Assembly (NCBI GenBank): GCA_964640155.1
Contig: CAZXEQ010000003.1
Span: 325,498-357,497, forward strand
DNA: 32,000 nt
Direction of reading: 5' to 3'
Source of the DNA: an uncultured bacterium
GTDB taxonomy: Bacteria; Auribacterota; JACPWU01
Part shown: positions 1-32,000 of the stretch, piece by piece
How positions within the stretch are numbered: position 1 is the first letter of the stretch
How the letters are laid out: every line of letters starts with the position of its first letter
Notes under the pieces: model-generated
What the model was told of the DNA's origin: nothing
Database searches by the model: none
Seen by the model: only the letters and a program-made list of their open reading frames with translations
Made by a program: the position numbers and the translations under genes

Positions 1-600
1 GGAGAAATCATTCGAACGACAAAAGGAAGTCCAGGTTATCTTCATGTCGCAATGCGCCTTTTTGTTTCTCAGGGCTGGATGACAAGAAAAGGTGAGGAGG
101 GTACGGATAATCTGACCTATACCTTGACAGAGGACGGAACTTATATTTTGTCACTTCTGGATTATTATGGGCCTGTGGCTGAGTTTATTGATCAAGCGGT
201 TGGAATAGATGATTATTTGTTCGGGAAATCACGTGCCCCTCCTGCAGATGGACAAAAAAAATCTTATGCGCAGCTGATAGAACTCTCTAAAAATCAATGG
301 AATTTGCCTCCCGAAACAGATTCTCGAAAGAAAATGCTTCGCGAACGTGTGATTCAACAGTTAAACGGAATGCTTTTAGGTCCCACCATGGTTGCTTTAG
401 GAATGCGTGGCGTTTTTGATCAATTTAATCCAGAAACACATTCAGTCACAATAAATCAAATTCAAGGGAATGCGAAACATCTTAAAGAGGCTTTTACTCT
501 TTTAGAACAACAAGGATGGTTAACTCGAAACGGAGATGTTTTCACGCTTACTCATGATGGACGATCGGCTGCAGTTTTAGCATCAGCTTATGGTGTGACT
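1..600 (+). other. Two winged-helix-like units preceding the methyltransferase (ORF-A)
   Basis: The pattern is duplicated: QGWMTRKGEEGTDNLTYTLTEDGTYILSLLDYYG (~67-170) and QQGWLTRNGDVFTLTHDGRSAAVLASAYG (~508-595). It resembles the wHTH dimerisation modules found N-terminal to some SAM-dependent methyltransferases. The call rests on pattern only. Confidence 0.3.
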
Positions 601-3600
601 ACTTCTTATCTACCTCTTTTCTCAAAATTGAAAGAACTTTTAAAAGGTCAAAGTAGAGAAGCGCTTTTTCCTCGTGATAAAAATAACAATGAAACCCATG
701 TCAATCGACCCATGAATGTTTGGGCAAGCGGAGGCGCACATATCGCCTATTTTAAAGAAGCTGATAAAATGATCATTGAAATTTTTAATCGCCCTCTTGA
801 AGAACAGCCTCGTGGTATTGCAGATATGGGATGTGGGGATGGAGCTTTCCTAATTCACTTGCATGAAATTGTGATGAGGACCAAACGAGGAGAGAAGATA
901 AAAGAAACTCTTACGAAAATCTTAGAATTAGAAAGAGAACCTGCTCTTATTAAAGATGGAGGGGCAAAACATCAAGAATATTTATTGGCAAAAGCAGAGT
1001 ATGAAAAATATAAATTAGTTATTGTGGGTGCGGATTTTAATAAGGAGCCCAGAATAATTACTCAAGGGAATTTGGAAAAAGCTGGCATTAAAGATGCAAA
1101 AATTATTTTTGGCAATATTAATGATCCTAAGAAATATGCAGAAGATTTGAGGGCATTGGGACTTGATCCTAAAAGTTTGTTACATGTTAGATCCATGCTT
1201 GATCATAATCGACCCTATGTAACTCCTAAAAATACAGATCATATTCGCGCGGATCGTAAAGCTGATTCGGGTTCTTATGTGAACGACGGGCAGGTTATTC
1301 CCAATAACCAGTTACAGCAAAATTTAGTAGAACATTTAGAGGGCTGGCAAGAACATTGCGTTGGAGATGCAGGGCTGCTTGTGATTGAGCTTCATACCAT
1401 TCCTCCGGAATTGGCTGCGACAAAAATTGGAGATACGCTTGCTACGCCTTATGATGCACATCATGGATTTTCTGATCAGTATATTGCTGAAATTCCCACT
1501 TTTGTAGGAGCGGCAACAGAGGCTGGTCTTGAACTTGTTGAACAGAAGGCCTTTCCAACCACAACTCCTGAAGCTGCAACAGTCAGTATTAATTATTTTA
1601 GAGCGAGTGCAAAAAAGAAGGTTCAAGTTTCTTGGGCAAGATCGTTTGGTAAAGTCTATGCAGTTCATGATGGTCCTGATGGGATTTATCAAGCTTTAAG
1701 ATCTGAAATTACAAAGAAAGATCCACAATTTAATTTTGATTTATTAGAGAAGGCGTATCGATTTGGTGCTGAAAAATATAGGGACATTCGACATGATGGA
1801 AGACCCTACATTGTTCATCCACTTGAAATAGCTCTTTACTTGGTTCGTGTTCTTGGGATTGTGGATCAAGATGCCATTTTAGCTGCGATCTTGCATGATT
1901 TAGTTGAAGATGAAAATGTGCTTCTCAATGAAATCAAAGAAATGTTTGGTGAAAATGTTAGAGCGCTTGTAGACGATCTTTCAGAAGATTCTTCATATCT
2001 TGAAGAGCAAGATAAAGTTTATAAAGCTCAAAATGGTCAAGAGTTAACAGGGAAATTGGCCATGAAAATAGAACATATTGAGCGAGTCGATAAAAAATCC
2101 GGGAAATTATGCATTATCATTAAAATTGTGAATCGTTTGCATAATCTTTTGAGTAATGAATATCCTGTACGCAAAGCTAATTACGGAATGAATCTTTTGG
2201 AAATTCAAAGATGGAGAGTTTTCTTAGATCATCATGTTTCTGATATACCACCTCCTTTGATGGAAGATATTCGTTATTTCTTGGGAAGAAATAAAAAATC
2301 TCCAGATCTGACGCCTGAGGGAGCAGAGATTACAGTAACACATGACGAGCGAAATGCGCCTTTGGGGAAAAGAATTAAAGACAGTGAAGTAACGGAGCTC
2401 TCTATTGATGAGGATGGAAGTCTCAAAGCTGCTTTAGTGATTCATGACTCAAATAAGTCTGAAAGTGAAAGGATAAGAGACTCTCGTAAGTGGAAAGTCG
2501 AAGACGTAAAAAAAGCCGGGACAAAACTTCTTTCAGCAAGAAATAAGCTTATGCAAACTCTTGAAGCACGTTTAGCGAATCCTGAAAGCAGCTTAGCTAA
2601 AACTTACCAATATTTGATTGCAGCAGGAAAAATCGAAAACCAAGAGGCATTTAAAAATCTTTTGCTTGAAAAAGCTAAGCAAATGTCTCTTTTGGTTGTT
2701 GGGGATGAACAAGATTTGTTAAGTGCAGTCATTCATCAAGATGGACCTTATATGCATTGTCGTAGGGGTGTATCAGGCCGACCTCCAGCTCTATGGATGG
2801 GGTATATCACTTTAAAGAGAATGTCTGAAGAAATGTTAACAAGAGCTCTTTTAGATGAAGCTTTGCATGTTGCTTTCCCGGAAGAAGAACATCGAGATAA
2901 AAAAGGAAACGGGACTTTATTACATGATCAAGAATTGTACGAACATTGTGATCAAATTTTAAGATTTGCAAATATTGATTATATTTATCAGAAAATGTAT
3001 CAAGCGCAGCAGGGTATTATCGGGAATCTCGAGATTTTGAGAATGGATATAGATACAATTTCAGAAGAAGATATATTAGCTTTAAAGAAGATTGCCGATG
3101 AACATCCTTCCGATAGAATTTCTTTAGATAGCAGAGAAGAAATAGAACGATGCATAGGAATTTCTAGAAGATTTTTTGATGAGGCAAGAAGAATTGTTCA
3201 AAAATTGCCTTCTTATTTAGAAGATGATGTTCAGGAAATAGCTGAGGAAATCAGAGATGCTATCAGAATTTCTTCTGAGGAGATGAATAAAAATCTTGAT
3301 CTTGCTTATCGTCAATGGTTAGAACATCGATTTTTTGAAAATCCTGGAGAATCTCAACCTATTACACCCCCCGCTGCATTTTGCCAGTTTGATGCTGCTC
3401 CCAATTCTCTTGATGCAATCATGACAGAGATTCGTAAGGCTTATGGGAAAAACCGATTTGATGAGGTTCTCAGGCTTGGGTCAAGTTTAGCAGATGCCAT
3501 TCAAAAGGGACTTGCTATTCCTGATGATGTTCATGTGATGATTGGTAAGGGTTTCTTGGATAGGGCAAGAAGAATGAAAACTCAAGGTAAAATAGAAAAT

Positions 3601-6600
3601 GCTATTCGAGATTTTGATAGGGCCATAGAAAGTTTTGTAACGATGCGCGATAAAGGAGCGGTTAAGGTAGGGGAAGCTTCTGTGGAAAAACCAGTGCTCA
3701 TTGAAGAAGTAAGTAGAGAAATTGTTGTTTATGCAGAAGGTTATGTTGAAAAGGAAAAAGAAAATAGCAGAGAAATTCCTTTAGAAGTTCATTTTGCATT
3801 GGGTCGCGCTTATTTATGGTCTGCTATATGTGAAAAATCCGAAGGCAATATTGCAAAGGCCATGCAGCACTGTGCTCGTGCAATGGATTTTTTGACACAT
3901 TATGCAGCAGCCACTCAAACACCCGTAGTAAGGGGCGCAGCATTGTTAGGGGCACGAAAAGCTCCCACTCAAGGATTTAATGATAATGCAATGCTTTATT
4001 TATCTCAAGCGATGATAGAAAATGGAATAATTCAAATGTTTGCAGGATCTTATGATGCTGCACGTCAAATTTTTCAGCAGACACTGACGTCAAATACAAG
4101 GTTAGGCGAGAAAAAAGCAGAATTACAAAAATTTGTGCAGATATGTAAAGATTTTATTTCCGTTGATAAAGAAATAGTTCAGTTTTCAGGAAGCAAGGAT
4201 GCTGATGCAAGCTCTCTTTTGGGTAAATTAGCAGATTTAGAATCTAGAACTCGTAATAATGAAGATTTGCCATGTGCAGCAGCACAAATTTTTCTTTATC
4301 GATGGATGATTTATTGGAAATTGAAAGATGCTTCTCAAGCCGAGACAAATTTTCAAAAAGCTTTGGAGTCTCGTGATGATCGCTTTTTAATTGCATTTAG
4401 GAGTTTAATCAATGCAATGAGTAAGGCAAAAGTCCTTTGGAATAGAGATTTTTTACAAGCAATTGCTGCAAAGAAAGGACAGCCCTTTTTAAGACGCTTC
4501 TTAAGAGAAATAGTGAAGGATTATTATAGAAGTTTGGATTTGAAAGAATTTCGTGAAGCTGTCATGGAAGTGCTAGGTTTTAAAAGTTTTCGTGAATATG
4601 TTGAATGGCTACTCCAAGAAGAACAAGAAAGAGCTGTAGTAGGGGTTGCGCCAAAAAAAGCAGACGTAGGCTCTCCTATTAATCATCCAGGACTTGTTGC
4701 CCCTTTAATAGAAGCTATACAGGTCTTGCCTAGCGATGATGAGAGAAAAGTATTGGCAGCTAGGCCGGATATTTCTGCTACTCCTGTCCTTCAAGCAGCT
4801 TTAAGAGGGGAGATTCGTCCGATAGCAGATGTTATTAGAATTTCTTTGGAATTAAGGGATGAGTTGGAAAAAATTCAAAAGATTGATGTAGAAGTAGGTG
4901 ATCAAATTGAAATAAGGCAAAAGTGCATTGACATTGCGAAGAAATTTAAAGATGTATGGCTTTTCACGGAAAGTGACTTGGTAAGTGCTTTTTGGGATAA
5001 GTTCTTTACGGTTTTTTCTGGAGAAATGAATCCTGATATAGAGGAAGCACTTAAAATAGGACTTGCCTGGATAGAGAGACATTCTCATAAGTCTCATGAG
5101 CATCAACGTAGCTATATGTATTATCAATGTGGGCAAATCTATTATATGACGAATCTTCGTGCTGAAGCTACGGCATGCTTTCAGAAAGTAATTGAGCAAA
5201 GCTCGTCCGCTGAGTTAAAAATAAGGTCTTATTTTTCCCTAGGTTCATTGCTTTACTTAGAAGTTCGAGATTTAGAGGATGGGGCTGAAAAGACTTCAAA
5301 ATTAAAGCAAGCCAAGGACCTTGTTGCTCGCACATTAACGCAGGAAGCACTCAAGATTGGCGCGATAGATGCTTCTGTTGGTCATATGATGCTTTCTTAT
5401 ATTTGTGCTGAGCTTTGTGAGTATAAGGAGGCTTATGAGCATTTGATGAATGCAAAAACCTATCCTGGAAATTTTCTTTATGCTAAGCGTAAGTTTCTAA
5501 AAAGTTTTGGAGAAAGGTTTGAGAGTTTGACTTCCGGAGAAGATTTAAAAGTTTATAAAGATTTTTTAGTTTTTGCATGCAAACAAGAAAATCAGGAATT
5601 AAGAGATCAGCTTATTCGATTCAGAAGCGTTAAAAATCGAGCGTGGGTGAGAGCCGTGATGGAAGTTTTGAGTAATAAGGGGATTGCATTAAAGCAAAGA
5701 GAAGCAGCTATTGCCTTTTTGCGAGGGATGGATTTAGAGACGGAAAGTGCTGGTTTGATTGGAATTCTTCGAGAGCAAGCGGGTTTTGCGCTGAAACAAC
5801 AGCCTCATTTTTTGTGGGAGGGATTGGAGCTTTTAAGAACTTGTCCGACGCCTGAAGCAAAAGCATTTATTCAAGAAATTCTCGACAATGGCAATTATGC
5901 GAAGGCTGCAGGATATCGCGTGGAAAAAATAAATACGATTGCTAAAGCAAGAGATCAATATGAGAGTTTGCCGGATGTTTTTGAGGTGTCTGATGAGCGA
6001 GCCAAAACATCAAAATATTGTTTAACTCGAAAAGAGTGGAGTCAAATGCTTCTAGATTATTGGCCTTCTGATTCAGAGTGGGATGAATATGTTTTGGAAA
6101 GAGAGAGCTCTAAACTTTCTGATAAGTTTGAGCGTCTTAGCGTTCATGAAATACGTAAACAAATTGAAAAAGCTCGTGAAGAAGGTCTTGCTTATGATGC
6201 AATCATTGGACAATTAGAAGCATTAAATGTTTCAAGAATTAATGTGAATGAAGAGCTTAAGAATTCTCAAATTCGACTTGCAAGAGCTCAGAAACTCATG
6301 GATGAGGGGAATTTTTCAGAAGCAGCTGTAATGCTCTATGAAATTTTAACAGGTCGTTCAAGAGTTCGAGTCGTAGGACTGGAAATGATCATTGCTCATG
6401 AGAGGAATGGAGAAGACAAAGACGTTTTTGTTGTTGTATTAAAAGCTTGGGAATTACTTGAAAGAGCAAACTATTTTATGGAGACAAGGCCTGGGGATTC
6501 TATGCCAACTCTTGAATATGCAAAAGCATTAATTGAAAAATGGAAAGATAAAGATGAAGAACTTCGAACAAAAGATCCTGTTGATATTATGGAGGTTGTT

Positions 6601-9600
6601 AGGGCTTTGTATTTCTTGGAGAGACCACAAGATGCGCTAAGAGTTTTGGAATTAATTCCACCCGTTTTTTTTGATAACTATGGCTATTTTGCTCTTTGGC
6701 GCCTGAGATTAATGTTTAAGACTGACGATGATCGTTTTTTGGGTGAATATGAACGCGTGAAAGAAATGACAGATCCAAAGGCAAAAAATCTATTAGGTAA
6801 ATTTTGTAGAGAAAGAGGGTTGTTTAGCGAGAGCATGGAGGCTTTTCAGGATGCATATACCGGTGCAGATTTTAAACTGACAAATACAAATGAAACCAGA
6901 CCGGGGGCCTTTATAGATGCTGTCCAGGCAGCACAAGTTCCTATTCGTGAAGTTTTTGAGGATGCATTTCTTTCATGTTTTGACATGATGCTAGGATCAA
7001 GCTTACGAAATAAGGGGGCAGATTTTGTTCGTGTTCACCTTCATGAGAATGCATTTGCCGATATGATTTTAATGTCAGCAGAAATGCTTTATGAAGCGGG
7101 CTGTTATTTGGAAGCCTTAAACTTATTAAATCAGCGCTTAAATCAAATAAAAGAAAAAAAACATCTTATTGAATATCATCAATGTCGAGGAAAAATTCTT
7201 GCTGCTTTGAATCGCGATGATGAAGCTTTAAAAGCGTATGAAGAAGCAGTTAAAATTGATGCGAGTAAATTTGAACATTGGAGAGATTTGATAGGAATTT
7301 ATTATGAGAAGAAAGATCGTTCAAATACTATCCGTTGTATTAAGAGGGCGATGAGTGTAGGTGCGTCTGCTGAGACAAGTTATTGTGTGGAAGATATATT
7401 AAAACGTGTGTTGGGTGGTGAAGATGATTCCAAGCTCTGGTTAGCGGATCTTTTGAGCGATCATTCAATTGCAAGTCCAGTAGAAGGCATTGTTTTTGGT
7501 GGTGAAGGTGAAGAAAGAAATGTTCAATTTACGGCTCTTGAAGCGCAAGTAGAAAAAGTTTTTGGTGCAAAAATAAATTTTGTTTTTTCTGAAAATGATA
7601 TTAAAACAAAAAACATCAGTGATGAAATCTTTAATAAGATAAAGACCGCTACAAAAACCAAGAGTCCTTATCTTGAAGAAGTTTTAGGTGAAGGAATGTT
7701 TAATGCAATGGTGCAAGAAGCCATGCGAGCAGATTGCCTAGGAGAAATTTTAAATCTTTTATTTTCTGAAGCAGCTTCAAATATTACTGTTTCAAAAGGG
7801 AAAGGAGTGGCAAAGGCAGGTCGTAGGAATGAAACCCTCAAAGTTGATGGACCCATCATAAATGCAAAATTAATTAACATGGGAGTTCAAGTGATTCAGA
7901 GACTTAAAATTCAAGGCGATACATCTCTTCTAGAGAAAATTGCTAAAGGCCCCTGGGTTGCTGAGACGCCAGAATTTCAGAAAGCACTTAAAGGTGAAGT
8001 TGTTAGAGTTTCTACTGCAGCACTCACACCCGATGCTCAAGGCCCACCTTCTCCAGGAAAAGATCCTGATGCTACCGCAAGCGAAGTTTCTGGAGATGAA
8101 GATGCTGCCATCCTAGCTGCTTTGAAAGAATGTATCCAAGCTTATAGTTCTAATCAGACGCTGTTAGCTTTTCAAAAAGCCCTTGAACTTGCTCCCCGGT
8201 TTAAAAATTTATCAAATAATCCTACGAAAAATCCAAAAGACTTAGAGACCTTTGCAGGAGAAGCAGCAGTGTTGATTGATATTCTGTCTAAGTATGGAGA
8301 TATTCGTTTTGATGCCTCTTTGGAGGAAGGATTAAAGGCTGTTTTGGATTGGACTGTGCGTGCAGGTCCTGCTTTTAAAATTCTTCGAGTTCTTGCGGTA
8401 CATTATCGTGGAAAACTTTATTTGAAGGCACAACAGTTTGCAAAAAGTCGTGCGTTTTTTGCAACTGCTTTGGCTTTGGATCCATCTGAAGTAAAGAATG
8501 TTTTGCCTGACATTGCTGAGGCGTACTTTCAGGAGATGCGAATGTCTAGTGACGTAAATCAAAGGAGAAAACTTGCCCAAGAAGCAATCCCTGTTATTGA
8601 AAATGATTCTTCATGCAACTCTCTTATTGCTTTGGGTTGGTTTTATGCTGAGGTTGGGAGTTATGACAAAGTTTTTGGTGTCATAAAGAAGTTGAATGCT
8701 CAAAGGGCAGTTTTGGCCAAAGGAGGCAAGGACCAGGAAAAAGTTGATGTCGATTTGATTTTTAGAAGCATGATGGCGCGATGTTTTGAAACTTTGCGTG
8801 AAAAAGATATTGAAACGCAGGTGAGATTTATTCAAGTTCTCATAAGTAATCAGTTAGAGTCTGCCTTCGCAGAAACTTTAGAAAGAGGTAAGGAGCAAGG
8901 GCCTTTATGGACACAGGCTTTGATTATTGTGTTAAATCAGGAGATGTCTAGTACTGAAAAAGATCGATTAATTCAACTTTTAAAGGGAGCTGACTTTCGA
9001 GGAGCTGAAGAGCAGTGGCTAGAGATTTTGAGGCAAAAAGCAGATTTATCTGATGCTAAGAAAAAAGAAGCTTTTTTTAAATTTGCTATCCCTGTTTCGG
9101 CGCGTTGTTTTTCTCTTGAAGTAAGAGACTTTTTACAAACATTAAAGCCAGGGTTTTCTTCATCAAAAGATACTACGTTGGCTCAAGCCATCGATCAGGC
9201 TGTTGCATCAATTGAAGGAAATCAGGCTATTGAAACAAAAATCTCTGAAGGAACCAGTTATTTAACCCTCAAAGAATGGCAAGCTTCTTTAAGAAGAGAA
9301 TTGCCTTTGGCTGGAGAATGGGATGAATGGATGTTAGAAGTTGAAACTGCTAAATTTCTTGAAGAATTCCCCTGGATGAAGGCAAGAAAAATTCGAGATG
9401 AACTGGTGAAAGCGCGTCAGTCAAAATTAGATATTGAAGCTGTGCGGTTCAATCTTAAAACTTTAGAAGAAGAGATACAAAGACAGTTTTTCAAGGATAA
9501 AAATTTAAGTCAACTCGAGTCCATTGAGCAGGAAATTCATAAATTGGTTGAGAATGGTCAATGGGATGAGGCTTTTGGCTATATTACTCTAGCCAGAGAA

Positions 9601-12600
9601 GGAAATGCAAAAAAGGGATTCCCGGGATATTATCAACTTTGGAGAAATGCATCAGGGGAGGAAAAGGATAAATATCTCAAGAAACTTCAGGAGATCAGAG
9701 ATTTTGCAGAACATTGGTTCTTTTTATGGAGATTCGAAAGTGACTTGAAAGAAGCAGCAAAGGGTCAAAAAGGCTCGGCAATCGATATTGCTTATGAAAG
9801 AATGGTAAAGCCGTATATAGATACTCCCTCCAAATTAGCTTTGAAAGCTCCTGTCGATTTAGGAGAGATTGCAACCTGTTTTTATGTTGTAGGGGCAAAG
9901 CGAAAAGACACTGCTTTGCAGGATAAGGCCAGGGAAATTCTTGAATCCATCAATTTACAAGAAGTTTTAAAGACAGATTCTGTCAATATTCATCGAGTAG
10001 TTTCGGCGTTTAAAAATATATTGGGGTATGAGAGGGCTAAAGCCGTTCTAGATATGATTGATCTGGCGATCATTAAGAAAGACCAGAGATTAAGAGGTCT
10101 TTATCTTTTGGTGTTTAGTCGTTTAAATGCTGAGGATGCTTTTGTAGTAGAAGCTGATTCTTTTGAACGAGATTTTCCAGATCATGCGCCTCATTATCTA
10201 GGATTAACCTATGAAGCACGTGAAAATCAGGAAAAAAGTCTCGCTTACTATGATCGAGCTTTTCAAGAAGCCCAAATTCATGGTTGGAGTGAAAAATATC
10301 TTAGAGAACACAGCCTCTGGTTGCGACCCGCTGGGATGGCGAGTGTAGAATATAGAATTAGAAGGCTTCGAGGGCTTGTAACTGATAGCGAATATCATTG
10401 GGTGGAATTGATTGATGTGCTCTCATCAAGTGGTCGCTATTTGGAAAGTATGAGACTTGCAAAAGAAAAAATGAGAAGTGTTTCACCAAAAAATCAAATA
10501 GAGCTTCAATGTCATATTGGAGCTTGCTATGAAAACATGGAACGAAGAGAAGAAGCTTTTACTGCTTATGAAGCTGCGCGACTAAAATCTACTGCGAATG
10601 TTGAGACATGGGATAGAATCCAAGTTTTTTGTGTGAGCAGTTTTCTTGTAAGACATCCAAAAGCAGGTGAATGGATAAAACATTTTTATAATGAAGCTAT
10701 TAAAACAAGAAATACAGGGATTATAGATTCCTTTAAAAATTATTTTAGAAAACATGGTCATCCCCTCGATGTAAATGCTTCAGGAGATATTACGATCAGG
10801 TTTTTAGCGCTTGAAAAAATAGTGAAAGAAGCATGTGATTTGGAAATCACTATTCAGATGCCCTTAAATATAGCGTGTTCCTCTGTGGTAGATCGAGAAA
10901 TTGGCAAAATCGTAATCCCTCATTTAAAAGAAAAGTTTCCAAATCTTGTGGGGTTTATAGGAGATGAAATTATTTCTGGTCCTCACTTTGATTTGGAGGG
11001 TAAATCTCCGGATTTTCTTCTAGGGCTTGAAGAAAAATTATCTAAGAAAGAGACAAATATTGCCGATGCTATTGAAGCAGGGACTTCCATTATAAGTTCT
11101 GGTTTAGTGAAAGATGTTAAAGCATTGGTGAATTCACTTTGGACAAGGGTTCAGGCAGGAGATGCTCAAGCAAAGATTTGGTTAGGGGCTTTGGCTCAAG
11201 TTGAGGGAGTAACTGGAGATTTTGGGGATATTAGTATTGAACTTGAAGATGGAAATAAAATAATACGATTCAAGAAAATGGAAGAAGATCTCCAGAGAGA
11301 TCATGGAGTACATGTTGATTTGGTAGTGAGAGTTTCTGAGTTTAAGGATTATGACCCGAGAGCCGTTTTAGATGAAATTGAAGGAAGAATGAGTGCGGAT
11401 ATTGAGGCAAGATTAGAAAGCTCTTCAAATGTGACTCGAGCATTATTTGAGAAATGGAAAAGTGCTCTTGTTTCAGGTTCATTAAAAGATGCTGGGGTTT
11501 TAATCAGGCCACTTTGGAAAAGAGTGAAGGCGGCAGATGCTCAAGCCAGACAATGGCTAGCAGATCTCGTGGGGCTTGAACAAGGCAGAGGAGATTTTGG
11601 AGAAATAAGGATTGAGCTAGGCGCTAAAGGGAATGAGCTTTGTTTAAATCAAGTCGGAGCTGACTTGATTGAAGAAAAGCTTTTGAGAGATGACTCAAGA
11701 GATGAAATGCTTGCAGGGCTTCAAAATGCGTTAACATTTGGACTGGTGTCGAATCCTGCAATTTTAATTAATTCTCTGTGGGCGAAGGTCGTGAGTGGGA
11801 ACCCTCAGGCTGCGTTAGCGCTTGGAAGAGTTGTTGAGACTGTTGCGGATGTAGACGGTGAATATGGCACGTTGAGGATTGAGACACGTGAGGGTGGTGT
11901 TAAAGTGTTACATCGTCGGGATTTCGAAGATCAATTTGAACAGGCTTTTGGTGAGAGAATGCCTTTTGTTCTTACTCCTGCCGAATTGAAAGAATCTGGT
12001 TTGAAAGATGTGCGTGCTGAAATAACTGCCTATGTTCAGCGTAAACTTTTAGAAAAAAGTGACGGTGAGACGCGAACAAAAGTACTTTCAGGCTTAAAAA
12101 CTTTTTTTGATTTAGGGTTAGTTTCTACAGAAACTTTAATTGAATCTTTTTGGACTGGCGCAGTCAGTGGGGATGCTCAAGCAAGAGAAAGTTTATGTGA
12201 TGTGGCTCAAATGGATGGAGTTGTAGGACCATTTGGGAAGTTAAACATTCAAGCAAGAGATGATGGTAGGAAAACTTTTCGATTTATCGAAATTGAGGAG
12301 AATTTTGAGTCAACTTTTTCATCAAAGAGCAATCTTTCGGTTTCAATAGAAGAATTTAAAAAAACAGGTTTTGATACAGTTGAGGAAAGAATAGCGGGAT
12401 GTGTTTTAGAAATATTCAAAACTGCCGGGCAAAAGGATAAAGATGTTATTGCTGGGATTGATCTTGCGTTAGAAGCGGGGTTGATTAGAAATGCTGGTGC
12501 AATAATGCGCACTCTTTTAGTAGAAGTTAAAATGGGGAATGATCGAGCTAGAAAATGGTTATGCGATGTGGCAAGACTTGAGCGAGCTAAAGGAGATTTT

Positions 12601-15600
12601 GGAGAAATAAGTATCGAATCGGATACCCGAGGAAAAGTTTTACGTTTTAAGGAAATGCAAAGACTTTTTAGAAATGCATTTGAAGAAGGAATATCATTTG
12701 TTGAACCTATTGATCAATTTGAAAAAGAAGGTTTGGCATTAATACAAAAGAGAATTGTAGGTTTTGTAGAAAAGAAAATGGCTCAAAGTGATGAAATGCG
12801 AGGGAAAATGCTCAAAGGATTTGAAGCTGCAGTTGCTTCTGGTTTAGTAAGCGATGCGGGAATTTTAGTGAGATCTCTTTATGAAAGAGTGCTTAAAGGT
12901 GAAAGTGAAGGGAGAGTTTTTCTGACAGAACTTGCGGCTCGTGAAAAAGTTTTAGGTGATTTTGGTGATATTGCAATTGAAAAAGTGGATGAACAAATTG
13001 TGATACGTTTTCGGATGACATTGGGTGAATCTACAGAGTTTACTGCTTCTCCAGAAGAGTTTGGTCAATTGAACTTGCCGAAAGCTAAAGAAGCCATTAC
13101 CCAAAGTTTTGAATCAGATTTAATGAACGAAGACAGGGGAGTTCGAGAGGCTGCGATAACTCGTTTTAAACAAACACCCATTTTTTCACTATTAGCGGAA
13201 AATCTCGTAAGATCTATTTGGGGGAAAGTGCTGCAAGGAAATGCGAGCGCAAGGCGAGCTTTATGCGTTTTAGCAAGAGATGCTGGTGTCAGAGGAGATT
13301 TTGAGGTTATTGAAATTTTAGATTCTCCTGCTTTAGGTGTAAAATTACGATTAAAAGATATGGAGAGTAAATTTAATGAGATTGTTGGAAAATCAGTTAC
13401 TTTTATGATGGATGTTGTTGAGTTTGAAGGAACTGGTTTGTCTCGCATTCAAGCGCAGATTATTTCAGGACTTGAAAGGGGATTGTTATCCGATGATGAG
13501 CCAATTCGAGCAGCAGCTTTTGCTGGATTCAAGAAAGCTTTAGAATTTGGGCTTGTAACCGATGCAAGTATTTTGGCTAAACCTCTGTGGGAAAAGGCTG
13601 CAAAGGGCGATGCTTCGGCAAGAAACGATTTGTGTGATTTCATTGCAGCGGGCCATTTAAAAGGAAACTTTGAAGGGTTTAGTGTTGTAGAAGATGGGAG
13701 AGCAGTAAGGCTAAGTGCAGCAGAAAAAGAATTAGGAGAGGCATTTCAAGGAATTAATCTTACGATTTCAATCGAAGAATTTAGAGCTTCAGGTTTAGCT
13801 GGAATACAATCAAAAATAATTCAGTATGTCATCGAAAAATTGGAAAGTGTTGATGAAGCTGAGCAAGATAAAGGTATTGTTGCGCTTCAAAAAGCTTTAC
13901 AGACACATATATTGCCTGATGCACGAGCTATCGTGAGTCAGCTTTGGAAAAAAGTCGAAGCAGAAAATGTGCAGGCCAGAACAGCTTTGGTCAAACTTCT
14001 TTTAAATGTTGAAGGAGATTTTGAAGAAGTTGGGATTGAAACTGTTGGAGAGAAAAAAGTTTTGCACTTGAAGGAAGAGGAGAGAAAGTATCAGGAAATA
14101 TTTGGGGAAAAAATAAATATACTTGTTCCTGTTTCCAGATTTTTAAGTATTGGTTTAGATTCGACTGCTCAATCAATCATCCAATATACTGAGACGCGTT
14201 TATCTGTTGCGGATGAAAATGCTCGTACACGGATATTTGCTAAATTTAAAAATGCTATAGATCAGGGTTTGATTAAGAATGCGAATGATCTGGTTGGTGC
14301 TCTTTTAGATAGAGTCATTAGTGGTAAAGAAGAAGATAAATGGGCTAGAGTTGCTTTAAGCAGATTCTTATCTCTTAATTGGGCTGAAACTGAGTTTGAT
14401 GGAATTGTTATTGAAAAGAGATCAAAAGGTAAAGGAAGTGATGAAGAAAAAGTAATTCATTTTTTAAGGATTGAAAATGAATCAAAGAAAAATTTTTCTT
14501 TAGGTAAAAAGGATATTCTTTCCATTACTTTAGTGGAGCTAGAAACACAAGGGAGTGAAGGAATTCTTAATAAAATAATGGGTTTTATTAAGAGTGAACG
14601 AAAATATCTTCTTGAGATTTTAGATGAAGTAAAGTTAAGAGAATTATTGCGTGAAGGATTAGAAAATAGAGATATGGAAGATCTGGTTGTAGACTTATCT
14701 TATTTTGCAGCAAAGAAATTAAGAGAAACAAGGATTACATATCTTCCTTTAAATTCTATTCGTGAATTATTGAAGGATCAAAAATGCGAGAGAAAAGATC
14801 TTACACAAGTTTTAGAAATGTTGCAGTCTTTGAGGCGCTTGGCTGGCGGAGGAAGTGTAAGTTTTAAAAAAGTAGAGGAAGAAACGCAAGATGTATTAGT
14901 TATTACTCTTCCTGCTTCAGTTCCAAGAGAAACAATGAAGCAATATTTAGACAGAGAAGATGTAAAGGGCCGTTTAGATCCTGTCATCTTAGGTTATGCA
15001 AATGAATGTGAATCTAAGAAGGCGCCTATTTATAGAGTTATTTTAAGTGATGGTTCTCTAGTAGATAGTGGGATTGTGGATCGTGGAACTTTAAAAAGTA
15101 AACAGATTTTAAAACGACTTCCTCAGAGAGGATATGCAAGTTTGGAGAAAATAGAAGGAGAGAAGGGAGGTGTATTAGTATTTAATCTTTCAGATCTGAT
15201 TTCAAAAGAAACTATAAAGCAATATTTTGAAGAACAAAGGGTAAAAAGTTATTTAAAATTTATTATTGAGAGATATGTGGATGAATATGGGTTTGAGAAA
15301 GCGCCTTCTTATCAAGTCCTTTTAAGTGATGGTTCTCAAATAGATGATGAGGGTGTTAAAGAAGAAATAGAAGTTATCATTAAAGCTATTATTAATGAAA
15401 GAAAAAGGATGGCTGAGGAAGCTGCGGCTTCTAAAAATGGTGAAACAGCAATTGATGGTAATGGATTGAATGGTGGCGCTGGAACCAATGGTGCTAATGG
15501 CGCAAATGATGGTATTACTCATGTAGAAGCGGGGAGTGTTGGTGTAGAAGTGGTTATTGGAACTGAGACTGGAGCATCTGAAACAGAAACGGGTGATGGA

Positions 15601-17679
15601 CGAGGATTTTCTAGTTTACAAAAAGAAATCTATAATAGACCTGTAAGAGAAGGGTTAAAGAGTGGGGGGTGGGTCGGAGCAACTTTTGATAGAGAGAAAG
15701 TCACGACTGTATCTCGGATTGCCAATGATTCTGGAGGGGAAGACTTTAATTCTACTCAAACTTTAAATGCTAATGATCAGAAAACGTTAACTCAAGTTAT
15801 TGAATCTTTATCTGAAGAAGACAGGGCTCATCTTCAAGGATTAGAAGAGTTAGGGGGCAAAGTCACGGTTGTTTTTATTGATGGGCTGGATGAAGCAGTA
15901 AAGGCAGAACTTCGTGAAAAAGGGAAAACAGTTCCTTCTGATTGTTATGGAAGTCATTATGGTTTATCACGTCCACAAATTTATCTAGATAGAAATTTAT
16001 TAAAAGATCCTATTCAACTGCGAATACATCTGCATCATGAGTTAGCCGAGCGTGAAGCTGTGATTCGTGCTCTTGTCTCACCAGGGTATCCCGATTGGCG
16101 TAAGAATCGAACAGATCCTAATGTTGTTAAAATTATTCACACAATGACCCATCAAAAACACAATGAACTTCTTCTCGAAGAGAGAAGAATGCCTTCGTCA
16201 CCAGCGTATGGAAAAGAAAATGCTGAGGTGGAAGCTTTACTTCATCAGCTTGACCATTCAAAAAATATTTTTTGGATGTATCTTAAGAATGATGCCAAAG
16301 CTCGCCAAATTATGAGAGAGAGGCTTTATAAGTTACTAATTCAGGGACATTTGCGTGAAAGGATTAAGTCCAGACTTTCTAGTCAAGGTTTGCAATCTAT
16401 TACAGTGACAATGGGCGGAGCATCTTTATGGCGTTCAGAAAAGGATACGACTTTAGATGTAGATATATCAATTCTTACCGATGGCGATGTGAAGGATCAG
16501 GGAATATGGAGATCGGATGATTTTCTAGATATTGACTTTTCAATTTTAGGGCGTGAGGCAATTCGTCGTAAAACAGAAACAAGATTTTTAGGGCTTTTGG
16601 AGTTAACAAGCCTCACCATTATTGGCGATGCAGGATCTAGGGATTATTCTGTCGAAGACTTAGCTGAAGTGGCTGAACTTTTCATGAGAAAAGGGGACAG
16701 TGCATCTTCTCTTGGTGACACAGAAAAACAGGGCAAGAAATATTTGATGGCGTACGTACTTCTACATCATTTCTTGAGTGAAAAAGTGCGTCGAAAAGTT
16801 TCGGATTGGATTTTTGATGGGATACCATTTGAGACTTATTTCCTGAAATATTTTAAAGGTGAAATCAGTCATTTGCCATGGGGATTGGAAGTAAGTGATA
16901 GAGAAGATCGTTTCTCGGAGGTTTCTGGCATTTTATATAGAGAGCTCTCAATTTTGAGAACGAATGCTATTTTTTCTCAGCTGAGAGATATTCTTAAGTC
17001 TGACGGGACGGAATTTATAGAAGCATTAGATAAAAAATTGGTAGATATTCTTAATCATGATTATGCTCATTTAGATGAGCGTACGAGAGATCGTTTGATA
17101 AGTGGGGTTCTGAAAAAAATTTATGAATCGAAACATCCACTTGTAATCTCTCAAGAATTTGAACGGCTTCTCAGAAAAGAAGGTTTCTCTGAATTTGGAA
17201 TTGCAGGTCTTGAAGCCTTGGCTGGAACGAAATTTTTTATACAAATAATGCATCAGGTTGGAGAAGGACGCGGATGGTATGAAGATAGTCAAATGCATAG
17301 GCAGTTTATAGAAATATATATGCGATCCCTGCTAAAGGCACAAGGTGTAGATATGCCATCTGGAAGTGCAAATAAATTGATTGCTTATGCTCTGGCGAAG
17401 TTAACAAATGATTCAGCTTCCTCATTGCCCAACGAATCTTTTGATGCATTTTTGAGAAGAAAAGGATTAGAATTTCTTTCGGATCCTTGTACAACGTCAG
17501 ATCAAAGATCTCAGAGGCTTCGCCAGCTTGCCGAACGTATTGCTGTTTTATGCCCAGATGCTGAAACACCTATGATCTCAAAATTGGTTCAAAGCGAATT
17601 AGCCCGTATGTTGCCCCCAGCTCGGGTTTCAAGTATTTCGAGGACTCCTCGAGAAGCCGCATTTGCTCAAGCGGCTTAA
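1..17679 (+). CDS. Giant multidomain protein, 5'-truncated by the window edge (at least 5,892 codons visible). Contains methyltransferase, SpoT-like HD, TPR-like scaffold, repeat arrays, domain X and an NTase-like domain.
   Basis: Frame 1 is uninterrupted from nt 1 to TAA at 17677-17679, in AT-rich DNA where stops are frequent by chance. The 17 codons before the first Met (nt 52) are also open. That Met sits inside a unit (HVAMRLFVSQGWMTR) that parallels a second copy (LKEAFTLLEQQGWLTR, ~nt 480-530), so the real start lies upstream. Enzyme motifs and in-frame protein repeats occur throughout, and the opposite strand carries only short ORFs. Confidence 0.96.
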   Translation, partial: GEIIRTTKGSPGYLHVAMRLFVSQGWMTRKGEEGTDNLTYTLTEDGTYILSLLDYYGPVAEFIDQAVGIDDYLFGKSRAPPADGQKKSYAQLIELSKNQWNLPPETDSRKKMLRERVIQQLNGMLLGPTMVALGMRGVFDQFNPETHSVTINQIQGNAKHLKEAFTLLEQQGWLTRNGDVFTLTHDGRSAAVLASAYGVTTSYLPLFSKLKELLKGQSREALFPRDKNNNETHVNRPMNVWASGGAHIAYFKEADKMIIEIFNRPLEEQPRGIADMGCGDGAFLIHLHEIVMRTKRGEKIKETLTKILELEREPALIKDGGAKHQEYLLAKAEYEKYKLVIVGADFNKEPRIITQGNLEKAGIKDAKIIFGNINDPKKYAEDLRALGLDPKSLLHVRSMLDHNRPYVTPKNTDHIRADRKADSGSYVNDGQVIPNNQLQQNLVEHLEGWQEHCVGDAGLLVIELHTIPPELAATKIGDTLATPYDAHHGFSDQYIAEIPTFVGAATEAGLELVEQKAFPTTTPEAATVSINYFRASAKKKVQVSWARSFGKVYAVHDGPDGIYQALRSEITKKDPQFNFDLLEKAYRFGAEKYRDIRHDGRPYIVHPLEIALYLVRVLGIVDQDAILAAILHDLVEDENVLLNEIKEMFGENVRALVDDLSEDSSYLEEQDKVYKAQNGQELTGKLAMKIEHIERVDKKSGKLCIIIKIVNRLHNLLSNEYPVRKANYGMNLLEIQRWRVFLDHHVSDIPPPLMEDIRYFLGRNKKSPDLTPEGAEITVTHDERNAPLGKRIKDSEVTELSIDEDGSLKAALVIHDSNKSESERIRDSRKWKVEDVKKAGTKLLSARNKLMQTLEARLANPESSLAKTYQYLIAAGKIENQEAFKNLLLEKAKQMSLLVVGDEQDLLSAVIHQDGPYMHCRRGVSGRPPALWMGYITLKRMSEEMLTRALLDEALHVAFPEEEHRDKKGNGTLLHDQELYEHCDQILRFANIDYIYQKMYQAQQGIIGNLEILRMDIDTISEEDILALKKIADEHPSDRISLDSREEIERCIGISRRFFDEARRIVQKLPSYLEDDVQEIAEEIRDAIRISSEEMNKNLDLAYRQWLEHRFFENPGESQPITPPAAFCQFDAAPNSLDAIMTEIRKAYGKNRFDEVLRLGSSLADAIQKGLAIPDDVHVMIGKGFLDRARRMKTQGKIENAIRDFDRAIESFVTMRDKGAVKVGEASVEKPVLIEEVSREIVVYAEGYVEKEKENSREIPLEVHFALGRAYLWSAICEKSEGNIAKAMQHCARAMDFLTHYAAATQTPVVRGAALLGARKAPTQGFNDNAMLYLSQAMIENGIIQMFAGSYDAARQIFQQTLTSNTRLGEKKAELQKFVQICKDFISVDKEIVQFSGSKDADASSLLGKLADLESRTRNNEDLPCAAAQIFLYRWMIYWKLKDASQAETNFQKALESRDDRFLIAFRSLINAMSKAKVLWNRDFLQAIAAKKGQPFLRRFLREIVKDYYRSLDLKEFREAVMEVLGFKSFREYVEWLLQEEQERAVVGVAPKKADVGSPINHPGLVAPLIEAIQVLPSDDERKVLAARPDISATPVLQAALRGEIRPIADVIRISLELRDELEKIQKIDVEVGDQIEIRQKCIDIAKKFKDVWLFTESDLVSAFWDKFFTVFSGEMNPDIEEALKIGLAWIERHSHKSHEHQRSYMYYQCGQIYYMTNLRAEATACFQKVIEQSSSAELKIRSYFSLGSLLYLEVRDLEDGAEKTSKLKQAKDLVARTLTQEALKIGAIDASVGHMMLSYICAELCEYKEAYEHLMNAKTYPGNFLYAKRKFLKSFGERFESLTSGEDLKVYKDFLVFACKQENQELRDQLIRFRSVKNRAWVRAVMEVLSNKGIALKQREAAIAFLRGMDLETESAGLIGILREQAGFALKQQPHFLWEGLELLRTCPTPEAKAFIQEILDNGNYAKAAGYRVEKINTIAKARDQYESLPDVFEVSDERAKTSKYCLTRKEWSQMLLDYWPSDSEWDEYVLERESSKLSDKFERLSVHEIRKQIEKAREEGLAYDAIIGQLEALNVSRINVNEELKNSQIRLARAQKLMDEGNFSEAAVMLYEILTGRSRVRVVGLEMIIAHERNGEDKDVFVVVLKAWELLERANYFMETRPGDSMPTLEYAKALIEKWKDKDEELRTKDPVDIMEVVRALYFLERPQDALRVLELIPPVFFDNYGYFALWRLRLMFKTDDDRFLGEYERVKEMTDPKAKNLLGKFCRERGLFSESMEAFQDAYTGADFKLTNTNETRPGAFIDAVQAAQVPIREVFEDAFLSCFDMMLGSSLRNKGADFVRVHLHENAFADMILMSAEMLYEAGCYLEALNLLNQRLNQIKEKKHLIEYHQCRGKILAALNRDDEALKAYEEAVKIDASKFEHWRDLIGIYYEKKDRSNTIRCIKRAMSVGASAETSYCVEDILKRVLGGEDDSKLWLADLLSDHSIASPVEGIVFGGEGEERNVQFTALEAQVEKVFGAKINFVFSENDIKTKNISDEIFNKIKTATKTKSPYLEEVLGEGMFNAMVQEAMRADCLGEILNLLFSEAASNITVSKGKGVAKAGRRNETLKVDGPIINAKLINMGVQVIQRLKIQGDTSLLEKIAKGPWVAETPEFQKALKGEVVRVSTAALTPDAQGPPSPGKDPDATASEVSGDEDAAILAALKECIQAYSSNQTLLAFQKALELAPRFKNLSNNPTKNPKDLETFAGEAAVLIDILSKYGDIRFDASLEEGLKAVLDWTVRAGPAFKILRVLAVHYRGKLYLKAQQFAKSRAFFATALALDPSEVKNVLPDIAEAYFQEMRMSSDVNQRRKLAQEAIPVIENDSSCNSLIALGWFYAEVGSYDKVFGVIKKLNAQRAVLAKGGKDQEKVDVDLIFRSMMARCFETLREKDIETQVRFIQVLISNQLESAFAETLERGKEQGPLWTQALIIVLNQEMSSTEKDRLIQLLKGADFRGAEEQWLEILRQKADLSDAKKKEAFFKFAIPVSARCFSLEVRDFLQTLKPGFSSSKDTTLAQAIDQAVASIEGNQAIETKISEGTSYLTLKEWQASLRRELPLAGEWDEWMLEVETAKFLEEFPWMKARKIRDELVKARQSKLDIEAVRFNLKTLEEEIQRQFFKDKNLSQLESIEQEIHKLVENGQWDEAFGYITLAREGNAKKGFPGYYQLWRNASGEEKDKYLKKLQEIRDFAEHWFFLWRFESDLKEAAKGQKGSAIDIAYERMVKPYIDTPSKLALKAPVDLGEIATCFYVVGAKRKDTALQDKAREILESINLQEVLKTDSVNIHRVVSAFKNILGYERAKAVLDMIDLAIIKKDQRLRGLYLLVFSRLNAEDAFVVEADSFERDFPDHAPHYLGLTYEARENQEKSLAYYDRAFQEAQIHGWSEKYLREHSLWLRPAGMASVEYRIRRLRGLVTDSEYHWVELIDVLSSSGRYLESMRLAKEKMRSVSPKNQIELQCHIGACYENMERREEAFTAYEAARLKSTANVETWDRIQVFCVSSFLVRHPKAGEWIKHFYNEAIKTRNTGIIDSFKNYFRKHGHPLDVNASGDITIRFLALEKIVKEACDLEITIQMPLNIACSSVVDREIGKIVIPHLKEKFPNLVGFIGDEIISGPHFDLEGKSPDFLLGLEEKLSKKETNIADAIEAGTSIISSGLVKDVKALVNSLWTRVQAGDAQAKIWLGALAQVEGVTGDFGDISIELEDGNKIIRFKKMEEDLQRDHGVHVDLVVRVSEFKDYDPRAVLDEIEGRMSADIEARLESSSNVTRALFEKWKSALVSGSLKDAGVLIRPLWKRVKAADAQARQWLADLVGLEQGRGDFGEIRIELGAKGNELCLNQVGADLIEEKLLRDDSRDEMLAGLQNALTFGLVSNPAILINSLWAKVVSGNPQAALALGRVVETVADVDGEYGTLRIETREGGVKVLHRRDFEDQFEQAFGERMPFVLTPAELKESGLKDVRAEITAYVQRKLLEKSDGETRTKVLSGLKTFFDLGLVSTETLIESFWTGAVSGDAQARESLCDVAQMDGVVGPFGKLNIQARDDGRKTFRFIEIEENFESTFSSKSNLSVSIEEFKKTGFDTVEERIAGCVLEIFKTAGQKDKDVIAGIDLALEAGLIRNAGAIMRTLLVEVKMGNDRARKWLCDVARLERAKGDFGEISIESDTRGKVLRFKEMQRLFRNAFEEGISFVEPIDQFEKEGLALIQKRIVGFVEKKMAQSDEMRGKMLKGFEAAVASGLVSDAGILVRSLYERVLKGESEGRVFLTELAAREKVLGDFGDIAIEKVDEQIVIRFRMTLGESTEFTASPEEFGQLNLPKAKEAITQSFESDLMNEDRGVREAAITRFKQTPIFSLLAENLVRSIWGKVLQGNASARRALCVLARDAGVRGDFEVIEILDSPALGVKLRLKDMESKFNEIVGKSVTFMMDVVEFEGTGLSRIQAQIISGLERGLLSDDEPIRAAAFAGFKKALEFGLVTDASILAKPLWEKAAKGDASARNDLCDFIAAGHLKGNFEGFSVVEDGRAVRLSAAEKELGEAFQGINLTISIEEFRASGLAGIQSKIIQYVIEKLESVDEAEQDKGIVALQKALQTHILPDARAIVSQLWKKVEAENVQARTALVKLLLNVEGDFEEVGIETVGEKKVLHLKEEERKYQEIFGEKINILVPVSRFLSIGLDSTAQSIIQYTETRLSVADENARTRIFAKFKNAIDQGLIKNANDLVGALLDRVISGKEEDKWARVALSRFLSLNWAETEFDGIVIEKRSKGKGSDEEKVIHFLRIENESKKNFSLGKKDILSITLVELETQGSEGILNKIMGFIKSERKYLLEILDEVKLRELLREGLENRDMEDLVVDLSYFAAKKLRETRITYLPLNSIRELLKDQKCERKDLTQVLEMLQSLRRLAGGGSVSFKKVEEETQDVLVITLPASVPRETMKQYLDREDVKGRLDPVILGYANECESKKAPIYRVILSDGSLVDSGIVDRGTLKSKQILKRLPQRGYASLEKIEGEKGGVLVFNLSDLISKETIKQYFEEQRVKSYLKFIIERYVDEYGFEKAPSYQVLLSDGSQIDDEGVKEEIEVIIKAIINERKRMAEEAAASKNGETAIDGNGLNGGAGTNGANGANDGITHVEAGSVGVEVVIGTETGASETETGDGRGFSSLQKEIYNRPVREGLKSGGWVGATFDREKVTTVSRIANDSGGEDFNSTQTLNANDQKTLTQVIESLSEEDRAHLQGLEELGGKVTVVFIDGLDEAVKAELREKGKTVPSDCYGSHYGLSRPQIYLDRNLLKDPIQLRIHLHHELAEREAVIRALVSPGYPDWRKNRTDPNVVKIIHTMTHQKHNELLLEERRMPSSPAYGKENAEVEALLHQLDHSKNIFWMYLKNDAKARQIMRERLYKLLIQGHLRERIKSRLSSQGLQSITVTMGGASLWRSEKDTTLDVDISILTDGDVKDQGIWRSDDFLDIDFSILGREAIRRKTETRFLGLLELTSLTIIGDAGSRDYSVEDLAEVAELFMRKGDSASSLGDTEKQGKKYLMAYVLLHHFLSEKVRRKVSDWIFDGIPFETYFLKYFKGEISHLPWGLEVSDREDRFSEVSGILYRELSILRTNAIFSQLRDILKSDGTEFIEALDKKLVDILNHDYAHLDERTRDRLISGVLKKIYESKHPLVISQEFERLLRKEGFSEFGIAGLEALAGTKFFIQIMHQVGEGRGWYEDSQMHRQFIEIYMRSLLKAQGVDMPSGSANKLIAYALAKLTNDSASSLPNESFDAFLRRKGLEFLSDPCTTSDQRSQRLRQLAERIAVLCPDAETPMISKLVQSELARMLPPARVSSISRTPREAAFAQAA
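697..1606 (+). other. Class I SAM-dependent methyltransferase domain (ORF-A)
   Basis: Motif I IADMGCGDG (817-843). Post-I acidic strand VIVGADFN (1021-1041). Further matches are LLHVRSMLDHNRPY and LLVIELH (~1375-1395). These give the Rossmann-fold order expected for class I methyltransferases, with an unusually long insert between motif I and post-I. Confidence 0.75.
1720..2225 (+). other. RelA/SpoT-type HD domain ((p)ppGpp hydrolase-like, HD_4 type) without a synthetase domain (ORF-A)
   Basis: RHDGRPYIVHPLEIALYLVRVLGIVDQDAILAAILHDLVEDENV...FGENVRALVDDLSE...IVNRLHNLLS. H is at 1816-1818, HD at 1894-1899, ED at 1906-1911 and NRLHN at 2131-2145. This matches the RSH hydrolase signature (HP..vA, LHDvvED, FG..Va.LV, aDRLHNm). 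Confidence 0.85.
6019..7590 (+). repeat. Paralogous ~530-aa module, copy A (ORF-A)
   Basis: It aligns by eye with copy B along its whole length. Matches are CLTRKEWSQMLLDYWPSDSEWDEYVLERE / YLTLKEWQASLRRELPLAGEWDEWMLEVE; MDEGNFSEAA / VENGQWDEAF; KDPVDIMEVV / KAPVDLGEIA; EYHQCRGKILAALNRDDEALKAYEEA / ELQCHIGACYENMERREEAFTAYEAA; NVQFTALEAQVEKVFGAKINF / ITIRFLALEKIVKEACDLEITI. Confidence 0.7.
7171..7353 (+). other. Example TPR-like repeat pair in the ORF-A helical scaffold
   Basis: EYHQCRGKILAALNRDDEALKAYEEAVKIDASKFEHWRDLIGIYYEKKDRSNTIRCIKRAM fits the TPR consensus (small/large residue pattern, A..y..Al..d). Similar units occur near 3780-3900, 5090-5260, 8400-8530, 10190-10270 and 10500-10590. 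Confidence 0.5.
9259..10860 (+). repeat. Paralogous ~530-aa module, copy B (ORF-A)
   Basis: Same alignment as copy A. The offset between matched anchors is constant at about 3.24-3.27 kb. Similarity is at the protein level only (divergent). Confidence 0.7.
11041..14600 (+). repeat. Array of 10 tandem ~120-aa protein repeats (ORF-A)
   Basis: Recurrent unit: ..GL(V/I)xxaxxLvxxLWxxVxxGdaqArxxLxxla...GdFGxIxIExxxxgxxvlrFkxmExxFxxxFgxxisfxvxxeEFxxxGLxxixxxIxxyv. Anchor codons are at 11101, 11476, 11740, 12115, 12478, 12841, 13186, 13549, 13906 and 14266. Spacings are 345-375 nt, with one short 264-nt unit. Confidence 0.85.
14853..15348 (+). repeat. Tandem duplication of a ~93-aa module (ORF-A)
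   Basis: SVSFKKVEEETQDVLVITLPASVPRETMKQYLDREDVKGRLDPVILGYANECESKKAPIYRVILSDGSLVD (14853-15066) versus YASLEKIEGEKGGVLVFNLSDLISKETIKQYFEEQRVKSYLKFIIERYVDEYGFEKAPSYQVLLSDGSQIDD (15133-15348). Confidence 0.75.
15433..15603 (+). other. Gly/Asn/Thr/Glu-rich low-complexity linker (ORF-A)
   Basis: NGETAIDGNGLNGGAGTNGANGANDGITHVEAGSVGVEVVIGTETGASETETGDGR lies immediately before the GFSSL start of domain X. Confidence 0.7.
15604..16110 (+). other. Domain X, copy 1 (unrecognised conserved domain; ORF-A)
   Basis: GFSSL...VVFIDGLDEAVK (15868-15900)...SDCYGSHYGLSRPQIYLDRNLL...LHHELAERE (16030-16056)...PDWRKNR. The same ordered motifs occur twice in ORF-B. Confidence 0.7.
16330..16660 (+). other. Pol-beta-superfamily nucleotidyltransferase-like domain (ORF-A)
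   Basis: ITVTMGGASLWRSEKDTTLDVDISIL fits hG[GS]-x(9-13)-Dh[DE]h. GG is at 16414-16419 and DVD at 16456-16464. A further acidic strand, DFLDIDFSIL, lies about 20 aa downstream. Confidence 0.55.
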
Positions 17680-17786
17680 TTTTGTGAAAACGCTGTCTTC
17701 TAAATGTAACCCGTGTATTTCCTACTCTCTGTCAGACGAATTTGTAGAGAAAATTAAATGTGCAAAGAGCAGGGAATAAAAAGTAT

Positions 17787-17876
17787 ATGAAGAAATATTT
17801 TTGCAAATTCATAACCATTCTTTTATCTCTTTTTCTCTTTTTTGATTTTACGACAAGAGAAGCACAACTTTTTGCT
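17787..17876 (+). other. Sec-type signal peptide of ORF-B
   Basis: MKKYFCKFITILLSLFLFFDFTTREAQLFA|SD has a basic n-region, a 12-residue hydrophobic core, and small residues at -1 and -3-like positions. There is no lipobox. Confidence 0.7.
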
Positions 17877-20800
17877 TCAGATTCTTCAGATCGATTGAAA
17901 GCAGGAGAGATTTTAAAAGAGTCGATTGACTTTAAAATTTCTGACTTTCAAAAGGCACCTCCAGTAGCTATTCAAGGTATTCTCACGTCTTTTCTAAAGT
18001 ATTTCTTTTTGCAATCTTATGAATATTCTATTTCCTTGCTCACGCACCGGCATATCTCGTTTCAAGGGATTCCTGTGCCTTCACTTTTTGATGAGATGAT
18101 GGAGACTTTATGGGAATTAATGAGAGAGCAGGAGTGGAAAGGTTTAGCTCGAAGATATATGAGAGAGCTCCGCTTGCGGTTAGTTGAGGAACATCAAGGG
18201 GATGTTAAAAAGGTGCAAAAGGAGCTTTTGAGAAATATAGATATTTGGGAGGGGAATAAATTAAAACTCTCTCAGAAGAAAAAGGGCTTTGCTGTTCTTT
18301 TTGAAAGTATAGATGATGAAGAGGAAGAGAATTCAGGGCTCTCACAAAAAGAAAAGGATTTCTTTGCGCTTCTAAGGCAAGAGGCCTTAGGACAAAAAGG
18401 GCCAGCAGCTCAGTTACTTCCAGAGCAACTAGAGAAAGTGATACATAGAAGTATGGCTCATGCGAAGACCGTTATGAAAATATTTGAAAGATTTCTACAA
18501 AATCAAGTTGCACAGGTGAGGCCCATTTATGAAAGAGCAAAAGTAACTCATGACGAAGAAATAAAAGCTGGAGAGTTAATATTTGAGATTTTAGATTTTA
18601 GGCCTGATTTTAAGAGAGATCCTCCCGATTTTTCAGGTCAGAAATTTGCCGAAGAACTTTTTGAGAAAAAGATTAAAAATTTTGGAGGCCGTAAATATTT
18701 ATTTGATCAGATTTTGTTTGAGCTGCGTAATTTAGATGATATGGATTCTAGGGCGTCATTAGTATTGATGCATGTTTTGGCCTGTTTTTTTAAAGAGGAT
18801 TATTTATCGAAACAAGGGGGAGTGACTTTATCCAGGGAACAATTTGAAAGACTTTGGAGGATTTATCGTTCAATCGACTATGATTGTGCGGGAGTCGCCA
18901 TGGGTTGCATTGCGCAAGTGATTTATGATCCAAGAATTAAAGTTGTAGGATTTACTCAAGATCAAATCCATTCACGGGCAAAAAAAGATTTTGAAATATT
19001 TTTAAAACGATTCATACACAATCCCAATCCGCGCACTTACAATCTATCTATTTATTGGTCACAGTATTTTTTGACTCAGGATTCTGAGTGGCTTGATGAA
19101 GTGATTGAAAAGATGAATTCTTTTGGTCGTCGGTCAGAAAAATTTAATCTAATTTTACGGGGATTATTGTCTAAGGTTTGTCAGGATGGAAAATTACGGG
19201 AAAATATTAATGAGTTTGCGAATAAATTTATTCAACCTTTAGATATTGCTGTATCCACCAATACTCCTGAAGATGCATGGAAAGCTATTTGGGGCACCAC
19301 CGATCAACCCCATCTTGAAAATGCGAAAAAATTTCTAGAAACAGTTACTTCTTTAAGAGAGCTTTATCCTTATCAATTGACTTCGTCTGATGCTACACCT
19401 CCACTTCAATTTGCTATTAAAAATGGTATTTATTTCCCAATTGGAGGAGGGCTTTATGTGACCCCGATAACTCAATCTTTTAGGCGACATACTGTTTTTA
19501 AATTAACCAATAGTGGACAGGTTACTTTTGCTTTTGAAGTATTGATTCCTGGTGAAAATACTGATCGACGTCTGATTGCAACTGAACAAAGGTGGAAGGT
19601 TTCATCGGAGTTGCTCGAAAGCTTTCCTCTGCATAATTATTGTCCTACTCCTCTCGCAATGATGGATTTGCCAAAGGGTTCATACTCTCTTTATGGCCAG
19701 GAAATTGAATTTAGTTCTAAAACTCCTTTGTCGGTCATGGGATTTCAATATGGAGAACAAGAAGATGGGAAGCGCCTAGACTTTATAACAAGACCCATAT
19801 TGGATGAAATTGCTAAAGAATCAGGTTGGGATTCAGATGCTTTGTCTTTTGAAGTTGCCAAACAAGTAACCGAACTTACCGCAGCAACTCATGCTCTGGG
19901 GTATGTGGGGCATAATGGTAAATCTTCTGATCATCATACTGGAAACTTTAGATTGATTTTGACAGGAGATAGAGCTAGGCCCATCAAAATAAAGTTGGTT
20001 GGGGATTTTGAGGCTTTCACCAAAGTTAGTTATGAAGATCAGATTAATAAAATGGGGAATGATGTTAATAATATTGTTCCCAGACTTAGCCTAATTTTGG
20101 ATATGGATGCAGAAAAACTTAAAAAGATGTTTGAAGAAGCTAGAGATTTACCCCATATACGTGAAGTTTCTGATAGAAAAAGAAAAGAATCGCTCAAAAA
20201 TGATTTTCGAGCTCTTCTAGTAATAAATCCAGATAACAAGGATCATTTAGAAGAATTATTAGCTTCTGTAAATGTCCGTGATTGTGAGCAATCTGTTCGA
20301 GAACAAAATAATGTAATAACTCTTGGTTTTTTCTTTGAGGATGAATTTTTAGATAAGCATGGAGGTCTTGTTTTATCTCAAGCCCAGTATGATCGGTTAT
20401 GGAAGATTTATAATGAAGCGGCAGTAGCTCCAGAATATGCGGCGATGATATTGGGATATATCTCTAAAGTTTTAAATGATGATAGGATCTCAATTGAAGG
20501 TCAGCCTGATAAGAAACAAGTTCGAAAAACATCTGCACAAAAGATAGTTTCTGCTTTAGAGATTACATCTCCTACAGATAATCCTAAACAGGCTTGGAAA
20601 GCTATTTTTGGAACAACTGATCAGCCTCATGTTCAAAACACTCAAAAGTTTATAGAAATGGCGACACTCTTAAGAAAAATTTTCCCTTATGAATTATCAA
20701 AAGAGGACCCTCGTTCTCCTTTAAAATATGCATTAGAAGAGGGGATTTATTTCCCTATAGGAGGTGGACTTTTTATGACACCTGTCACCGAATCTTTCAG

Positions 20801-23800
20801 ACGACATATGGTGTTTAAATTGGATGATGAGGGACAAGTGCTTTTCGCTTTTGAAGTGATGATTCCAGGTGAAGAAGACTATCGTCGAGATATCGGAGCA
20901 GAAAAAAGATGGAAAGTTGCTACCGATATCATTCAAAATTTTCCAGATGAAGAATATTGCATTGTTCCGATTGAAAAAGCTGTTTTGCCCTCTGCAACAT
21001 ATCTCCTATATGGGAAATCGGTGAGTATTAATGCTTCACAAAGTTTATGTATTATGGGTTTTGAATATGGAAAGCAAGAAGATGGAAAAGGTGTTTTTGA
21101 TGAGGACGGGAAACGTTTGGAGTTTGTCACACGCGCTATGGTTAATGAGATAGCTAAAGAAGCGGGCTGGGAACCAGAAGCTTTAGCTTTAGAAATTGCA
21201 AGACAAGTAGCTGAGCTTACGGCTGCAACACATGTTTTGGGATACGTTGGCCATATTAATGAAGGAGACGAAAGAGATGGATTCACAAGATGTGATCATC
21301 ATACCGGTAATTTTAGATTGATTGTAAGAAAGGGGAAGGACGTTCCTATTAAGGTAAAGCTGGTGGATGATTTCCGTTCATTTAGAAAGATTAGTTTTGA
21401 AGAAAAAGCAACGGCAGTTTTTGTAGATCATGCACACATTGTGATAGGAATTCCTGATATTTCAATGATTGGATTAAGTGAGATTTTATATCTTAGTGAA
21501 ATTGATTTATTGGGTATGTTTGAAGAAGCGGAAAATAAGCAAATCTTAAGTAAAATTAAAAATCTTGGAAAGGGAGAATTTTTTATTGATTATGGAAAGA
21601 GAAAGGATGATCTTAAAACAATTTTTAGAAATTATATAATGACTATGTCATATAAAGAGCACTTTCGTAATCAATTACTAGATGCCATTCTTCAAGAATC
21701 CACCGAAAGTTTTGCTATCGAGAATCTCCTACAAATTCTTTCCTTCTTTTTTGATGAAGAATTTTTACCTGAACCTCAAAAAGTAGTTTTAACCCCAGAG
21801 CAATATACAAAAATGTGGAAGATTTATGAAAAAGTCGAAAATGATCGAGACAATGCTTTTGTAATTTTAGATTGTCTTGGGAAGATTTTAAGCGATGAAA
21901 GAATTATAGTTTCAGGATGGGTGCAAAAATCTGAGGGTTATTCGCTGATGCAGGGAAAGTTTAAGCGATTTTTAGACCAGAAAAGGGTAGATCCAAAATT
22001 TCAAACACGAGGATTTGGGTTTGTGGGAGTAGCAACAACTCCTTGGGTTAATTTTTTTATTCGAGCCGGAGTAGATGCGGTAGAGGCTTTAGATGTGCCA
22101 TGGGATAACATGCTTTTGGACGGTCTTATTTATCCTTTATGCCAGGAACCAGTCATGAAAGCTATTCGCCAAAGACTTTTGAAGCAAATTGTGCCAGGGT
22201 CATATAAATTTGATGTGAAGCCTGTCATCCCCGGGATCGATGGATCCCCGACTGAAATCTTCGGGGACGGATCCATTCAACAAAATGGATTCCCGACAGA
22301 AACACTCGGGAATGACAGAGTGGTGGAAGCCCTACAAGCTATTTTTGGAACGCAGGAACATCCAAATATCGAAAATTCTCGAGAATTTTTTAGAGTGGCG
22401 ACACTACTGAGAAAAGTTTTTCCTTATGAGTTATCAAAAGATGATCCGCGGCCTCCGTTACAGTATGCCATTGAAGAAGGTATTTATTTTGAAATAGCCC
22501 CAGGGCTTTATATGACTCCCATTACAGAATCTTTCAGACGTCATATTATTTTTAAGATGACTGAACCCGGGAAAGTTGATTTTGCTTGTGAAGTATTGAT
22601 TCCAGGGGAATTAGAAGATCGAAGAGATTTTGCTATAAACATGCGGAAGAAAGTCAGTTCTAACTTAAAAGAAGTTTTTGGAGATGAATATTGTGTCGAA
22701 ACTATTTTTGATGTCCAATTCCCTTATGGAAAATATCAAATGTATGGAGATGAGATTATATTTAATGAGAAGACTCCTCTAAACTTGCTTGCATATGCTT
22801 ATGAAGATGGAAAGCGAATGGAATTTTTGACCCAAGATATGCTAATAAAACTTGCAGATAAGATGCAAATACGAATAGAAGACTTGGAGATGAAGATAGC
22901 AAGAAAAGCTGCATCTTGCGTAGCTGCCACACATGCTTTAGGTTATGTGGGACGTAAAGATAAATACGCAACTTCTGAAACTGGTGCTGAATTTGTGATT
23001 GGAACACGATTTGACCACCATTTAGGTAATTTTCGTTTAATCGTTAAAAAAGAAGATAAAAAAATAACTATCGACGTAGAATTAGTAGGAGATTTTGGTG
23101 CTTTTCGGGATTCCACACATTTGCAAAGAGCAGAGGCATTTAGAAAACAGGATATTCGAGCTGTTGTTGAAGGAGAGAATCGCTTTCCTGGATTAGTTAA
23201 ACTTTTAAATATTTCAAAAGAGAAGTTGTATGAGATCTTTGAACAGGAACAGAGAAGATTGAACACTGAAGTTCGGGATCTTTCAGAAATGGGAGGTTTA
23301 GCGGCAAGACCTTTGGGCCCGGGTTTCTCTGGCCTTCCAGATTCTCTTGAAGAATCACCTTATCGCCCTGTTATTGAAGAAAAGATGGATAAGAAACAGT
23401 TCAAATCAGCAAGTTTTTCAAATGGAAAGTTTTCAAGCTCTCAAGTAATGCATGAGAAGACAGGTACAGAAATAGGACAATCTGTTACGGGGGATAACTT
23501 AGACTTTTTAAATAATGTAGAGTTTTCTTCTGAAGACCGGAAAGCTTTAGAAGGTCTTACTATTATTTTTATTGACGGCTTAGATGAAGCAGTGAAGAAG
23601 AAAGCGATAGAACTCGGTCTTACTATTCTAGAAGATTGCAAAGGAGCACATTATGGAATTTCTCGACCACAAATATATTTAGATGCTAGTTTGCTAGATC
23701 CCACCAATAAAGAAGATTTAATACGCCAACTTCATCATGAGGTGCAGGAAAGAAAAGCAGTATTAGATATTCTCAATAGTCATTTTAAAAATTGGAAAGA

Positions 23801-26800
23801 GCATAGAAATAATGCTGATGTTCAGGATGTTATCGAAATTTTTGCTAATGCAAAACATAGAGATTTAATGAGAGAAGAGGGAAGAGTCCCTGAGGAAGAG
23901 CGACTAGACAAAAATATTTTGCAATTATCAATAATTGATTTAGAAAAGCAAGGCTATAAGCAGGTGGATTCTGTTGGCCCTCATCAATTCACAGTTTGGG
24001 AAAAGGATGGGGAAAGAGTGCTAGTAAAAGCAAGAGATTCGGATCTTTGGTTTTATCCTTTGATGGAGTTTGCTGCGGCTAGATTCGCAAGAAAATTAGG
24101 TGTTAAAAATGTAAACAAAGTTCACTTGGGAAGTCCAAAACATCCCAATCAGATTTTTAGCTCAATCATTGAAGTTTTTGAAGATTCTACTCCACTTTTA
24201 TCTAGCTCTTTTTTTGATCCAACTCCCCCCAGCGAATTAGTTCAAAAACATTCTGTTTTAGCTAATTTATGGCCTAACTCGATTGATCATAAGGCTTGGT
24301 TAGAAGTGATGGACGATCCACATAAGTTTATTGAGAGCGATATTTTTAGAGTTTTTTGGGGTTGGCTAGATCCAATGCCAGCAAAGAATGTCTTGGTTAG
24401 AAAAAATAGAGAAAAATGGCAAATGCGATTTATTGATTTTGCTCCTTCTCCTGTACAGTTCTTTTGTAGTGCACACGGGTATCTCGAAGCTCATGAAGAA
24501 TCCATCAGAAAACACGGTATGGGTTTAATCATGAAAATAGCAGAATTAACAAATGAAGAGATTTATCAACTTGTTGATGAGATTTTGCCTGAGACTTTGT
24601 CAGCAAATAAACAGATTCCTAGTGAAGGAATGTGGGCTTTGGAGAGTGTGCGTCAGGGGATGATTATTAAATTGATTCATAATCGAAATATTTTTCGAGA
24701 ATGGTTTCAGAAACAACCTGAGTATGAAGTACGACAGAGAGAATTACGCGAGCAAGAAACACGAAAGATTATTCAGGATGGCGGAGTTATTGAAGAAGGA
24801 ATTTCCGTTGTTTGCCCGGTTTATCGAGAGCTTGAAAATGGGAATTTCTTTCGATTGATTGAAAGTTTTACAAATCAAACAGCTGTGACGGGGAATTATG
24901 AGCTTCTTTTGCTTATCAATAATATGCCTGGCATCAAAGGGCCTGTTTTTGACGAAAATCAAAGGACTTTATTAATCGCAAATTTTTTGGAAAATCTAGA
25001 TCCGAATGCAGCCGAGCCGGAGTGCTTATCGCGCTATTCAGAAGAGCAAAAGGAGATAATTCGTAAAGCTAGAAAAATAGGTCTTAAAGTGAAGGTAAGA
25101 GACTTTTCTACTCAGGGTATTGAAAGAAATATTGGATTAATCAGGGACAAGGGAGTTCAAGAGGTCATTGCAGAATATGTTAAGGAAACGGGTGGTGATC
25201 GAGTTGTTGCAATGATGGATGCAGATACAATTGTTTCTTCTAACTATGTCGAGAATATTTTAGTTCATTTCTCAGATCCCAATCTAAATTATCTTCATCT
25301 TGATTTGGATTTTCAAGTCACTGGAGAGGGAGTGGACGAAGCTTTCTATCACACGCTTTACCATGAGAGATGGCCTGGAATATCGAGATCTTTTCTTTCC
25401 TGTTTGGGCAATCAACCAGGAGGAATTTCACCCACAATTGTTGCTCGAGCTTCAGCCCTCAAGAAAGTAGGTGGAGTTCCCCATAAAGCCTTTAATGAAG
25501 ATGGGGAATTAATTGGGAATTTGGTTCATTTAGGTGGGTATCGTTTAGCTCACGATGTGCAAGCTGTGACTGCGGATCGAAAAAGAGCAGATGGATATAA
25601 TTCTGCGAGTCGAGGTTCTGGTGGTGCACAAATGTCTCCTTCAAGTTTGTTGCGTTTGCTTGATTTTCTTCTTTTGAAAAGTCATAAAAATAGTCCTCCT
25701 GAGATTGAAGCATTTTTAAAAATGCCGGAAGATTATTATGAAGACAGGGTTGAGCGCCTCATTTCTCCTCGGGAATCTTTAGATTTAGAGACGATCAAAT
25801 TTTTGAGAAGATATTTGTCATCAGATGAATTGGACGAGCTTGAGAAAAGAATACAGATAGAAAGAGATAAGCACGAAGTATTACGTAAAAGGTTGTCCGC
25901 TGCTGTGCATGTGATTGTTCAAAATGTTCTTCAAAATAAGGATAAGCAAAATTGGTTTGAAGGAGTTTCTGATCCAGAAGTGTTAGCCTTTTTTAAAATG
26001 AATGCGCATTGGGTTTATAAGCGTATTCAAGATTCAAGGCATTTAATCGTTTCGCCAGAAGCAGTCTTGGGATATCTAGAAGAAAACTTTCCAGACTGGT
26101 TCAAGCCTTATGATGAAACAAGGCTTAAACGTCAGGTAACAAATATACATGTCATTATTAATTTTCTCAACGAAGCTCGCAATCGATCAAAGGCTTTCCC
26201 TACAACTAATTTGCTTTTGAAAGTTTTAGAAGGGAAAATTTCACTTTCTGAATTCTTAAAAACCTTGCCGCCTAAGCAAATTAAAACTTCTGATGAAGGG
26301 GCTACATTCAAATTTCCTGGAGCATTAGCCTTAGAAAAAAGAGACGATTGGGATATTGACTTCATGTATTTCTTGCGTAAGGATGCTCCTGTTGTTGATG
26401 CCCAGGACAAGCATTTACAAACTGCTATTCATTACATCAATGAACAAGTTCGGGGTCCCCGCAAAGAAAAGTCTGTTGATCAAAAGAAGATCGTTCTTCA
26501 TGCCATCGATGCAAAATATCAAGGCAAGCCTCTTTTAGGTATTCCTATTTTCCCTAATGCTTATTTACCTCAGGATTTACTACTTGTGTATGGGCAAGAG
26601 GATGAGGATGACGGGGCTTTACATATATATATTACAAAGGCATTCTGGGAAAAAGTTTCTTTAGAAGAGTCAGCAGGTTTTTATACAAAGGCATTGGCAG
26701 AAGCGATTGACCATGAATGGTTTGAGGAAAGAGAGGCAACACGTGCTGATCTAGGGCGTCAGACACAACATCGCCGTGCCTCAGAACGAGCTAGATTTTT

Positions 26801-29800
26801 TACTAGAGATGGACAAGTCAGTCCTCTCCATCAAATTTGCTTTCAAATGTTGACGACTTCTCCATTTTCGGAATGGAAAGAGTGGGCAAAGGCTCTTTTA
26901 AAAGAAAATAGAAAAGGAAATAAATCTAATGAAGTAAATGCTTATGAAAAAATTTTTCTAGAGAATTTAAAAAGAGTTCTTTTAGGTCAGGGCAAAGAAG
27001 GCCTTGCTCTTCTTGTTGAACATGAGGGGTTGCCAAAAGAAATTGTTTCTTTATTCAATAAACCTTTTCGAGAATGGAGATCTTTGGCAAAAGAAATTTT
27101 TTATAATTCTAGCGATAAAGTTGCTTTGTCCGCAGATGCTGATCGGCTGAAAACAAATTTTAGCAAAGAATTTTTAATAGATCTCATAATAGGGCAAGGA
27201 GAAGAAGGAATTGTTTTCTTGCATAAACTTATTCGTCCTGAAAAAGATGGAGGAATCAGTCAATCTAATATCGAATTAAGAAAGTATATTTGGGAAAGAA
27301 TAAAATCAGTTTCTTTTGAAGGGAAAGAAGTAAAGGTTATACAGAAAACGGCATCTCGCAAGCCTTATGACTTGCCAGAAGATCAAGTACTGTTTAAAGG
27401 GCAATTGCCTCAGTCAGGGGTATTAAAATTAAAAAGTTTTGAATTTGAATTTAAGAATTTTGTAGGCTCTGATTATGAATTGGAATTTAAAGATGGTTTT
27501 CCAATCAGAATATTTTTTTTAAATGAGAACGTTGCTTTTGAGTTTTTTCCTATTATTGATCGTCAAACAGGTCGTGTGATTACTGTACATCGAGGAAAAA
27601 TTTCTCAGAAAGAATTTGCTGGATATGACGATGTGATTGTTATGACAGATTTGGATTCGTCAGGTTATCTTTCTATTGGAGGGAGTCCACCTGTGTATGA
27701 TTCTTCAGGCGCTTTGATAGGTAAAAAACTGATAAGAGCAAGGTTTAACGAGCATTCTGATGCGCGTGTAAGAGTTGCTGTCAAGAGAGGTATTATCCAT
27801 CGTTGTACTTCAGCAGATTCAGAATTAGATGAAGAATTTACCTTAATTTGGTCTAAGTCTCGCCAATGTTATATTTCTTGGTTTTCTGAAAAAATGTATG
27901 AAGAGGACTTTAACTGCTTAAATGAAGATCACGAGATCCATCGTTGTCGATTGACGGACGGAGTTTTAAATATGGGAGGAGAAAAAAACAGGATTACTTT
28001 TCTAGGACATCCTGAATTAAAAAGAGCCAATGTTTTTGACATTCGTAATCCCACGGGGAAAAAAGCTTTTATTGTGGGTGCACATTTGATGGATGGAGAA
28101 AGAGTTGTGCAAACTAAAAAACTTTCTTTGGTTTATACCGTTGCATCCAAGCCTTCAAAAGAGATGTTTGAGAAAGAACAACTTATGGGAGTTTTTGAAC
28201 ATCAGAGACCTACAAATTTAGAATTGGGAGAAGGAGAGAAGCTTAAGGATTATATAATCTCAGAATTGCGAATAGAAGGTGCTATCTTAACTGTGAATAA
28301 AAGAAAGTTAGAATTAGGACAATATTTTCCCAACGCAGAGGTTGAGGTTAGAGTTATTGATGGAGAACCAAGATATTTAAAGTTTGTAAAGGATCGTGAC
28401 GAAAATTCTGTTTTAGACAAAGATGGCCAACCTCTTATTATAGATTTGCAGAAAAATATACGCCAACAAATGATGGAGAAAGCAGCTTTGTCTGTTGAAG
28501 GACCTCAATCAACTTCTGGTTCTCAAGGTTTTTCTGGTTTGACAGACTCTCTCGAAGAATCTCCTTATCGGCCTATTATTGAAGAGAAGATGAGCAAAGA
28601 ACAATTCAAATCAGCAAGTTTCTCAAATGGAAAGTTTTCTGAGACTCAAGTGACCCATGAAAAAACAAAAGAAAAAATAGGACAGTCTGTAACAGTTTCT
28701 GAATTAGACTTTTTAAATGAGGTAGAGCTTTCAACAGAAGATAGGGATGCTCTAAAAGGCCTCAAAATTATTTTTATTGATGGTCTAGATGAAGCAGTTA
28801 AAGCAAAAGCGATAGAGTTGGATCTTTCTCCTCCAGAAGATTGTAAAGGAGCGCATTATGGGATTTCGAGACCCCAAATATATTTAGATACGAATCTGCT
28901 GGATCCGGCCAATAAAGAAGGTTTAATGCGTCAGCTTTATCATGAGGTGCAGGAACGTAAAACAGTGATTAAAGCGCTCGATGAAAAATATCCGAATTGG
29001 AGAACACAAAGAAAACAGAGAGAATATGCAGATGAGATTAATCTTTTTATTGAGTCAACCGCGGCTGAAGCACATGACCGTTTAGAGGCAGAAGAAAAAG
29101 ATGCGATTGATTTTATTCCTGAGCTTTTGGAAGTGGTTGATTTTTATAGAAATCAGTTAATAGAAAATGCCGCCTGCATCAGTTTATTGCAGAGAGATCT
29201 TAAAGAAATTTTCAATAGAAGGGTTTTGCCTGCAAAAAATAAACATGAGTTATTTTCTCGAGTTCTGGCAATGTATGAAAAAGAAGGTTATGCGGTAATT
29301 CCTATTTTGCATTTAATTTGTTCTGAAGTTTTTTTGTCGAGAACATCTTTTAACGTTACTGTTCAAGAATATGAACGGCTTTTCCCGATTTTAGGTCGTG
29401 CGCTAACTTTTAGAGAAAAATATTTTGCTGCTCAAGTTCTTAATTGTATTCGGACAATCCTAGTGGATAAGCGAATTAGGATGGAAGCCGCTTTTGATAA
29501 GGGAAAAGCGTTAGAAAAATGGGAGCATGAAATGGGAGGTTTTTTTGATCCAGCTTTACGTTTTGAGATGCCAGATAAAATTGAAAATGAAGAGCAGGCT
29601 TGGAATGTGATTTTTGGAAATAAGCACAATGAAAAAACATTTTTAGAACTTGTAACAAGGTATAGAAAATTTTATTCGTTCAGGATTTCCAATCTAGATC
29701 ATCGTCCTCCTCTTCAGTATGCTCTAGAAGAAGGAATTTATTTTCGGATTGGACCCGACTTGTATGTGACCCCTATCACACAATCTTTTAGGCGACATAT

Positions 29801-30590
29801 TATTTTTAAGAAAGGACCTCATGGAGAGATTCTTTTTGCTTTTGAAGTGATGGTGCCCTGGGAAGAAAATGATAAATTAGATATACATGCTGATCAAAGA
29901 ATAGAAGTAGCGAATGTTTTGCAGGAGGGTTTTCCAGATAGAGAGTATTGCCCAAAGCCCCTTTTCTCAAAGGCTTTACCTAAAGGACAGTATGATCTTT
30001 ATGGTAGCACGACAGACATCAGGGATCAGGATGGGCCTCTTGCTGTTATGGCGTTCGATTATAAGGATGGGAAACGATTAAATAATGTTACCAAGGAAGA
30101 TTTTAGAACGTGGGCTGAAATAATGGGATGTTCATTAGAAGATTTAGCAGAAGATATTATTAAACAAACGGCAGAATTATTAGCAGCCCTTCATCGAATG
30201 GGATATGTAGGGCAAAGTAGACGGATACGTGGCTCGGATTGTCATATTGGTAATATTCGTATAGTTTTTGATGCTAAACTTCAAAAGATAAAATTAGAGT
30301 GGGTGGGAGATTTTGCGTCGTTTCAGAAAATGGATCCGAAAGATTCTGATTTATTAGCCTGTGAATCATGGGATGTTTCGAACCTCATTGGTTATGATAG
30401 TATTCATGCTTTCTTTCCCGGACTTGTTAGTATTTTAACGATGTCAAAAGACGTGAAGATTTCAACAGGTCTTTTAATAAATATTTTTTCTCGCGCTTAT
30501 GGTCATTTTAGAGGCTATGGAGATCTATCCTTTAAAATTAAACCTCATGACCGGCCTAAAGCAGAATTTCAATTTGAGGCTGCCGCTTAA
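17787..30590 (+). CDS. Giant secreted multidomain protein (4,267 aa from ATG 17787; 4,276 aa if GTG 17760). Contains five kinase-like domains, a GT2 glycosyltransferase, two canonical domain X copies and a beta-rich region.
   Basis: The 12.8-kb frame is uninterrupted and ends at TAA 30588-30590. ATG 17787 is preceded by AGGGA (17771-17775) and yields MKKYFCKFITILLSLFLFFDFTTREAQLFA|S, an n-h-c signal peptide. The longest ORF starts at GTG 17760. Four internally paralogous ~250-aa domains keep conserved motifs in frame. Confidence 0.95.
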   Translation: MKKYFCKFITILLSLFLFFDFTTREAQLFASDSSDRLKAGEILKESIDFKISDFQKAPPVAIQGILTSFLKYFFLQSYEYSISLLTHRHISFQGIPVPSLFDEMMETLWELMREQEWKGLARRYMRELRLRLVEEHQGDVKKVQKELLRNIDIWEGNKLKLSQKKKGFAVLFESIDDEEEENSGLSQKEKDFFALLRQEALGQKGPAAQLLPEQLEKVIHRSMAHAKTVMKIFERFLQNQVAQVRPIYERAKVTHDEEIKAGELIFEILDFRPDFKRDPPDFSGQKFAEELFEKKIKNFGGRKYLFDQILFELRNLDDMDSRASLVLMHVLACFFKEDYLSKQGGVTLSREQFERLWRIYRSIDYDCAGVAMGCIAQVIYDPRIKVVGFTQDQIHSRAKKDFEIFLKRFIHNPNPRTYNLSIYWSQYFLTQDSEWLDEVIEKMNSFGRRSEKFNLILRGLLSKVCQDGKLRENINEFANKFIQPLDIAVSTNTPEDAWKAIWGTTDQPHLENAKKFLETVTSLRELYPYQLTSSDATPPLQFAIKNGIYFPIGGGLYVTPITQSFRRHTVFKLTNSGQVTFAFEVLIPGENTDRRLIATEQRWKVSSELLESFPLHNYCPTPLAMMDLPKGSYSLYGQEIEFSSKTPLSVMGFQYGEQEDGKRLDFITRPILDEIAKESGWDSDALSFEVAKQVTELTAATHALGYVGHNGKSSDHHTGNFRLILTGDRARPIKIKLVGDFEAFTKVSYEDQINKMGNDVNNIVPRLSLILDMDAEKLKKMFEEARDLPHIREVSDRKRKESLKNDFRALLVINPDNKDHLEELLASVNVRDCEQSVREQNNVITLGFFFEDEFLDKHGGLVLSQAQYDRLWKIYNEAAVAPEYAAMILGYISKVLNDDRISIEGQPDKKQVRKTSAQKIVSALEITSPTDNPKQAWKAIFGTTDQPHVQNTQKFIEMATLLRKIFPYELSKEDPRSPLKYALEEGIYFPIGGGLFMTPVTESFRRHMVFKLDDEGQVLFAFEVMIPGEEDYRRDIGAEKRWKVATDIIQNFPDEEYCIVPIEKAVLPSATYLLYGKSVSINASQSLCIMGFEYGKQEDGKGVFDEDGKRLEFVTRAMVNEIAKEAGWEPEALALEIARQVAELTAATHVLGYVGHINEGDERDGFTRCDHHTGNFRLIVRKGKDVPIKVKLVDDFRSFRKISFEEKATAVFVDHAHIVIGIPDISMIGLSEILYLSEIDLLGMFEEAENKQILSKIKNLGKGEFFIDYGKRKDDLKTIFRNYIMTMSYKEHFRNQLLDAILQESTESFAIENLLQILSFFFDEEFLPEPQKVVLTPEQYTKMWKIYEKVENDRDNAFVILDCLGKILSDERIIVSGWVQKSEGYSLMQGKFKRFLDQKRVDPKFQTRGFGFVGVATTPWVNFFIRAGVDAVEALDVPWDNMLLDGLIYPLCQEPVMKAIRQRLLKQIVPGSYKFDVKPVIPGIDGSPTEIFGDGSIQQNGFPTETLGNDRVVEALQAIFGTQEHPNIENSREFFRVATLLRKVFPYELSKDDPRPPLQYAIEEGIYFEIAPGLYMTPITESFRRHIIFKMTEPGKVDFACEVLIPGELEDRRDFAINMRKKVSSNLKEVFGDEYCVETIFDVQFPYGKYQMYGDEIIFNEKTPLNLLAYAYEDGKRMEFLTQDMLIKLADKMQIRIEDLEMKIARKAASCVAATHALGYVGRKDKYATSETGAEFVIGTRFDHHLGNFRLIVKKEDKKITIDVELVGDFGAFRDSTHLQRAEAFRKQDIRAVVEGENRFPGLVKLLNISKEKLYEIFEQEQRRLNTEVRDLSEMGGLAARPLGPGFSGLPDSLEESPYRPVIEEKMDKKQFKSASFSNGKFSSSQVMHEKTGTEIGQSVTGDNLDFLNNVEFSSEDRKALEGLTIIFIDGLDEAVKKKAIELGLTILEDCKGAHYGISRPQIYLDASLLDPTNKEDLIRQLHHEVQERKAVLDILNSHFKNWKEHRNNADVQDVIEIFANAKHRDLMREEGRVPEEERLDKNILQLSIIDLEKQGYKQVDSVGPHQFTVWEKDGERVLVKARDSDLWFYPLMEFAAARFARKLGVKNVNKVHLGSPKHPNQIFSSIIEVFEDSTPLLSSSFFDPTPPSELVQKHSVLANLWPNSIDHKAWLEVMDDPHKFIESDIFRVFWGWLDPMPAKNVLVRKNREKWQMRFIDFAPSPVQFFCSAHGYLEAHEESIRKHGMGLIMKIAELTNEEIYQLVDEILPETLSANKQIPSEGMWALESVRQGMIIKLIHNRNIFREWFQKQPEYEVRQRELREQETRKIIQDGGVIEEGISVVCPVYRELENGNFFRLIESFTNQTAVTGNYELLLLINNMPGIKGPVFDENQRTLLIANFLENLDPNAAEPECLSRYSEEQKEIIRKARKIGLKVKVRDFSTQGIERNIGLIRDKGVQEVIAEYVKETGGDRVVAMMDADTIVSSNYVENILVHFSDPNLNYLHLDLDFQVTGEGVDEAFYHTLYHERWPGISRSFLSCLGNQPGGISPTIVARASALKKVGGVPHKAFNEDGELIGNLVHLGGYRLAHDVQAVTADRKRADGYNSASRGSGGAQMSPSSLLRLLDFLLLKSHKNSPPEIEAFLKMPEDYYEDRVERLISPRESLDLETIKFLRRYLSSDELDELEKRIQIERDKHEVLRKRLSAAVHVIVQNVLQNKDKQNWFEGVSDPEVLAFFKMNAHWVYKRIQDSRHLIVSPEAVLGYLEENFPDWFKPYDETRLKRQVTNIHVIINFLNEARNRSKAFPTTNLLLKVLEGKISLSEFLKTLPPKQIKTSDEGATFKFPGALALEKRDDWDIDFMYFLRKDAPVVDAQDKHLQTAIHYINEQVRGPRKEKSVDQKKIVLHAIDAKYQGKPLLGIPIFPNAYLPQDLLLVYGQEDEDDGALHIYITKAFWEKVSLEESAGFYTKALAEAIDHEWFEEREATRADLGRQTQHRRASERARFFTRDGQVSPLHQICFQMLTTSPFSEWKEWAKALLKENRKGNKSNEVNAYEKIFLENLKRVLLGQGKEGLALLVEHEGLPKEIVSLFNKPFREWRSLAKEIFYNSSDKVALSADADRLKTNFSKEFLIDLIIGQGEEGIVFLHKLIRPEKDGGISQSNIELRKYIWERIKSVSFEGKEVKVIQKTASRKPYDLPEDQVLFKGQLPQSGVLKLKSFEFEFKNFVGSDYELEFKDGFPIRIFFLNENVAFEFFPIIDRQTGRVITVHRGKISQKEFAGYDDVIVMTDLDSSGYLSIGGSPPVYDSSGALIGKKLIRARFNEHSDARVRVAVKRGIIHRCTSADSELDEEFTLIWSKSRQCYISWFSEKMYEEDFNCLNEDHEIHRCRLTDGVLNMGGEKNRITFLGHPELKRANVFDIRNPTGKKAFIVGAHLMDGERVVQTKKLSLVYTVASKPSKEMFEKEQLMGVFEHQRPTNLELGEGEKLKDYIISELRIEGAILTVNKRKLELGQYFPNAEVEVRVIDGEPRYLKFVKDRDENSVLDKDGQPLIIDLQKNIRQQMMEKAALSVEGPQSTSGSQGFSGLTDSLEESPYRPIIEEKMSKEQFKSASFSNGKFSETQVTHEKTKEKIGQSVTVSELDFLNEVELSTEDRDALKGLKIIFIDGLDEAVKAKAIELDLSPPEDCKGAHYGISRPQIYLDTNLLDPANKEGLMRQLYHEVQERKTVIKALDEKYPNWRTQRKQREYADEINLFIESTAAEAHDRLEAEEKDAIDFIPELLEVVDFYRNQLIENAACISLLQRDLKEIFNRRVLPAKNKHELFSRVLAMYEKEGYAVIPILHLICSEVFLSRTSFNVTVQEYERLFPILGRALTFREKYFAAQVLNCIRTILVDKRIRMEAAFDKGKALEKWEHEMGGFFDPALRFEMPDKIENEEQAWNVIFGNKHNEKTFLELVTRYRKFYSFRISNLDHRPPLQYALEEGIYFRIGPDLYVTPITQSFRRHIIFKKGPHGEILFAFEVMVPWEENDKLDIHADQRIEVANVLQEGFPDREYCPKPLFSKALPKGQYDLYGSTTDIRDQDGPLAVMAFDYKDGKRLNNVTKEDFRTWAEIMGCSLEDLAEDIIKQTAELLAALHRMGYVGQSRRIRGSDCHIGNIRIVFDAKLQKIKLEWVGDFASFQKMDPKDSDLLACESWDVSNLIGYDSIHAFFPGLVSILTMSKDVKISTGLLINIFSRAYGHFRGYGDLSFKIKPHDRPKAEFQFEAAA
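19275..20017 (+). other. Atypical protein-kinase-like domain K1 (ORF-B)
   Basis: G-loop-like YFPIGGGLYVTP and beta3-like HTVFKL. Catalytic-loop-like DHHTGNFRL (19929-19955; the D-to-N spacing matches the kinase D..N). DFG-like LVGDFEAF (19997-20017). A helical lead-in begins around 18780 (FFKEDYL...QFERLWRIY). Confidence 0.6.
20592..21382 (+). other. Atypical protein-kinase-like domain K2 (ORF-B)
   Basis: YFPIGGGLFMTP, HMVFKL, DHHTGNFRL (21294-21320) and LVDDFRSF (~21362-21382). The lead-in begins around 20326 (FFFEDEFL...QYDRLWKIY). Confidence 0.6.
22329..23105 (+). other. Atypical protein-kinase-like domain K3 (ORF-B)
   Basis: YFEIAPGLYMTP (G-loop degenerate), HIIFKM, DHHLGNFRL (23013-23039) and LVGDFGAF (23085-23105). 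The lead-in begins around 21741 (FFFDEEFL...QYTKMWKIY) and carries a ~130-aa insertion. Confidence 0.6.
23322..23808 (+). other. Domain X, copy 2 (ORF-B)
   Basis: GFSGLPDSLEESPYRPVIEEKM...IIFIDGLDE (23563-23589)...EDCKGAHYGISRPQIYLD...LHHEVQERK (23730-23756)...KNWKEHR. Confidence 0.7.
23931..24470 (+). other. Divergent kinase-like domain K5 (ORF-B)
   Basis: QFTVWEKDGERVLVKARD (beta1-3 with Lys), LMEFAAARFARKLG (alphaC-like Glu), IIEVFEDSTPL (hinge-like), LDPMPAKNVLV (D 24369-24371, N 24387-24389) and MRFIDFA (24429-24443). It is unrelated in sequence to K1-K4. Confidence 0.4.
24801..25600 (+). other. GT-A fold family-2-like glycosyltransferase domain (ORF-B)
   Basis: ISVVCPVYRELENGNFFRLIESFTNQT..YELLLLINN matches the GT2 N-terminal signature (vSViiP.YNe....l.Sl..Qt..yEiivvdd). 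The DxD motif is MMDADT (DAD 25218-25226). NEDGELIGNL..GGY resembles the GT2 ED..L motif. Confidence 0.7.
26480..26760 (+). other. Possible degenerate domain X-like segment (ORF-B)
   Basis: VLHAIDAKYQG...GALHIYITKAFWEKV...LAEAIDHEWFEEREA (26709-26735) keeps the order (h-h-ID ... H-IY ... HE..ERE) but lacks the DCxG cysteine. Confidence 0.25.
26859..27262 (+). repeat. Tandem ~67-aa duplication (ORF-B)
   Basis: SPFSEWKEWAKALL...FLENLKRVLLGQGKEGLALLVEHEG versus KPFREWRSLAKEIF...FSKEFLIDLIIGQGEEGIVFLHKLI. The second copy starts at 27060. Confidence 0.55.
27300..28480 (+). other. Beta-rich region with weak internal repeats, unknown function (ORF-B)
   Basis: The composition shifts from the helical E/K/L-rich scaffold to short alternating hydrophobic/polar stretches. 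Examples are LKSFEFEFKNFVGSDYELEFKDGFPIRIFF; GYLSIGGSPPVYDSSGALIGKKLIRARF; GVLNMGGEKNRITFLGHPELKRANVFDI; GAILTVNKRKLELGQYFPNAEVEVRVIDG. Confidence 0.35.
28527..29012 (+). other. Domain X, copy 3 (ORF-B)
   Basis: GFSGLTDSLEESPYRPIIEEKM...IIFIDGLDE (28767-28793)...EDCKGAHYGISRPQIYLD...LYHEVQERK (28934-28960)...PNWRTQR. About three quarters of residues are identical to copy 2 by eye. Confidence 0.7.
29598..30323 (+). other. Atypical protein-kinase-like domain K4 (ORF-B, C-terminal)
   Basis: YFRIGPDLYVTP, HIIFKK, DCHIGNIRI (30237-30263) and WVGDFASF (30303-30323). The lead-in begins around 29319 (SEVFL...VQEYERLF). Confidence 0.55.
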
Positions 30591-30620
30591 AAAGAGTTTT
30601 AGAGTAATAACCCTAAGTTA

Positions 30621-30629
30621 TGCTACAAT
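30621..30629 (+). promoter_or_regulatory. Possible extended -10 element (TGcTACAAT)
   Basis: TG at 30621-30622 and TACAAT at 30624-30629. No good -35 is present (AGAGTA at the expected spacing). It would place a transcription start within a few nt of ATG 30639, giving a nearly leaderless transcript. Confidence 0.2.
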
Positions 30630-30638
30630 GCGATACAT

Positions 30639-30845
30639 ATGCGAATGAACAGAAAATCAATTAAGTATTATGATTGGGAAGAAACCAGATCAGAACAGGT
30701 TTCTCCAATGACCTCAGAAAAATGGTTTTTAACTCCCCGCAATGTTTCTCAGATTGATCTTTCTGCATTGAAGAAAGAAGTTAAATTAAAAGCCCCAAAA
30801 CAGGCTTCTTCAACCGCCAGGGGAAGAAGTCGGGTATCTGCTTGA
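30639..30845 (+). CDS. Small hypothetical protein (68 aa), doubtful
   Basis: ATG..TGA ORF in the intergenic space after ORF-B. It is basic and Ser/Lys-rich with no recognisable motif. No Shine-Dalgarno is visible. The only support is an extended -10-like TGCTACAAT 10 nt upstream of the ATG. Confidence 0.3.
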   Translation: MRMNRKSIKYYDWEETRSEQVSPMTSEKWFLTPRNVSQIDLSALKKEVKLKAPKQASSTARGRSRVSA

Positions 30846-30960
30846 ATCCTCTTTTCAGCTTTCTTTACTTTCCTTAATCTAGCCATAACTACAACATAAC
30901 TAAAATTTCATATCTTCTGTAATTAATTCTTCTGGAATATGTTAAACAGTTCAATTCTTT

Positions 30961-30989
30961 TTGACAAATACCATTTTATATGCTATATT
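30961..30989 (+). promoter_or_regulatory. Sigma70-like promoter for the downstream gene
   Basis: TTGACA (30961-30966), a 17-nt spacer, then TATATT (30984-30989). It sits in an AT-rich intergenic region about 37 nt upstream of the GTG at 31026. Confidence 0.5.
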
Positions 30990-31025
30990 TTTGGGTCGAT
31001 AAATTTAAGGAATTCCTACAGGCGC

Positions 31026-32000
31026 GTGAGAACTTCTTTTAGTGGCATTTATAGCAGAATACTTATTTCTCTTCTTTCCTTCACTGTAGGATTTGACAGT
31101 AGTCTTTTATCACAAGTAACGGCACGCTCCTCAAAACCAGTTTCTCTTCCAGAGAATCTTAAAAACTCCGAAATTTCTTTATCCCTTCAAAACCTTATTT
31201 TACCTGGCATGCAAAATGGCAAAACATTTAAAGGGCATGGCGAGAGTCAATTTATATTGATTCGTGACTTACACTGCCAAGAAGAAGCTCAAATTAAAAT
31301 AGCTCAAGGAATAGAATTACTAAACAAGAAACATGGTGTTAAACAGGCATTGATAGAGGGAGCTGAGGGACTTGTTCGAACAGGGCTTTATAGCAGCTTT
31401 CCTGATGACAAAATACGCCAGCAAGTAGCCAGTGAATTCTTAAAAGAAGGATATTTGAGTGGGGCAGAGTATGCGGCGATTAAAATGGGGAAGAACGCTG
31501 ATTTAACACTTTATGGGGTTGAAGATGCTTCTTTATACATTGAGAACTTTAGGGCTTTCCGAAACACAAGAAAACTTTATCAATCTAAGCTTAAATCTAT
31601 CAAAAAAATAGATGAATGGCTGAGAACCCTTAAGAAAGAAAAATACTCAAAAGAATTACTATCTTTAGATTCGGCATTAGAGAAGATCTGGAATGGAGAA
31701 ATAGATGTAGAGAGTTTGATCAATGGGGTAAAGAGTTTTGAATCTTATCAAGAACTCAAAGCATTAGAAGAATGGGAAAAAGTTTTTAAAGATTCAAAAG
31801 CGATTAATCCAGAGAAGATCCAAACATCATTAAGTTCTTTAATAAACCATCTTCAGAAGCAGCTTGTCCAAGAAGAAATGAAAGAAGTGATTCAATGGAC
31901 TTTAGAATATCGATTCGGCAAGATCAGAATTTCTGAATACCTCAGTCGATTAAAACAAAAAGCAGGTGAAGCAACATTCAATCAAGAATACCCCATTCTT
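31026..32000 (+). CDS. Hypothetical protein with an N-terminal hydrophobic signal/anchor, 3'-truncated by the window edge
   Basis: The frame is open for 325 codons from GTG 31026 to the window end. The frame is also stop-free upstream to at least nt 30960 with no ATG, so the GTG start is provisional. AAGGA at 31007-31011 lies upstream, and a TTGACA-N17-TATATT promoter is at 30961-30989. The N-terminus RTSFSGIYSRILISLLSFTVGF is hydrophobic. This ORF is missing from the supplied track because it has no stop inside the window. Confidence 0.75.
   Translation, partial: MRTSFSGIYSRILISLLSFTVGFDSSLLSQVTARSSKPVSLPENLKNSEISLSLQNLILPGMQNGKTFKGHGESQFILIRDLHCQEEAQIKIAQGIELLNKKHGVKQALIEGAEGLVRTGLYSSFPDDKIRQQVASEFLKEGYLSGAEYAAIKMGKNADLTLYGVEDASLYIENFRAFRNTRKLYQSKLKSIKKIDEWLRTLKKEKYSKELLSLDSALEKIWNGEIDVESLINGVKSFESYQELKALEEWEKVFKDSKAINPEKIQTSLSSLINHLQKQLVQEEMKEVIQWTLEYRFGKIRISEYLSRLKQKAGEATFNQEYPIL

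Follow-up and report, generated by a model that had tools for sequence, protein, structure and literature searches.

In small-celled PVC bacteria that prey on other cells or depend on a host, giant multi-enzyme proteins are becoming recognised as a hallmark. The window analysed here, a 32,000-nt stretch of contig CAZXEQ010000003.1, is largely filled by two adjacent giant genes, ORF-A and ORF-B, which a preliminary description of the sequence took for a probable two-gene megaprotein system, possibly processed and conceptually like MARTX toxins. The locus is a tractable, ten-fold smaller version of the giant multi-enzyme proteins, with three paralogues, clear module boundaries and a close relative that shows gain or loss of one whole module.

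Results

Both genes are real and lie on the plus strand, as does every feature given below. ORF-A (positions 1-17679) is stop-free in frame +1 from base 1 to its stop codon at 17677-17679, and its 5,892 codons within the window encode the C-terminal part of a product (P0002) that is 6,580 aa long in full and whose first 688 residues are encoded upstream, confirming that the gene runs past the left edge. ORF-B (17787-30590) encodes 4,267 aa from an ATG at 17787, or 4,276 aa from an alternative GTG at 17760. Together they occupy 95% of the window, the share first estimated. The other five frames contain 276-592 stops each across the ORF-A span and the alternative frames over ORF-B hold 182-431; there are none in the 10,159 codons of the two ORFs. 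Because base composition gives a stop frequency of 0.0765 per codon, such frames would stay open by chance with a probability of ~10^-204 for ORF-A and ~10^-148 for ORF-B, and GC content at the three codon positions (0.52/0.36/0.26) follows a coding-type pattern. An independent Logan assembly (SRR8893623) equals the window DNA over 23,424 nt with no mismatches. Repeats internal to the ORFs exist at the protein level only; in DNA the copies reach no more than 76% identity, over stretches of 300 nt or less, and Tandem Repeats Finder found nothing in the window DNA. Since an independent assembly matches and near-identical DNA repeats are absent, the genes are not an assembly artefact.

The 107-nt spacer between the genes (17680-17786; 80 nt to the GTG) yielded neither a promoter-like nor a terminator-like site, the lack of a terminator agreeing with the first reading, and A and B are probably co-transcribed. 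Downstream of ORF-B lies a conserved 68-aa ORF (30639-30845) with no Pfam match, PilZ included, at E ≤ 0.01, followed by a sigma-70-like promoter (TTGACA-17-TATATT with TG; 30961-30989) whose -35 element is kept in the Auribacterota relative. From this promoter a third giant gene, ORF-C, is probably transcribed; it starts at an inferred GTG at ~31026, leaves the window at 32000, and opens with a signal-peptide-like segment, behind which comes an N domain sharing 44% identity with its ORF-A counterpart. An Auribacterota MAG keeps the order of ORF-B, small ORF and ORF-C, with 65-73% identity and a collinear homologue. A, B and C, the last of them cut by the window edge, are paralogous giant genes of a chromosomal cluster that numbers at least three. 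The source is an uncultivated bacterium of the PVC superphylum, and among sequenced genomes its nearest relative is a Candidatus Auribacterota MAG. Other origins were set aside: the intergenic regions gave no Rfam match, ruling out an RNA gene there, tblastn gave no phage or plasmid match, and PADLOC returned only a 16-bit methyltransferase-type match, ruling out a defence system.

Pfam scans of both proteins, whole or tiled, gave no NRPS/PKS, RTX or Ig/cadherin-type adhesin match, in agreement with the first reading. The modules of ORF-A are ordered as an N domain, two AprA-type winged-helix units, a methyltransferase, an HD domain, a TPR-matching region, ten R120 repeats, domain X and a tail with a nucleotidyltransferase motif. 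A signal-peptide-like N-terminus (MKKLITLLLCVSLL) and the N domain fall within the 688 residues outside the window. The two tandem AprA_N/winged-helix (WH_AprA) units matched by Pfam (1-648, the first starting upstream of the window) are an internal duplication (residues 634-766 versus 780-907). The predicted methyltransferase was borne out as an AprA MT2-like, SAM-dependent enzyme domain (Methyltransf_36; 1003-1590; E 6.2e-81, 271.9 bits), and so was the ppGpp-hydrolase-like HD domain (HD_4; 1759-2007; E 4.2e-11), which scores 43.2 bits (cut-off 27.2) with the first half of the profile covered. This match and the HD...ED motif (LHDLVED at nt 1891) mark it as a RelA/SpoT-type, hydrolase-like HD domain.

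The TPR-like scaffold also stands, as Pfam TPR matches scattered over a region of ~2,900 aa with approximate boundaries (2400-11010), itself containing an internal duplication (residues 2610-2894 versus 3697-3985 of the full protein). It is followed by R120, ~10 divergent tandem repeats of ~120 aa with 25-44% identity (11026-14661), present also in the A-like protein P0038. The single X domain of ORF-A lies at 15589-16194. In the C-terminal ~490 aa, a Pol-beta-type nucleotidyltransferase-like motif, GGASLWRSEKDTTLDVDI (16414-16470), was recognised by eye only, and the Pfam scan gave no HMM match for this tail.

ORF-B, scanned whole, matched no Pfam family at E ≤ 0.01. Behind a signal-peptide-like N-terminus (MKKYFCKFITILLSLFLFF) lies segment L (18069-18359), which resembles the linker after the N-domain core in ORF-A (residues 504-601 of the full protein; 34% identity). 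The remaining order is three Z-Y units, X, K5, GT2, a 730-aa insert, X and a last Z-Y unit. The kinase-like Y copies lie at 19224-20186 (Y1, with a helical Z unit ahead at 18690-19199), 20538-21536 (Y2), 22284-23309 (Y3, with a Z unit at 21666-22160) and 29535-30587 (Y4, at the C-terminus). The two X copies (23316-23891, with pLDDT 70-92 in the model, and 28512-29099) are 75% identical to each other. The GT2-like glycosyltransferase region (24789-26366; DAD motif at nt 25212) includes a C-terminal extension common to stand-alone relatives of ~550-600 aa. The GT2 domain itself (residues 2335-2640) scores 17.9 bits (E 3e-3) in Pfam, under the cut-off of 23.3; its relatives, found at E down to 1e-48, exceed that cut-off in both stand-alone and N-led proteins (P0133, 42.7 bits; P0049, 31.4 bits), and through them the initial GT2 assignment is supported. 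The following module of ~730 aa (26322-28514) is missing in the 73%-identical Auribacterota homologue, a difference that amounts to a module insertion or deletion.

Five kinase-like domains had been proposed. Each of the four Y repeats, of ~330 aa, has kinase-like catalytic-loop motifs: in 7 of 7 aligned Y copies DxHxGNxR is invariant behind a long helix, with VxDF ~18 residues on, so that Y would carry the catalytic-loop Asp/Asn and the DFG-type metal-binding Asp that mark the protein kinase-like superfamily. In an AF2 model of Y3 (pLDDT 62.7), these motifs fall in the helix, loop, two strands and DF order expected for kinases. Foldseek searches with this model gave kinase-dominated lists, with ~48 of the 50 best PDB matches being kinases, pseudokinases or PI3Ks (best E 8e-3, low TM-scores), and about half of the BFVD matches listed, including 6 of the 8 best, annotated as protein kinases (best prob 0.98, E 1.9e-3); no match reached E ≤ 1e-3 in either database. 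No kinase family was found when 14 Y sequences were compared with Pfam at E ≤ 1, a Y profile searched against the PDB gave no kinase and chance-level matches only, and hhalign of Y against an approximate PKA sequence returned a probability of 0.4%. From the motifs and the Foldseek lists, a kinase-like nature of the four Y repeats is plausible, with no single match significant. The fifth candidate, K5 (23904-24791; residues 2040-2335), is a possible divergent kinase-like domain recognised by eye from the motifs VLVK ... DPMPAKNVLV ... IDFA; it found neither HMM nor hhalign support, the comparison of Y with K5 being not significant. The kinase-methyltransferase WbdD appears among the Foldseek matches of the Y model.

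The claim that ORF-A and ORF-B have domain X in common was upheld by sequence comparison, with one copy in A and two in B. HYG, RxQxYxD, HExxE and a distal H are invariant in X across the family, and a PDB profile search found no recognisable relative. PDB profile matches for Y, N and X (thiamine pyrophosphokinase, USG protein and MAO-B) were set aside as chance-level. Word-indexed searches with the whole of ORF-B, the last 5,000 aa of ORF-A and an N-domain alignment found nothing beyond the query proteins and a single 540-aa fragment, so an exhaustive HMMER search was required to find the family, and the structure predictions were therefore built on alignments of 3-6 sequences. The exhaustive search recovered 386 proteins (cluster representatives) at E ≤ 1e-3 among 1.84e9, mostly of 1-7 kaa.

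A rare family, made up mostly of giant proteins, is defined by the domains N, Y and X; its other modules are differing enzymes. N, Y and X are three recurrent unannotated domain families that link proteins of three phyla. Two family members have a named source, one in Chlamydiota, with LOG/SLOG domains and methyltransferases, and one in Omnitrophota (P0024, from a MAG), which shares N, Y and X. In ~20 family proteins that also bear Y, X or GT, the N domain falls inside roughly the first 650 residues, and P0038 is collinear with ORF-A. Across 15 N-led giants we found GT2, methyltransferases, transketolase, AA_kinase, RamC_N, M48 peptidase, Metallophos and PRTase-CE. The metabolic-type modules of relatives, such as transketolase and amino-acid kinase, are a poor fit to a toxin reading. 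A Y-based metagenome scan gave 7 loci without conserved neighbours, and distant relatives stand singly amid housekeeping genes.

The N domain is weakly ChaN/Tiki-like by sub-threshold Pfam matches: PF04187 (ChaN, Tiki superfamily) came out best for 2 of 9 native and 3 of 8 insert-deleted sequences, in register at profile positions 139-204, with E 1.7e-4 to 8e-3 and 17-22 bits (cut-off 27.7). Its invariant DxH, EG, GAE, GVE, RD and GGFH motifs sit on strand-helix-strand elements and, in our reading, may be equivalent to the Tiki His/Glu motifs (an N-terminal xxH, Glu and a C-terminal GxxH on an alpha/beta core). Its AF2 model (pLDDT 54) was too poor to be of use, and the Foldseek matches of that model are meaningless.

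Signal peptides were judged by hydropathy (Kyte-Doolittle scan) and charge only. In A and B the N-terminal segment is the sole hydrophobic helix, and the charge pattern, with MKK ahead of the segment and acidic or neutral residues behind, favours an N-in/C-out orientation. Because this single hydrophobic segment is preceded by positive residues, the bulk of the proteins is predicted to lie outside the cytoplasm. The Sec-like signals argue against export of A and B by a T1SS. No secretion-system, immunity or chaperone gene was visible in the window.

Discussion

We give an even chance to the explanation that the locus is a cluster of exported, modular multi-effector giants, an arsenal rather than an obligate two-part machine. 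A, B and C would be exported by Sec, and their modules would most likely have their targets on or in another cell, whether host or prey, because the enzymes depend on ATP, SAM or NDP-sugars, none of which is available outside a cytoplasm. The N domain and the interspersed X modules would be candidates for anchoring, processing or delivery, and the genes resemble parts of an arsenal expanding through module shuffling and gene duplication. If Y were an active kinase and N or X a processing module, this would provide a mechanistic handle on the family and a new clade of atypical kinases of inter-cell conflict.

The giants may instead be directed at their own cell, as envelope or membrane-tethered multi-enzyme scaffolds in which the N-terminal helix is an anchor and the modules modify the cell's own surface polymers or physiology, a possibility to be taken seriously, if on the unlikely side. 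The combination of kinase, methyltransferase, GT2 and TPR recalls enzymes of polysaccharide assembly and termination, as does the WbdD match; relatives contain the metabolic domains transketolase, AA_kinase and HAD, housekeeping genes surround the distant relatives, and a 2026 preprint on Omnitrophota interprets many of the giants there as anchored in the membrane with their domains in the cytoplasm (bioRxiv 10.64898/2026.06.07.730766). However, the lone N-terminal segment with positive residues ahead of it would place the bulk of the proteins away from ATP, SAM and NDP-sugars, and fast module gain and loss between close relatives, together with paralogue arrays, is more typical of conflict or interaction genes. 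Should these proteins nevertheless be self-directed scaffolds, they would represent an unusual organisation of envelope biosynthesis.

The preferred reading, an arsenal of exported giants, has its nearest published parallel in Omnitrophota, and the claim to novelty first made for this locus is weakened by the giant multi-enzyme proteins described there, which form a 'multi-enzyme' class of very long proteins (bioRxiv 10.64898/2026.06.07.730766) and have been read as extracellular effectors (bioRxiv 10.1101/2023.11.21.568195; 10.64898/2026.06.07.730766). Archaeovorin-type giants, the type of which comes from Velamenicoccus archaeovorus, exceed 30,000 aa with a gene of >90 kb; they combine glycosyltransferases, methyltransferases, glycosyl hydrolases, peptidases and NUDIX hydrolases, and have numerous TM helices, SecA-like domains and one or more small PilZ genes directly downstream (West-Roberts et al. 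2023, bioRxiv 10.1101/2023.11.21.568195). Like A and B, the Omnitrophota giants belong to the PVC superphylum and are single chains of methyltransferases, glycosyltransferases and HD/kinase-type domains on a TPR/HEAT scaffold. In both, the chain begins with a signal peptide or a segment resembling one, most of the sequence is dark, a small gene lies just downstream, and an extracellular or effector role is proposed. In contrast to the Archaeovorins, A and B are about 5-20x smaller (4.3-6.6 kaa versus >30 kaa), have no internal TM helices, SecA-like domain, NUDIX, glycoside hydrolase or C39/S8 peptidase, and are followed by a small ORF that gives no PilZ match. The signature modules also differ, here the weakly ChaN/Tiki-like N, the kinase-like Y and X, and the genes stand as paralogues in tandem in an Auribacterota-like genome. 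They are best read as conceptually like the Archaeovorins and outside that class.

A broader proposal, which we think improbable, is that the N-led giants form an undescribed effector-delivery family spanning the PVC superphylum (Chlamydiota, Omnitrophota and Auribacterota), in which X and N process or dock the polyprotein and the modules are released into host or prey. X, with its HYG...HExxE...H pattern, would possibly be a hydrolase, and the kinase-like, GT2, methyltransferase and alarmone-hydrolase-like modules would be freed in the target cell. ORF-A, ORF-B, the small ORF and ORF-C would then be a growing arsenal in which B keeps only the linker that follows N and leans on the N domain of A or C.

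The two-gene system of the preliminary description, an obligate megaprotein toxin or delivery system with A and B as carrier and cargo, like MARTX or ABC toxins, is in our judgement rather remote. The genes share a strand, a 107-nt gap and the lack of a terminator-like site between them, X occurs in both, and the L segment of B matches the linker after the N domain of A. Shared X had been taken to mean that the two evolved and function together; it is no proof of this because X, Y and N are mobile modules found in many otherwise different giants of unrelated architecture. A third paralogue with its own promoter lies downstream, and since distant family members sit alone, an obligate pair is unsupported. 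MARTX toxins (Vibrio RtxA) resemble A and B, for which export is predicted, as large proteins with an array of varied enzymatic effector modules shuffled between strains. Yet none of the defining MARTX parts was found: glycine-rich RTX/A-repeat regions, which MARTX toxins have at both ends, an inositol-hexakisphosphate-activated cysteine protease (C80) and a pore-forming or translocation domain were not detected in Pfam scans of A and B, no T1SS gene is in view in the window, the signal is N-terminal and Sec-type rather than a C-terminal T1SS signal, and the effector set differs. Nothing found here shows processing or delivery.

Other systems resemble the locus in part. Polyvalent proteins of phages and conjugative elements and polymorphic toxins, concepts of the Aravind laboratory, are giant, fast-shuffling and thought to be delivered into other cells, and PRTase-CE, SLOG/LOG and TPR-S are typical of conflict systems. 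Relatives in the present family bear these same three domains, but A and B are chromosomal, without a phage or plasmid match, and lack an immunity gene, Rhs/YD, HINT or a known toxin tip. Near Auribacterota, Ca. Menyafoubacter and the PUNC01 clade encode a secreted protein of ~6,000 aa with CASH beta-helices, a PL6 lyase, Rhs and adhesin domains (PMC12057145). It agrees with A and B in broad lineage, size, a signal peptide without TM helices and a proposed action on other cells, whereas its CASH beta-helices, PL6, Rhs and adhesin domains are absent from A and B.

That A and B are an NRPS/PKS-like natural-product megasynthase is very unlikely, for although AprA_N, WH_AprA and Methyltransf_36 match and one relative has RamC_N, tiled Pfam scans of 10,800 aa found no KS, AT, ACP/PCP, condensation or adenylation domain at E ≤ 1, and signal peptides are unexpected on such synthases. 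Least credible is an assembly chimera or a decayed run of pseudogenes read as one ORF, which the metagenomic source and protein-level repeats might suggest and which the 23.4 kb of identical independent assembly, the divergence of the DNA repeats, the absence of tandem repeats, the stop-free frames with their coding-type codon-position bias and a collinear homologue in another MAG all contradict. The same stretch running from the end of ORF-B through the small ORF to the start of ORF-C is also present in a second sample, SRR31893870.

Authenticity and N-termini of the giant reading frames

Frame +1 of the window is free of stops from base 1 to the stop codon at 17677-17679 (ORF-A), and ORF-B extends from an ATG at 17787, or alternatively a GTG at 17760, to a stop ending at 30590; together the two occupy 95% of the window. 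With one stop per 13 codons expected from base composition, the chance of such open frames lies near 10^-204 for ORF-A and 10^-148 for ORF-B, and the other five frames over these spans hold 182-592 stops each. GC content declines across codon positions from 0.52 to 0.26 in ORF-A and ORF-B, a drop that corresponds to the pattern of real genes. An independent Logan assembly of run SRR8893623 was identical to the window over 23,424 nt, and the stretch comprising the end of ORF-B, a small ORF and the start of a third gene (ORF-C) recurs in a second run (locus L004, SRR31893870). Tandem Repeats Finder detected no tandem repeats in the window DNA, and the longest dispersed DNA repeats measured 300 nt at 76% identity. 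The identical assembly, the second run and the lack of near-identical DNA repeats rule out an assembly artefact, including the repeat-driven mis-assembly that the preliminary description had considered. The two giant reading frames that it placed here match in their exact coordinates, and its proposal that ORF-A continues past the left edge was confirmed by 688 further codons upstream. GC skew is uniformly and strongly positive across the whole window (0.10-0.40), and the coding strand is purine-rich throughout, most of all at first codon positions (purine 0.61-0.65), which fits the Glu/Lys/Asp/Gly/Ala-rich composition of the giant proteins.

The full product of ORF-A, P0002 (6,580 aa, encoded on a 357-kb NCBI contig), begins with MKKLITLLLCVSLLD, and that of ORF-B with MKKYFCKFITILLSLFLFF. 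In both proteins, A and B, the N-terminal segment is the sole stretch passing the hydrophobicity scan, is preceded by positive charges, and resembles either a Sec signal peptide or an anchor of N-in/C-out orientation. ORF-C, which begins at about 31026 and runs beyond the window, likewise opens with a hydrophobic segment, followed by sequence 44% identical to residues 61-290 of full-length A.

Modular organization of A and B

Pfam matches in A are restricted to its front and to scattered TPRs. The front carries two AprA_N/winged-helix units, a SAM methyltransferase resembling AprA MT2 (E 6e-81) and a RelA/SpoT-type HD_4 domain with an LHDLVED motif (E 4e-11), bearing out the methyltransferase and ppGpp-hydrolase-like HD domain proposed earlier. 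The TPRs are scattered over the next ~2,900 residues, within which tile-against-whole BLAST revealed an internal duplication. The same comparison located ~10 divergent tandem repeats of ~120 aa (full-length A residues 4364-5575, window 11026-14661), a smaller duplication, and a domain common to A and B, X (full-length A residues 5885-6086). The ~120-aa repeats match no family and share 25-44% protein identity with almost no DNA similarity; the array is kept in P0038, an A-like protein of 5,718 aa that is collinear with A. In the ~490-aa C-terminal tail of A, a Pol-beta-type NTase-like motif (GGASLW-x9-DVD) was noted by eye.

No Pfam family matched B at E<=0.01 in a whole-protein scan, and a tiled scan yielded a single sub-threshold signal, a glycosyltransferase family 2 (GT2)-like domain with a DAD motif (E 3e-3). 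Tile-against-whole BLAST showed that a ~330-aa domain, Y, occurs four times in B at 40-55% identity, with a helical unit, Z, ahead of at least three copies. X occurs twice in B; the two copies share 75% identity with one another and ~37% with the copy in A. A possible fifth kinase-like segment, K5, was recognized from its motifs by eye. Residues 95-191 of B (window 18069-18359) resemble, at 34% identity, the linker behind the core of the N-terminal domain (N) of A; the N core itself is absent from B, and the motif GxIPxPxLF[DQ]E is common to this segment, the A linker and P0038. The segment may serve as a motif for docking or processing, or it may be what remains of a lost N domain. Residues 2846-3576 (window 26322-28514, ~730 aa) are absent from an otherwise collinear, 73%-identical homologue in a Candidatus Auribacterota MAG (L002), the nearest genome match to B, indicating that a whole module was gained or lost between proteins of this identity. 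By eye, an X-like motif can be made out in the first part of this module (IDHEWFEEREA against LHHEVQERKAV), hinting at a degenerate third copy of X.

All Y copies keep SFRRHxxFK, FAFEVxxPxE, DGKR, AxxHxxGxxG, DxHxGNxR and VxDF. In an AF2 model (pLDDT 62.7), DxHxGNxR and VxDF come after a long helix, on a loop and a strand pair, the arrangement of a kinase catalytic loop and DFG. About 48 of the 50 best PDB matches in Foldseek were protein kinases, pseudokinases, PI3Ks, WbdD or Bud32. Among viral structures, Ser/Thr kinases accounted for six of the best eight matches (best E 1.9e-3, prob 0.98), and about half of the 50 matches listed were annotated as protein kinases. We consider it fairly probable that Y is an atypical kinase-like domain, which may be catalytically active. 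The motifs and kinase-dominated matches thus favour four of the kinase-like domains previously proposed, against which stand the lack of any PDB match at E<=1e-3 and of kinase similarity by sequence methods. The N domain has invariant motifs (DxH, EG, GAE, GVE, RD, GGFH) on a strand-helix-strand core interrupted by a ~300-aa helical insert, and PF04187 (ChaN, Tiki superfamily) is the best Pfam match for several N domains, in register and below threshold. X, confidently modelled by AF2 as a small alpha/beta unit, has invariant G, Y, HYG, RxQxYxD, HExxE and distal H motifs; neither Pfam nor PDB yielded a relative.

A rare protein family

Word-indexed homologue searches returned nothing beyond the query proteins themselves. 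An exhaustive HMMER search of 1.84 billion cluster representatives, using a profile built on residues 1500-2640 of B together with the Y and X paralogues, identified 386 proteins at E<=1e-3, of which 244 reached E<=1e-10 and 69 reached E<=1e-30. Most are 1,000-7,000 aa long, and the family is rare. When the A and B modules were mapped onto the top 148 of these, ~100 contained Y and about twelve contained X, in as many as four copies per protein, and the GT2-like domain with a C-terminal extension formed ~40 stand-alone proteins of 500-700 aa. These relatives score above the Pfam GT2 threshold, which by transitivity supports, for B, the GT2-like domain suggested earlier. In ~20 giants that also bear Y, X or GT, the N domain sits inside roughly the first 650 residues, and its start usually precedes residue 100. 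Together, 15 N-led giants hold GT2, several methyltransferases, transketolase, amino-acid kinase, RamC_N, M48 peptidase, calcineurin-like phosphoesterase, PRTase-CE, TPR-S and FHA domains. Members with a named source come from Chlamydiota (MFC1667908.1, with LOG/SLOG domains and three methyltransferases) and an Omnitrophota MAG (MFA5147407.1). Distant metagenome members are single genes with housekeeping neighbours (HAD, nitrilase, PlsX, FabH, FabD and PfkB) and no secretion genes in view. Further giant ORFs of the family lie on two metagenome contigs: one in L009 (5441-20731) has N and Y and spans at least 5,097 aa, and one in L010 (2-20704) has two copies of Y and a single X and spans at least 6,901 aa; another family protein, P0087, lies on a 2.17-Mb contig, a hint of a small genome.

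Proposed function and relation to known systems

The cluster comprises at least three paralogous giant genes, whose products open with export-type N-termini and consist of shuffled modules. Several of these modules are putative enzymes using ATP, SAM, NDP-sugars or nucleotides. The main rival explanation, and still a plausible one, is that the products are self-directed enzyme scaffolds, tethered to the membrane and serving envelope or regulatory chemistry. Because ATP, SAM and NDP-sugars are unavailable outside a cytoplasm, exported giants would plausibly act on or in another cell. Most plausibly, then, the A, B and C products would be exported multi-effector proteins, with N and X as the foremost candidates for a role in processing, docking or delivery. 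This multi-effector reading agrees in spirit with the effector-like delivery system of the preliminary description, and with published views of Omnitrophota giants (bioRxiv 10.1101/2023.11.21.568195; 10.64898/2026.06.07.730766). The sharing of X by A and B is real; however, X is a module of the family rather than a private link, so neither an obligate two-gene machine nor the argument that A and B evolved and function together found support.

Adhesins, polymorphic toxins and known defence systems (no PADLOC match of note in the window) failed on the tested features, as did membership of MARTX and NRPS/PKS. The Archaeovorin class, defined by >30 kaa, many TM helices, SecA-like domains and a downstream PilZ gene (bioRxiv 10.1101/2023.11.21.568195), likewise failed for A and B on the defining features tested. 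Large secreted proteins noted near Auribacterota (PMC12057145) have entirely different domains. PVC bacteria are already known to carry giant multi-enzyme proteins, a kind still unexplained; what is new here is how compact the proteins are, the arrangement of their genes as a tandem array of paralogues, the signature modules N, Y and X, and the cross-phylum family that these define.

Gene order and transcription

The window matched no plasmid, phage or Rfam family. The A-B gap contains no promoter-like site and, as anticipated, no terminator-like one, which is compatible with co-transcription of A and B. Between ORF-B and ORF-C lies a conserved 68-aa basic ORF (30639-30845), which also follows the B homologue in L002 (7559-7753, 72% amino acid identity) and recurs in L004; the order of B homologue, small ORF and C homologue is kept in L002. 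Substitutions in this small ORF by codon position (14, 6 and 25) fall mostly at third positions, as in a sequence evolving as coding. The small ORF has no Pfam match, and thus is not recognizable as the PilZ gene that has been described behind giant genes of Omnitrophota. Just upstream of ORF-C (30961-30989) is a sigma-70-type promoter close to consensus (TTGACA-17-TATATT, the -10 being extended by TG), whose -35 element and adjacent sequence are conserved in L002, and ORF-C is therefore probably a transcription unit of its own.

What the first reader, a model, noticed from the sequence alone, without database searches (positions are those of the whole stretch)
697..2225. SAM-methyltransferase fused to a stand-alone SpoT-type (p)ppGpp-hydrolase-like HD domain inside a giant protein
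The HD segment (RPYIVHPLEIA...AAILHDLVEDENV...FGENVRALVDDLSE...VNRLHNLL) is a close motif-level match to the hydrolase half of RelA/SpoT homologues. No synthetase domain follows, so it resembles small alarmone hydrolases (Mesh1-like). Immediately upstream is a class I methyltransferase (IADMGCGDG; VGADFN) preceded by two winged-helix-like units. Housekeeping RSH enzymes are about 700 aa. Embedding the hydrolase in a protein of more than 5,800 aa next to a methyltransferase is unusual. Inference: if the protein or a fragment reaches another cell, an alarmone hydrolase could collapse a bacterial target's stringent response. In a eukaryotic host it could act like Mesh1. Alternatively it regulates the producer's own physiology.
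Basis: partly seen in the sequence, partly recalled or inferred. Interest (0 to 1): 0.7.

Follow-up and report, generated by a model that had tools for sequence, protein, structure and literature searches.

The report
Methyltransferase plus crippled alarmone-hydrolase-like domain
A 6,580-residue exported giant bacterial protein does carry a methyltransferase next to a RelA/SpoT-type hydrolase-like domain, but that domain belongs to a small unnamed side branch of the family and has lost one of its four metal-binding residues, so calling it a working (p)ppGpp hydrolase is doubtful.

Summary
Window nt 1-1620 encode an AprA-MT1/SxtA-type SAM methyltransferase module with winged-helix units (Pfam Methyltransf_36, 272 bits). 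Nt ~1680-2300 encode an RSH-type HD domain (HD_4 43 bits; best PDB sequence match Rel, 6e-14; best fold match MESH1). No synthetase domain follows.

The ORF runs off the window start. The full protein (P0149) has 6,580 aa and begins with a signal peptide.

Three results change the interpretation.
1. The HD domain is neither a long-RSH hydrolase nor a described small alarmone hydrolase. It falls in a monophyletic 10-member clade. Members are 270-aa stand-alone proteins or domains inside proteins of up to 6,580 aa, two of which are named Candidatus Omnitrophota. At least five of the nine relatives have a SMODS-associated NUDIX domain directly upstream.
2. Every relative checked keeps the fourth Mn ligand (Asp of 'DRxHN'). 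This protein alone has Asn (AAT, nt 2131-2133).
3. The clade has Glu where MESH1 has its phosphatase-determining Asp, and long RSH have Lys there.

Best reading: these are two cargo domains of an exported multi-enzyme giant protein, and this HD copy is probably weakened or non-catalytic. It is a new variant of a known kind, of moderate interest.

The parts
1..17679 (+). ORF1: residues 689-6580 of a 6,580-aa protein (P0149). The N-terminal 688 aa lie upstream of the window. They comprise a signal peptide, a ~450-aa shared N-terminal module and the start of the methyltransferase module.
   Evidence: No stop from nt 1. A 100% identical 6,580-aa protein was found by exhaustive phmmer. A Logan contig carries the same gene still open at its 5' end.
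1..84 (+). Tail of the first winged-helix unit (AprA_N, P0149 residues 652-716).
   Evidence: Pfam AprA_N 72 bits on the P0149 N-terminal piece. Alignment to stand-alone homologues shows about 55-60 aa of the module missing from the window.
364..648 (+). Second winged-helix unit (WH_AprA).
   Evidence: Pfam PF23589 71 bits. Aligns to AprA MT1 structure 6b39.
649..1620 (+). Class I SAM methyltransferase catalytic domain of the AprA MT1 / SxtA family. SAM motif I IADMGCGDG is at 817-843, VGADFN at 1024-1041 and HVRSMLDHNRPY at 1183-1218.
   Evidence: Pfam Methyltransf_36 271.9 bits. PDB 6b39 AprA MT1 219 bits and 7ucl 187 bits. 116 of 138 positions that are >=97% conserved in 119 stand-alone homologues are kept.
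1678..2298 (+). RSH-hydrolase-fold HD domain (P0149 residues ~1248-1454), member of a separate 10-member clade.
   Evidence: HD_4 43.2 bits. TIGR00691 67 bits. PDB Rel 5.9e-14. AF2 model with core pLDDT >90 matches only RSH hydrolases, with MESH1 top at TM 0.67-0.69. Clade shown.
1789..1818 (+). Arg1285, Tyr1291 and His1294, equivalent to RelSeq R44, Y50 and H53 (first Mn ligand). All are kept.
   Evidence: Alignments. Column counts.
1894..1911 (+). His1320-Asp1321 (HD, Mn ligands) and Glu1324-Asp1325 (ED diad), all kept. The next residue is Glu1326, where all nine other clade members have Thr, as do most other RSH relatives.
1984..1986 (+). Glu1350 in 'DLSE'. This is the position of MESH1 Asp91 (phosphatase determinant). 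Long RSH have Lys here (GVTK). Glu is invariant in the clade.
   Evidence: Alignment to 3nr1. Invariant E125 in A3. Column counts K 121, D 14, E 12. Role of Asp91 is from PMC11554896.
2131..2133 (+). Codon AAT = Asn1399, replacing the fourth Mn ligand (Asp144 of RelSeq, 'DRLHN').
   Evidence: Asp in 75/75 aligned relatives and 118/118 motif-matched relatives.
7066..7332 (+). TPR repeats. These are the only other profile-detectable feature of ORF1.
   Evidence: Pfam TPR_2/TPR_1. NCBIfam TPR-type hits only.
17787..30590 (+). ORF2, a 4,267-aa paralogous-style giant protein with a signal-like N-terminus. It shares a ~200-aa module with ORF1.
31026..32000 (+). Start of ORF3. It has a signal-like N-terminus plus the same N-terminal module as ORF1/P0149, P0156 and P0157.
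   Evidence: 32% identity to P0149 residues 61-311, E 2e-29.

Best explanation
The region encodes two adjacent enzyme-type domains inside a 6,580-aa multi-enzyme protein that carries a Sec-type signal peptide.

The first domain is a complete AprA-MT1/SxtA-family SAM methyltransferase module. It looks functional, but its substrate is unknown because no ACP or PKS domain is present.

The second is an HD domain with the RelA/SpoT-hydrolase fold. It belongs to a small, unnamed clade. Members of this clade occur as 270-aa stand-alone proteins or as cargo in giant exported proteins. These giants resemble those described in Omnitrophota, and the HD domain usually sits directly after a SMODS-associated NUDIX domain.

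The clade keeps the full catalytic set: 2H2D Mn site, ED diad, Arg and Tyr. It has Glu at the MESH1 Asp91 position. It is therefore most likely a phosphohydrolase acting on 3'- or 2'-phosphorylated purine nucleotides. The substrate need not be ppGpp.

In this particular protein the fourth Mn ligand is Asn instead of Asp. Two further clade-invariant residues are also changed. This HD copy is therefore most likely weakened or non-catalytic: a decaying or binding-only module.

Shown: domain identities, fold, clade membership, the substitution, the signal-like N-terminus and the shared N-terminal module.
Inferred: export, action on nucleotides of another cell, and loss of activity.
For: Domain calls: Pfam, NCBIfam, PDB sequence search.

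Fold: AF2 model and Foldseek return RSH hydrolases only.

Full-length protein and signal peptide.

Clade:
- Exhaustive phmmer finds closest relatives P0150, P0151, P0152, P0153, P0156, P0157, P0161, P0168 and P0189.
- They share a signature.
- In an NJ tree of 101 HD domains these 10 are monophyletic, and the other nine are the nine nearest neighbours of the window domain.

Sa_NUDIX lies directly upstream of the HD in P0152, P0153, P0157, P0161 and P0156.

Taxon hints: P0153 and P0161 are named Candidatus Omnitrophota.

Shared N-terminal module: present in P0149, P0156, P0157 and ORF3.

Asn versus Asp. Three clade-invariant positions are changed.

Literature: 2H2D described as invariant, ED diad as second-metal site, MESH1 Asp91 as phosphatase determinant (PMC11554896). 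Omnitrophota giant proteins combine methyltransferase, NUDIX, HD and glycosyltransferase domains, and 94% carry a TM helix or signal peptide (bioRxiv 10.1101/2023.11.21.568195 and 10.64898/2026.06.07.730766).

Methyltransferase intact: 116/138 conserved positions kept.
Against: - Asn can still ligate a metal through its carbonyl oxygen. In SpoT an Asp-to-Asn change in the ED diad was rescued by millimolar Mn2+ (PMC11554896). Residual or altered activity is therefore possible.
- Only one sequence of this protein exists. It cannot be told whether Asn is fixed and selected, a recent mutation, or an assembly or sequencing error (a single G-to-A change).
- The source organism is not identified. The methyltransferase's nearest multi-domain relative is labelled Chlamydiota.
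- Export is inferred from an N-terminal sequence read by eye plus a hydropathy scan. No dedicated predictor was used.
- No substrate was tested.
Confidence: 0.55

Rival explanations
1. The HD domain is an active stand-alone (p)ppGpp hydrolase delivered with the giant protein into another cell. There it collapses the stringent response, or acts like Mesh1 in a eukaryotic host.
For: - RSH-hydrolase family and fold.
- Three of four Mn ligands, the ED diad, Arg and Tyr are kept.
- Signal peptide present.
- RSH-type hydrolases carried by phages and giant viruses show that such domains are used in conflicts between genomes.
- Asn may still bind metal.
Against: - The fourth Mn ligand is lost, against 118/118 relatives.
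- Clade-invariant Thr1326 and Asp1286 are also changed.
- The domain's clade is distinct from all characterised ppGpp hydrolases. It has Glu where long RSH have Lys.
- No delivery mechanism is known.
Confidence: 0.2
2. The HD domain, and its clade, is a Mesh1-like monophosphatase rather than a pyrophosphohydrolase. It would act on NADPH, ppGp/pGp-type or other 3'/2'-phosphonucleotides, or on products of the neighbouring NUDIX domain in relatives. The Asn variant simply retunes metal preference.
For: - An acidic residue (Glu1350) sits at the MESH1 Asp91 position and is invariant in the clade.
- Asp91 is reported as the phosphatase determinant, and a promiscuous bacterial SAH also has an acidic residue there (PMC11554896).
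- The best fold matches are MESH1-NADPH and MESH1-PAPS complexes.
- The clade is tightly coupled to Sa_NUDIX.
Against: - The residue is Glu, not Asp, and nothing has been tested.
- The fold ranking of MESH1 over Rel is marginal.
- This reading does not explain why only this protein has Asn.
Confidence: 0.15
3. The giant protein stays with the producer, either membrane-anchored by an uncleaved N-terminal helix or periplasmic. The methyltransferase and HD domains regulate the producer's own physiology.
For: A 2026 preprint reads many Omnitrophota long proteins as inner-membrane-anchored regulatory multi-enzymes with methyltransferase and HD modules. Secretion beyond the inner membrane is not shown here.
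Against: - The positively charged N-terminus (MKK) followed by a single hydrophobic segment predicts that the bulk of the protein is outside the cytoplasm. SAM and nucleotides are not expected there (inference).
- PVC-superphylum genomes surveyed in 2011 had no RSH at all (PMC3153485). If that holds for this organism, an own-alarmone role is unlikely.
Confidence: 0.1

Closest known systems
Hydrolase (HD) domain of long RelA/SpoT homologues (Rel of B. subtilis 8acu/6yxa, T. thermophilus 6s2t, RelSeq 1vj7, SpoT 7qpr)
   Same: Best sequence matches: 33-38% identity over about 160 aa, E 6e-14 to PDB. Same fold. Keeps Arg44, Tyr50, His53, His77-Asp78, Glu81-Asp82 and Asn148.
   Different: - No synthetase, TGS or ACT domains.
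- Asp144 is Asn.
- 'GVTK' Lys is Glu.
- A 12-aa insertion with the clade motif KIEHxxRV precedes the last metal-binding helix.
- The 'ETLxIYAPLAxRLG' segment is replaced by 'E(I/V)xRWxxFL'.
- Embedded in a 6,580-aa exported protein.
Small alarmone hydrolases: metazoan MESH1 (3nr1, 5vxa), bacterial SAHs (6yvc, 7qod, 7qoe, 4yf1), (p)ppApp hydrolase 7smg
   Same: Single-domain-sized RSH hydrolase fold without a synthetase. MESH1 is the top structural match (TM 0.67-0.69 on target). An acidic residue sits at the MESH1 Asp91 position.
   Different: - Not stand-alone.
- Forms a separate clade in the NJ tree.
- The fourth Mn ligand is lost.
- The residue at the Asp91 position is Glu, not Asp.
Pseudo-hydrolase domain of E. 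coli RelA
   Same: Precedent for an RSH HD domain that is retained but catalytically inactive (PMC3153485).
   Different: Here only one ligand is changed, plus two neighbouring conserved residues. The context is unrelated to ribosome-dependent synthetase regulation. This comparison rests on the literature and was not aligned here.
AprA MT1 / SxtA metal-dependent C-methyltransferases and the stand-alone 'AprA-related methyltransferase' family (Pfam AprA_N + WH_AprA + Methyltransf_36)
   Same: Whole-module homology: 219 bits to 6b39, and 42-45% identity to about 550-aa stand-alone proteins. SAM-binding and other conserved motifs are kept. In Nostoc the stand-alone form sits next to a type I PKS.
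   Different: No ACP, KS or other PKS domain in ORF1. A 38-aa insertion relative to AprA. Fused to an HD domain inside a giant protein. In Acidobacteria the family is not PKS-linked either.
Multi-enzyme giant proteins of Candidatus Omnitrophota ('Archaeovorin'-type and 'Module 1' long proteins)
   Same: Signal-peptide-bearing very long proteins that string together methyltransferase, NUDIX, HD, kinase and glycosyltransferase-type domains with TPR/HEAT scaffolds. The HD-clade relatives P0153 and P0161 are Omnitrophota.
   Different: At 6,580 aa it is far below the >=30,000 aa of the described 'giants'. The taxon of the window is not established. The specific RSH-like HD clade and its pairing with Sa_NUDIX or an AprA-type methyltransferase are not mentioned in the passages read.

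Membership tests
RSH-superfamily hydrolase domain (Pfam HD_4) | Profile match above the curated threshold | tested here: met
   HD_4 43.2 bits against cut-off 27.2, covering profile positions 3-83 of 156. TIGR00691 partial hit of 67 bits.
RSH-superfamily hydrolase domain (Pfam HD_4) | All-helical RSH hydrolase fold | tested here: met
   AF2 model (pLDDT 71.6, core >90). The top 47 Foldseek PDB hits are all RSH hydrolases or pseudo-hydrolases. TM normalised on target is 0.6-0.73.
RSH-superfamily hydrolase domain (Pfam HD_4) | Invariant 2H2D Mn2+ site (His53, His77, Asp78, Asp144 in RelSeq numbering) | tested here: not met
   His1294, His1320 and Asp1321 are present. Asp144 is replaced by Asn1399. 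Relatives have Asp in 75/75 and 118/118 cases. Invariance is stated in PMC11554896.
RSH-superfamily hydrolase domain (Pfam HD_4) | ED diad (Glu81-Asp82), Arg44 and the conserved Tyr | tested here: met
   Glu1324-Asp1325, Arg1285 and Tyr1291.
RSH-superfamily hydrolase domain (Pfam HD_4) | Hydrolysis of the 3'-pyrophosphate of (p)ppGpp | not testable with these tools
   Needs an enzyme assay.
Small alarmone hydrolase (SAH / Mesh1 type) | Stand-alone single-domain protein of about 180-200 aa | tested here: not met
   The domain is residues ~1248-1454 of a 6,580-aa protein. Two clade relatives (P0150, P0151, 270 aa) are stand-alone.
Small alarmone hydrolase (SAH / Mesh1 type) | Groups with a described SAH subgroup in an HD-domain tree | tested here: inconclusive
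   The NJ tree of 101 domains puts it in its own 10-member clade, sister to everything else sampled. Named SAH reference sequences were not in the tree.
Small alarmone hydrolase (SAH / Mesh1 type) | MESH-type Asp91 (phosphatase determinant) | tested here: inconclusive
   Glu1350 aligns with Asp91 and is invariant in the clade. It is acidic but not Asp, and its function is untested.
Long RSH (Rel / SpoT / RelA) | HD + SYNTH + TGS + ACT architecture, about 700 aa | tested here: not met
   No RelA_SpoT, TGS or ACT hit anywhere in ORF1. Long-RSH hits align only over their first ~170 residues.
AprA MT1 / SxtA-type methyltransferase (Methyltransf_36 with AprA_N and WH_AprA) | Full module homology and intact SAM-binding motifs | tested here: met
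   272 bits in Pfam. 219 bits to 6b39. 116/138 near-invariant positions are kept, including DMGCGD, RSxLDHNRP and LELHT.
AprA MT1 / SxtA-type methyltransferase (Methyltransf_36 with AprA_N and WH_AprA) | Acts on malonyl-ACP in a PKS loading context | tested here: not met
   No PP-binding, KS or AT domain in ORF1 or ORF2. A PKS neighbour is seen for the Nostoc homologue only.
Omnitrophota multi-enzyme giant proteins | Encoded in an Omnitrophota genome | tested here: inconclusive
   The source contig is unnamed, and two genome-contig scans did not recover it. HD-clade relatives P0153 and P0161 are Omnitrophota. The methyltransferase relative P0004 is Chlamydiota.
Omnitrophota multi-enzyme giant proteins | Signal peptide or TM segment plus many unrelated enzyme domains on one chain | tested here: met
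   Signal-like N-terminus. Methyltransferase, HD and TPR in ORF1. Relatives with the same N-terminal module carry kinase, FHA, methyltransferase, Sa_NUDIX, HD and deaminase domains.

The most novel reading that the evidence does not exclude
Ultra-small, possibly predatory or parasitic bacteria of the Omnitrophota type export giant multi-enzyme effectors. These carry a dedicated cassette that erases nucleotide signals: a SMODS-associated NUDIX domain plus a previously unrecognised RSH-like HD clade. The cassette would switch off alarmone-based or cyclic-nucleotide-based stress and defence signalling in the target cell. In this protein the HD copy would have been converted, by Asp-to-Asn at the metal site, into a non-catalytic nucleotide-binding module coupled to an AprA-type C-methyltransferase.
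Probability: 0.12. Interest if true: 0.75.

Novelty: new variant of a known kind. Interest (0 to 1): 0.45.

Why it matters
RSH-type hydrolases are known as housekeeping regulators (Rel/SpoT), as small alarmone hydrolases, and as phage-borne counter-defence enzymes.

A separate clade that sits in signal-peptide-bearing giant proteins, usually directly after a SMODS-associated NUDIX domain, would add a fourth setting. In that setting nucleotide-signal hydrolases would be cargo of exported multi-enzyme proteins in poorly understood ultra-small bacteria.

This gives a concrete, testable handle on what at least one module of these giant proteins does: assay the 270-aa stand-alone members and the NUDIX-HD pairs.

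For this particular window the lesson is cautionary. The domain call is right, but the copy has lost a metal ligand that is otherwise invariant. It should not be annotated as a (p)ppGpp hydrolase without an assay.

Tried and rejected
- Recovering the source genome failed. The first genome-contig scan, with the HD region, found nothing. As a result neither the taxon nor the presence of a canonical RelA/SpoT could be checked.
- Exact look-ups reached only two Logan contigs, not the 357-kb NCBI contig. P0149 exceeds the 5,000-aa look-up limit.
- SRR8893623 is not mentioned in any held paper.
- Word-indexed homology searches found nothing beyond RSH for P0149 residues ~1240-2090. They found nothing at all for window residues 1801-3800. 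A 4,992-aa query timed out.
- NCBIfam and PADLOC on ORF1 and NCBIfam on ORF2 gave only TPR-type or sub-threshold hits.
- PDB sequence searches of the ORF1 C-terminus and of an ORF2 repeat gave nothing.
- The AF2 model of the shared N-terminal module has no significant PDB match. There were weak erythromycin-esterase-family hints at probability 0.2. My by-eye guess of a ChaN/Tiki/erythromycin-esterase-like domain is therefore unsupported.
- The AprA MT1 and SxtA structure papers are not held, so I make no claim about the methyltransferase's metal ligands.
- The genomic context of stand-alone HD protein P0150 was uninformative, consisting mostly of genes without families.
- Rejected: that the ORF is spurious or the HD match is chance. 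Also rejected: that the domain is a long-RSH remnant with a degraded synthetase, because sequence and fold end at SAH size and the downstream sequence has no RSH similarity.
Full report
OBSERVATION

The window holds two very long plus-strand ORFs and the start of a third. ORF1 has no stop codon from nt 1 to 17679. The ATG at nt 52 is therefore not its start.

Pfam finds these features on ORF1:
- AprA_N and WH_AprA (71 bits).
- Methyltransf_36, 'AprA MT2-like' (271.9 bits).
- HD_4 (43.2 bits against a cut-off of 27.2, profile positions 3-83 of 156).
- A few TPRs near nt 7066-7332.
- Nothing else. In particular there is no RelA_SpoT synthetase, TGS or ACT domain.

NCBIfam gives a partial spoT_relA match of 67 bits. 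The quoted motifs are at the stated places.

THE WHOLE PROTEIN

An exhaustive phmmer search with the HD region against 1.84 billion cluster representatives returned the protein itself, P0149. It is 6,580 aa long, with the HD region at residues 1241-1458. Window nt 1 is residue 689.

Its N-terminus is MKKLITLLLCVSLLDIQG|LT..., which has the form of a signal peptide. A hydropathy scan finds no other hydrophobic segment in the protein. This is an inference, because no dedicated predictor was available.

The same gene, still open at its 5' end, lies on a Logan contig from SRR8893623. P0149 comes from an unnamed NCBI contig of 357,497 bp.

Outside the methyltransferase, the HD domain and the TPRs, no homologue or family was found.

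ORF1 also contains:
- About ten tandem repeats of roughly 110 aa.
- An internal duplication.
- A ~200-aa module that recurs twice in ORF2.

METHYLTRANSFERASE MODULE (P0149 652 to ~1225; window nt 1-1620)

- It matches the AprA MT1 structure 6b39 at 219 bits and 7ucl at 187 bits.
- It is 42-45% identical over its whole length to a very common stand-alone ~550-aa family. Some sources name this family 'AprA-related methyltransferase'.
- Of 138 positions that are >=97% conserved in 119 stand-alone homologues, 116 are kept. These include DMGCGD, RS(F/M)LDHNRP, LELHT and YDxHGxSDQY. The module looks functional.
- AprA MT1 and SxtA are iron-dependent C-methyltransferases that act on malonyl-ACP (PMC10784701).
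- In Nostoc the stand-alone homologue sits next to a type I PKS and a thioesterase. In an acidobacterium it does not.
- ORF1 has no ACP or PKS domain, so the substrate here is unknown.

HD DOMAIN: FAMILY AND FOLD

PDB phmmer gives B. subtilis Rel at 5.9e-14, human MESH1 at 4e-13 and T. thermophilus Rel at 1e-12.

An AlphaFold2 model was built from an alignment with 19 Rel N-terminal regions. Its mean pLDDT is 71.6, and the core blocks exceed 90. Foldseek against the PDB matches only RSH hydrolases. MESH1 is first (E 1e-5, TM on target 0.67-0.69), followed by Rel, SpoT and bacterial SAHs. Against viral models it matches phage and giant-virus HD proteins, several of them annotated as RelA/SpoT-type. 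The family assignment and the SAH-like size are sound.

HD DOMAIN: ITS OWN CLADE

The closest relatives are not Rel proteins. They are P0150 and P0151 (270 aa, 41-43% identity, 140 and 120 bits), P0152 (461 aa), P0153 (1,286 aa), P0156 (5,321 aa), P0157 (3,137 aa), P0161 (2,944 aa), P0168 and P0189.

They share a signature that is absent from Rel/SpoT:
RDDGRxYIxHPLEIA ... LFHDLxEDT ... DLTE ... GRLAxKIEHxxRV ... (I/V)DRxHN ... E(I/V)xRWxxFL

In a neighbour-joining tree of 101 HD domains (182 columns) these ten form one clade. The nine others are the nine nearest neighbours of the window domain. This is a rough tree without support values.

In P0152, P0153, P0157, P0161 and P0156 the HD domain is immediately preceded by Sa_NUDIX (PF18167, SMODS-associated NUDIX). 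Other domains in these proteins:
- P0157 also has a protein kinase domain.
- P0161 has an adenosine-deaminase-like domain.
- P0156 has FHA, a peptidase-like domain, a generic class I methyltransferase about 280 aa upstream of its NUDIX-HD pair, and by eye a kinase motif.

P0153 and P0161 are named Candidatus Omnitrophota.

P0149, P0156, P0157 and the window's ORF3 share a ~450-aa N-terminal module after a signal-like sequence. The window protein therefore belongs to a family of exported multi-enzyme proteins with variable cargo.

HD DOMAIN: CATALYTIC RESIDUES

By the HMMER alignment to B. subtilis Rel, whose numbering matches RelSeq, and by MAFFT alignments:

| RelSeq position | This protein | Status |
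|---|---|---|
| Arg44 | Arg1285 | kept |
| Tyr50 | Tyr1291 | kept |
| His53 | His1294 | kept |
| His77-Asp78 | His1320-Asp1321 | kept |
| Glu81-Asp82 | Glu1324-Asp1325 | kept |
| Asn148 | Asn1403 | kept |
| Asp144 | Asn1399 | changed |

Asp144 is the fourth Mn ligand, in 'DRLHN'. It is replaced by Asn1399 (KIVNRLHN; codon AAT, nt 2131-2133). Among relatives, 75 of 75 that align at this column have Asp, and so do 118 of 118 that show the motif. That includes all nine clade members. The only Asn is this protein.

PMC11554896 describes the 2H2D set as invariant in RSH hydrolases and the ED diad as the site of a second metal.

Two more positions that are invariant in the nine other clade members are also changed: D1286H and T1326E. 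Thr1326 is Thr in 161 of 188 aligned relatives.

A separate detail concerns Glu1350 (DLSE). It aligns with MESH1 Asp91 and is invariant in the clade, whereas long RSH have Lys (GVTK). The column counts are K 121, D 14, E 12. Asp91 is reported to be what makes MESH1 a monophosphatase. This hints that the clade's substrate may not be a 3'-pyrophosphate. That is inference only.

HOW IT MOST LIKELY WORKS

- Shown: two enzyme-type domains sit side by side in a signal-peptide-bearing 6,580-aa protein. Its relatives string together nucleotide-directed and other enzymes.
- Inferred: the protein is exported. SAM and phosphorylated nucleotides are not expected outside the cytoplasm. The methyltransferase and HD domains would therefore find substrates only inside another cell. 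This fits published proposals that Omnitrophota giant proteins act on prey or hosts.
- The clade as a whole looks like an active phosphohydrolase for 3'- or 2'-phosphorylated purine nucleotides that often works together with a NUDIX domain.
- In this protein the lost ligand and the two extra substitutions make a weakened or non-catalytic domain the most likely state. I put this at about 0.6 given the domain identity.
- Asn can still ligate metal, and an Asp-to-Asn change in the ED diad of SpoT was rescued by millimolar Mn2+. Activity is therefore not excluded.

A methyltransferase lies near the HD domain in two family members (P0149 and P0156), but the methyltransferases belong to different families. 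That is weak evidence for functional coupling.

COMPARISON AND NOVELTY

The domain works like, and folds like, an RSH hydrolase. It fails one defining feature (2H2D). It is not a member of the long-RSH class or, as far as tested, of any described SAH class.

Multi-enzyme giant proteins with methyltransferase, NUDIX and HD domains are already described for Omnitrophota in two preprints. What appears new is the specific RSH-like clade, its tight pairing with Sa_NUDIX, and its occurrence next to an AprA-type methyltransferase. I rate it a new variant of a known kind.

Atkinson et al. found no RSH at all in the PVC-superphylum genomes available in 2011 (PMC3153485). If the source is Omnitrophota or Chlamydiota, a role in the producer's own stringent response would be unlikely. 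The taxon and the genome content could not be checked.

LIMITS

- There is one sequence only, with no orthologue above 50% identity, so selection on Asn1399 cannot be judged.
- A sequencing error (G to A) cannot be excluded.
- Signal-peptide and topology calls were made by eye plus a hydropathy scan.
- The tree is distance-based.
- No substrate has been tested.

Noticed in passing
window 17787-30590 (ORF2); modules at ORF2 aa ~452-800, 883-1270, 1470-1845, 3890-4230: ORF2 is a 4,267-aa protein with a signal-like N-terminus and no Pfam or NCBIfam hit. It contains four paralogous modules. Their invariant motifs are GIYFxI..TPxTxSFRRHxxFK, AAxHxxGYVG, DxHxGNxR and VxDF. By eye these resemble an atypical kinase catalytic loop plus a DFG-like motif.
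   Followed up: partly
window ~15589-16194 (ORF1 window aa 5197-5398), and ORF2 aa 1844-2035 and 3576-3771: A ~200-aa module of unknown function is shared between ORF1 and ORF2 (two copies in ORF2). Identity between the proteins is 36-37% (E 1e-24 to 1e-28). The two ORF2 copies are 61-71% identical to each other.
   Followed up: partly
window ~11026-14580 (ORF1 window aa 3676-4860): About ten tandem repeats of roughly 110 aa (25-40% identity). They coincide with the strongest GC skew in the window. There is also an internal duplication, aa 1882-2275 versus 2970-3368.
   Followed up: partly
window 31026-32000 (ORF3, runs off the end): The third gene starts at a GTG with a signal-like N-terminus. 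It carries the same N-terminal module as the start of ORF1/P0149 (32% identity), P0157 and P0156. An AF2 model of the module (pLDDT 73) has no significant PDB match, so its function is unknown.
   Followed up: partly
window ~24807-25600 (ORF2 aa ~2341-2600): This stretch looks like a GT-A type glycosyltransferase by eye (VVCPVYRE...MMDADT...). No profile hit supports it.
   Followed up: no
near the ORF1 C-terminus, about 400 aa before the stop at 17679: A sequence resembling the minimal nucleotidyltransferase signature (TMGGASLWRSEKDTTLDVDISIL). The Chlamydiota methyltransferase relative P0004 also ends in an NTase-like GSx10DIDL. This was seen by eye only; a PDB sequence search of the ORF1 C-terminus found nothing.
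   Followed up: partly
window 30639-30845: A 68-aa ORF just after ORF2 is also called, with an identical product, on contigs from two sequencing runs (SRR8893623, SRR31893870). Function unknown.
   Followed up: partly
P0004 (Chlamydiota, partial, 1,192 aa; not in the window): The closest multi-domain relative of the methyltransferase module (45% identity) is also embedded in a larger protein, with different neighbours: a ~570-aa N-terminal extension and an NTase-like C-terminus. The AprA-type methyltransferase has therefore been recruited into large multi-domain proteins more than once.
   Followed up: partly

Follow-up and report, generated by a model that had tools for sequence, protein, structure and literature searches.

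The domain that recurs in the two giant open reading frames (ORF-A and ORF-B) of the window, i.e., the whole 32,000-nt stretch of DNA analysed, represents a previously undescribed family, here called X, which as far as sampled is confined to giant mosaic proteins from Candidatus Omnitrophota and Auribacterota. Each cargo unit has X at its N-terminal end, as a head; a flexible polar linker lies before X, and its last helix leads within approximately 10–70 residues into an enzyme domain that varies between cases. The preliminary description had proposed three copies, and pairwise BLASTP found all of them in the expected frames and places, far beyond chance. X1 lies in ORF-A (15589..16194, + strand, aa 5180–5381), and X2 (23316..23891, + strand, aa 1853–2044) and X3 (28512..29099, + strand, aa 3585–3780) lie in ORF-B; residues were numbered from window nt 52 for ORF-A and nt 17760 for ORF-B. 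Boundaries were set by BLAST and HMM. The domain is approximately 195 residues long. The 3' ends first given were approximately 28 residues too short and left out the last helix with a conserved His. The E-values between copies ranged from 1e-25 to 1e-78 (X1 versus X2, 2e-31; X1 versus X3, 3e-27; X2 versus X3, 3e-78, with 58% identity overall and 79% across the first 96 residues). Scanning ORF-A and ORF-B with an iterated HMM with filters off revealed no X copies beyond these three.

The recurrence of X in other giant proteins was borne out by a profile HMM search. When 1.84 billion representative proteins were scanned exhaustively with HMMER, only 49 proved to carry X, and 58 full-length copies were collected after HMM iteration. 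Nearly all carriers were mosaic proteins of 1.3–7.2 kaa, those with a taxon name were all Candidatus Omnitrophota, and the genome loci came from one Auribacterota and one Omnitrophota. X showed no match in Pfam, NCBIfam, PHROGs or PDB sequences, in agreement with its description as an unrecognised domain. The host proteins mostly carry an N-terminal hydrophobic leader; such a segment was present in 25 of the 34 large members, compared with 5.6% of internal windows. Cleavage of Omnitrophota giant proteins into smaller products has explicitly been left open (10.1101/2023.11.21.568195).

The placement of X at module boundaries was supported by domain hits and flank composition. X1 follows a linker rich in G, N, T and E and precedes the C-terminal unit of approximately 490 aa of ORF-A; X2 is upstream of a stretch resembling a kinase and of a weak match to GT2, and X3 is upstream of the fourth copy of the K repeat module of ORF-B (residues 901–1188 versus 3897–4169, E 4e-58 in self-BLAST). 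The cargo labels could be checked only weakly, as the GT2 hits in Pfam were sub-threshold (E 0.011–0.024) and the units labelled NTase and K had no Pfam or PDB-sequence hit. In the homologues, Pkinase begins 11–14 aa past X in P0002 (E 6.5e-47 and 3e-42), PGM_PMM_I approximately 10 aa past X in P0033 and HATPase_c_2 approximately 70–80 aa past X in P0021, while Response_reg ends 24 aa upstream of X in P0030. The 30 aa upstream of X were more polar (p 0.005) and less hydrophobic (p 0.00015) than the 30 aa downstream. X is thus preceded by polar sequence resembling a linker and immediately followed by enzyme domains of various kinds.

Conservation was counted in an alignment of 58 copies from 47 proteins. 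The family-wide signature, RG..G(L)PN..Y, HYG..R.Q.Y.D, HExxER and a further His, in that order, differs from the motifs listed in the preliminary description. The segment (V/I)(V/I)FIDGLDEAVK turned out to be a variable insertion absent from many homologues, and the supposed HHExxE is HExxE(R), its first His being present in fewer than 60% of copies and already replaced in X3 (Y-H-E). The His and His-Glu residues are kept family-wide, whereas the Cys described as invariant occurs in fewer than 60% of the 58 copies. In X1 numbering, the conserved residues are H5302 (57/58), Y5303, R5307, Q5309, Y5311, D5313, H5329, E5330, E5333, R5334 and H5370. The family alignment columns place the N-terminal junction motif of X1, GRGFSSLQKEIY, at 15598..15633 (+), with the consensus S-R-G-x-x-G-L-P-N-x-x-Y (R 39/43, G 44/44, N 44/49, Y 44/49); X2 (GPGFSGL, 23316–23336) and X3 (SQGFSGL) lack both the junction Arg, which is replaced, and the Asn. 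The best-conserved block, HYGLSRPQIYLD (15955..15990, +; 23649–23684 in X2 and 28854–28889 in X3), spans a loop and a β-strand and supplies His, Tyr, Arg, Gln, Tyr and Asp. HHELAER (16033..16053, +; His5329, Glu5330, Glu5333 and Arg5334) lies on a long helix, with counterparts at 23733–23753 in X2 and 28938–28958 in X3 (YHEVQER) and column counts of H 54/58, E 52/58, E 55/58 and R 53/58. His5370 of the last helix (16156..16170, +; codon at nt 16159–16161), beyond the coordinates first given, is kept in 50 of the 52 copies covering the column (23853–23867 in X2, 29070–29084 in X3). Such near-invariance of H, HE, E, R and H is typically seen at catalytic or metal sites. Neither a match to a known non-catalytic domain, nor loss of conservation across the C/H/HHE residues, nor a lack of boundary association, each named beforehand as grounds for rejection, was found in full.

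The AlphaFold model of X1 (mbdf11c15bc77; pLDDT 93.5, pTM 0.90) predicted a compact α/β domain with strands at 93–97 and 130–134 followed by helices at 141–163 (HExxE) and 177–199 (His). Foldseek with this model gave no significant match in PDB (best E 1.2) or BFVD (best E 0.059). Minimal zincins recurred in these weak, non-significant lists (selecase and LTA4H, twice each, in PDB; IrrE twice, a SprT-like protein and a 'proteolytic enzyme' in BFVD), and the strand-helix-helix core of X appears to share their layout. No peptidase match was significant by sequence, profile or fold, and hhalign against an alignment of a SprT family gave a probability of 0.3%.

Our best reading, which we consider rather doubtful, is that the head of each cargo unit is a minimal-zincin-like module (HExxE plus His) that depends on metal and possibly processes itself. 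A 2-His/1-Glu metal site would be formed by two HExxE residues of the long helix, the His and the second Glu, together with the His of the following helix, and the first Glu would be the general base; we infer the clustering of His5329, Glu5333 and His5370 from helix positions only. Compared with the ligand set of gluzincins, the second motif His would be replaced by Glu and the distal Glu by His. The zincin motif is HExxH, unlike HExxE in X, and to our knowledge no characterised zincin has the HExxE variant. Speculatively, the site could act in cis, with either the upstream linker or the conserved junction (S-R-G...P-N) as its target, such that long exported precursors would be cut into X-plus-enzyme units; alternatively, each unit might be kept inactive until cut. 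Of the six copies whose His-Glu pair has degenerated, four (three in P0012, one in P0045) have no RG junction motif and a fifth reads A-G, which speaks for the proposal; the absence of the junction Arg and Asn from X2 and X3 speaks against it.

We give about the same likelihood to X being a non-catalytic adaptor. The architecture of X fits an adaptor and a processing module equally well. X may be a cutting or docking point of giant exported proteins. P0012 carries three tandem copies that lack H/E/E and retain HYG..R.Q.Y.D, indicating that this block has a role independent of the putative metal site. P0022 is a stand-alone protein of 572 aa with X and a single HATPase_c cargo, leaving little to release. 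From these two proteins, we argue that cargo release is not the whole story of X. A CPD-type Cys-His protease was excluded because the Cys is unconserved among homologues.

Two weak X-like segments had also been suggested. The one in ORF-A (2688–2880) showed no similarity to X and is part of another repeat, which P0005 also carries. The one in ORF-B (26480–26760) is not an X copy and belongs to Y, a separate small family whose pattern is LhIYIT..DHExxE..RH..H; jackhmmer placed ORF-B 2861–3060, two segments of P0049 and one of P0032 in this family. The Y core in ORF-B (26622..26771, +), LHIYITKAFW...LAEAIDHEWFEEREA..., is nevertheless probably a distant relative of the strand-helix core of X, as judged by profile comparison: hhalign of the two cores gave a score of 21.8 (P 0.0033), compared with a shuffle maximum of 18, and 0 of 150 column shuffles reached 21.8.

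The preliminary description had reported one segment three times in the two giant forward-strand ORFs of the window, ORF-A and ORF-B, and translation at those positions bore out all three. Self- and cross-BLAST delimited homologous blocks, here called X (about 195 aa), at ORF-A residues 5180–5381 (X1, window 15589–16194) and at ORF-B residues 1853–2044 (X2, 23316–23891) and 3585–3780 (X3, 28512–29099). E-values among the copies ranged from 1e-25 to 1e-78, indicating that the similarity is beyond chance; X2 and X3 were 58% identical overall (up to 79%), and X1 was about 36–40% identical to either. The core had been placed correctly from the start, but the block continues about 28 residues past the 3' limits first proposed, which adds a helix with a conserved His.

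We scored a HMMER profile of the three copies against all 1.84 billion representative proteins. Forty-nine proteins matched, 23 of them below 1e-10. Two of the 49 were the window's own ORFs, and the remainder were almost all proteins of 1.3–7.2 kaa (the longest 7,165 aa) or short fragments. Where the source was named, the proteins were 'hypothetical proteins' of Candidatus Omnitrophota MAGs, with the exception of P0017 (JGI/IMG, 'signal transduction histidine kinase'). A scan of one genome per species returned only two loci, one in an Auribacterota MAG (65% identity), which is the genome locus closest to the window, and one in an Omnitrophota MAG (28%). After three local HMM iterations, the full domain of about 185 positions, and not merely its C-terminal half, was recovered in 58 copies from 47 proteins, at one to four copies per protein. 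A word-indexed protein search with the 3-copy and 41-copy alignments gave no match, though the collection contains X proteins, including those of the window; therefore, a negative from this index for domains inside giant proteins does not indicate absence.

Scans of Pfam-A 2025, NCBIfam r20 and PHROGs v4 with X alone and with 41 members yielded no usable match. The only matches below E 0.01 were those of two members to one unannotated PHROG, and no curated family was matched by more than two of the 41. Pfam models gave no HINT, PrsW, ZU5, caspase-like or Tox-MPTase signature. The Pfam SprT-like family was matched by one of the 41 members (E 0.095), and hhalign of the X core against a 20-sequence alignment of SprT (PF10263) gave a probability of 0.3% with the motif helices unaligned, a weak test as that alignment is shallow (74–88% identity). 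Whole-domain and core profiles returned noise from PDB sequences apart from the kinetoplastid ribosomal protein eS8 (E 0.002), a match judged spurious, in which the conserved residues were unmatched and which had no echo in Foldseek. X is a family without detectable relatives.

The residues conserved across the 58 copies differed in part from those first emphasized. The block HYG..R.Q.Y.D was kept (X1 numbering: His5302, in 57 of 58 copies, Tyr5303, Arg5307, Gln5309, Tyr5311 and Asp5313), as were His5329, Glu5330, Glu5333 and Arg5334 of a second motif. The latter had been read as HHExxE; its second His and the Glu residues hold family-wide, but the first His is poorly conserved, and the motif is better written HExxER. 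Its +4 position is Glu in 55 of 58 copies and never His, so that the zinc-binding motif HExxH of zincins is absent from X. Another His (His5370), 37 residues beyond the motif Glu and placed on the next helix by the predicted model, was kept in 50 of 52 copies. At the N-terminus, a junction motif S-R-G-x-x-G-L-P-N-x-x-Y was kept family-wide, although the X copies of ORF-B lack its Arg and Asn. The Cys regarded as invariant in the preliminary description was present in fewer than 60% of the family, many copies lacking the whole segment (...ENQSGHYG..., ...GQKAHYG...), and the supposed shared motif FIDGLDEAVK lies in a helix that is an insertion missing from many copies. A PD-(D/E)xK reading of 'DGLDEAVK' was ruled out by the absence of this segment from many homologues, and a GxSxG esterase reading of 'GFSGL' because its Ser is frequently Glu in homologues.

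The His-Glu pair was degenerate in six copies (three in P0012, one in P0045, the first copy of P0010 and one in P0008). The R-G of the junction was missing as well in four of them and read A-G in a fifth; this association is suggestive at most, as it reflects few independent events. All six retained HYG..R...Y.D, with the Gln kept in all except P0045 (Asp).

AlphaFold run on three sequences gave a poor model (pLDDT 61), which was left out of the fold search; on the 41-sequence alignment, it gave pLDDT 93.5 and pTM 0.90, and the predicted model of X is a confident globular fold. In the model, two short N-terminal strands are followed by a helix, a beta-hairpin, two helices, a strand (93–97) and a variable helix, and then by a strand (130–134, QIYLD), a long helix bearing HExxER (141–163) and a helix bearing the last His (177–199). 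Foldseek detected no significant fold similarity between the model and solved zincins. In the weak tails of the search, minimal zincins recurred (selecase twice, LTA4H twice, IrrE twice, an SprT-like protein and a 'proteolytic enzyme'). We infer, rather than observe, a zincin-like character from three features: its elements follow one another in the zincin order, a His...Glu pair at i/i+4 is joined by a His in the helix that comes after it, and minimal zincins recur weakly in Foldseek.

Further degenerate copies of X had also been suspected in both ORFs, but the HMM found none in either. The ORF-B segment (window 26340–26939, forward strand, ORF-B residues 2861–3060) instead belongs to a second small, unannotated family, Y (LhIYIT...DHExxE...RH...H), which also occurs twice in P0049 and in P0032. 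The Y core scored 21.8 against the strand–helix core of X in hhalign (P 0.0033), compared with a maximum of 18 among 150 column shuffles; judged from these profiles, Y is probably a distant relative of X. The ORF-A segment (window 2572–3051, forward strand, residues 841–1000; ..HCRRGVSGRP.A.W.G....LDEALH.AFP.E.H..) is a separate repeat unit unrelated to X, and is found twice in the ORF-A orthologue P0005.

The position of X at module boundaries, with a polar linker before it and heterogeneous enzyme units after it, was upheld in other host proteins: the proposed search with a three-copy profile and a record of neighbors yielded the 49 proteins, and the boundary position held among them. Pkinase domains started 11–14 residues behind X in two units of P0002, PGM_PMM_I started about 10 residues past X in P0033, and HATPase_c_2 lay about 70–80 residues past X in P0021, whereas the receiver domain of P0030 ended 24 residues ahead of X. 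PGI, transaldolase, AA_kinase, FHA and HEAT domains were also found in X hosts. Across 41 full copies, the 30 aa upstream were richer in G/S/P/T/A/N/Q and the 30 aa downstream in hydrophobic residues (paired Wilcoxon p 0.005 and 0.00015). Domain spacing and flank composition together indicate that X is tied to the unit that follows and flexibly linked to the one that precedes. The labels given to the units behind X1–X3 fared less well: PDB sequence searches gave no informative match for these units, GT2 reached only sub-threshold matches, and the 'NTase' and 'K' units had no Pfam or PDB-sequence match. The K module is nevertheless a genuine four-fold repeat within ORF-B by self-similarity (about 350–500 aa, E down to 6e-71; forward strand, window ~18690–23300 and ~29370–30450, residues ~311–1850 and ~3870–4231).

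ORF-A had been listed as nt 52–17679 (forward strand), yet its reading frame is open up to the first base of the window. Because the public protein P0003 is 6,580 aa, the window lacks the first ~705 residues of ORF-A, and a signal-peptide-like start lies among them. ORF-B (17760–30590, forward strand) is public as P0001 (4,267 aa), which begins at the Met of MKKYF. Both ORFs were found in a 32-kb Logan contig of run SRR8893623. Pfam matched AprA-like methyltransferase, HD_4 and TPR domains in ORF-A and nothing in ORF-B at E <= 0.01.

An N-terminal hydrophobic segment was present in 25 of 34 large members, compared with 5.6% of internal windows. The C-terminus read [AS][ALV] in 27 of 38 X proteins of at least 1000 aa against a dipeptide background of 3.9% (binomial p ~1e-29); ORF-A ends in -QAA (window 17665–17676) and ORF-B in -AAA (30576–30587). 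The tail resembles a signal for sorting or recognition that these proteins have in common at their C-termini. P0022 is a stand-alone protein of 572 aa with X and HATPase_c only. An in-frame ATG upstream of its called start (720–836 of its locus, L006) appears to encode a typical Sec signal peptide (MNSFSRQLIALVFACLLTVDPALA..). The true start thus probably lies upstream of the called one, and P0022 is probably exported. The hydrophobic starts, the tails and the P0022 signal peptide suggest that X hosts are exported or membrane-anchored.

X defines a new domain family, well folded and lineage-restricted; in exported mosaic proteins, it stands at the N-terminal boundary of enzyme units of varied kinds. 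Functionally, it is a putative inter-module head or processing domain of such multi-enzyme proteins. As a mechanism, we infer that X has a core like that of minimal zincins, on which the His/Glu/His set may bind a metal and the neighboring Glu may serve as general base; more speculatively, X might act in cis at the conserved junction. Extended to the family, X would be the founder of a new class of metal-dependent, cis-acting processing domains (HExxE + His) that cut exported Omnitrophota/Auribacterota polyproteins at the conserved S-R-G junction into X-plus-enzyme units. The giant genes would then be bacterial counterparts of MARTX toxins or viral polyproteins in which every cargo has its own built-in protease, and Y would be a second branch of the superfamily. 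We consider this extended reading rather unlikely. Processing is doubted because of the lack of peptidase homology, the tandem copies of P0012 without His-Glu, the occurrence of X in the small single-cargo protein P0022, and the missing junction Arg and Asn in ORF-B. A further point against it is that, to our knowledge, HExxE has no precedent as a zincin variant.

Processing has an about equally likely rival, in which X is a non-catalytic adaptor or 'handle'. In that case, X would bind some hypothetical partner shared by the copies, which could be a scaffold, a machine for export or translocation, or a component of the target cell, or else a small ligand or metal, and would thereby localize or regulate the enzyme fused to it; it might even be a zincin-derived pseudo-enzyme. 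Anthrax lethal factor offers a precedent of this type in its N-terminal PA-binding domain. Such a role, which we regard as possible if still doubtful, would suit a domain that always precedes its cargo in the chain and is closely attached to enzymes of unrelated types, that occurs in tandem in P0012 and P0010 and in a small single-cargo protein, and that has no detectable relation to any enzyme family. It is also consistent with the P0012 copies that lack H/E/E yet retain HYG..R.Q.Y.D, and with the sorting-like features shared by the hosts, namely N-terminal leaders and the C-terminal [AS][ALV] tail. However, 47–57 of 58 copies keep a set of ten charged or polar residues (H, R, Q, Y, D, H, E, E, R, H) in proteins of only ~25–35% identity, a pattern more typical of a metal or active site than of a protein-protein interface.

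The same His/Glu/Arg/Gln/Tyr constellation would fit catalysis of another kind. X may be an enzyme with non-proteolytic chemistry (e.g., a modifying enzyme or a metal-dependent phosphoesterase, nuclease or amidase) and simply one more mosaic module duplicated with its linkers, given that these proteins are dense with unrelated enzymes and that no peptidase homology was detected. Yet the fixed order of linker, X and enzyme, with 1–4 copies that have different partners, is unusual for an independent catalytic module, and a role at boundaries is also indicated by the junction motif kept at the N-terminus; we hold this alternative to be fairly improbable. An autoprocessing Cys-His protease of the MARTX/large clostridial toxin CPD type might be suggested by DC(Y/K)G(S/A)HYG in all three window copies, but this very improbable reading is excluded by the lack of Cys conservation, and in addition, Cys and His are just four residues apart and X matched neither Pfam Peptidase_C80 nor any other such family. 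A reading in which the copies resemble each other only through recent duplication within the ORF or through low-complexity linkers, with no domain meaning, has a negligible probability and is excluded: X2 and X3 were indeed duplicated in ORF-B along with ~50 upstream residues (58–79% identical), but X1 is only 37–40% identical to them, the family spans different lineages (58 copies at ~25–35% identity in 47 proteins) with the same residues, and the model is a confident globular fold.

Returning to the processing and metal-site reading, the closest comparison is with minimal zincins (minigluzincins/selecase, SprT-like, ImmA/IrrE M78) and gluzincins, which share with X the order of strand, loop, long H-E-x-x-(ligand) helix and a following helix that bears the third ligand, putative in X; a 2-His/1-Glu ligand set, as in these families, is predicted to be possible in X, and minimal zincins recur in the weak Foldseek tails. 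X differs in having HExxE instead of HExxH, a putative distal His ligand instead of Glu, and an extra N-terminal subdomain of ~90 residues with its own conserved RG..PN..Y, and it gave no significant sequence, profile or fold match to minimal zincins. The CPD (peptidase C80) is likewise an internal domain of very large exported multi-enzyme proteins and could free cargos. CPDs are Cys-His proteases activated by inositol hexakisphosphate, with one per toxin making several inter-effector cuts; X, in contrast, has no conserved Cys and occurs in 1–4 copies, each on its own cargo. In polymorphic toxins, with their pre-toxin or releasing-peptidase domains, and in viral polyproteins, with their proteases, a conserved module also stands right upstream of a variable cargo, but X cargos are mostly of housekeeping type (PGM, PGI, transaldolase, kinases) and not toxins. 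The logic of X is like that of the CPD, the pre-toxin releasing domains and the viral proteases, and X has no defining feature of those families.

Omnitrophota and their relatives are characterized by giant mosaic genes, and X hosts belong to this domain-mosaic class by their Omnitrophota origin, their many unrelated enzymes (PGM/PMM, PGI, TAL, Pkinase, HATPase_c, AA_kinase, FHA, HEAT) and their N-terminal segment. Archaeovorin-type giants come from the same phylum and likewise combine domains for sugar metabolism with kinase, methyltransferase, HEAT/TPR and GT domains and N-terminal hydrophobic segments (10.1101/2023.11.21.568195; 10.64898/2026.06.07.730766). Those giants exceed 30 kaa, whereas X-bearing proteins are 1.3–7.2 kaa; ORF-A (6,580 aa) and ORF-B (4,267 aa) fall short of the 30,000-aa minimum that the 2023 preprint sets for 'giant' (10.1101/2023.11.21.568195). 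Term searches of the two preprints found no description of X, cleavage points or a boundary module (10.1101/2023.11.21.568195; 10.64898/2026.06.07.730766). The 2023 preprint states that cleavage-point information is lacking, makes cleavage an explicit open question, and leaves open whether the product is a single chain or cut pieces and where any cuts lie (10.1101/2023.11.21.568195). X offers a searchable marker of module boundaries, with 58 copies before kinases, sugar-phosphate enzymes, ATPases and nucleotidyltransferase-like units, and a short list of residues for mutation. If self-processing or docking is true, the cleavage question becomes directly testable with small recombinant constructs, and X would found a new family of hydrolases or adaptors; even as a mere structural head, it would be a new family that helps to annotate and parse the giants.

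Several further features of the proteins and the window were recorded. P0038 (355 aa, locus L005) has a good Shine-Dalgarno sequence and carries the X core almost at its start, without the R-G...P-N junction; a P-loop (GKS) kinase-like unit lies behind X, and this is the only case seen with essentially no polypeptide before X. A motif like ..KPVDF....EW....A.... often precedes the [AS][ALV] tail. The K module, labeled earlier as kinase-like, shows the motifs PPL.YA...GIYF.IG..LY.TP.T.SFRRH and DHH.GNFRL...VGDF and is visible by eye in P0013, P0015, P0021 and P0045. Directly downstream of ORF-B, a 68-aa ORF (window 30639–30845) is called as a gene on the source contig and ends in -RVSA, with no Pfam hit on record. 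The N-terminal domain of P0003 ((I/V)(Q/R)D(A/L)H..N/D..AQ ... GGFH) is conserved and common to 12 of the 49 X-bearing proteins. Window positions 52–2000 of ORF-A strongly match an AprA MT2-like methyltransferase (Pfam E 6e-81) and an AprA winged helix, followed by HD_4 (RelA/SpoT-type HD); giant proteins rich in TPR do not usually begin with this combination. Upstream of X1, at about 11026–14630 (ORF-A residues ~3659–4860), lie about ten tandem repeats of ~120 aa with 25–42% mutual identity, and this array is also present in the orthologue P0005.

What the first reader, a model, noticed from the sequence alone, without database searches (positions are those of the whole stretch)
23931..25600. 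Kinase-like domain fused to a GT2-type (DxD) glycosyltransferase as an internal cassette of the secreted protein
ISVVCPVYRE...LIESFTNQT...YELLLLINN ... MMDADT ... NEDGELIGNL is a good motif-level GT-A/GT2 signature. Directly upstream, 23931-24470 carries a second, unrelated kinase-like motif series (LVKA Lys; LDPMPAKNVLV; FIDFA). GT2 enzymes normally work at the producer's cytoplasmic face with nucleotide sugars. Placing one inside a Sec-signal-bearing 4,267-aa protein suggests it acts where nucleotide sugars exist, that is, inside another cell. Bacterial glycosylating toxins and effectors (GT-A, DxD) work this way. That is inference. The cassette is bracketed by the two near-identical X domains.
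Basis: partly seen in the sequence, partly recalled or inferred. Interest (0 to 1): 0.65.

Follow-up and report, generated by a model that had tools for sequence, protein, structure and literature searches.

The report
Kinase-like plus glycosyltransferase modules, giant protein
A 4,267-residue, signal-peptide-bearing protein of an uncultured Auribacterota-like bacterium really does contain a kinase-fold domain next to a family-2-type glycosyltransferase; both are reusable modules from undescribed families that are often exported, which hints at, but does not prove, action outside the producer cell.

Summary
Window 23931-24776 encodes a protein-kinase-like fold. AlphaFold2 gave pLDDT 81, and the closest solved structures are HipA-type kinases (CtkA, HipT) and PI4KIIα. 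The Lys, Glu, Asp, Asn and Asp catalytic positions are all present. Window 24792-25616 encodes a GT-A, GT2-like, DxD glycosyltransferase (pLDDT 89; all top structural matches are GT2 enzymes). It keeps every family-invariant residue, and dN/dS against an ortholog is 0.09.

Three corrections:
- The GT unit runs on to 26222, adding a helical extension.
- The flanking X domains are 67% identical, not near-identical.
- Three more modules lie between GT and X2.

The two modules are independent. Elsewhere each occurs alone or in other giant proteins. The fusion appears only here and in an Auribacterota MAG ortholog (83% identical).

The "acts inside another cell" reading remains inference. It gains circumstantial support: about one third of 121 GT relatives, and most related giant proteins, have Sec-type N-termini. 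Against it, no toxin-type GT similarity and no translocation or secretion module was found.

The closest known kind is the signal-peptide-bearing mosaic giant proteins of Omnitrophota. Verdict: real, moderately interesting, a new variant of a known kind.

The parts
17787..30590 (+). Gene B: 4,267-aa mosaic protein (an alternative GTG start at 17760 gives 4,276 aa). Architecture: SP - N-terminal region - R1 - R2 - R3 - X1 - KL - GT - D3 - D4 - D5 - X2 - R4.
   Evidence: ORF list and translation. The identical protein is called on Logan contig SRR8893623_166047. Internal repeat map; domain map. A colinear ortholog exists in Auribacterota MAG contig L004.
17787..17876 (+). Putative Sec signal peptide or signal anchor: MKKYFCKFITILLSLFLFFDFTTREAQLFA.
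   Evidence: It has a basic n-region, a 12-residue hydrophobic core and an LFA|S site. It is the only strong hydrophobic segment in the protein. An AGGGA-type RBS-like purine run lies upstream of the ATG. No SignalP-type tool was available.
23316..23915 (+). X1 module (aa 1853-2052), unknown fold. Invariant motifs: FxDGLDEAV, C..G.HYG.SR.QIYLD, HE..ER.
   Evidence: It is 67% identical to X2, 74% to the ortholog's X1 and 40% to an X copy in gene A.
23931..24776 (+). KL module (aa 2058-2339): protein-kinase-like fold of an undescribed small family. Putative catalytic set: K2090, E2103, D2204, N2210, D2226.
   Evidence: AF2 pLDDT 81.1, pTM 0.81. Foldseek top matches are CtkA 3akk (E=2.4e-5, TM about 0.47), HipT, PI4KIIα and many ePK/APH-type kinases. 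There are 6 homologs. Motif coordinates. No Pfam or PDB sequence hit.
24792..25616 (+). GT-A fold, GT2-like catalytic domain (aa 2345-2619). Motifs: PVYRE, NN (in place of DD), ERNIG..R, DAD (25218-25226), ED (25497-25502), DRKR.
   Evidence: AF2 pLDDT 89.1, pTM 0.87. Foldseek: all of the top 50 are GT2-type GT-A enzymes, led by HAS 7sp7 at E=1.5e-8, then TarP, TarS, K4CP, Chs1 and RmlT. Pfam GT2 hits. Conservation over 119 family domains. dN/dS 0.09.
25617..26222 (+). Disordered linker (aa 2620-2670) plus helical C-terminal extension (aa 2671-2821). These belong to the GT module and travel with it.
   Evidence: Colinear with the full-length standalone homolog P0001. The GT profile covers aa 2325-2828. 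pLDDT is below 55 for the linker and above 90 for the helices. dN/dS 0.12.
26223..28511 (+). Modules D3 (26223-27014), D4 and D5 (27015-28511). They lie between the GT module and X2 and are absent from the ortholog.
   Evidence: The D3 family has invariant E..DHE..E / H..A..R / S..H residues.
28512..29126 (+). X2 module (aa 3585-3789).
24281..24758 (+). A 478-nt stretch that is 100% identical in nucleotides to the Auribacterota MAG ortholog. It covers the C-lobe of KL and the linker helix.
   Evidence: dS = 0 here, against 0.5-1.0 in the flanks.

Best explanation
Window 23931-26222 encodes two genuine and probably active enzyme modules. They are placed side by side in a mosaic, Sec-signal-bearing giant protein of an Auribacterota-like bacterium.

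Module 1 (aa 2058-2339) has a bilobal protein-kinase-like fold and belongs to a tiny, undescribed family. It is closest in shape to HipA-type Ser/Thr kinases (CtkA, HipT) and PI4KIIα. It presumably binds ATP through K2090/E2103 and transfers phosphate through D2204/N2210/D2226.

Module 2 (aa 2323-2821) is a GT2-like GT-A glycosyltransferase with a helical C-terminal extension. It presumably binds a nucleotide sugar and a divalent metal through D2487-A-D2489, and uses the Asp of the ED motif (D2581) as catalytic base, as in inverting GT2 enzymes.

The two are not an obligate pair. Each is a portable module that elsewhere occurs as a small protein or inside other giant proteins. The host protein is a string of such modules (R x4, X x2, KL, GT, D3-D5).

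This protein, most related giants and about a third of the free-standing GT relatives begin with Sec-type signal peptides. The most likely reading is therefore that the modules are exported and act outside the producer's cytoplasm. Their ATP and NDP-sugar requirement makes the interior or surface of another cell (prey, host or competitor) the most plausible site.

Shown: the folds, the motifs, modularity, purifying selection and the recurrence of signal-like N-termini. Inferred: catalysis, export, the site of action and the substrates.
For: Folds
- GT model: pLDDT 89.1. The Foldseek top 50 are all GT2-type GT-A enzymes.
- KL model: pLDDT 81.1. Top matches are CtkA, HipT and PI4KIIα, followed by many kinases.
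- Predicted secondary structure places K2090 on β3, E2103 on αC, D2204..N2210 before β7 and D2226 after β8.

Family membership
- 213 relatives were found.
- P0001 passes the PF00535 cut-off. 41 of 63 relatives hit PF00535.
- Profile hits in the PDB are all weak, and the glycosyltransferases among them are all GT2; a few similarly weak non-GT hits also appear.

Active-site integrity
- DAD is conserved in 117 and 119 of 119 domains, ED in 108 and 109, N2400 in 119, R2607 in 118. All are present in the window copy.

Selection
- dN/dS against the ortholog: 0.09 (GT), 0.12 (GT extension), 0.13 (KL). For comparison, R and X give 0.21-0.22.

Modularity
- KL and GT co-occur only in B and in L004. Elsewhere they appear separately in 400-6,720-aa proteins.
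- The ortholog lacks D3-D5 exactly at module borders.

Export
- The N-terminus of B is signal-like.
- 44 of 121 GT-family representatives have signal-like N-termini by a heuristic (about 2 false positives by eye). In several the signal directly abuts the first GT strand.
- SP-like N-termini also occur in the GT giants P0034, P0072, P0076, P0055, P0047, P0054 and P0008; in the KL proteins P0052 and P0017; and in the D3 giants P0030, P0038, P0091 and P0132.
- SP-bearing members sit on bacterial contigs, including one that encodes BamD/YfiO, which marks a diderm.

Precedent
- SP-bearing giant proteins that carry cytoplasm-type enzyme domains (GT, kinase, methyltransferase) are described in Omnitrophota and read as extracellular or predation-related (10.1101/2023.11.21.568195; 10.64898/2026.06.07.730766).
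Against: - No signal-peptide predictor could be run. The N-terminal segment could be an uncleaved anchor.
- About two thirds of the GT relatives lack any signal, so the family's ancestral setting may be cytoplasmic.
- Pfam and NCBIfam detect no translocation, pore-forming, RTX, CPD or secretion-system-related domain in B or its neighbours.
- Structural neighbours of the GT are cell-envelope polysaccharide and teichoic-acid enzymes, not toxins.
- Two of five standalone homologs sit next to lytic transglycosylase genes, which hints at the producer's own cell wall.
- The KL catalytic Asp-to-Asn spacing is +6 rather than the canonical +5. In some family members the Asp or Asn is replaced by E or Q.
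- Auribacterota MAGs have been interpreted as free-living fermenters, not predators or symbionts (PMC9324843).
Confidence: 0.45

Rival explanations
1. The protein is exported but stays with the producer, anchored in the periplasm or on the cell surface. The GT and kinase-like modules then modify or bind the producer's own envelope polymers (peptidoglycan, polysaccharide, S-layer) rather than entering another cell.
For: - The closest structures are envelope-polymer GT2 enzymes: TarP, TarS, RmlT, hyaluronan, chitin and chondroitin synthases.
- Lytic transglycosylase genes lie next to 2 of the 5 standalone homologs examined.
- B has a single N-terminal hydrophobic segment that could act as an anchor.
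- The Omnitrophota literature favours surface or cell-wall-directed roles.
Against: From established biochemistry, neither ATP nor nucleotide sugars are known to be available in the periplasm or outside the cell, yet the full DxD/ED set and the kinase catalytic set are conserved under strong purifying selection. The two SLT-adjacent homologs themselves lack signal peptides.
Confidence: 0.25
2. The protein is cytoplasmic, or membrane-tethered with its bulk in the cytoplasm. It would be a giant multi-enzyme scaffold in which GT and kinase use ordinary cytoplasmic NDP-sugars and ATP, perhaps together with the neighbouring giant protein A in making a modified metabolite or polymer. The hydrophobic N-terminus would be a tether or a mis-called start.
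For: - GT2 enzymes normally act at the cytoplasmic face (general knowledge).
- About 64% of the GT relatives have no signal.
- Gene A carries an AprA-type methyltransferase (E=6e-81), an HD domain and TPRs, which are typical cytoplasmic or biosynthetic domains.
- In Omnitrophota, 46% of long proteins are predicted to be TM-anchored with cytoplasmic bulk.
Against: - With a basic n-region before the hydrophobic core and an acidic or neutral region after it, the positive-inside rule predicts that the bulk is exported.
- Signal-like N-termini recur independently in many unrelated carriers of the same modules, including small proteins where the signal directly precedes the GT fold.
- No NRPS/PKS or carrier-protein domains were detected.
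Confidence: 0.2
3. One or both modules are catalytically dead. They would be a pseudokinase and a lectin-like GT-A fold, serving as binding or scaffold domains of a large adhesin-like surface protein.
For: - The KL family has a non-canonical catalytic loop (Asp-to-Asn +6) and substitutions in some members. One homolog, P0017, has lost the C-lobe.
- The window's GT scores below Pfam thresholds.
- The family replaces the usual GT2 'DD' with 'NN'.
Against: - The window's KL retains all five canonical positions.
- GT DAD, ED and R2607 are conserved in 91-100% of 119 domains, and NN is itself a family-wide invariant rather than a degenerate position.
- dN/dS of 0.09-0.13 is the lowest in the protein.
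Confidence: 0.1

Closest known systems
CAZy family GT2-type GT-A glycosyltransferases (Pfam PF00535 / PF13632; for example TarP, TarS, hyaluronan synthase, K4CP chondroitin polymerase)
   Same: - GT-A fold with β1 'PxYxE', 'xRNxG...(hydrophobic)xDxD' after β4, and an 'ED' motif in the acceptor half.
- Best structural matches at E about 1e-8 to 1e-7.
- Weak to moderate Pfam and NCBIfam GT2 hits across the family.
   Different: - It is a distinct, uncurated clade. The window copy is below every curated threshold.
- It has 'NN' where GT2 usually has 'DD'.
- A helical insertion lies between β2 and β3.
- A roughly 150-aa helical C-terminal extension is unique to the clade.
- About one third of members carry Sec-type signals, and some are embedded in giant proteins.
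HipA-type Ser/Thr kinases (H. pylori CtkA, PDB 3akj-3akl; HipT) and type II PI4-kinases
   Same: - Bilobal kinase fold.
- These are the best Foldseek matches (E=2.4e-5, TM 0.45-0.48).
- CtkA is itself a kinase that acts on host cells after secretion (PMC5536186).
   Different: - No sequence-level relation: no Pfam hit and no PDB hmmsearch hit.
- Identity is 9-13%.
- The catalytic loop reads HGD(x5)N / LDPMPAKN, with one extra residue.
- The family has only about 7 known members, mostly inside giant proteins.
Giant mosaic proteins of Omnitrophota (West-Roberts et al. 2023 preprint, 10.1101/2023.11.21.568195; 2026 preprint, 10.64898/2026.06.07.730766)
   Same: - PVC-related candidate phylum.
- Very long ORFs in tandem, with N-terminal signal peptides.
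- Strings of divergent 'cytoplasm-type' enzyme domains (glycosyl transferases, kinases, methyltransferases, HD, TPR) that are mostly invisible to Pfam and were found by structure prediction.
   Different: - The host is Auribacterota-like, not Omnitrophota.
- At 4.3 and at least 6.3 kaa, the proteins are 10 to 30 times shorter.
- There are no multiple TM helices and no SecA_DEAD, C39 or dockerin domains.
- The GT is GT2-like rather than the GT1 or starch-synthase types reported there.
Glycosylating toxins and effectors with GT-A/DxD domains in large multi-domain proteins (large clostridial toxins GT44, lymphostatin/LifA, Legionella Lgt, NleB/SseK); comparison from general knowledge
   Same: - A DxD GT-A domain embedded in a very large, non-cytoplasmic multidomain protein.
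- The logic that the donor substrate exists only inside a target cell.
   Different: - No toxin GT appears among the top 50 structural matches.
- No translocation domain, autoprotease (CPD) or receptor-binding repeat was detected.
- The entry signal is Sec-type rather than T3SS/T4SS or holin-type.
- No pathogen or host context is known.

Membership tests
GT2-type GT-A glycosyltransferases | GT-A (single Rossmann-like α/β/α) fold | tested here: met
   AF2 pLDDT 89.1, pTM 0.87. Foldseek against the PDB gives 182 matches at E<=1e-3, and all of the top 50 are GT2-type GT-A enzymes.
GT2-type GT-A glycosyltransferases | DxD metal / NDP-sugar-binding motif directly after the central β-strand | tested here: met
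   VVAMM-DAD-T. Strand E160-163 of the model is followed by D2487-A-D2489. The two Asp are conserved in 117/119 and 119/119 family domains.
GT2-type GT-A glycosyltransferases | Acceptor-side catalytic base motif (ED / TED-like) | tested here: met
   AFN-ED-GELIGNL at aa 2580-2581. Conserved in 108 and 109 of 119 domains. It aligns with the DxD-to-TED region of BcsA in a profile search.
GT2-type GT-A glycosyltransferases | Significant match to curated GT2 sequence models (Pfam PF00535 and related, NCBIfam) | tested here: inconclusive
   The window copy scores PF13632 17.7 bits and PF00535 17.7 bits, below the cut-offs of 27 and 23.3. Homolog P0001 (38% identity) scores 31.7, above 23.3. 41 of 63 relatives hit PF00535 at E<=0.01. 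NCBIfam gives only weak subfamily hits. CAZy assignment itself was not available.
GT2-type GT-A glycosyltransferases | Glycosyl transfer from a nucleotide sugar | not testable with these tools
   Needs a biochemical assay.
Protein-kinase-like superfamily (HipA/CtkA-like branch) | Bilobal kinase fold | tested here: met
   AF2 pLDDT 81.1, pTM 0.81 from a 7-sequence alignment. Foldseek matches: CtkA E=2.4e-5, HipT, PI4KIIα (TM 0.48), plus dozens of ePK/APH-type kinases.
Protein-kinase-like superfamily (HipA/CtkA-like branch) | Catalytic residue set: β3 Lys, αC Glu, catalytic-loop Asp...Asn, metal-binding Asp (DFG-equivalent) | tested here: met
   K2090, E2103, D2204, N2210 and D2226 fall on the expected predicted secondary-structure elements. 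Caveats: the Asp-to-Asn spacing is +6, not +5, and the placement comes from sequence and secondary structure, not from 3-D superposition.
Protein-kinase-like superfamily (HipA/CtkA-like branch) | Sequence-profile membership in a described kinase family (Pkinase, HipA_C, APH, PI3_PI4_kinase and others) | tested here: not met
   No Pfam hit for the window domain or for any of its 6 homologs. No PDB hmmsearch hit. It is therefore filed as kinase-like fold, not as a HipA-family member.
Glycosylating toxins/effectors (GT44 LCT-type, GT88 Lgt-type, NleB/SseK-type) | Sequence or structural similarity of the GT domain to toxin GT domains | tested here: not met
   None appear among the top 50 Foldseek PDB matches, and there are no Pfam toxin-GT hits.
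Glycosylating toxins/effectors (GT44 LCT-type, GT88 Lgt-type, NleB/SseK-type) | Delivery apparatus: a translocation or autoprocessing domain, or a dedicated secretion signal or system | tested here: not met
   Only a Sec-type N-terminus was found. There is no other hydrophobic region, and no CPD, RTX or T3/T4/T6-related domain in B or its neighbours. The undetected-fold modules (X, D3-D5, R) leave this open.
Glycosylating toxins/effectors (GT44 LCT-type, GT88 Lgt-type, NleB/SseK-type) | Glycosylation of a target-cell protein, with toxicity | not testable with these tools
   Needs expression and toxicity assays and substrate identification.
Omnitrophota-type giant mosaic proteins | N-terminal signal peptide plus a string of divergent enzyme domains in a very long ORF | tested here: met
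   compared with the descriptions read.
Omnitrophota-type giant mosaic proteins | Length of at least 10,000-30,000 aa, numerous TM helices, SecA_DEAD / C39 / dockerin domains, Omnitrophota host | tested here: not met
   The proteins are 4,267 aa and at least 6,278 aa. There is one hydrophobic segment and none of those Pfam domains. The nearest genome is an Auribacterota MAG.

The most novel reading that the evidence does not exclude
The GT module belongs to a previously unrecognised clade of GT2-like glycosyltransferases that bacteria export through Sec, either as free proteins of about 560 aa or as cassettes in giant mosaic proteins. Together with a new HipA/CtkA-like kinase family, these would be inter-cellular effectors that glycosylate and phosphorylate targets inside prey, host or competitor cells. 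That would make them a GT2-based counterpart of the GT44, GT88 and NleB glycosylating toxins. It would also imply a contact-dependent or predatory lifestyle for some Auribacterota, which are currently read as free-living fermenters.
Probability: 0.25. Interest if true: 0.8.

Novelty: new variant of a known kind. Interest (0 to 1): 0.5.

Why it matters
If the modules are exported and active, this would be a GT2-type enzyme family working outside the producer's cytoplasm. No bacterial GT2 precedent for that is known to me. It would also give a tractable, roughly 500-aa entry point (the free-standing homologs) into what the dark-matter giant proteins of PVC-related candidate phyla do.

The finding also extends the 'signal peptide plus string of cytoplasm-type enzymes' architecture from Omnitrophota to an Auribacterota-like lineage. 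It defines five undescribed domain families (KL, the GT clade, R, X, D3), each with clear invariant residues that can be mutated and tested.

If instead the protein is cytoplasmic or envelope-bound, the finding reduces to a divergent GT2 and an atypical kinase in a large multidomain protein. That is useful annotation but not surprising.

Tried and rejected
Searches that led nowhere
- Word-indexed homolog searches returned only one or two hits each for the cassette, the R repeats and the KL profile. The exhaustive HMMER search was needed to find the families.
- Single-sequence PDB searches gave nothing. The designed-armadillo 'hits' to aa 2243-2300 come from summing one weak match over identical repeats and were rejected as spurious.
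- Profile searches of KL, R and D3 against PDB sequences found nothing.
- NCBIfam on the whole protein found nothing meaningful.
- No tRNA or Rfam element is present in the window.
- No promoter or terminator consensus lies between genes A and B.
- Two metagenome scans, one with the N-terminal 300 aa and one with the KL-GT ortholog alignment, found no further orthologs. Conservation of the signal peptide in orthologs therefore could not be tested. L004 is truncated upstream of aa 1011.
- Cluster look-ups gave no source names for 10 GT relatives.
- Literature searches for the sample and MAG accessions returned nothing.

Ideas tested and rejected
- KL related to the R repeats: hhalign probability 0.1%.
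- X related to D3, despite a similar-looking HE..E motif: probability 0.1%.
- A conserved operon partner for the standalone GTs: the contexts are heterogeneous. Only a lytic transglycosylase neighbour recurs, in 2 of 5 cases.
- The SP-bearing GT relatives being eukaryotic Golgi-type enzymes: rejected because their contigs carry bacterial genes (BamD, two-component systems, a colicin-type toxin).


Full report
SETTING

The window holds two very long + strand ORFs in tandem.
- Gene A runs off the 5' end and stops at 17679. It is at least 5,875 aa here and at least 6,278 aa on the matching Logan contig.
- Gene B spans 17787-30590 (4,267 aa from the ATG; 4,276 aa from an upstream GTG).
- A third gene starts near 31020 and runs off the 3' end.
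- GC content is 35-39%.
- Exactly the same protein B is called on Logan contig SRR8893623_166047.
- The only related genome found among 185,579 species representatives is a MAG labelled Candidatus Auribacterota (JAYRIK010000223.1, locus L004). Its ORF is colinear with B aa 1011-2854 (73% identity) and aa 3586-4276 (66%). The source organism is therefore most likely an Auribacterota-like bacterium. This is an inference from one ortholog.

ARCHITECTURE OF B

Fragment-against-self BLAST and local profile searches give this layout (aa numbers count from the GTG at 17760):
- Signal-like N-terminus: aa 10-39.
- N-terminal region: aa 40-310.
- Three R repeats: aa 311-1855.
- X1: aa 1853-2052.
- KL: aa 2058-2339.
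- GT: aa 2323-2821.
- D3: aa 2822-3085.
- D4 and D5: aa 3086-3584.
- X2: aa 3585-3789.
- R4: aa 3889-4275.

Pfam and NCBIfam see almost nothing in the whole protein.

CHECK OF THE OBSERVATION

Glycosyltransferase. The window copy gives only sub-threshold hits to three related GT2 models: PF13632 (E=0.0033), PF00535 (E=0.0037) and PF13506 (E=0.028). The family evidence is strong.
- An exhaustive HMMER search of 1.84 billion representatives with aa 2040-3239 found 213 relatives. Most match aa 2345-2620.
- The homolog P0001 (38% identical) passes Pfam's PF00535 cut-off (31.7 bits against 23.3). 41 of 63 relatives hit PF00535.
- Among the weak profile hits to PDB sequences, the glycosyltransferases are all GT2 (6p61, TarS, RmlT, BcsA); a few equally weak non-GT hits also appear.
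- An AlphaFold2 model built on 63 sequences is confident (pLDDT 89.1, pTM 0.87).
- Its top 50 Foldseek matches in the PDB are all GT2-type GT-A enzymes: Chlorella virus hyaluronan synthase (E=1.5e-8), TarP, TarS, K4CP, AvpGT, chitin synthases, RmlT and WrtF.
- The predicted strand order puts DAD (aa 2487-2489) straight after the central strand VVAMM. 'PVYRE' lies on β1 and 'ERNIG..R' precedes the DxD, as in GT2 generally.
- Across 119 family domains, DAD is conserved in 117 and 119, ED in 108 and 109, N2400 in 119 and R2607 in 118. The window copy has all of them.
- One peculiarity of the clade is 'NN' (117 and 100 of 119) where GT2 enzymes usually have 'DD'.

Kinase-like domain. There is no Pfam hit and no PDB sequence hit for this domain or for its six homologs (P0017, P0052, P0082, P0110, P0124, P0145).
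- A 7-sequence AlphaFold2 model is still confident (pLDDT 81.1, pTM 0.81).
- Its best PDB matches are the H. pylori kinase CtkA (E=2.4e-5, TM about 0.47), HipT/HipA-like kinases and PI4KIIα (TM 0.48). Many eukaryotic-type and APH/FN3K-type kinases follow.
  - K2090 on β3 (RVLVKAR).
  - E2103 on αC.
  - D2204...N2210 just before β7 (NVLVRK).
  - D2226 just after β8 (WQMRFI-DF).
- The Asp-to-Asn spacing is +6 instead of +5. In homologs the loop reads HGD(x5)N/Q.

CORRECTIONS TO THE OBSERVATION

1. The GT evolutionary unit does not end at 25600. It continues through a disordered linker (aa 2620-2670, pLDDT about 50) into a helical extension that ends at aa 2821 (nt 26222). The whole unit is colinear with full-length standalone homologs of 530-620 aa.
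2. X1 and X2 are 67% identical. X1 is closer to the ortholog's X1 (74%), so the duplication is old.
3. In this window three further modules (D3-D5) separate GT from X2. In the ortholog they are missing and KL-GT abuts X2.

MODULARITY

KL and GT occur together only in B and its ortholog. Elsewhere:
- GT occurs as a free protein (about 108 representatives under 750 aa), or inside other large proteins of 988-3,049 aa.
- KL occurs alone (400-422 aa) or inside giants of 2,815-6,720 aa.
- D3 is repeated two or three times in yet other giants.

The cassette is therefore a juxtaposition of two portable modules, not a conserved two-enzyme unit.

SELECTION

Both modules are under stronger purifying selection than the rest of the protein. 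dN/dS against L004 is 0.09 for GT-A, 0.12 for the GT extension and 0.13 for the N-terminal part of KL. It is 0.21-0.22 for R and X.

IS IT EXPORTED, AND WHERE DOES IT ACT?

Support for export:
- B starts with MKKYFCKFITILLSLFLFFDFTTREAQLFA|SD. It has a basic n-region, a 12-residue hydrophobic core and a small residue at -1. A purine-rich RBS-like run lies upstream of the ATG, and there is no other strongly hydrophobic segment. No signal-peptide predictor was available.
- Independent support comes from the relatives. By a simple hydrophobicity heuristic, 44 of 121 GT-family representatives have signal-like N-termini (about two are false positives by eye).
- Several are classical in form, for example MKIAPFALIALLVATSSAHA and MLRKAALFLSLCLLLTQQATA. 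In several the signal runs straight into the first GT strand.
- The GT-bearing large proteins P0034, P0072, P0076, P0055, P0047, P0054 and P0008 also start this way. So do the KL-bearing P0052 and P0017 and the D3-bearing P0030, P0038, P0091 and P0132.
- The contigs of the SP-bearing members are bacterial. One encodes BamD, which marks a diderm.

Export is thus a recurrent property of the carriers of these modules. That is unusual for GT2 enzymes, which normally act at the cytoplasmic face (general knowledge).

What argues against the effector reading, or leaves it open:
- Nothing shows delivery into another cell.
- No toxin-type GT similarity was found.
- No translocation, autoprocessing or secretion-system domain was detected.
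- About two thirds of the GT relatives lack a signal.
- Two of five standalone homologs sit beside lytic transglycosylase genes, a hint at the producer's own wall.
- Auribacterota MAGs have been read as free-living fermenters (PMC9324843).

COMPARISON WITH WHAT IS KNOWN

- The closest described kind is the giant mosaic proteins of Omnitrophota. They are signal-peptide or TM-bearing ORFs that string together highly divergent 'cytoplasm-type' enzyme domains, including glycosyl transferases, kinases, methyltransferases and HD domains. They are interpreted as extracellular or predation-related (10.1101/2023.11.21.568195; 10.64898/2026.06.07.730766).
- B and A fit that description in kind. A carries an AprA-type methyltransferase at E=6e-81, plus HD_4 and TPR domains. 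They differ in host phylum, in size (4-6 kaa rather than 10-147 kaa) and in lacking multiple TM helices and SecA_DEAD, C39 or dockerin domains.
- At domain level, GT is a new clade within the GT2-like GT-A enzymes. KL is a new small family with a HipA/CtkA-like kinase fold.
- CtkA is itself a kinase that acts on host cells after secretion (PMC5536186). That is only an analogy.
- Membership of the glycosylating-toxin families was tested by structure and not met.

VERDICT

- The fold assignments are solid.
- Catalytic competence is likely. Export is plausible and gains new circumstantial support. Action inside another cell remains an attractive inference, at roughly 25-35% probability.
- Novelty: a new variant of a known kind. 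The architecture is already described for a neighbouring phylum. What is new is the set of undescribed module families and a GT2-like clade that is unusually often exported.
- Interest: 0.5.

Noticed in passing
window 24281-24758 (= L004 3388-3865): A 478-nt stretch is exactly identical in nucleotides to the Auribacterota MAG ortholog. It covers the kinase-like C-lobe and the linker helix. The surrounding alignment is about 75-81% identical, with dS 0.5-1.0. This looks like recent recombination between diverged lineages, or less likely an assembly artefact.
   Followed up: partly
window 26223-28511, compared with L004 around 5417-5440: The ortholog lacks B aa 2855-3585 (modules D3-D5). The indel falls at module borders next to X2, which suggests module gain or loss by recombination at or near the X domains.
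   Followed up: partly
window 1-17679 (gene A): The upstream giant protein is at least 6,278 aa on the Logan contig. It carries an AprA MT2-like methyltransferase (E=6e-81), AprA winged-helix and N-terminal domains, an HD_4 domain and TPRs. It shares one X module with B (aa 5180-5389, about 40% identity). The remaining roughly 5,000 aa have no Pfam match.
   Followed up: partly
window 19140-23324 and 29457-30587 (R1-R4): Four copies of a roughly 370-aa module are 39-47% identical. Invariant motifs are FRRH..FK, D-H-x-G-N-x-R and V-x-D-F, a kinase-like motif series. Only one homolog was found in 5.8 billion proteins: P0002, 302 aa, next to a rhodanese gene in GCA_029782515.1. The fold was not modelled.
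   Followed up: partly
window 26223-27014 (D3): This module has invariant E..DHE..E, H..A..R and S..H residues, which may form a metal site. It is repeated two or three times in other signal-peptide-bearing giant proteins (P0004, P0030, P0038, P0096). It has no PDB or Pfam match and is unrelated to X by hhalign.
   Followed up: partly
window 23316-23915, 28512-29126, 15583-16221 (X modules): X modules keep invariant F.DGLDEAV, C..G.HYG.SR.QIYLD and HE..ER motifs across five copies in two genomes. Their position at module junctions raises the untested idea of a processing or recombination role.
   Followed up: no
P0017 (422 aa, JGI): The closest KL homolog (about 50% identity) has a signal-like N-terminus and appears to have lost the whole kinase C-lobe. 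Its sequence jumps from 'RFIE' to the 'KNRNLFREWFQKE' helix.
   Followed up: no
L009 10728-12013: A signal-peptide-bearing GT homolog (P0102) lies 3 kb from a colicin-type 'Cytotoxic' (PF09000) gene followed by a small DUF7683 gene. This resembles a toxin-immunity pair. It is a single case.
   Followed up: no
window ~31020-32000: A third gene runs off the 3' end. It also begins with a signal-like segment (…SRILISLLSFTVGFDSSLLSQVTA) and has no significant Pfam match. A 68-aa ORF at 30639-30845 lies between it and gene B.
   Followed up: partly
L005 9661-10731; L008 9751-10356: Two standalone GT homologs without signal peptides (P0024, P0010) are each immediately adjacent to an SLT-type lytic transglycosylase gene.
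   Followed up: no
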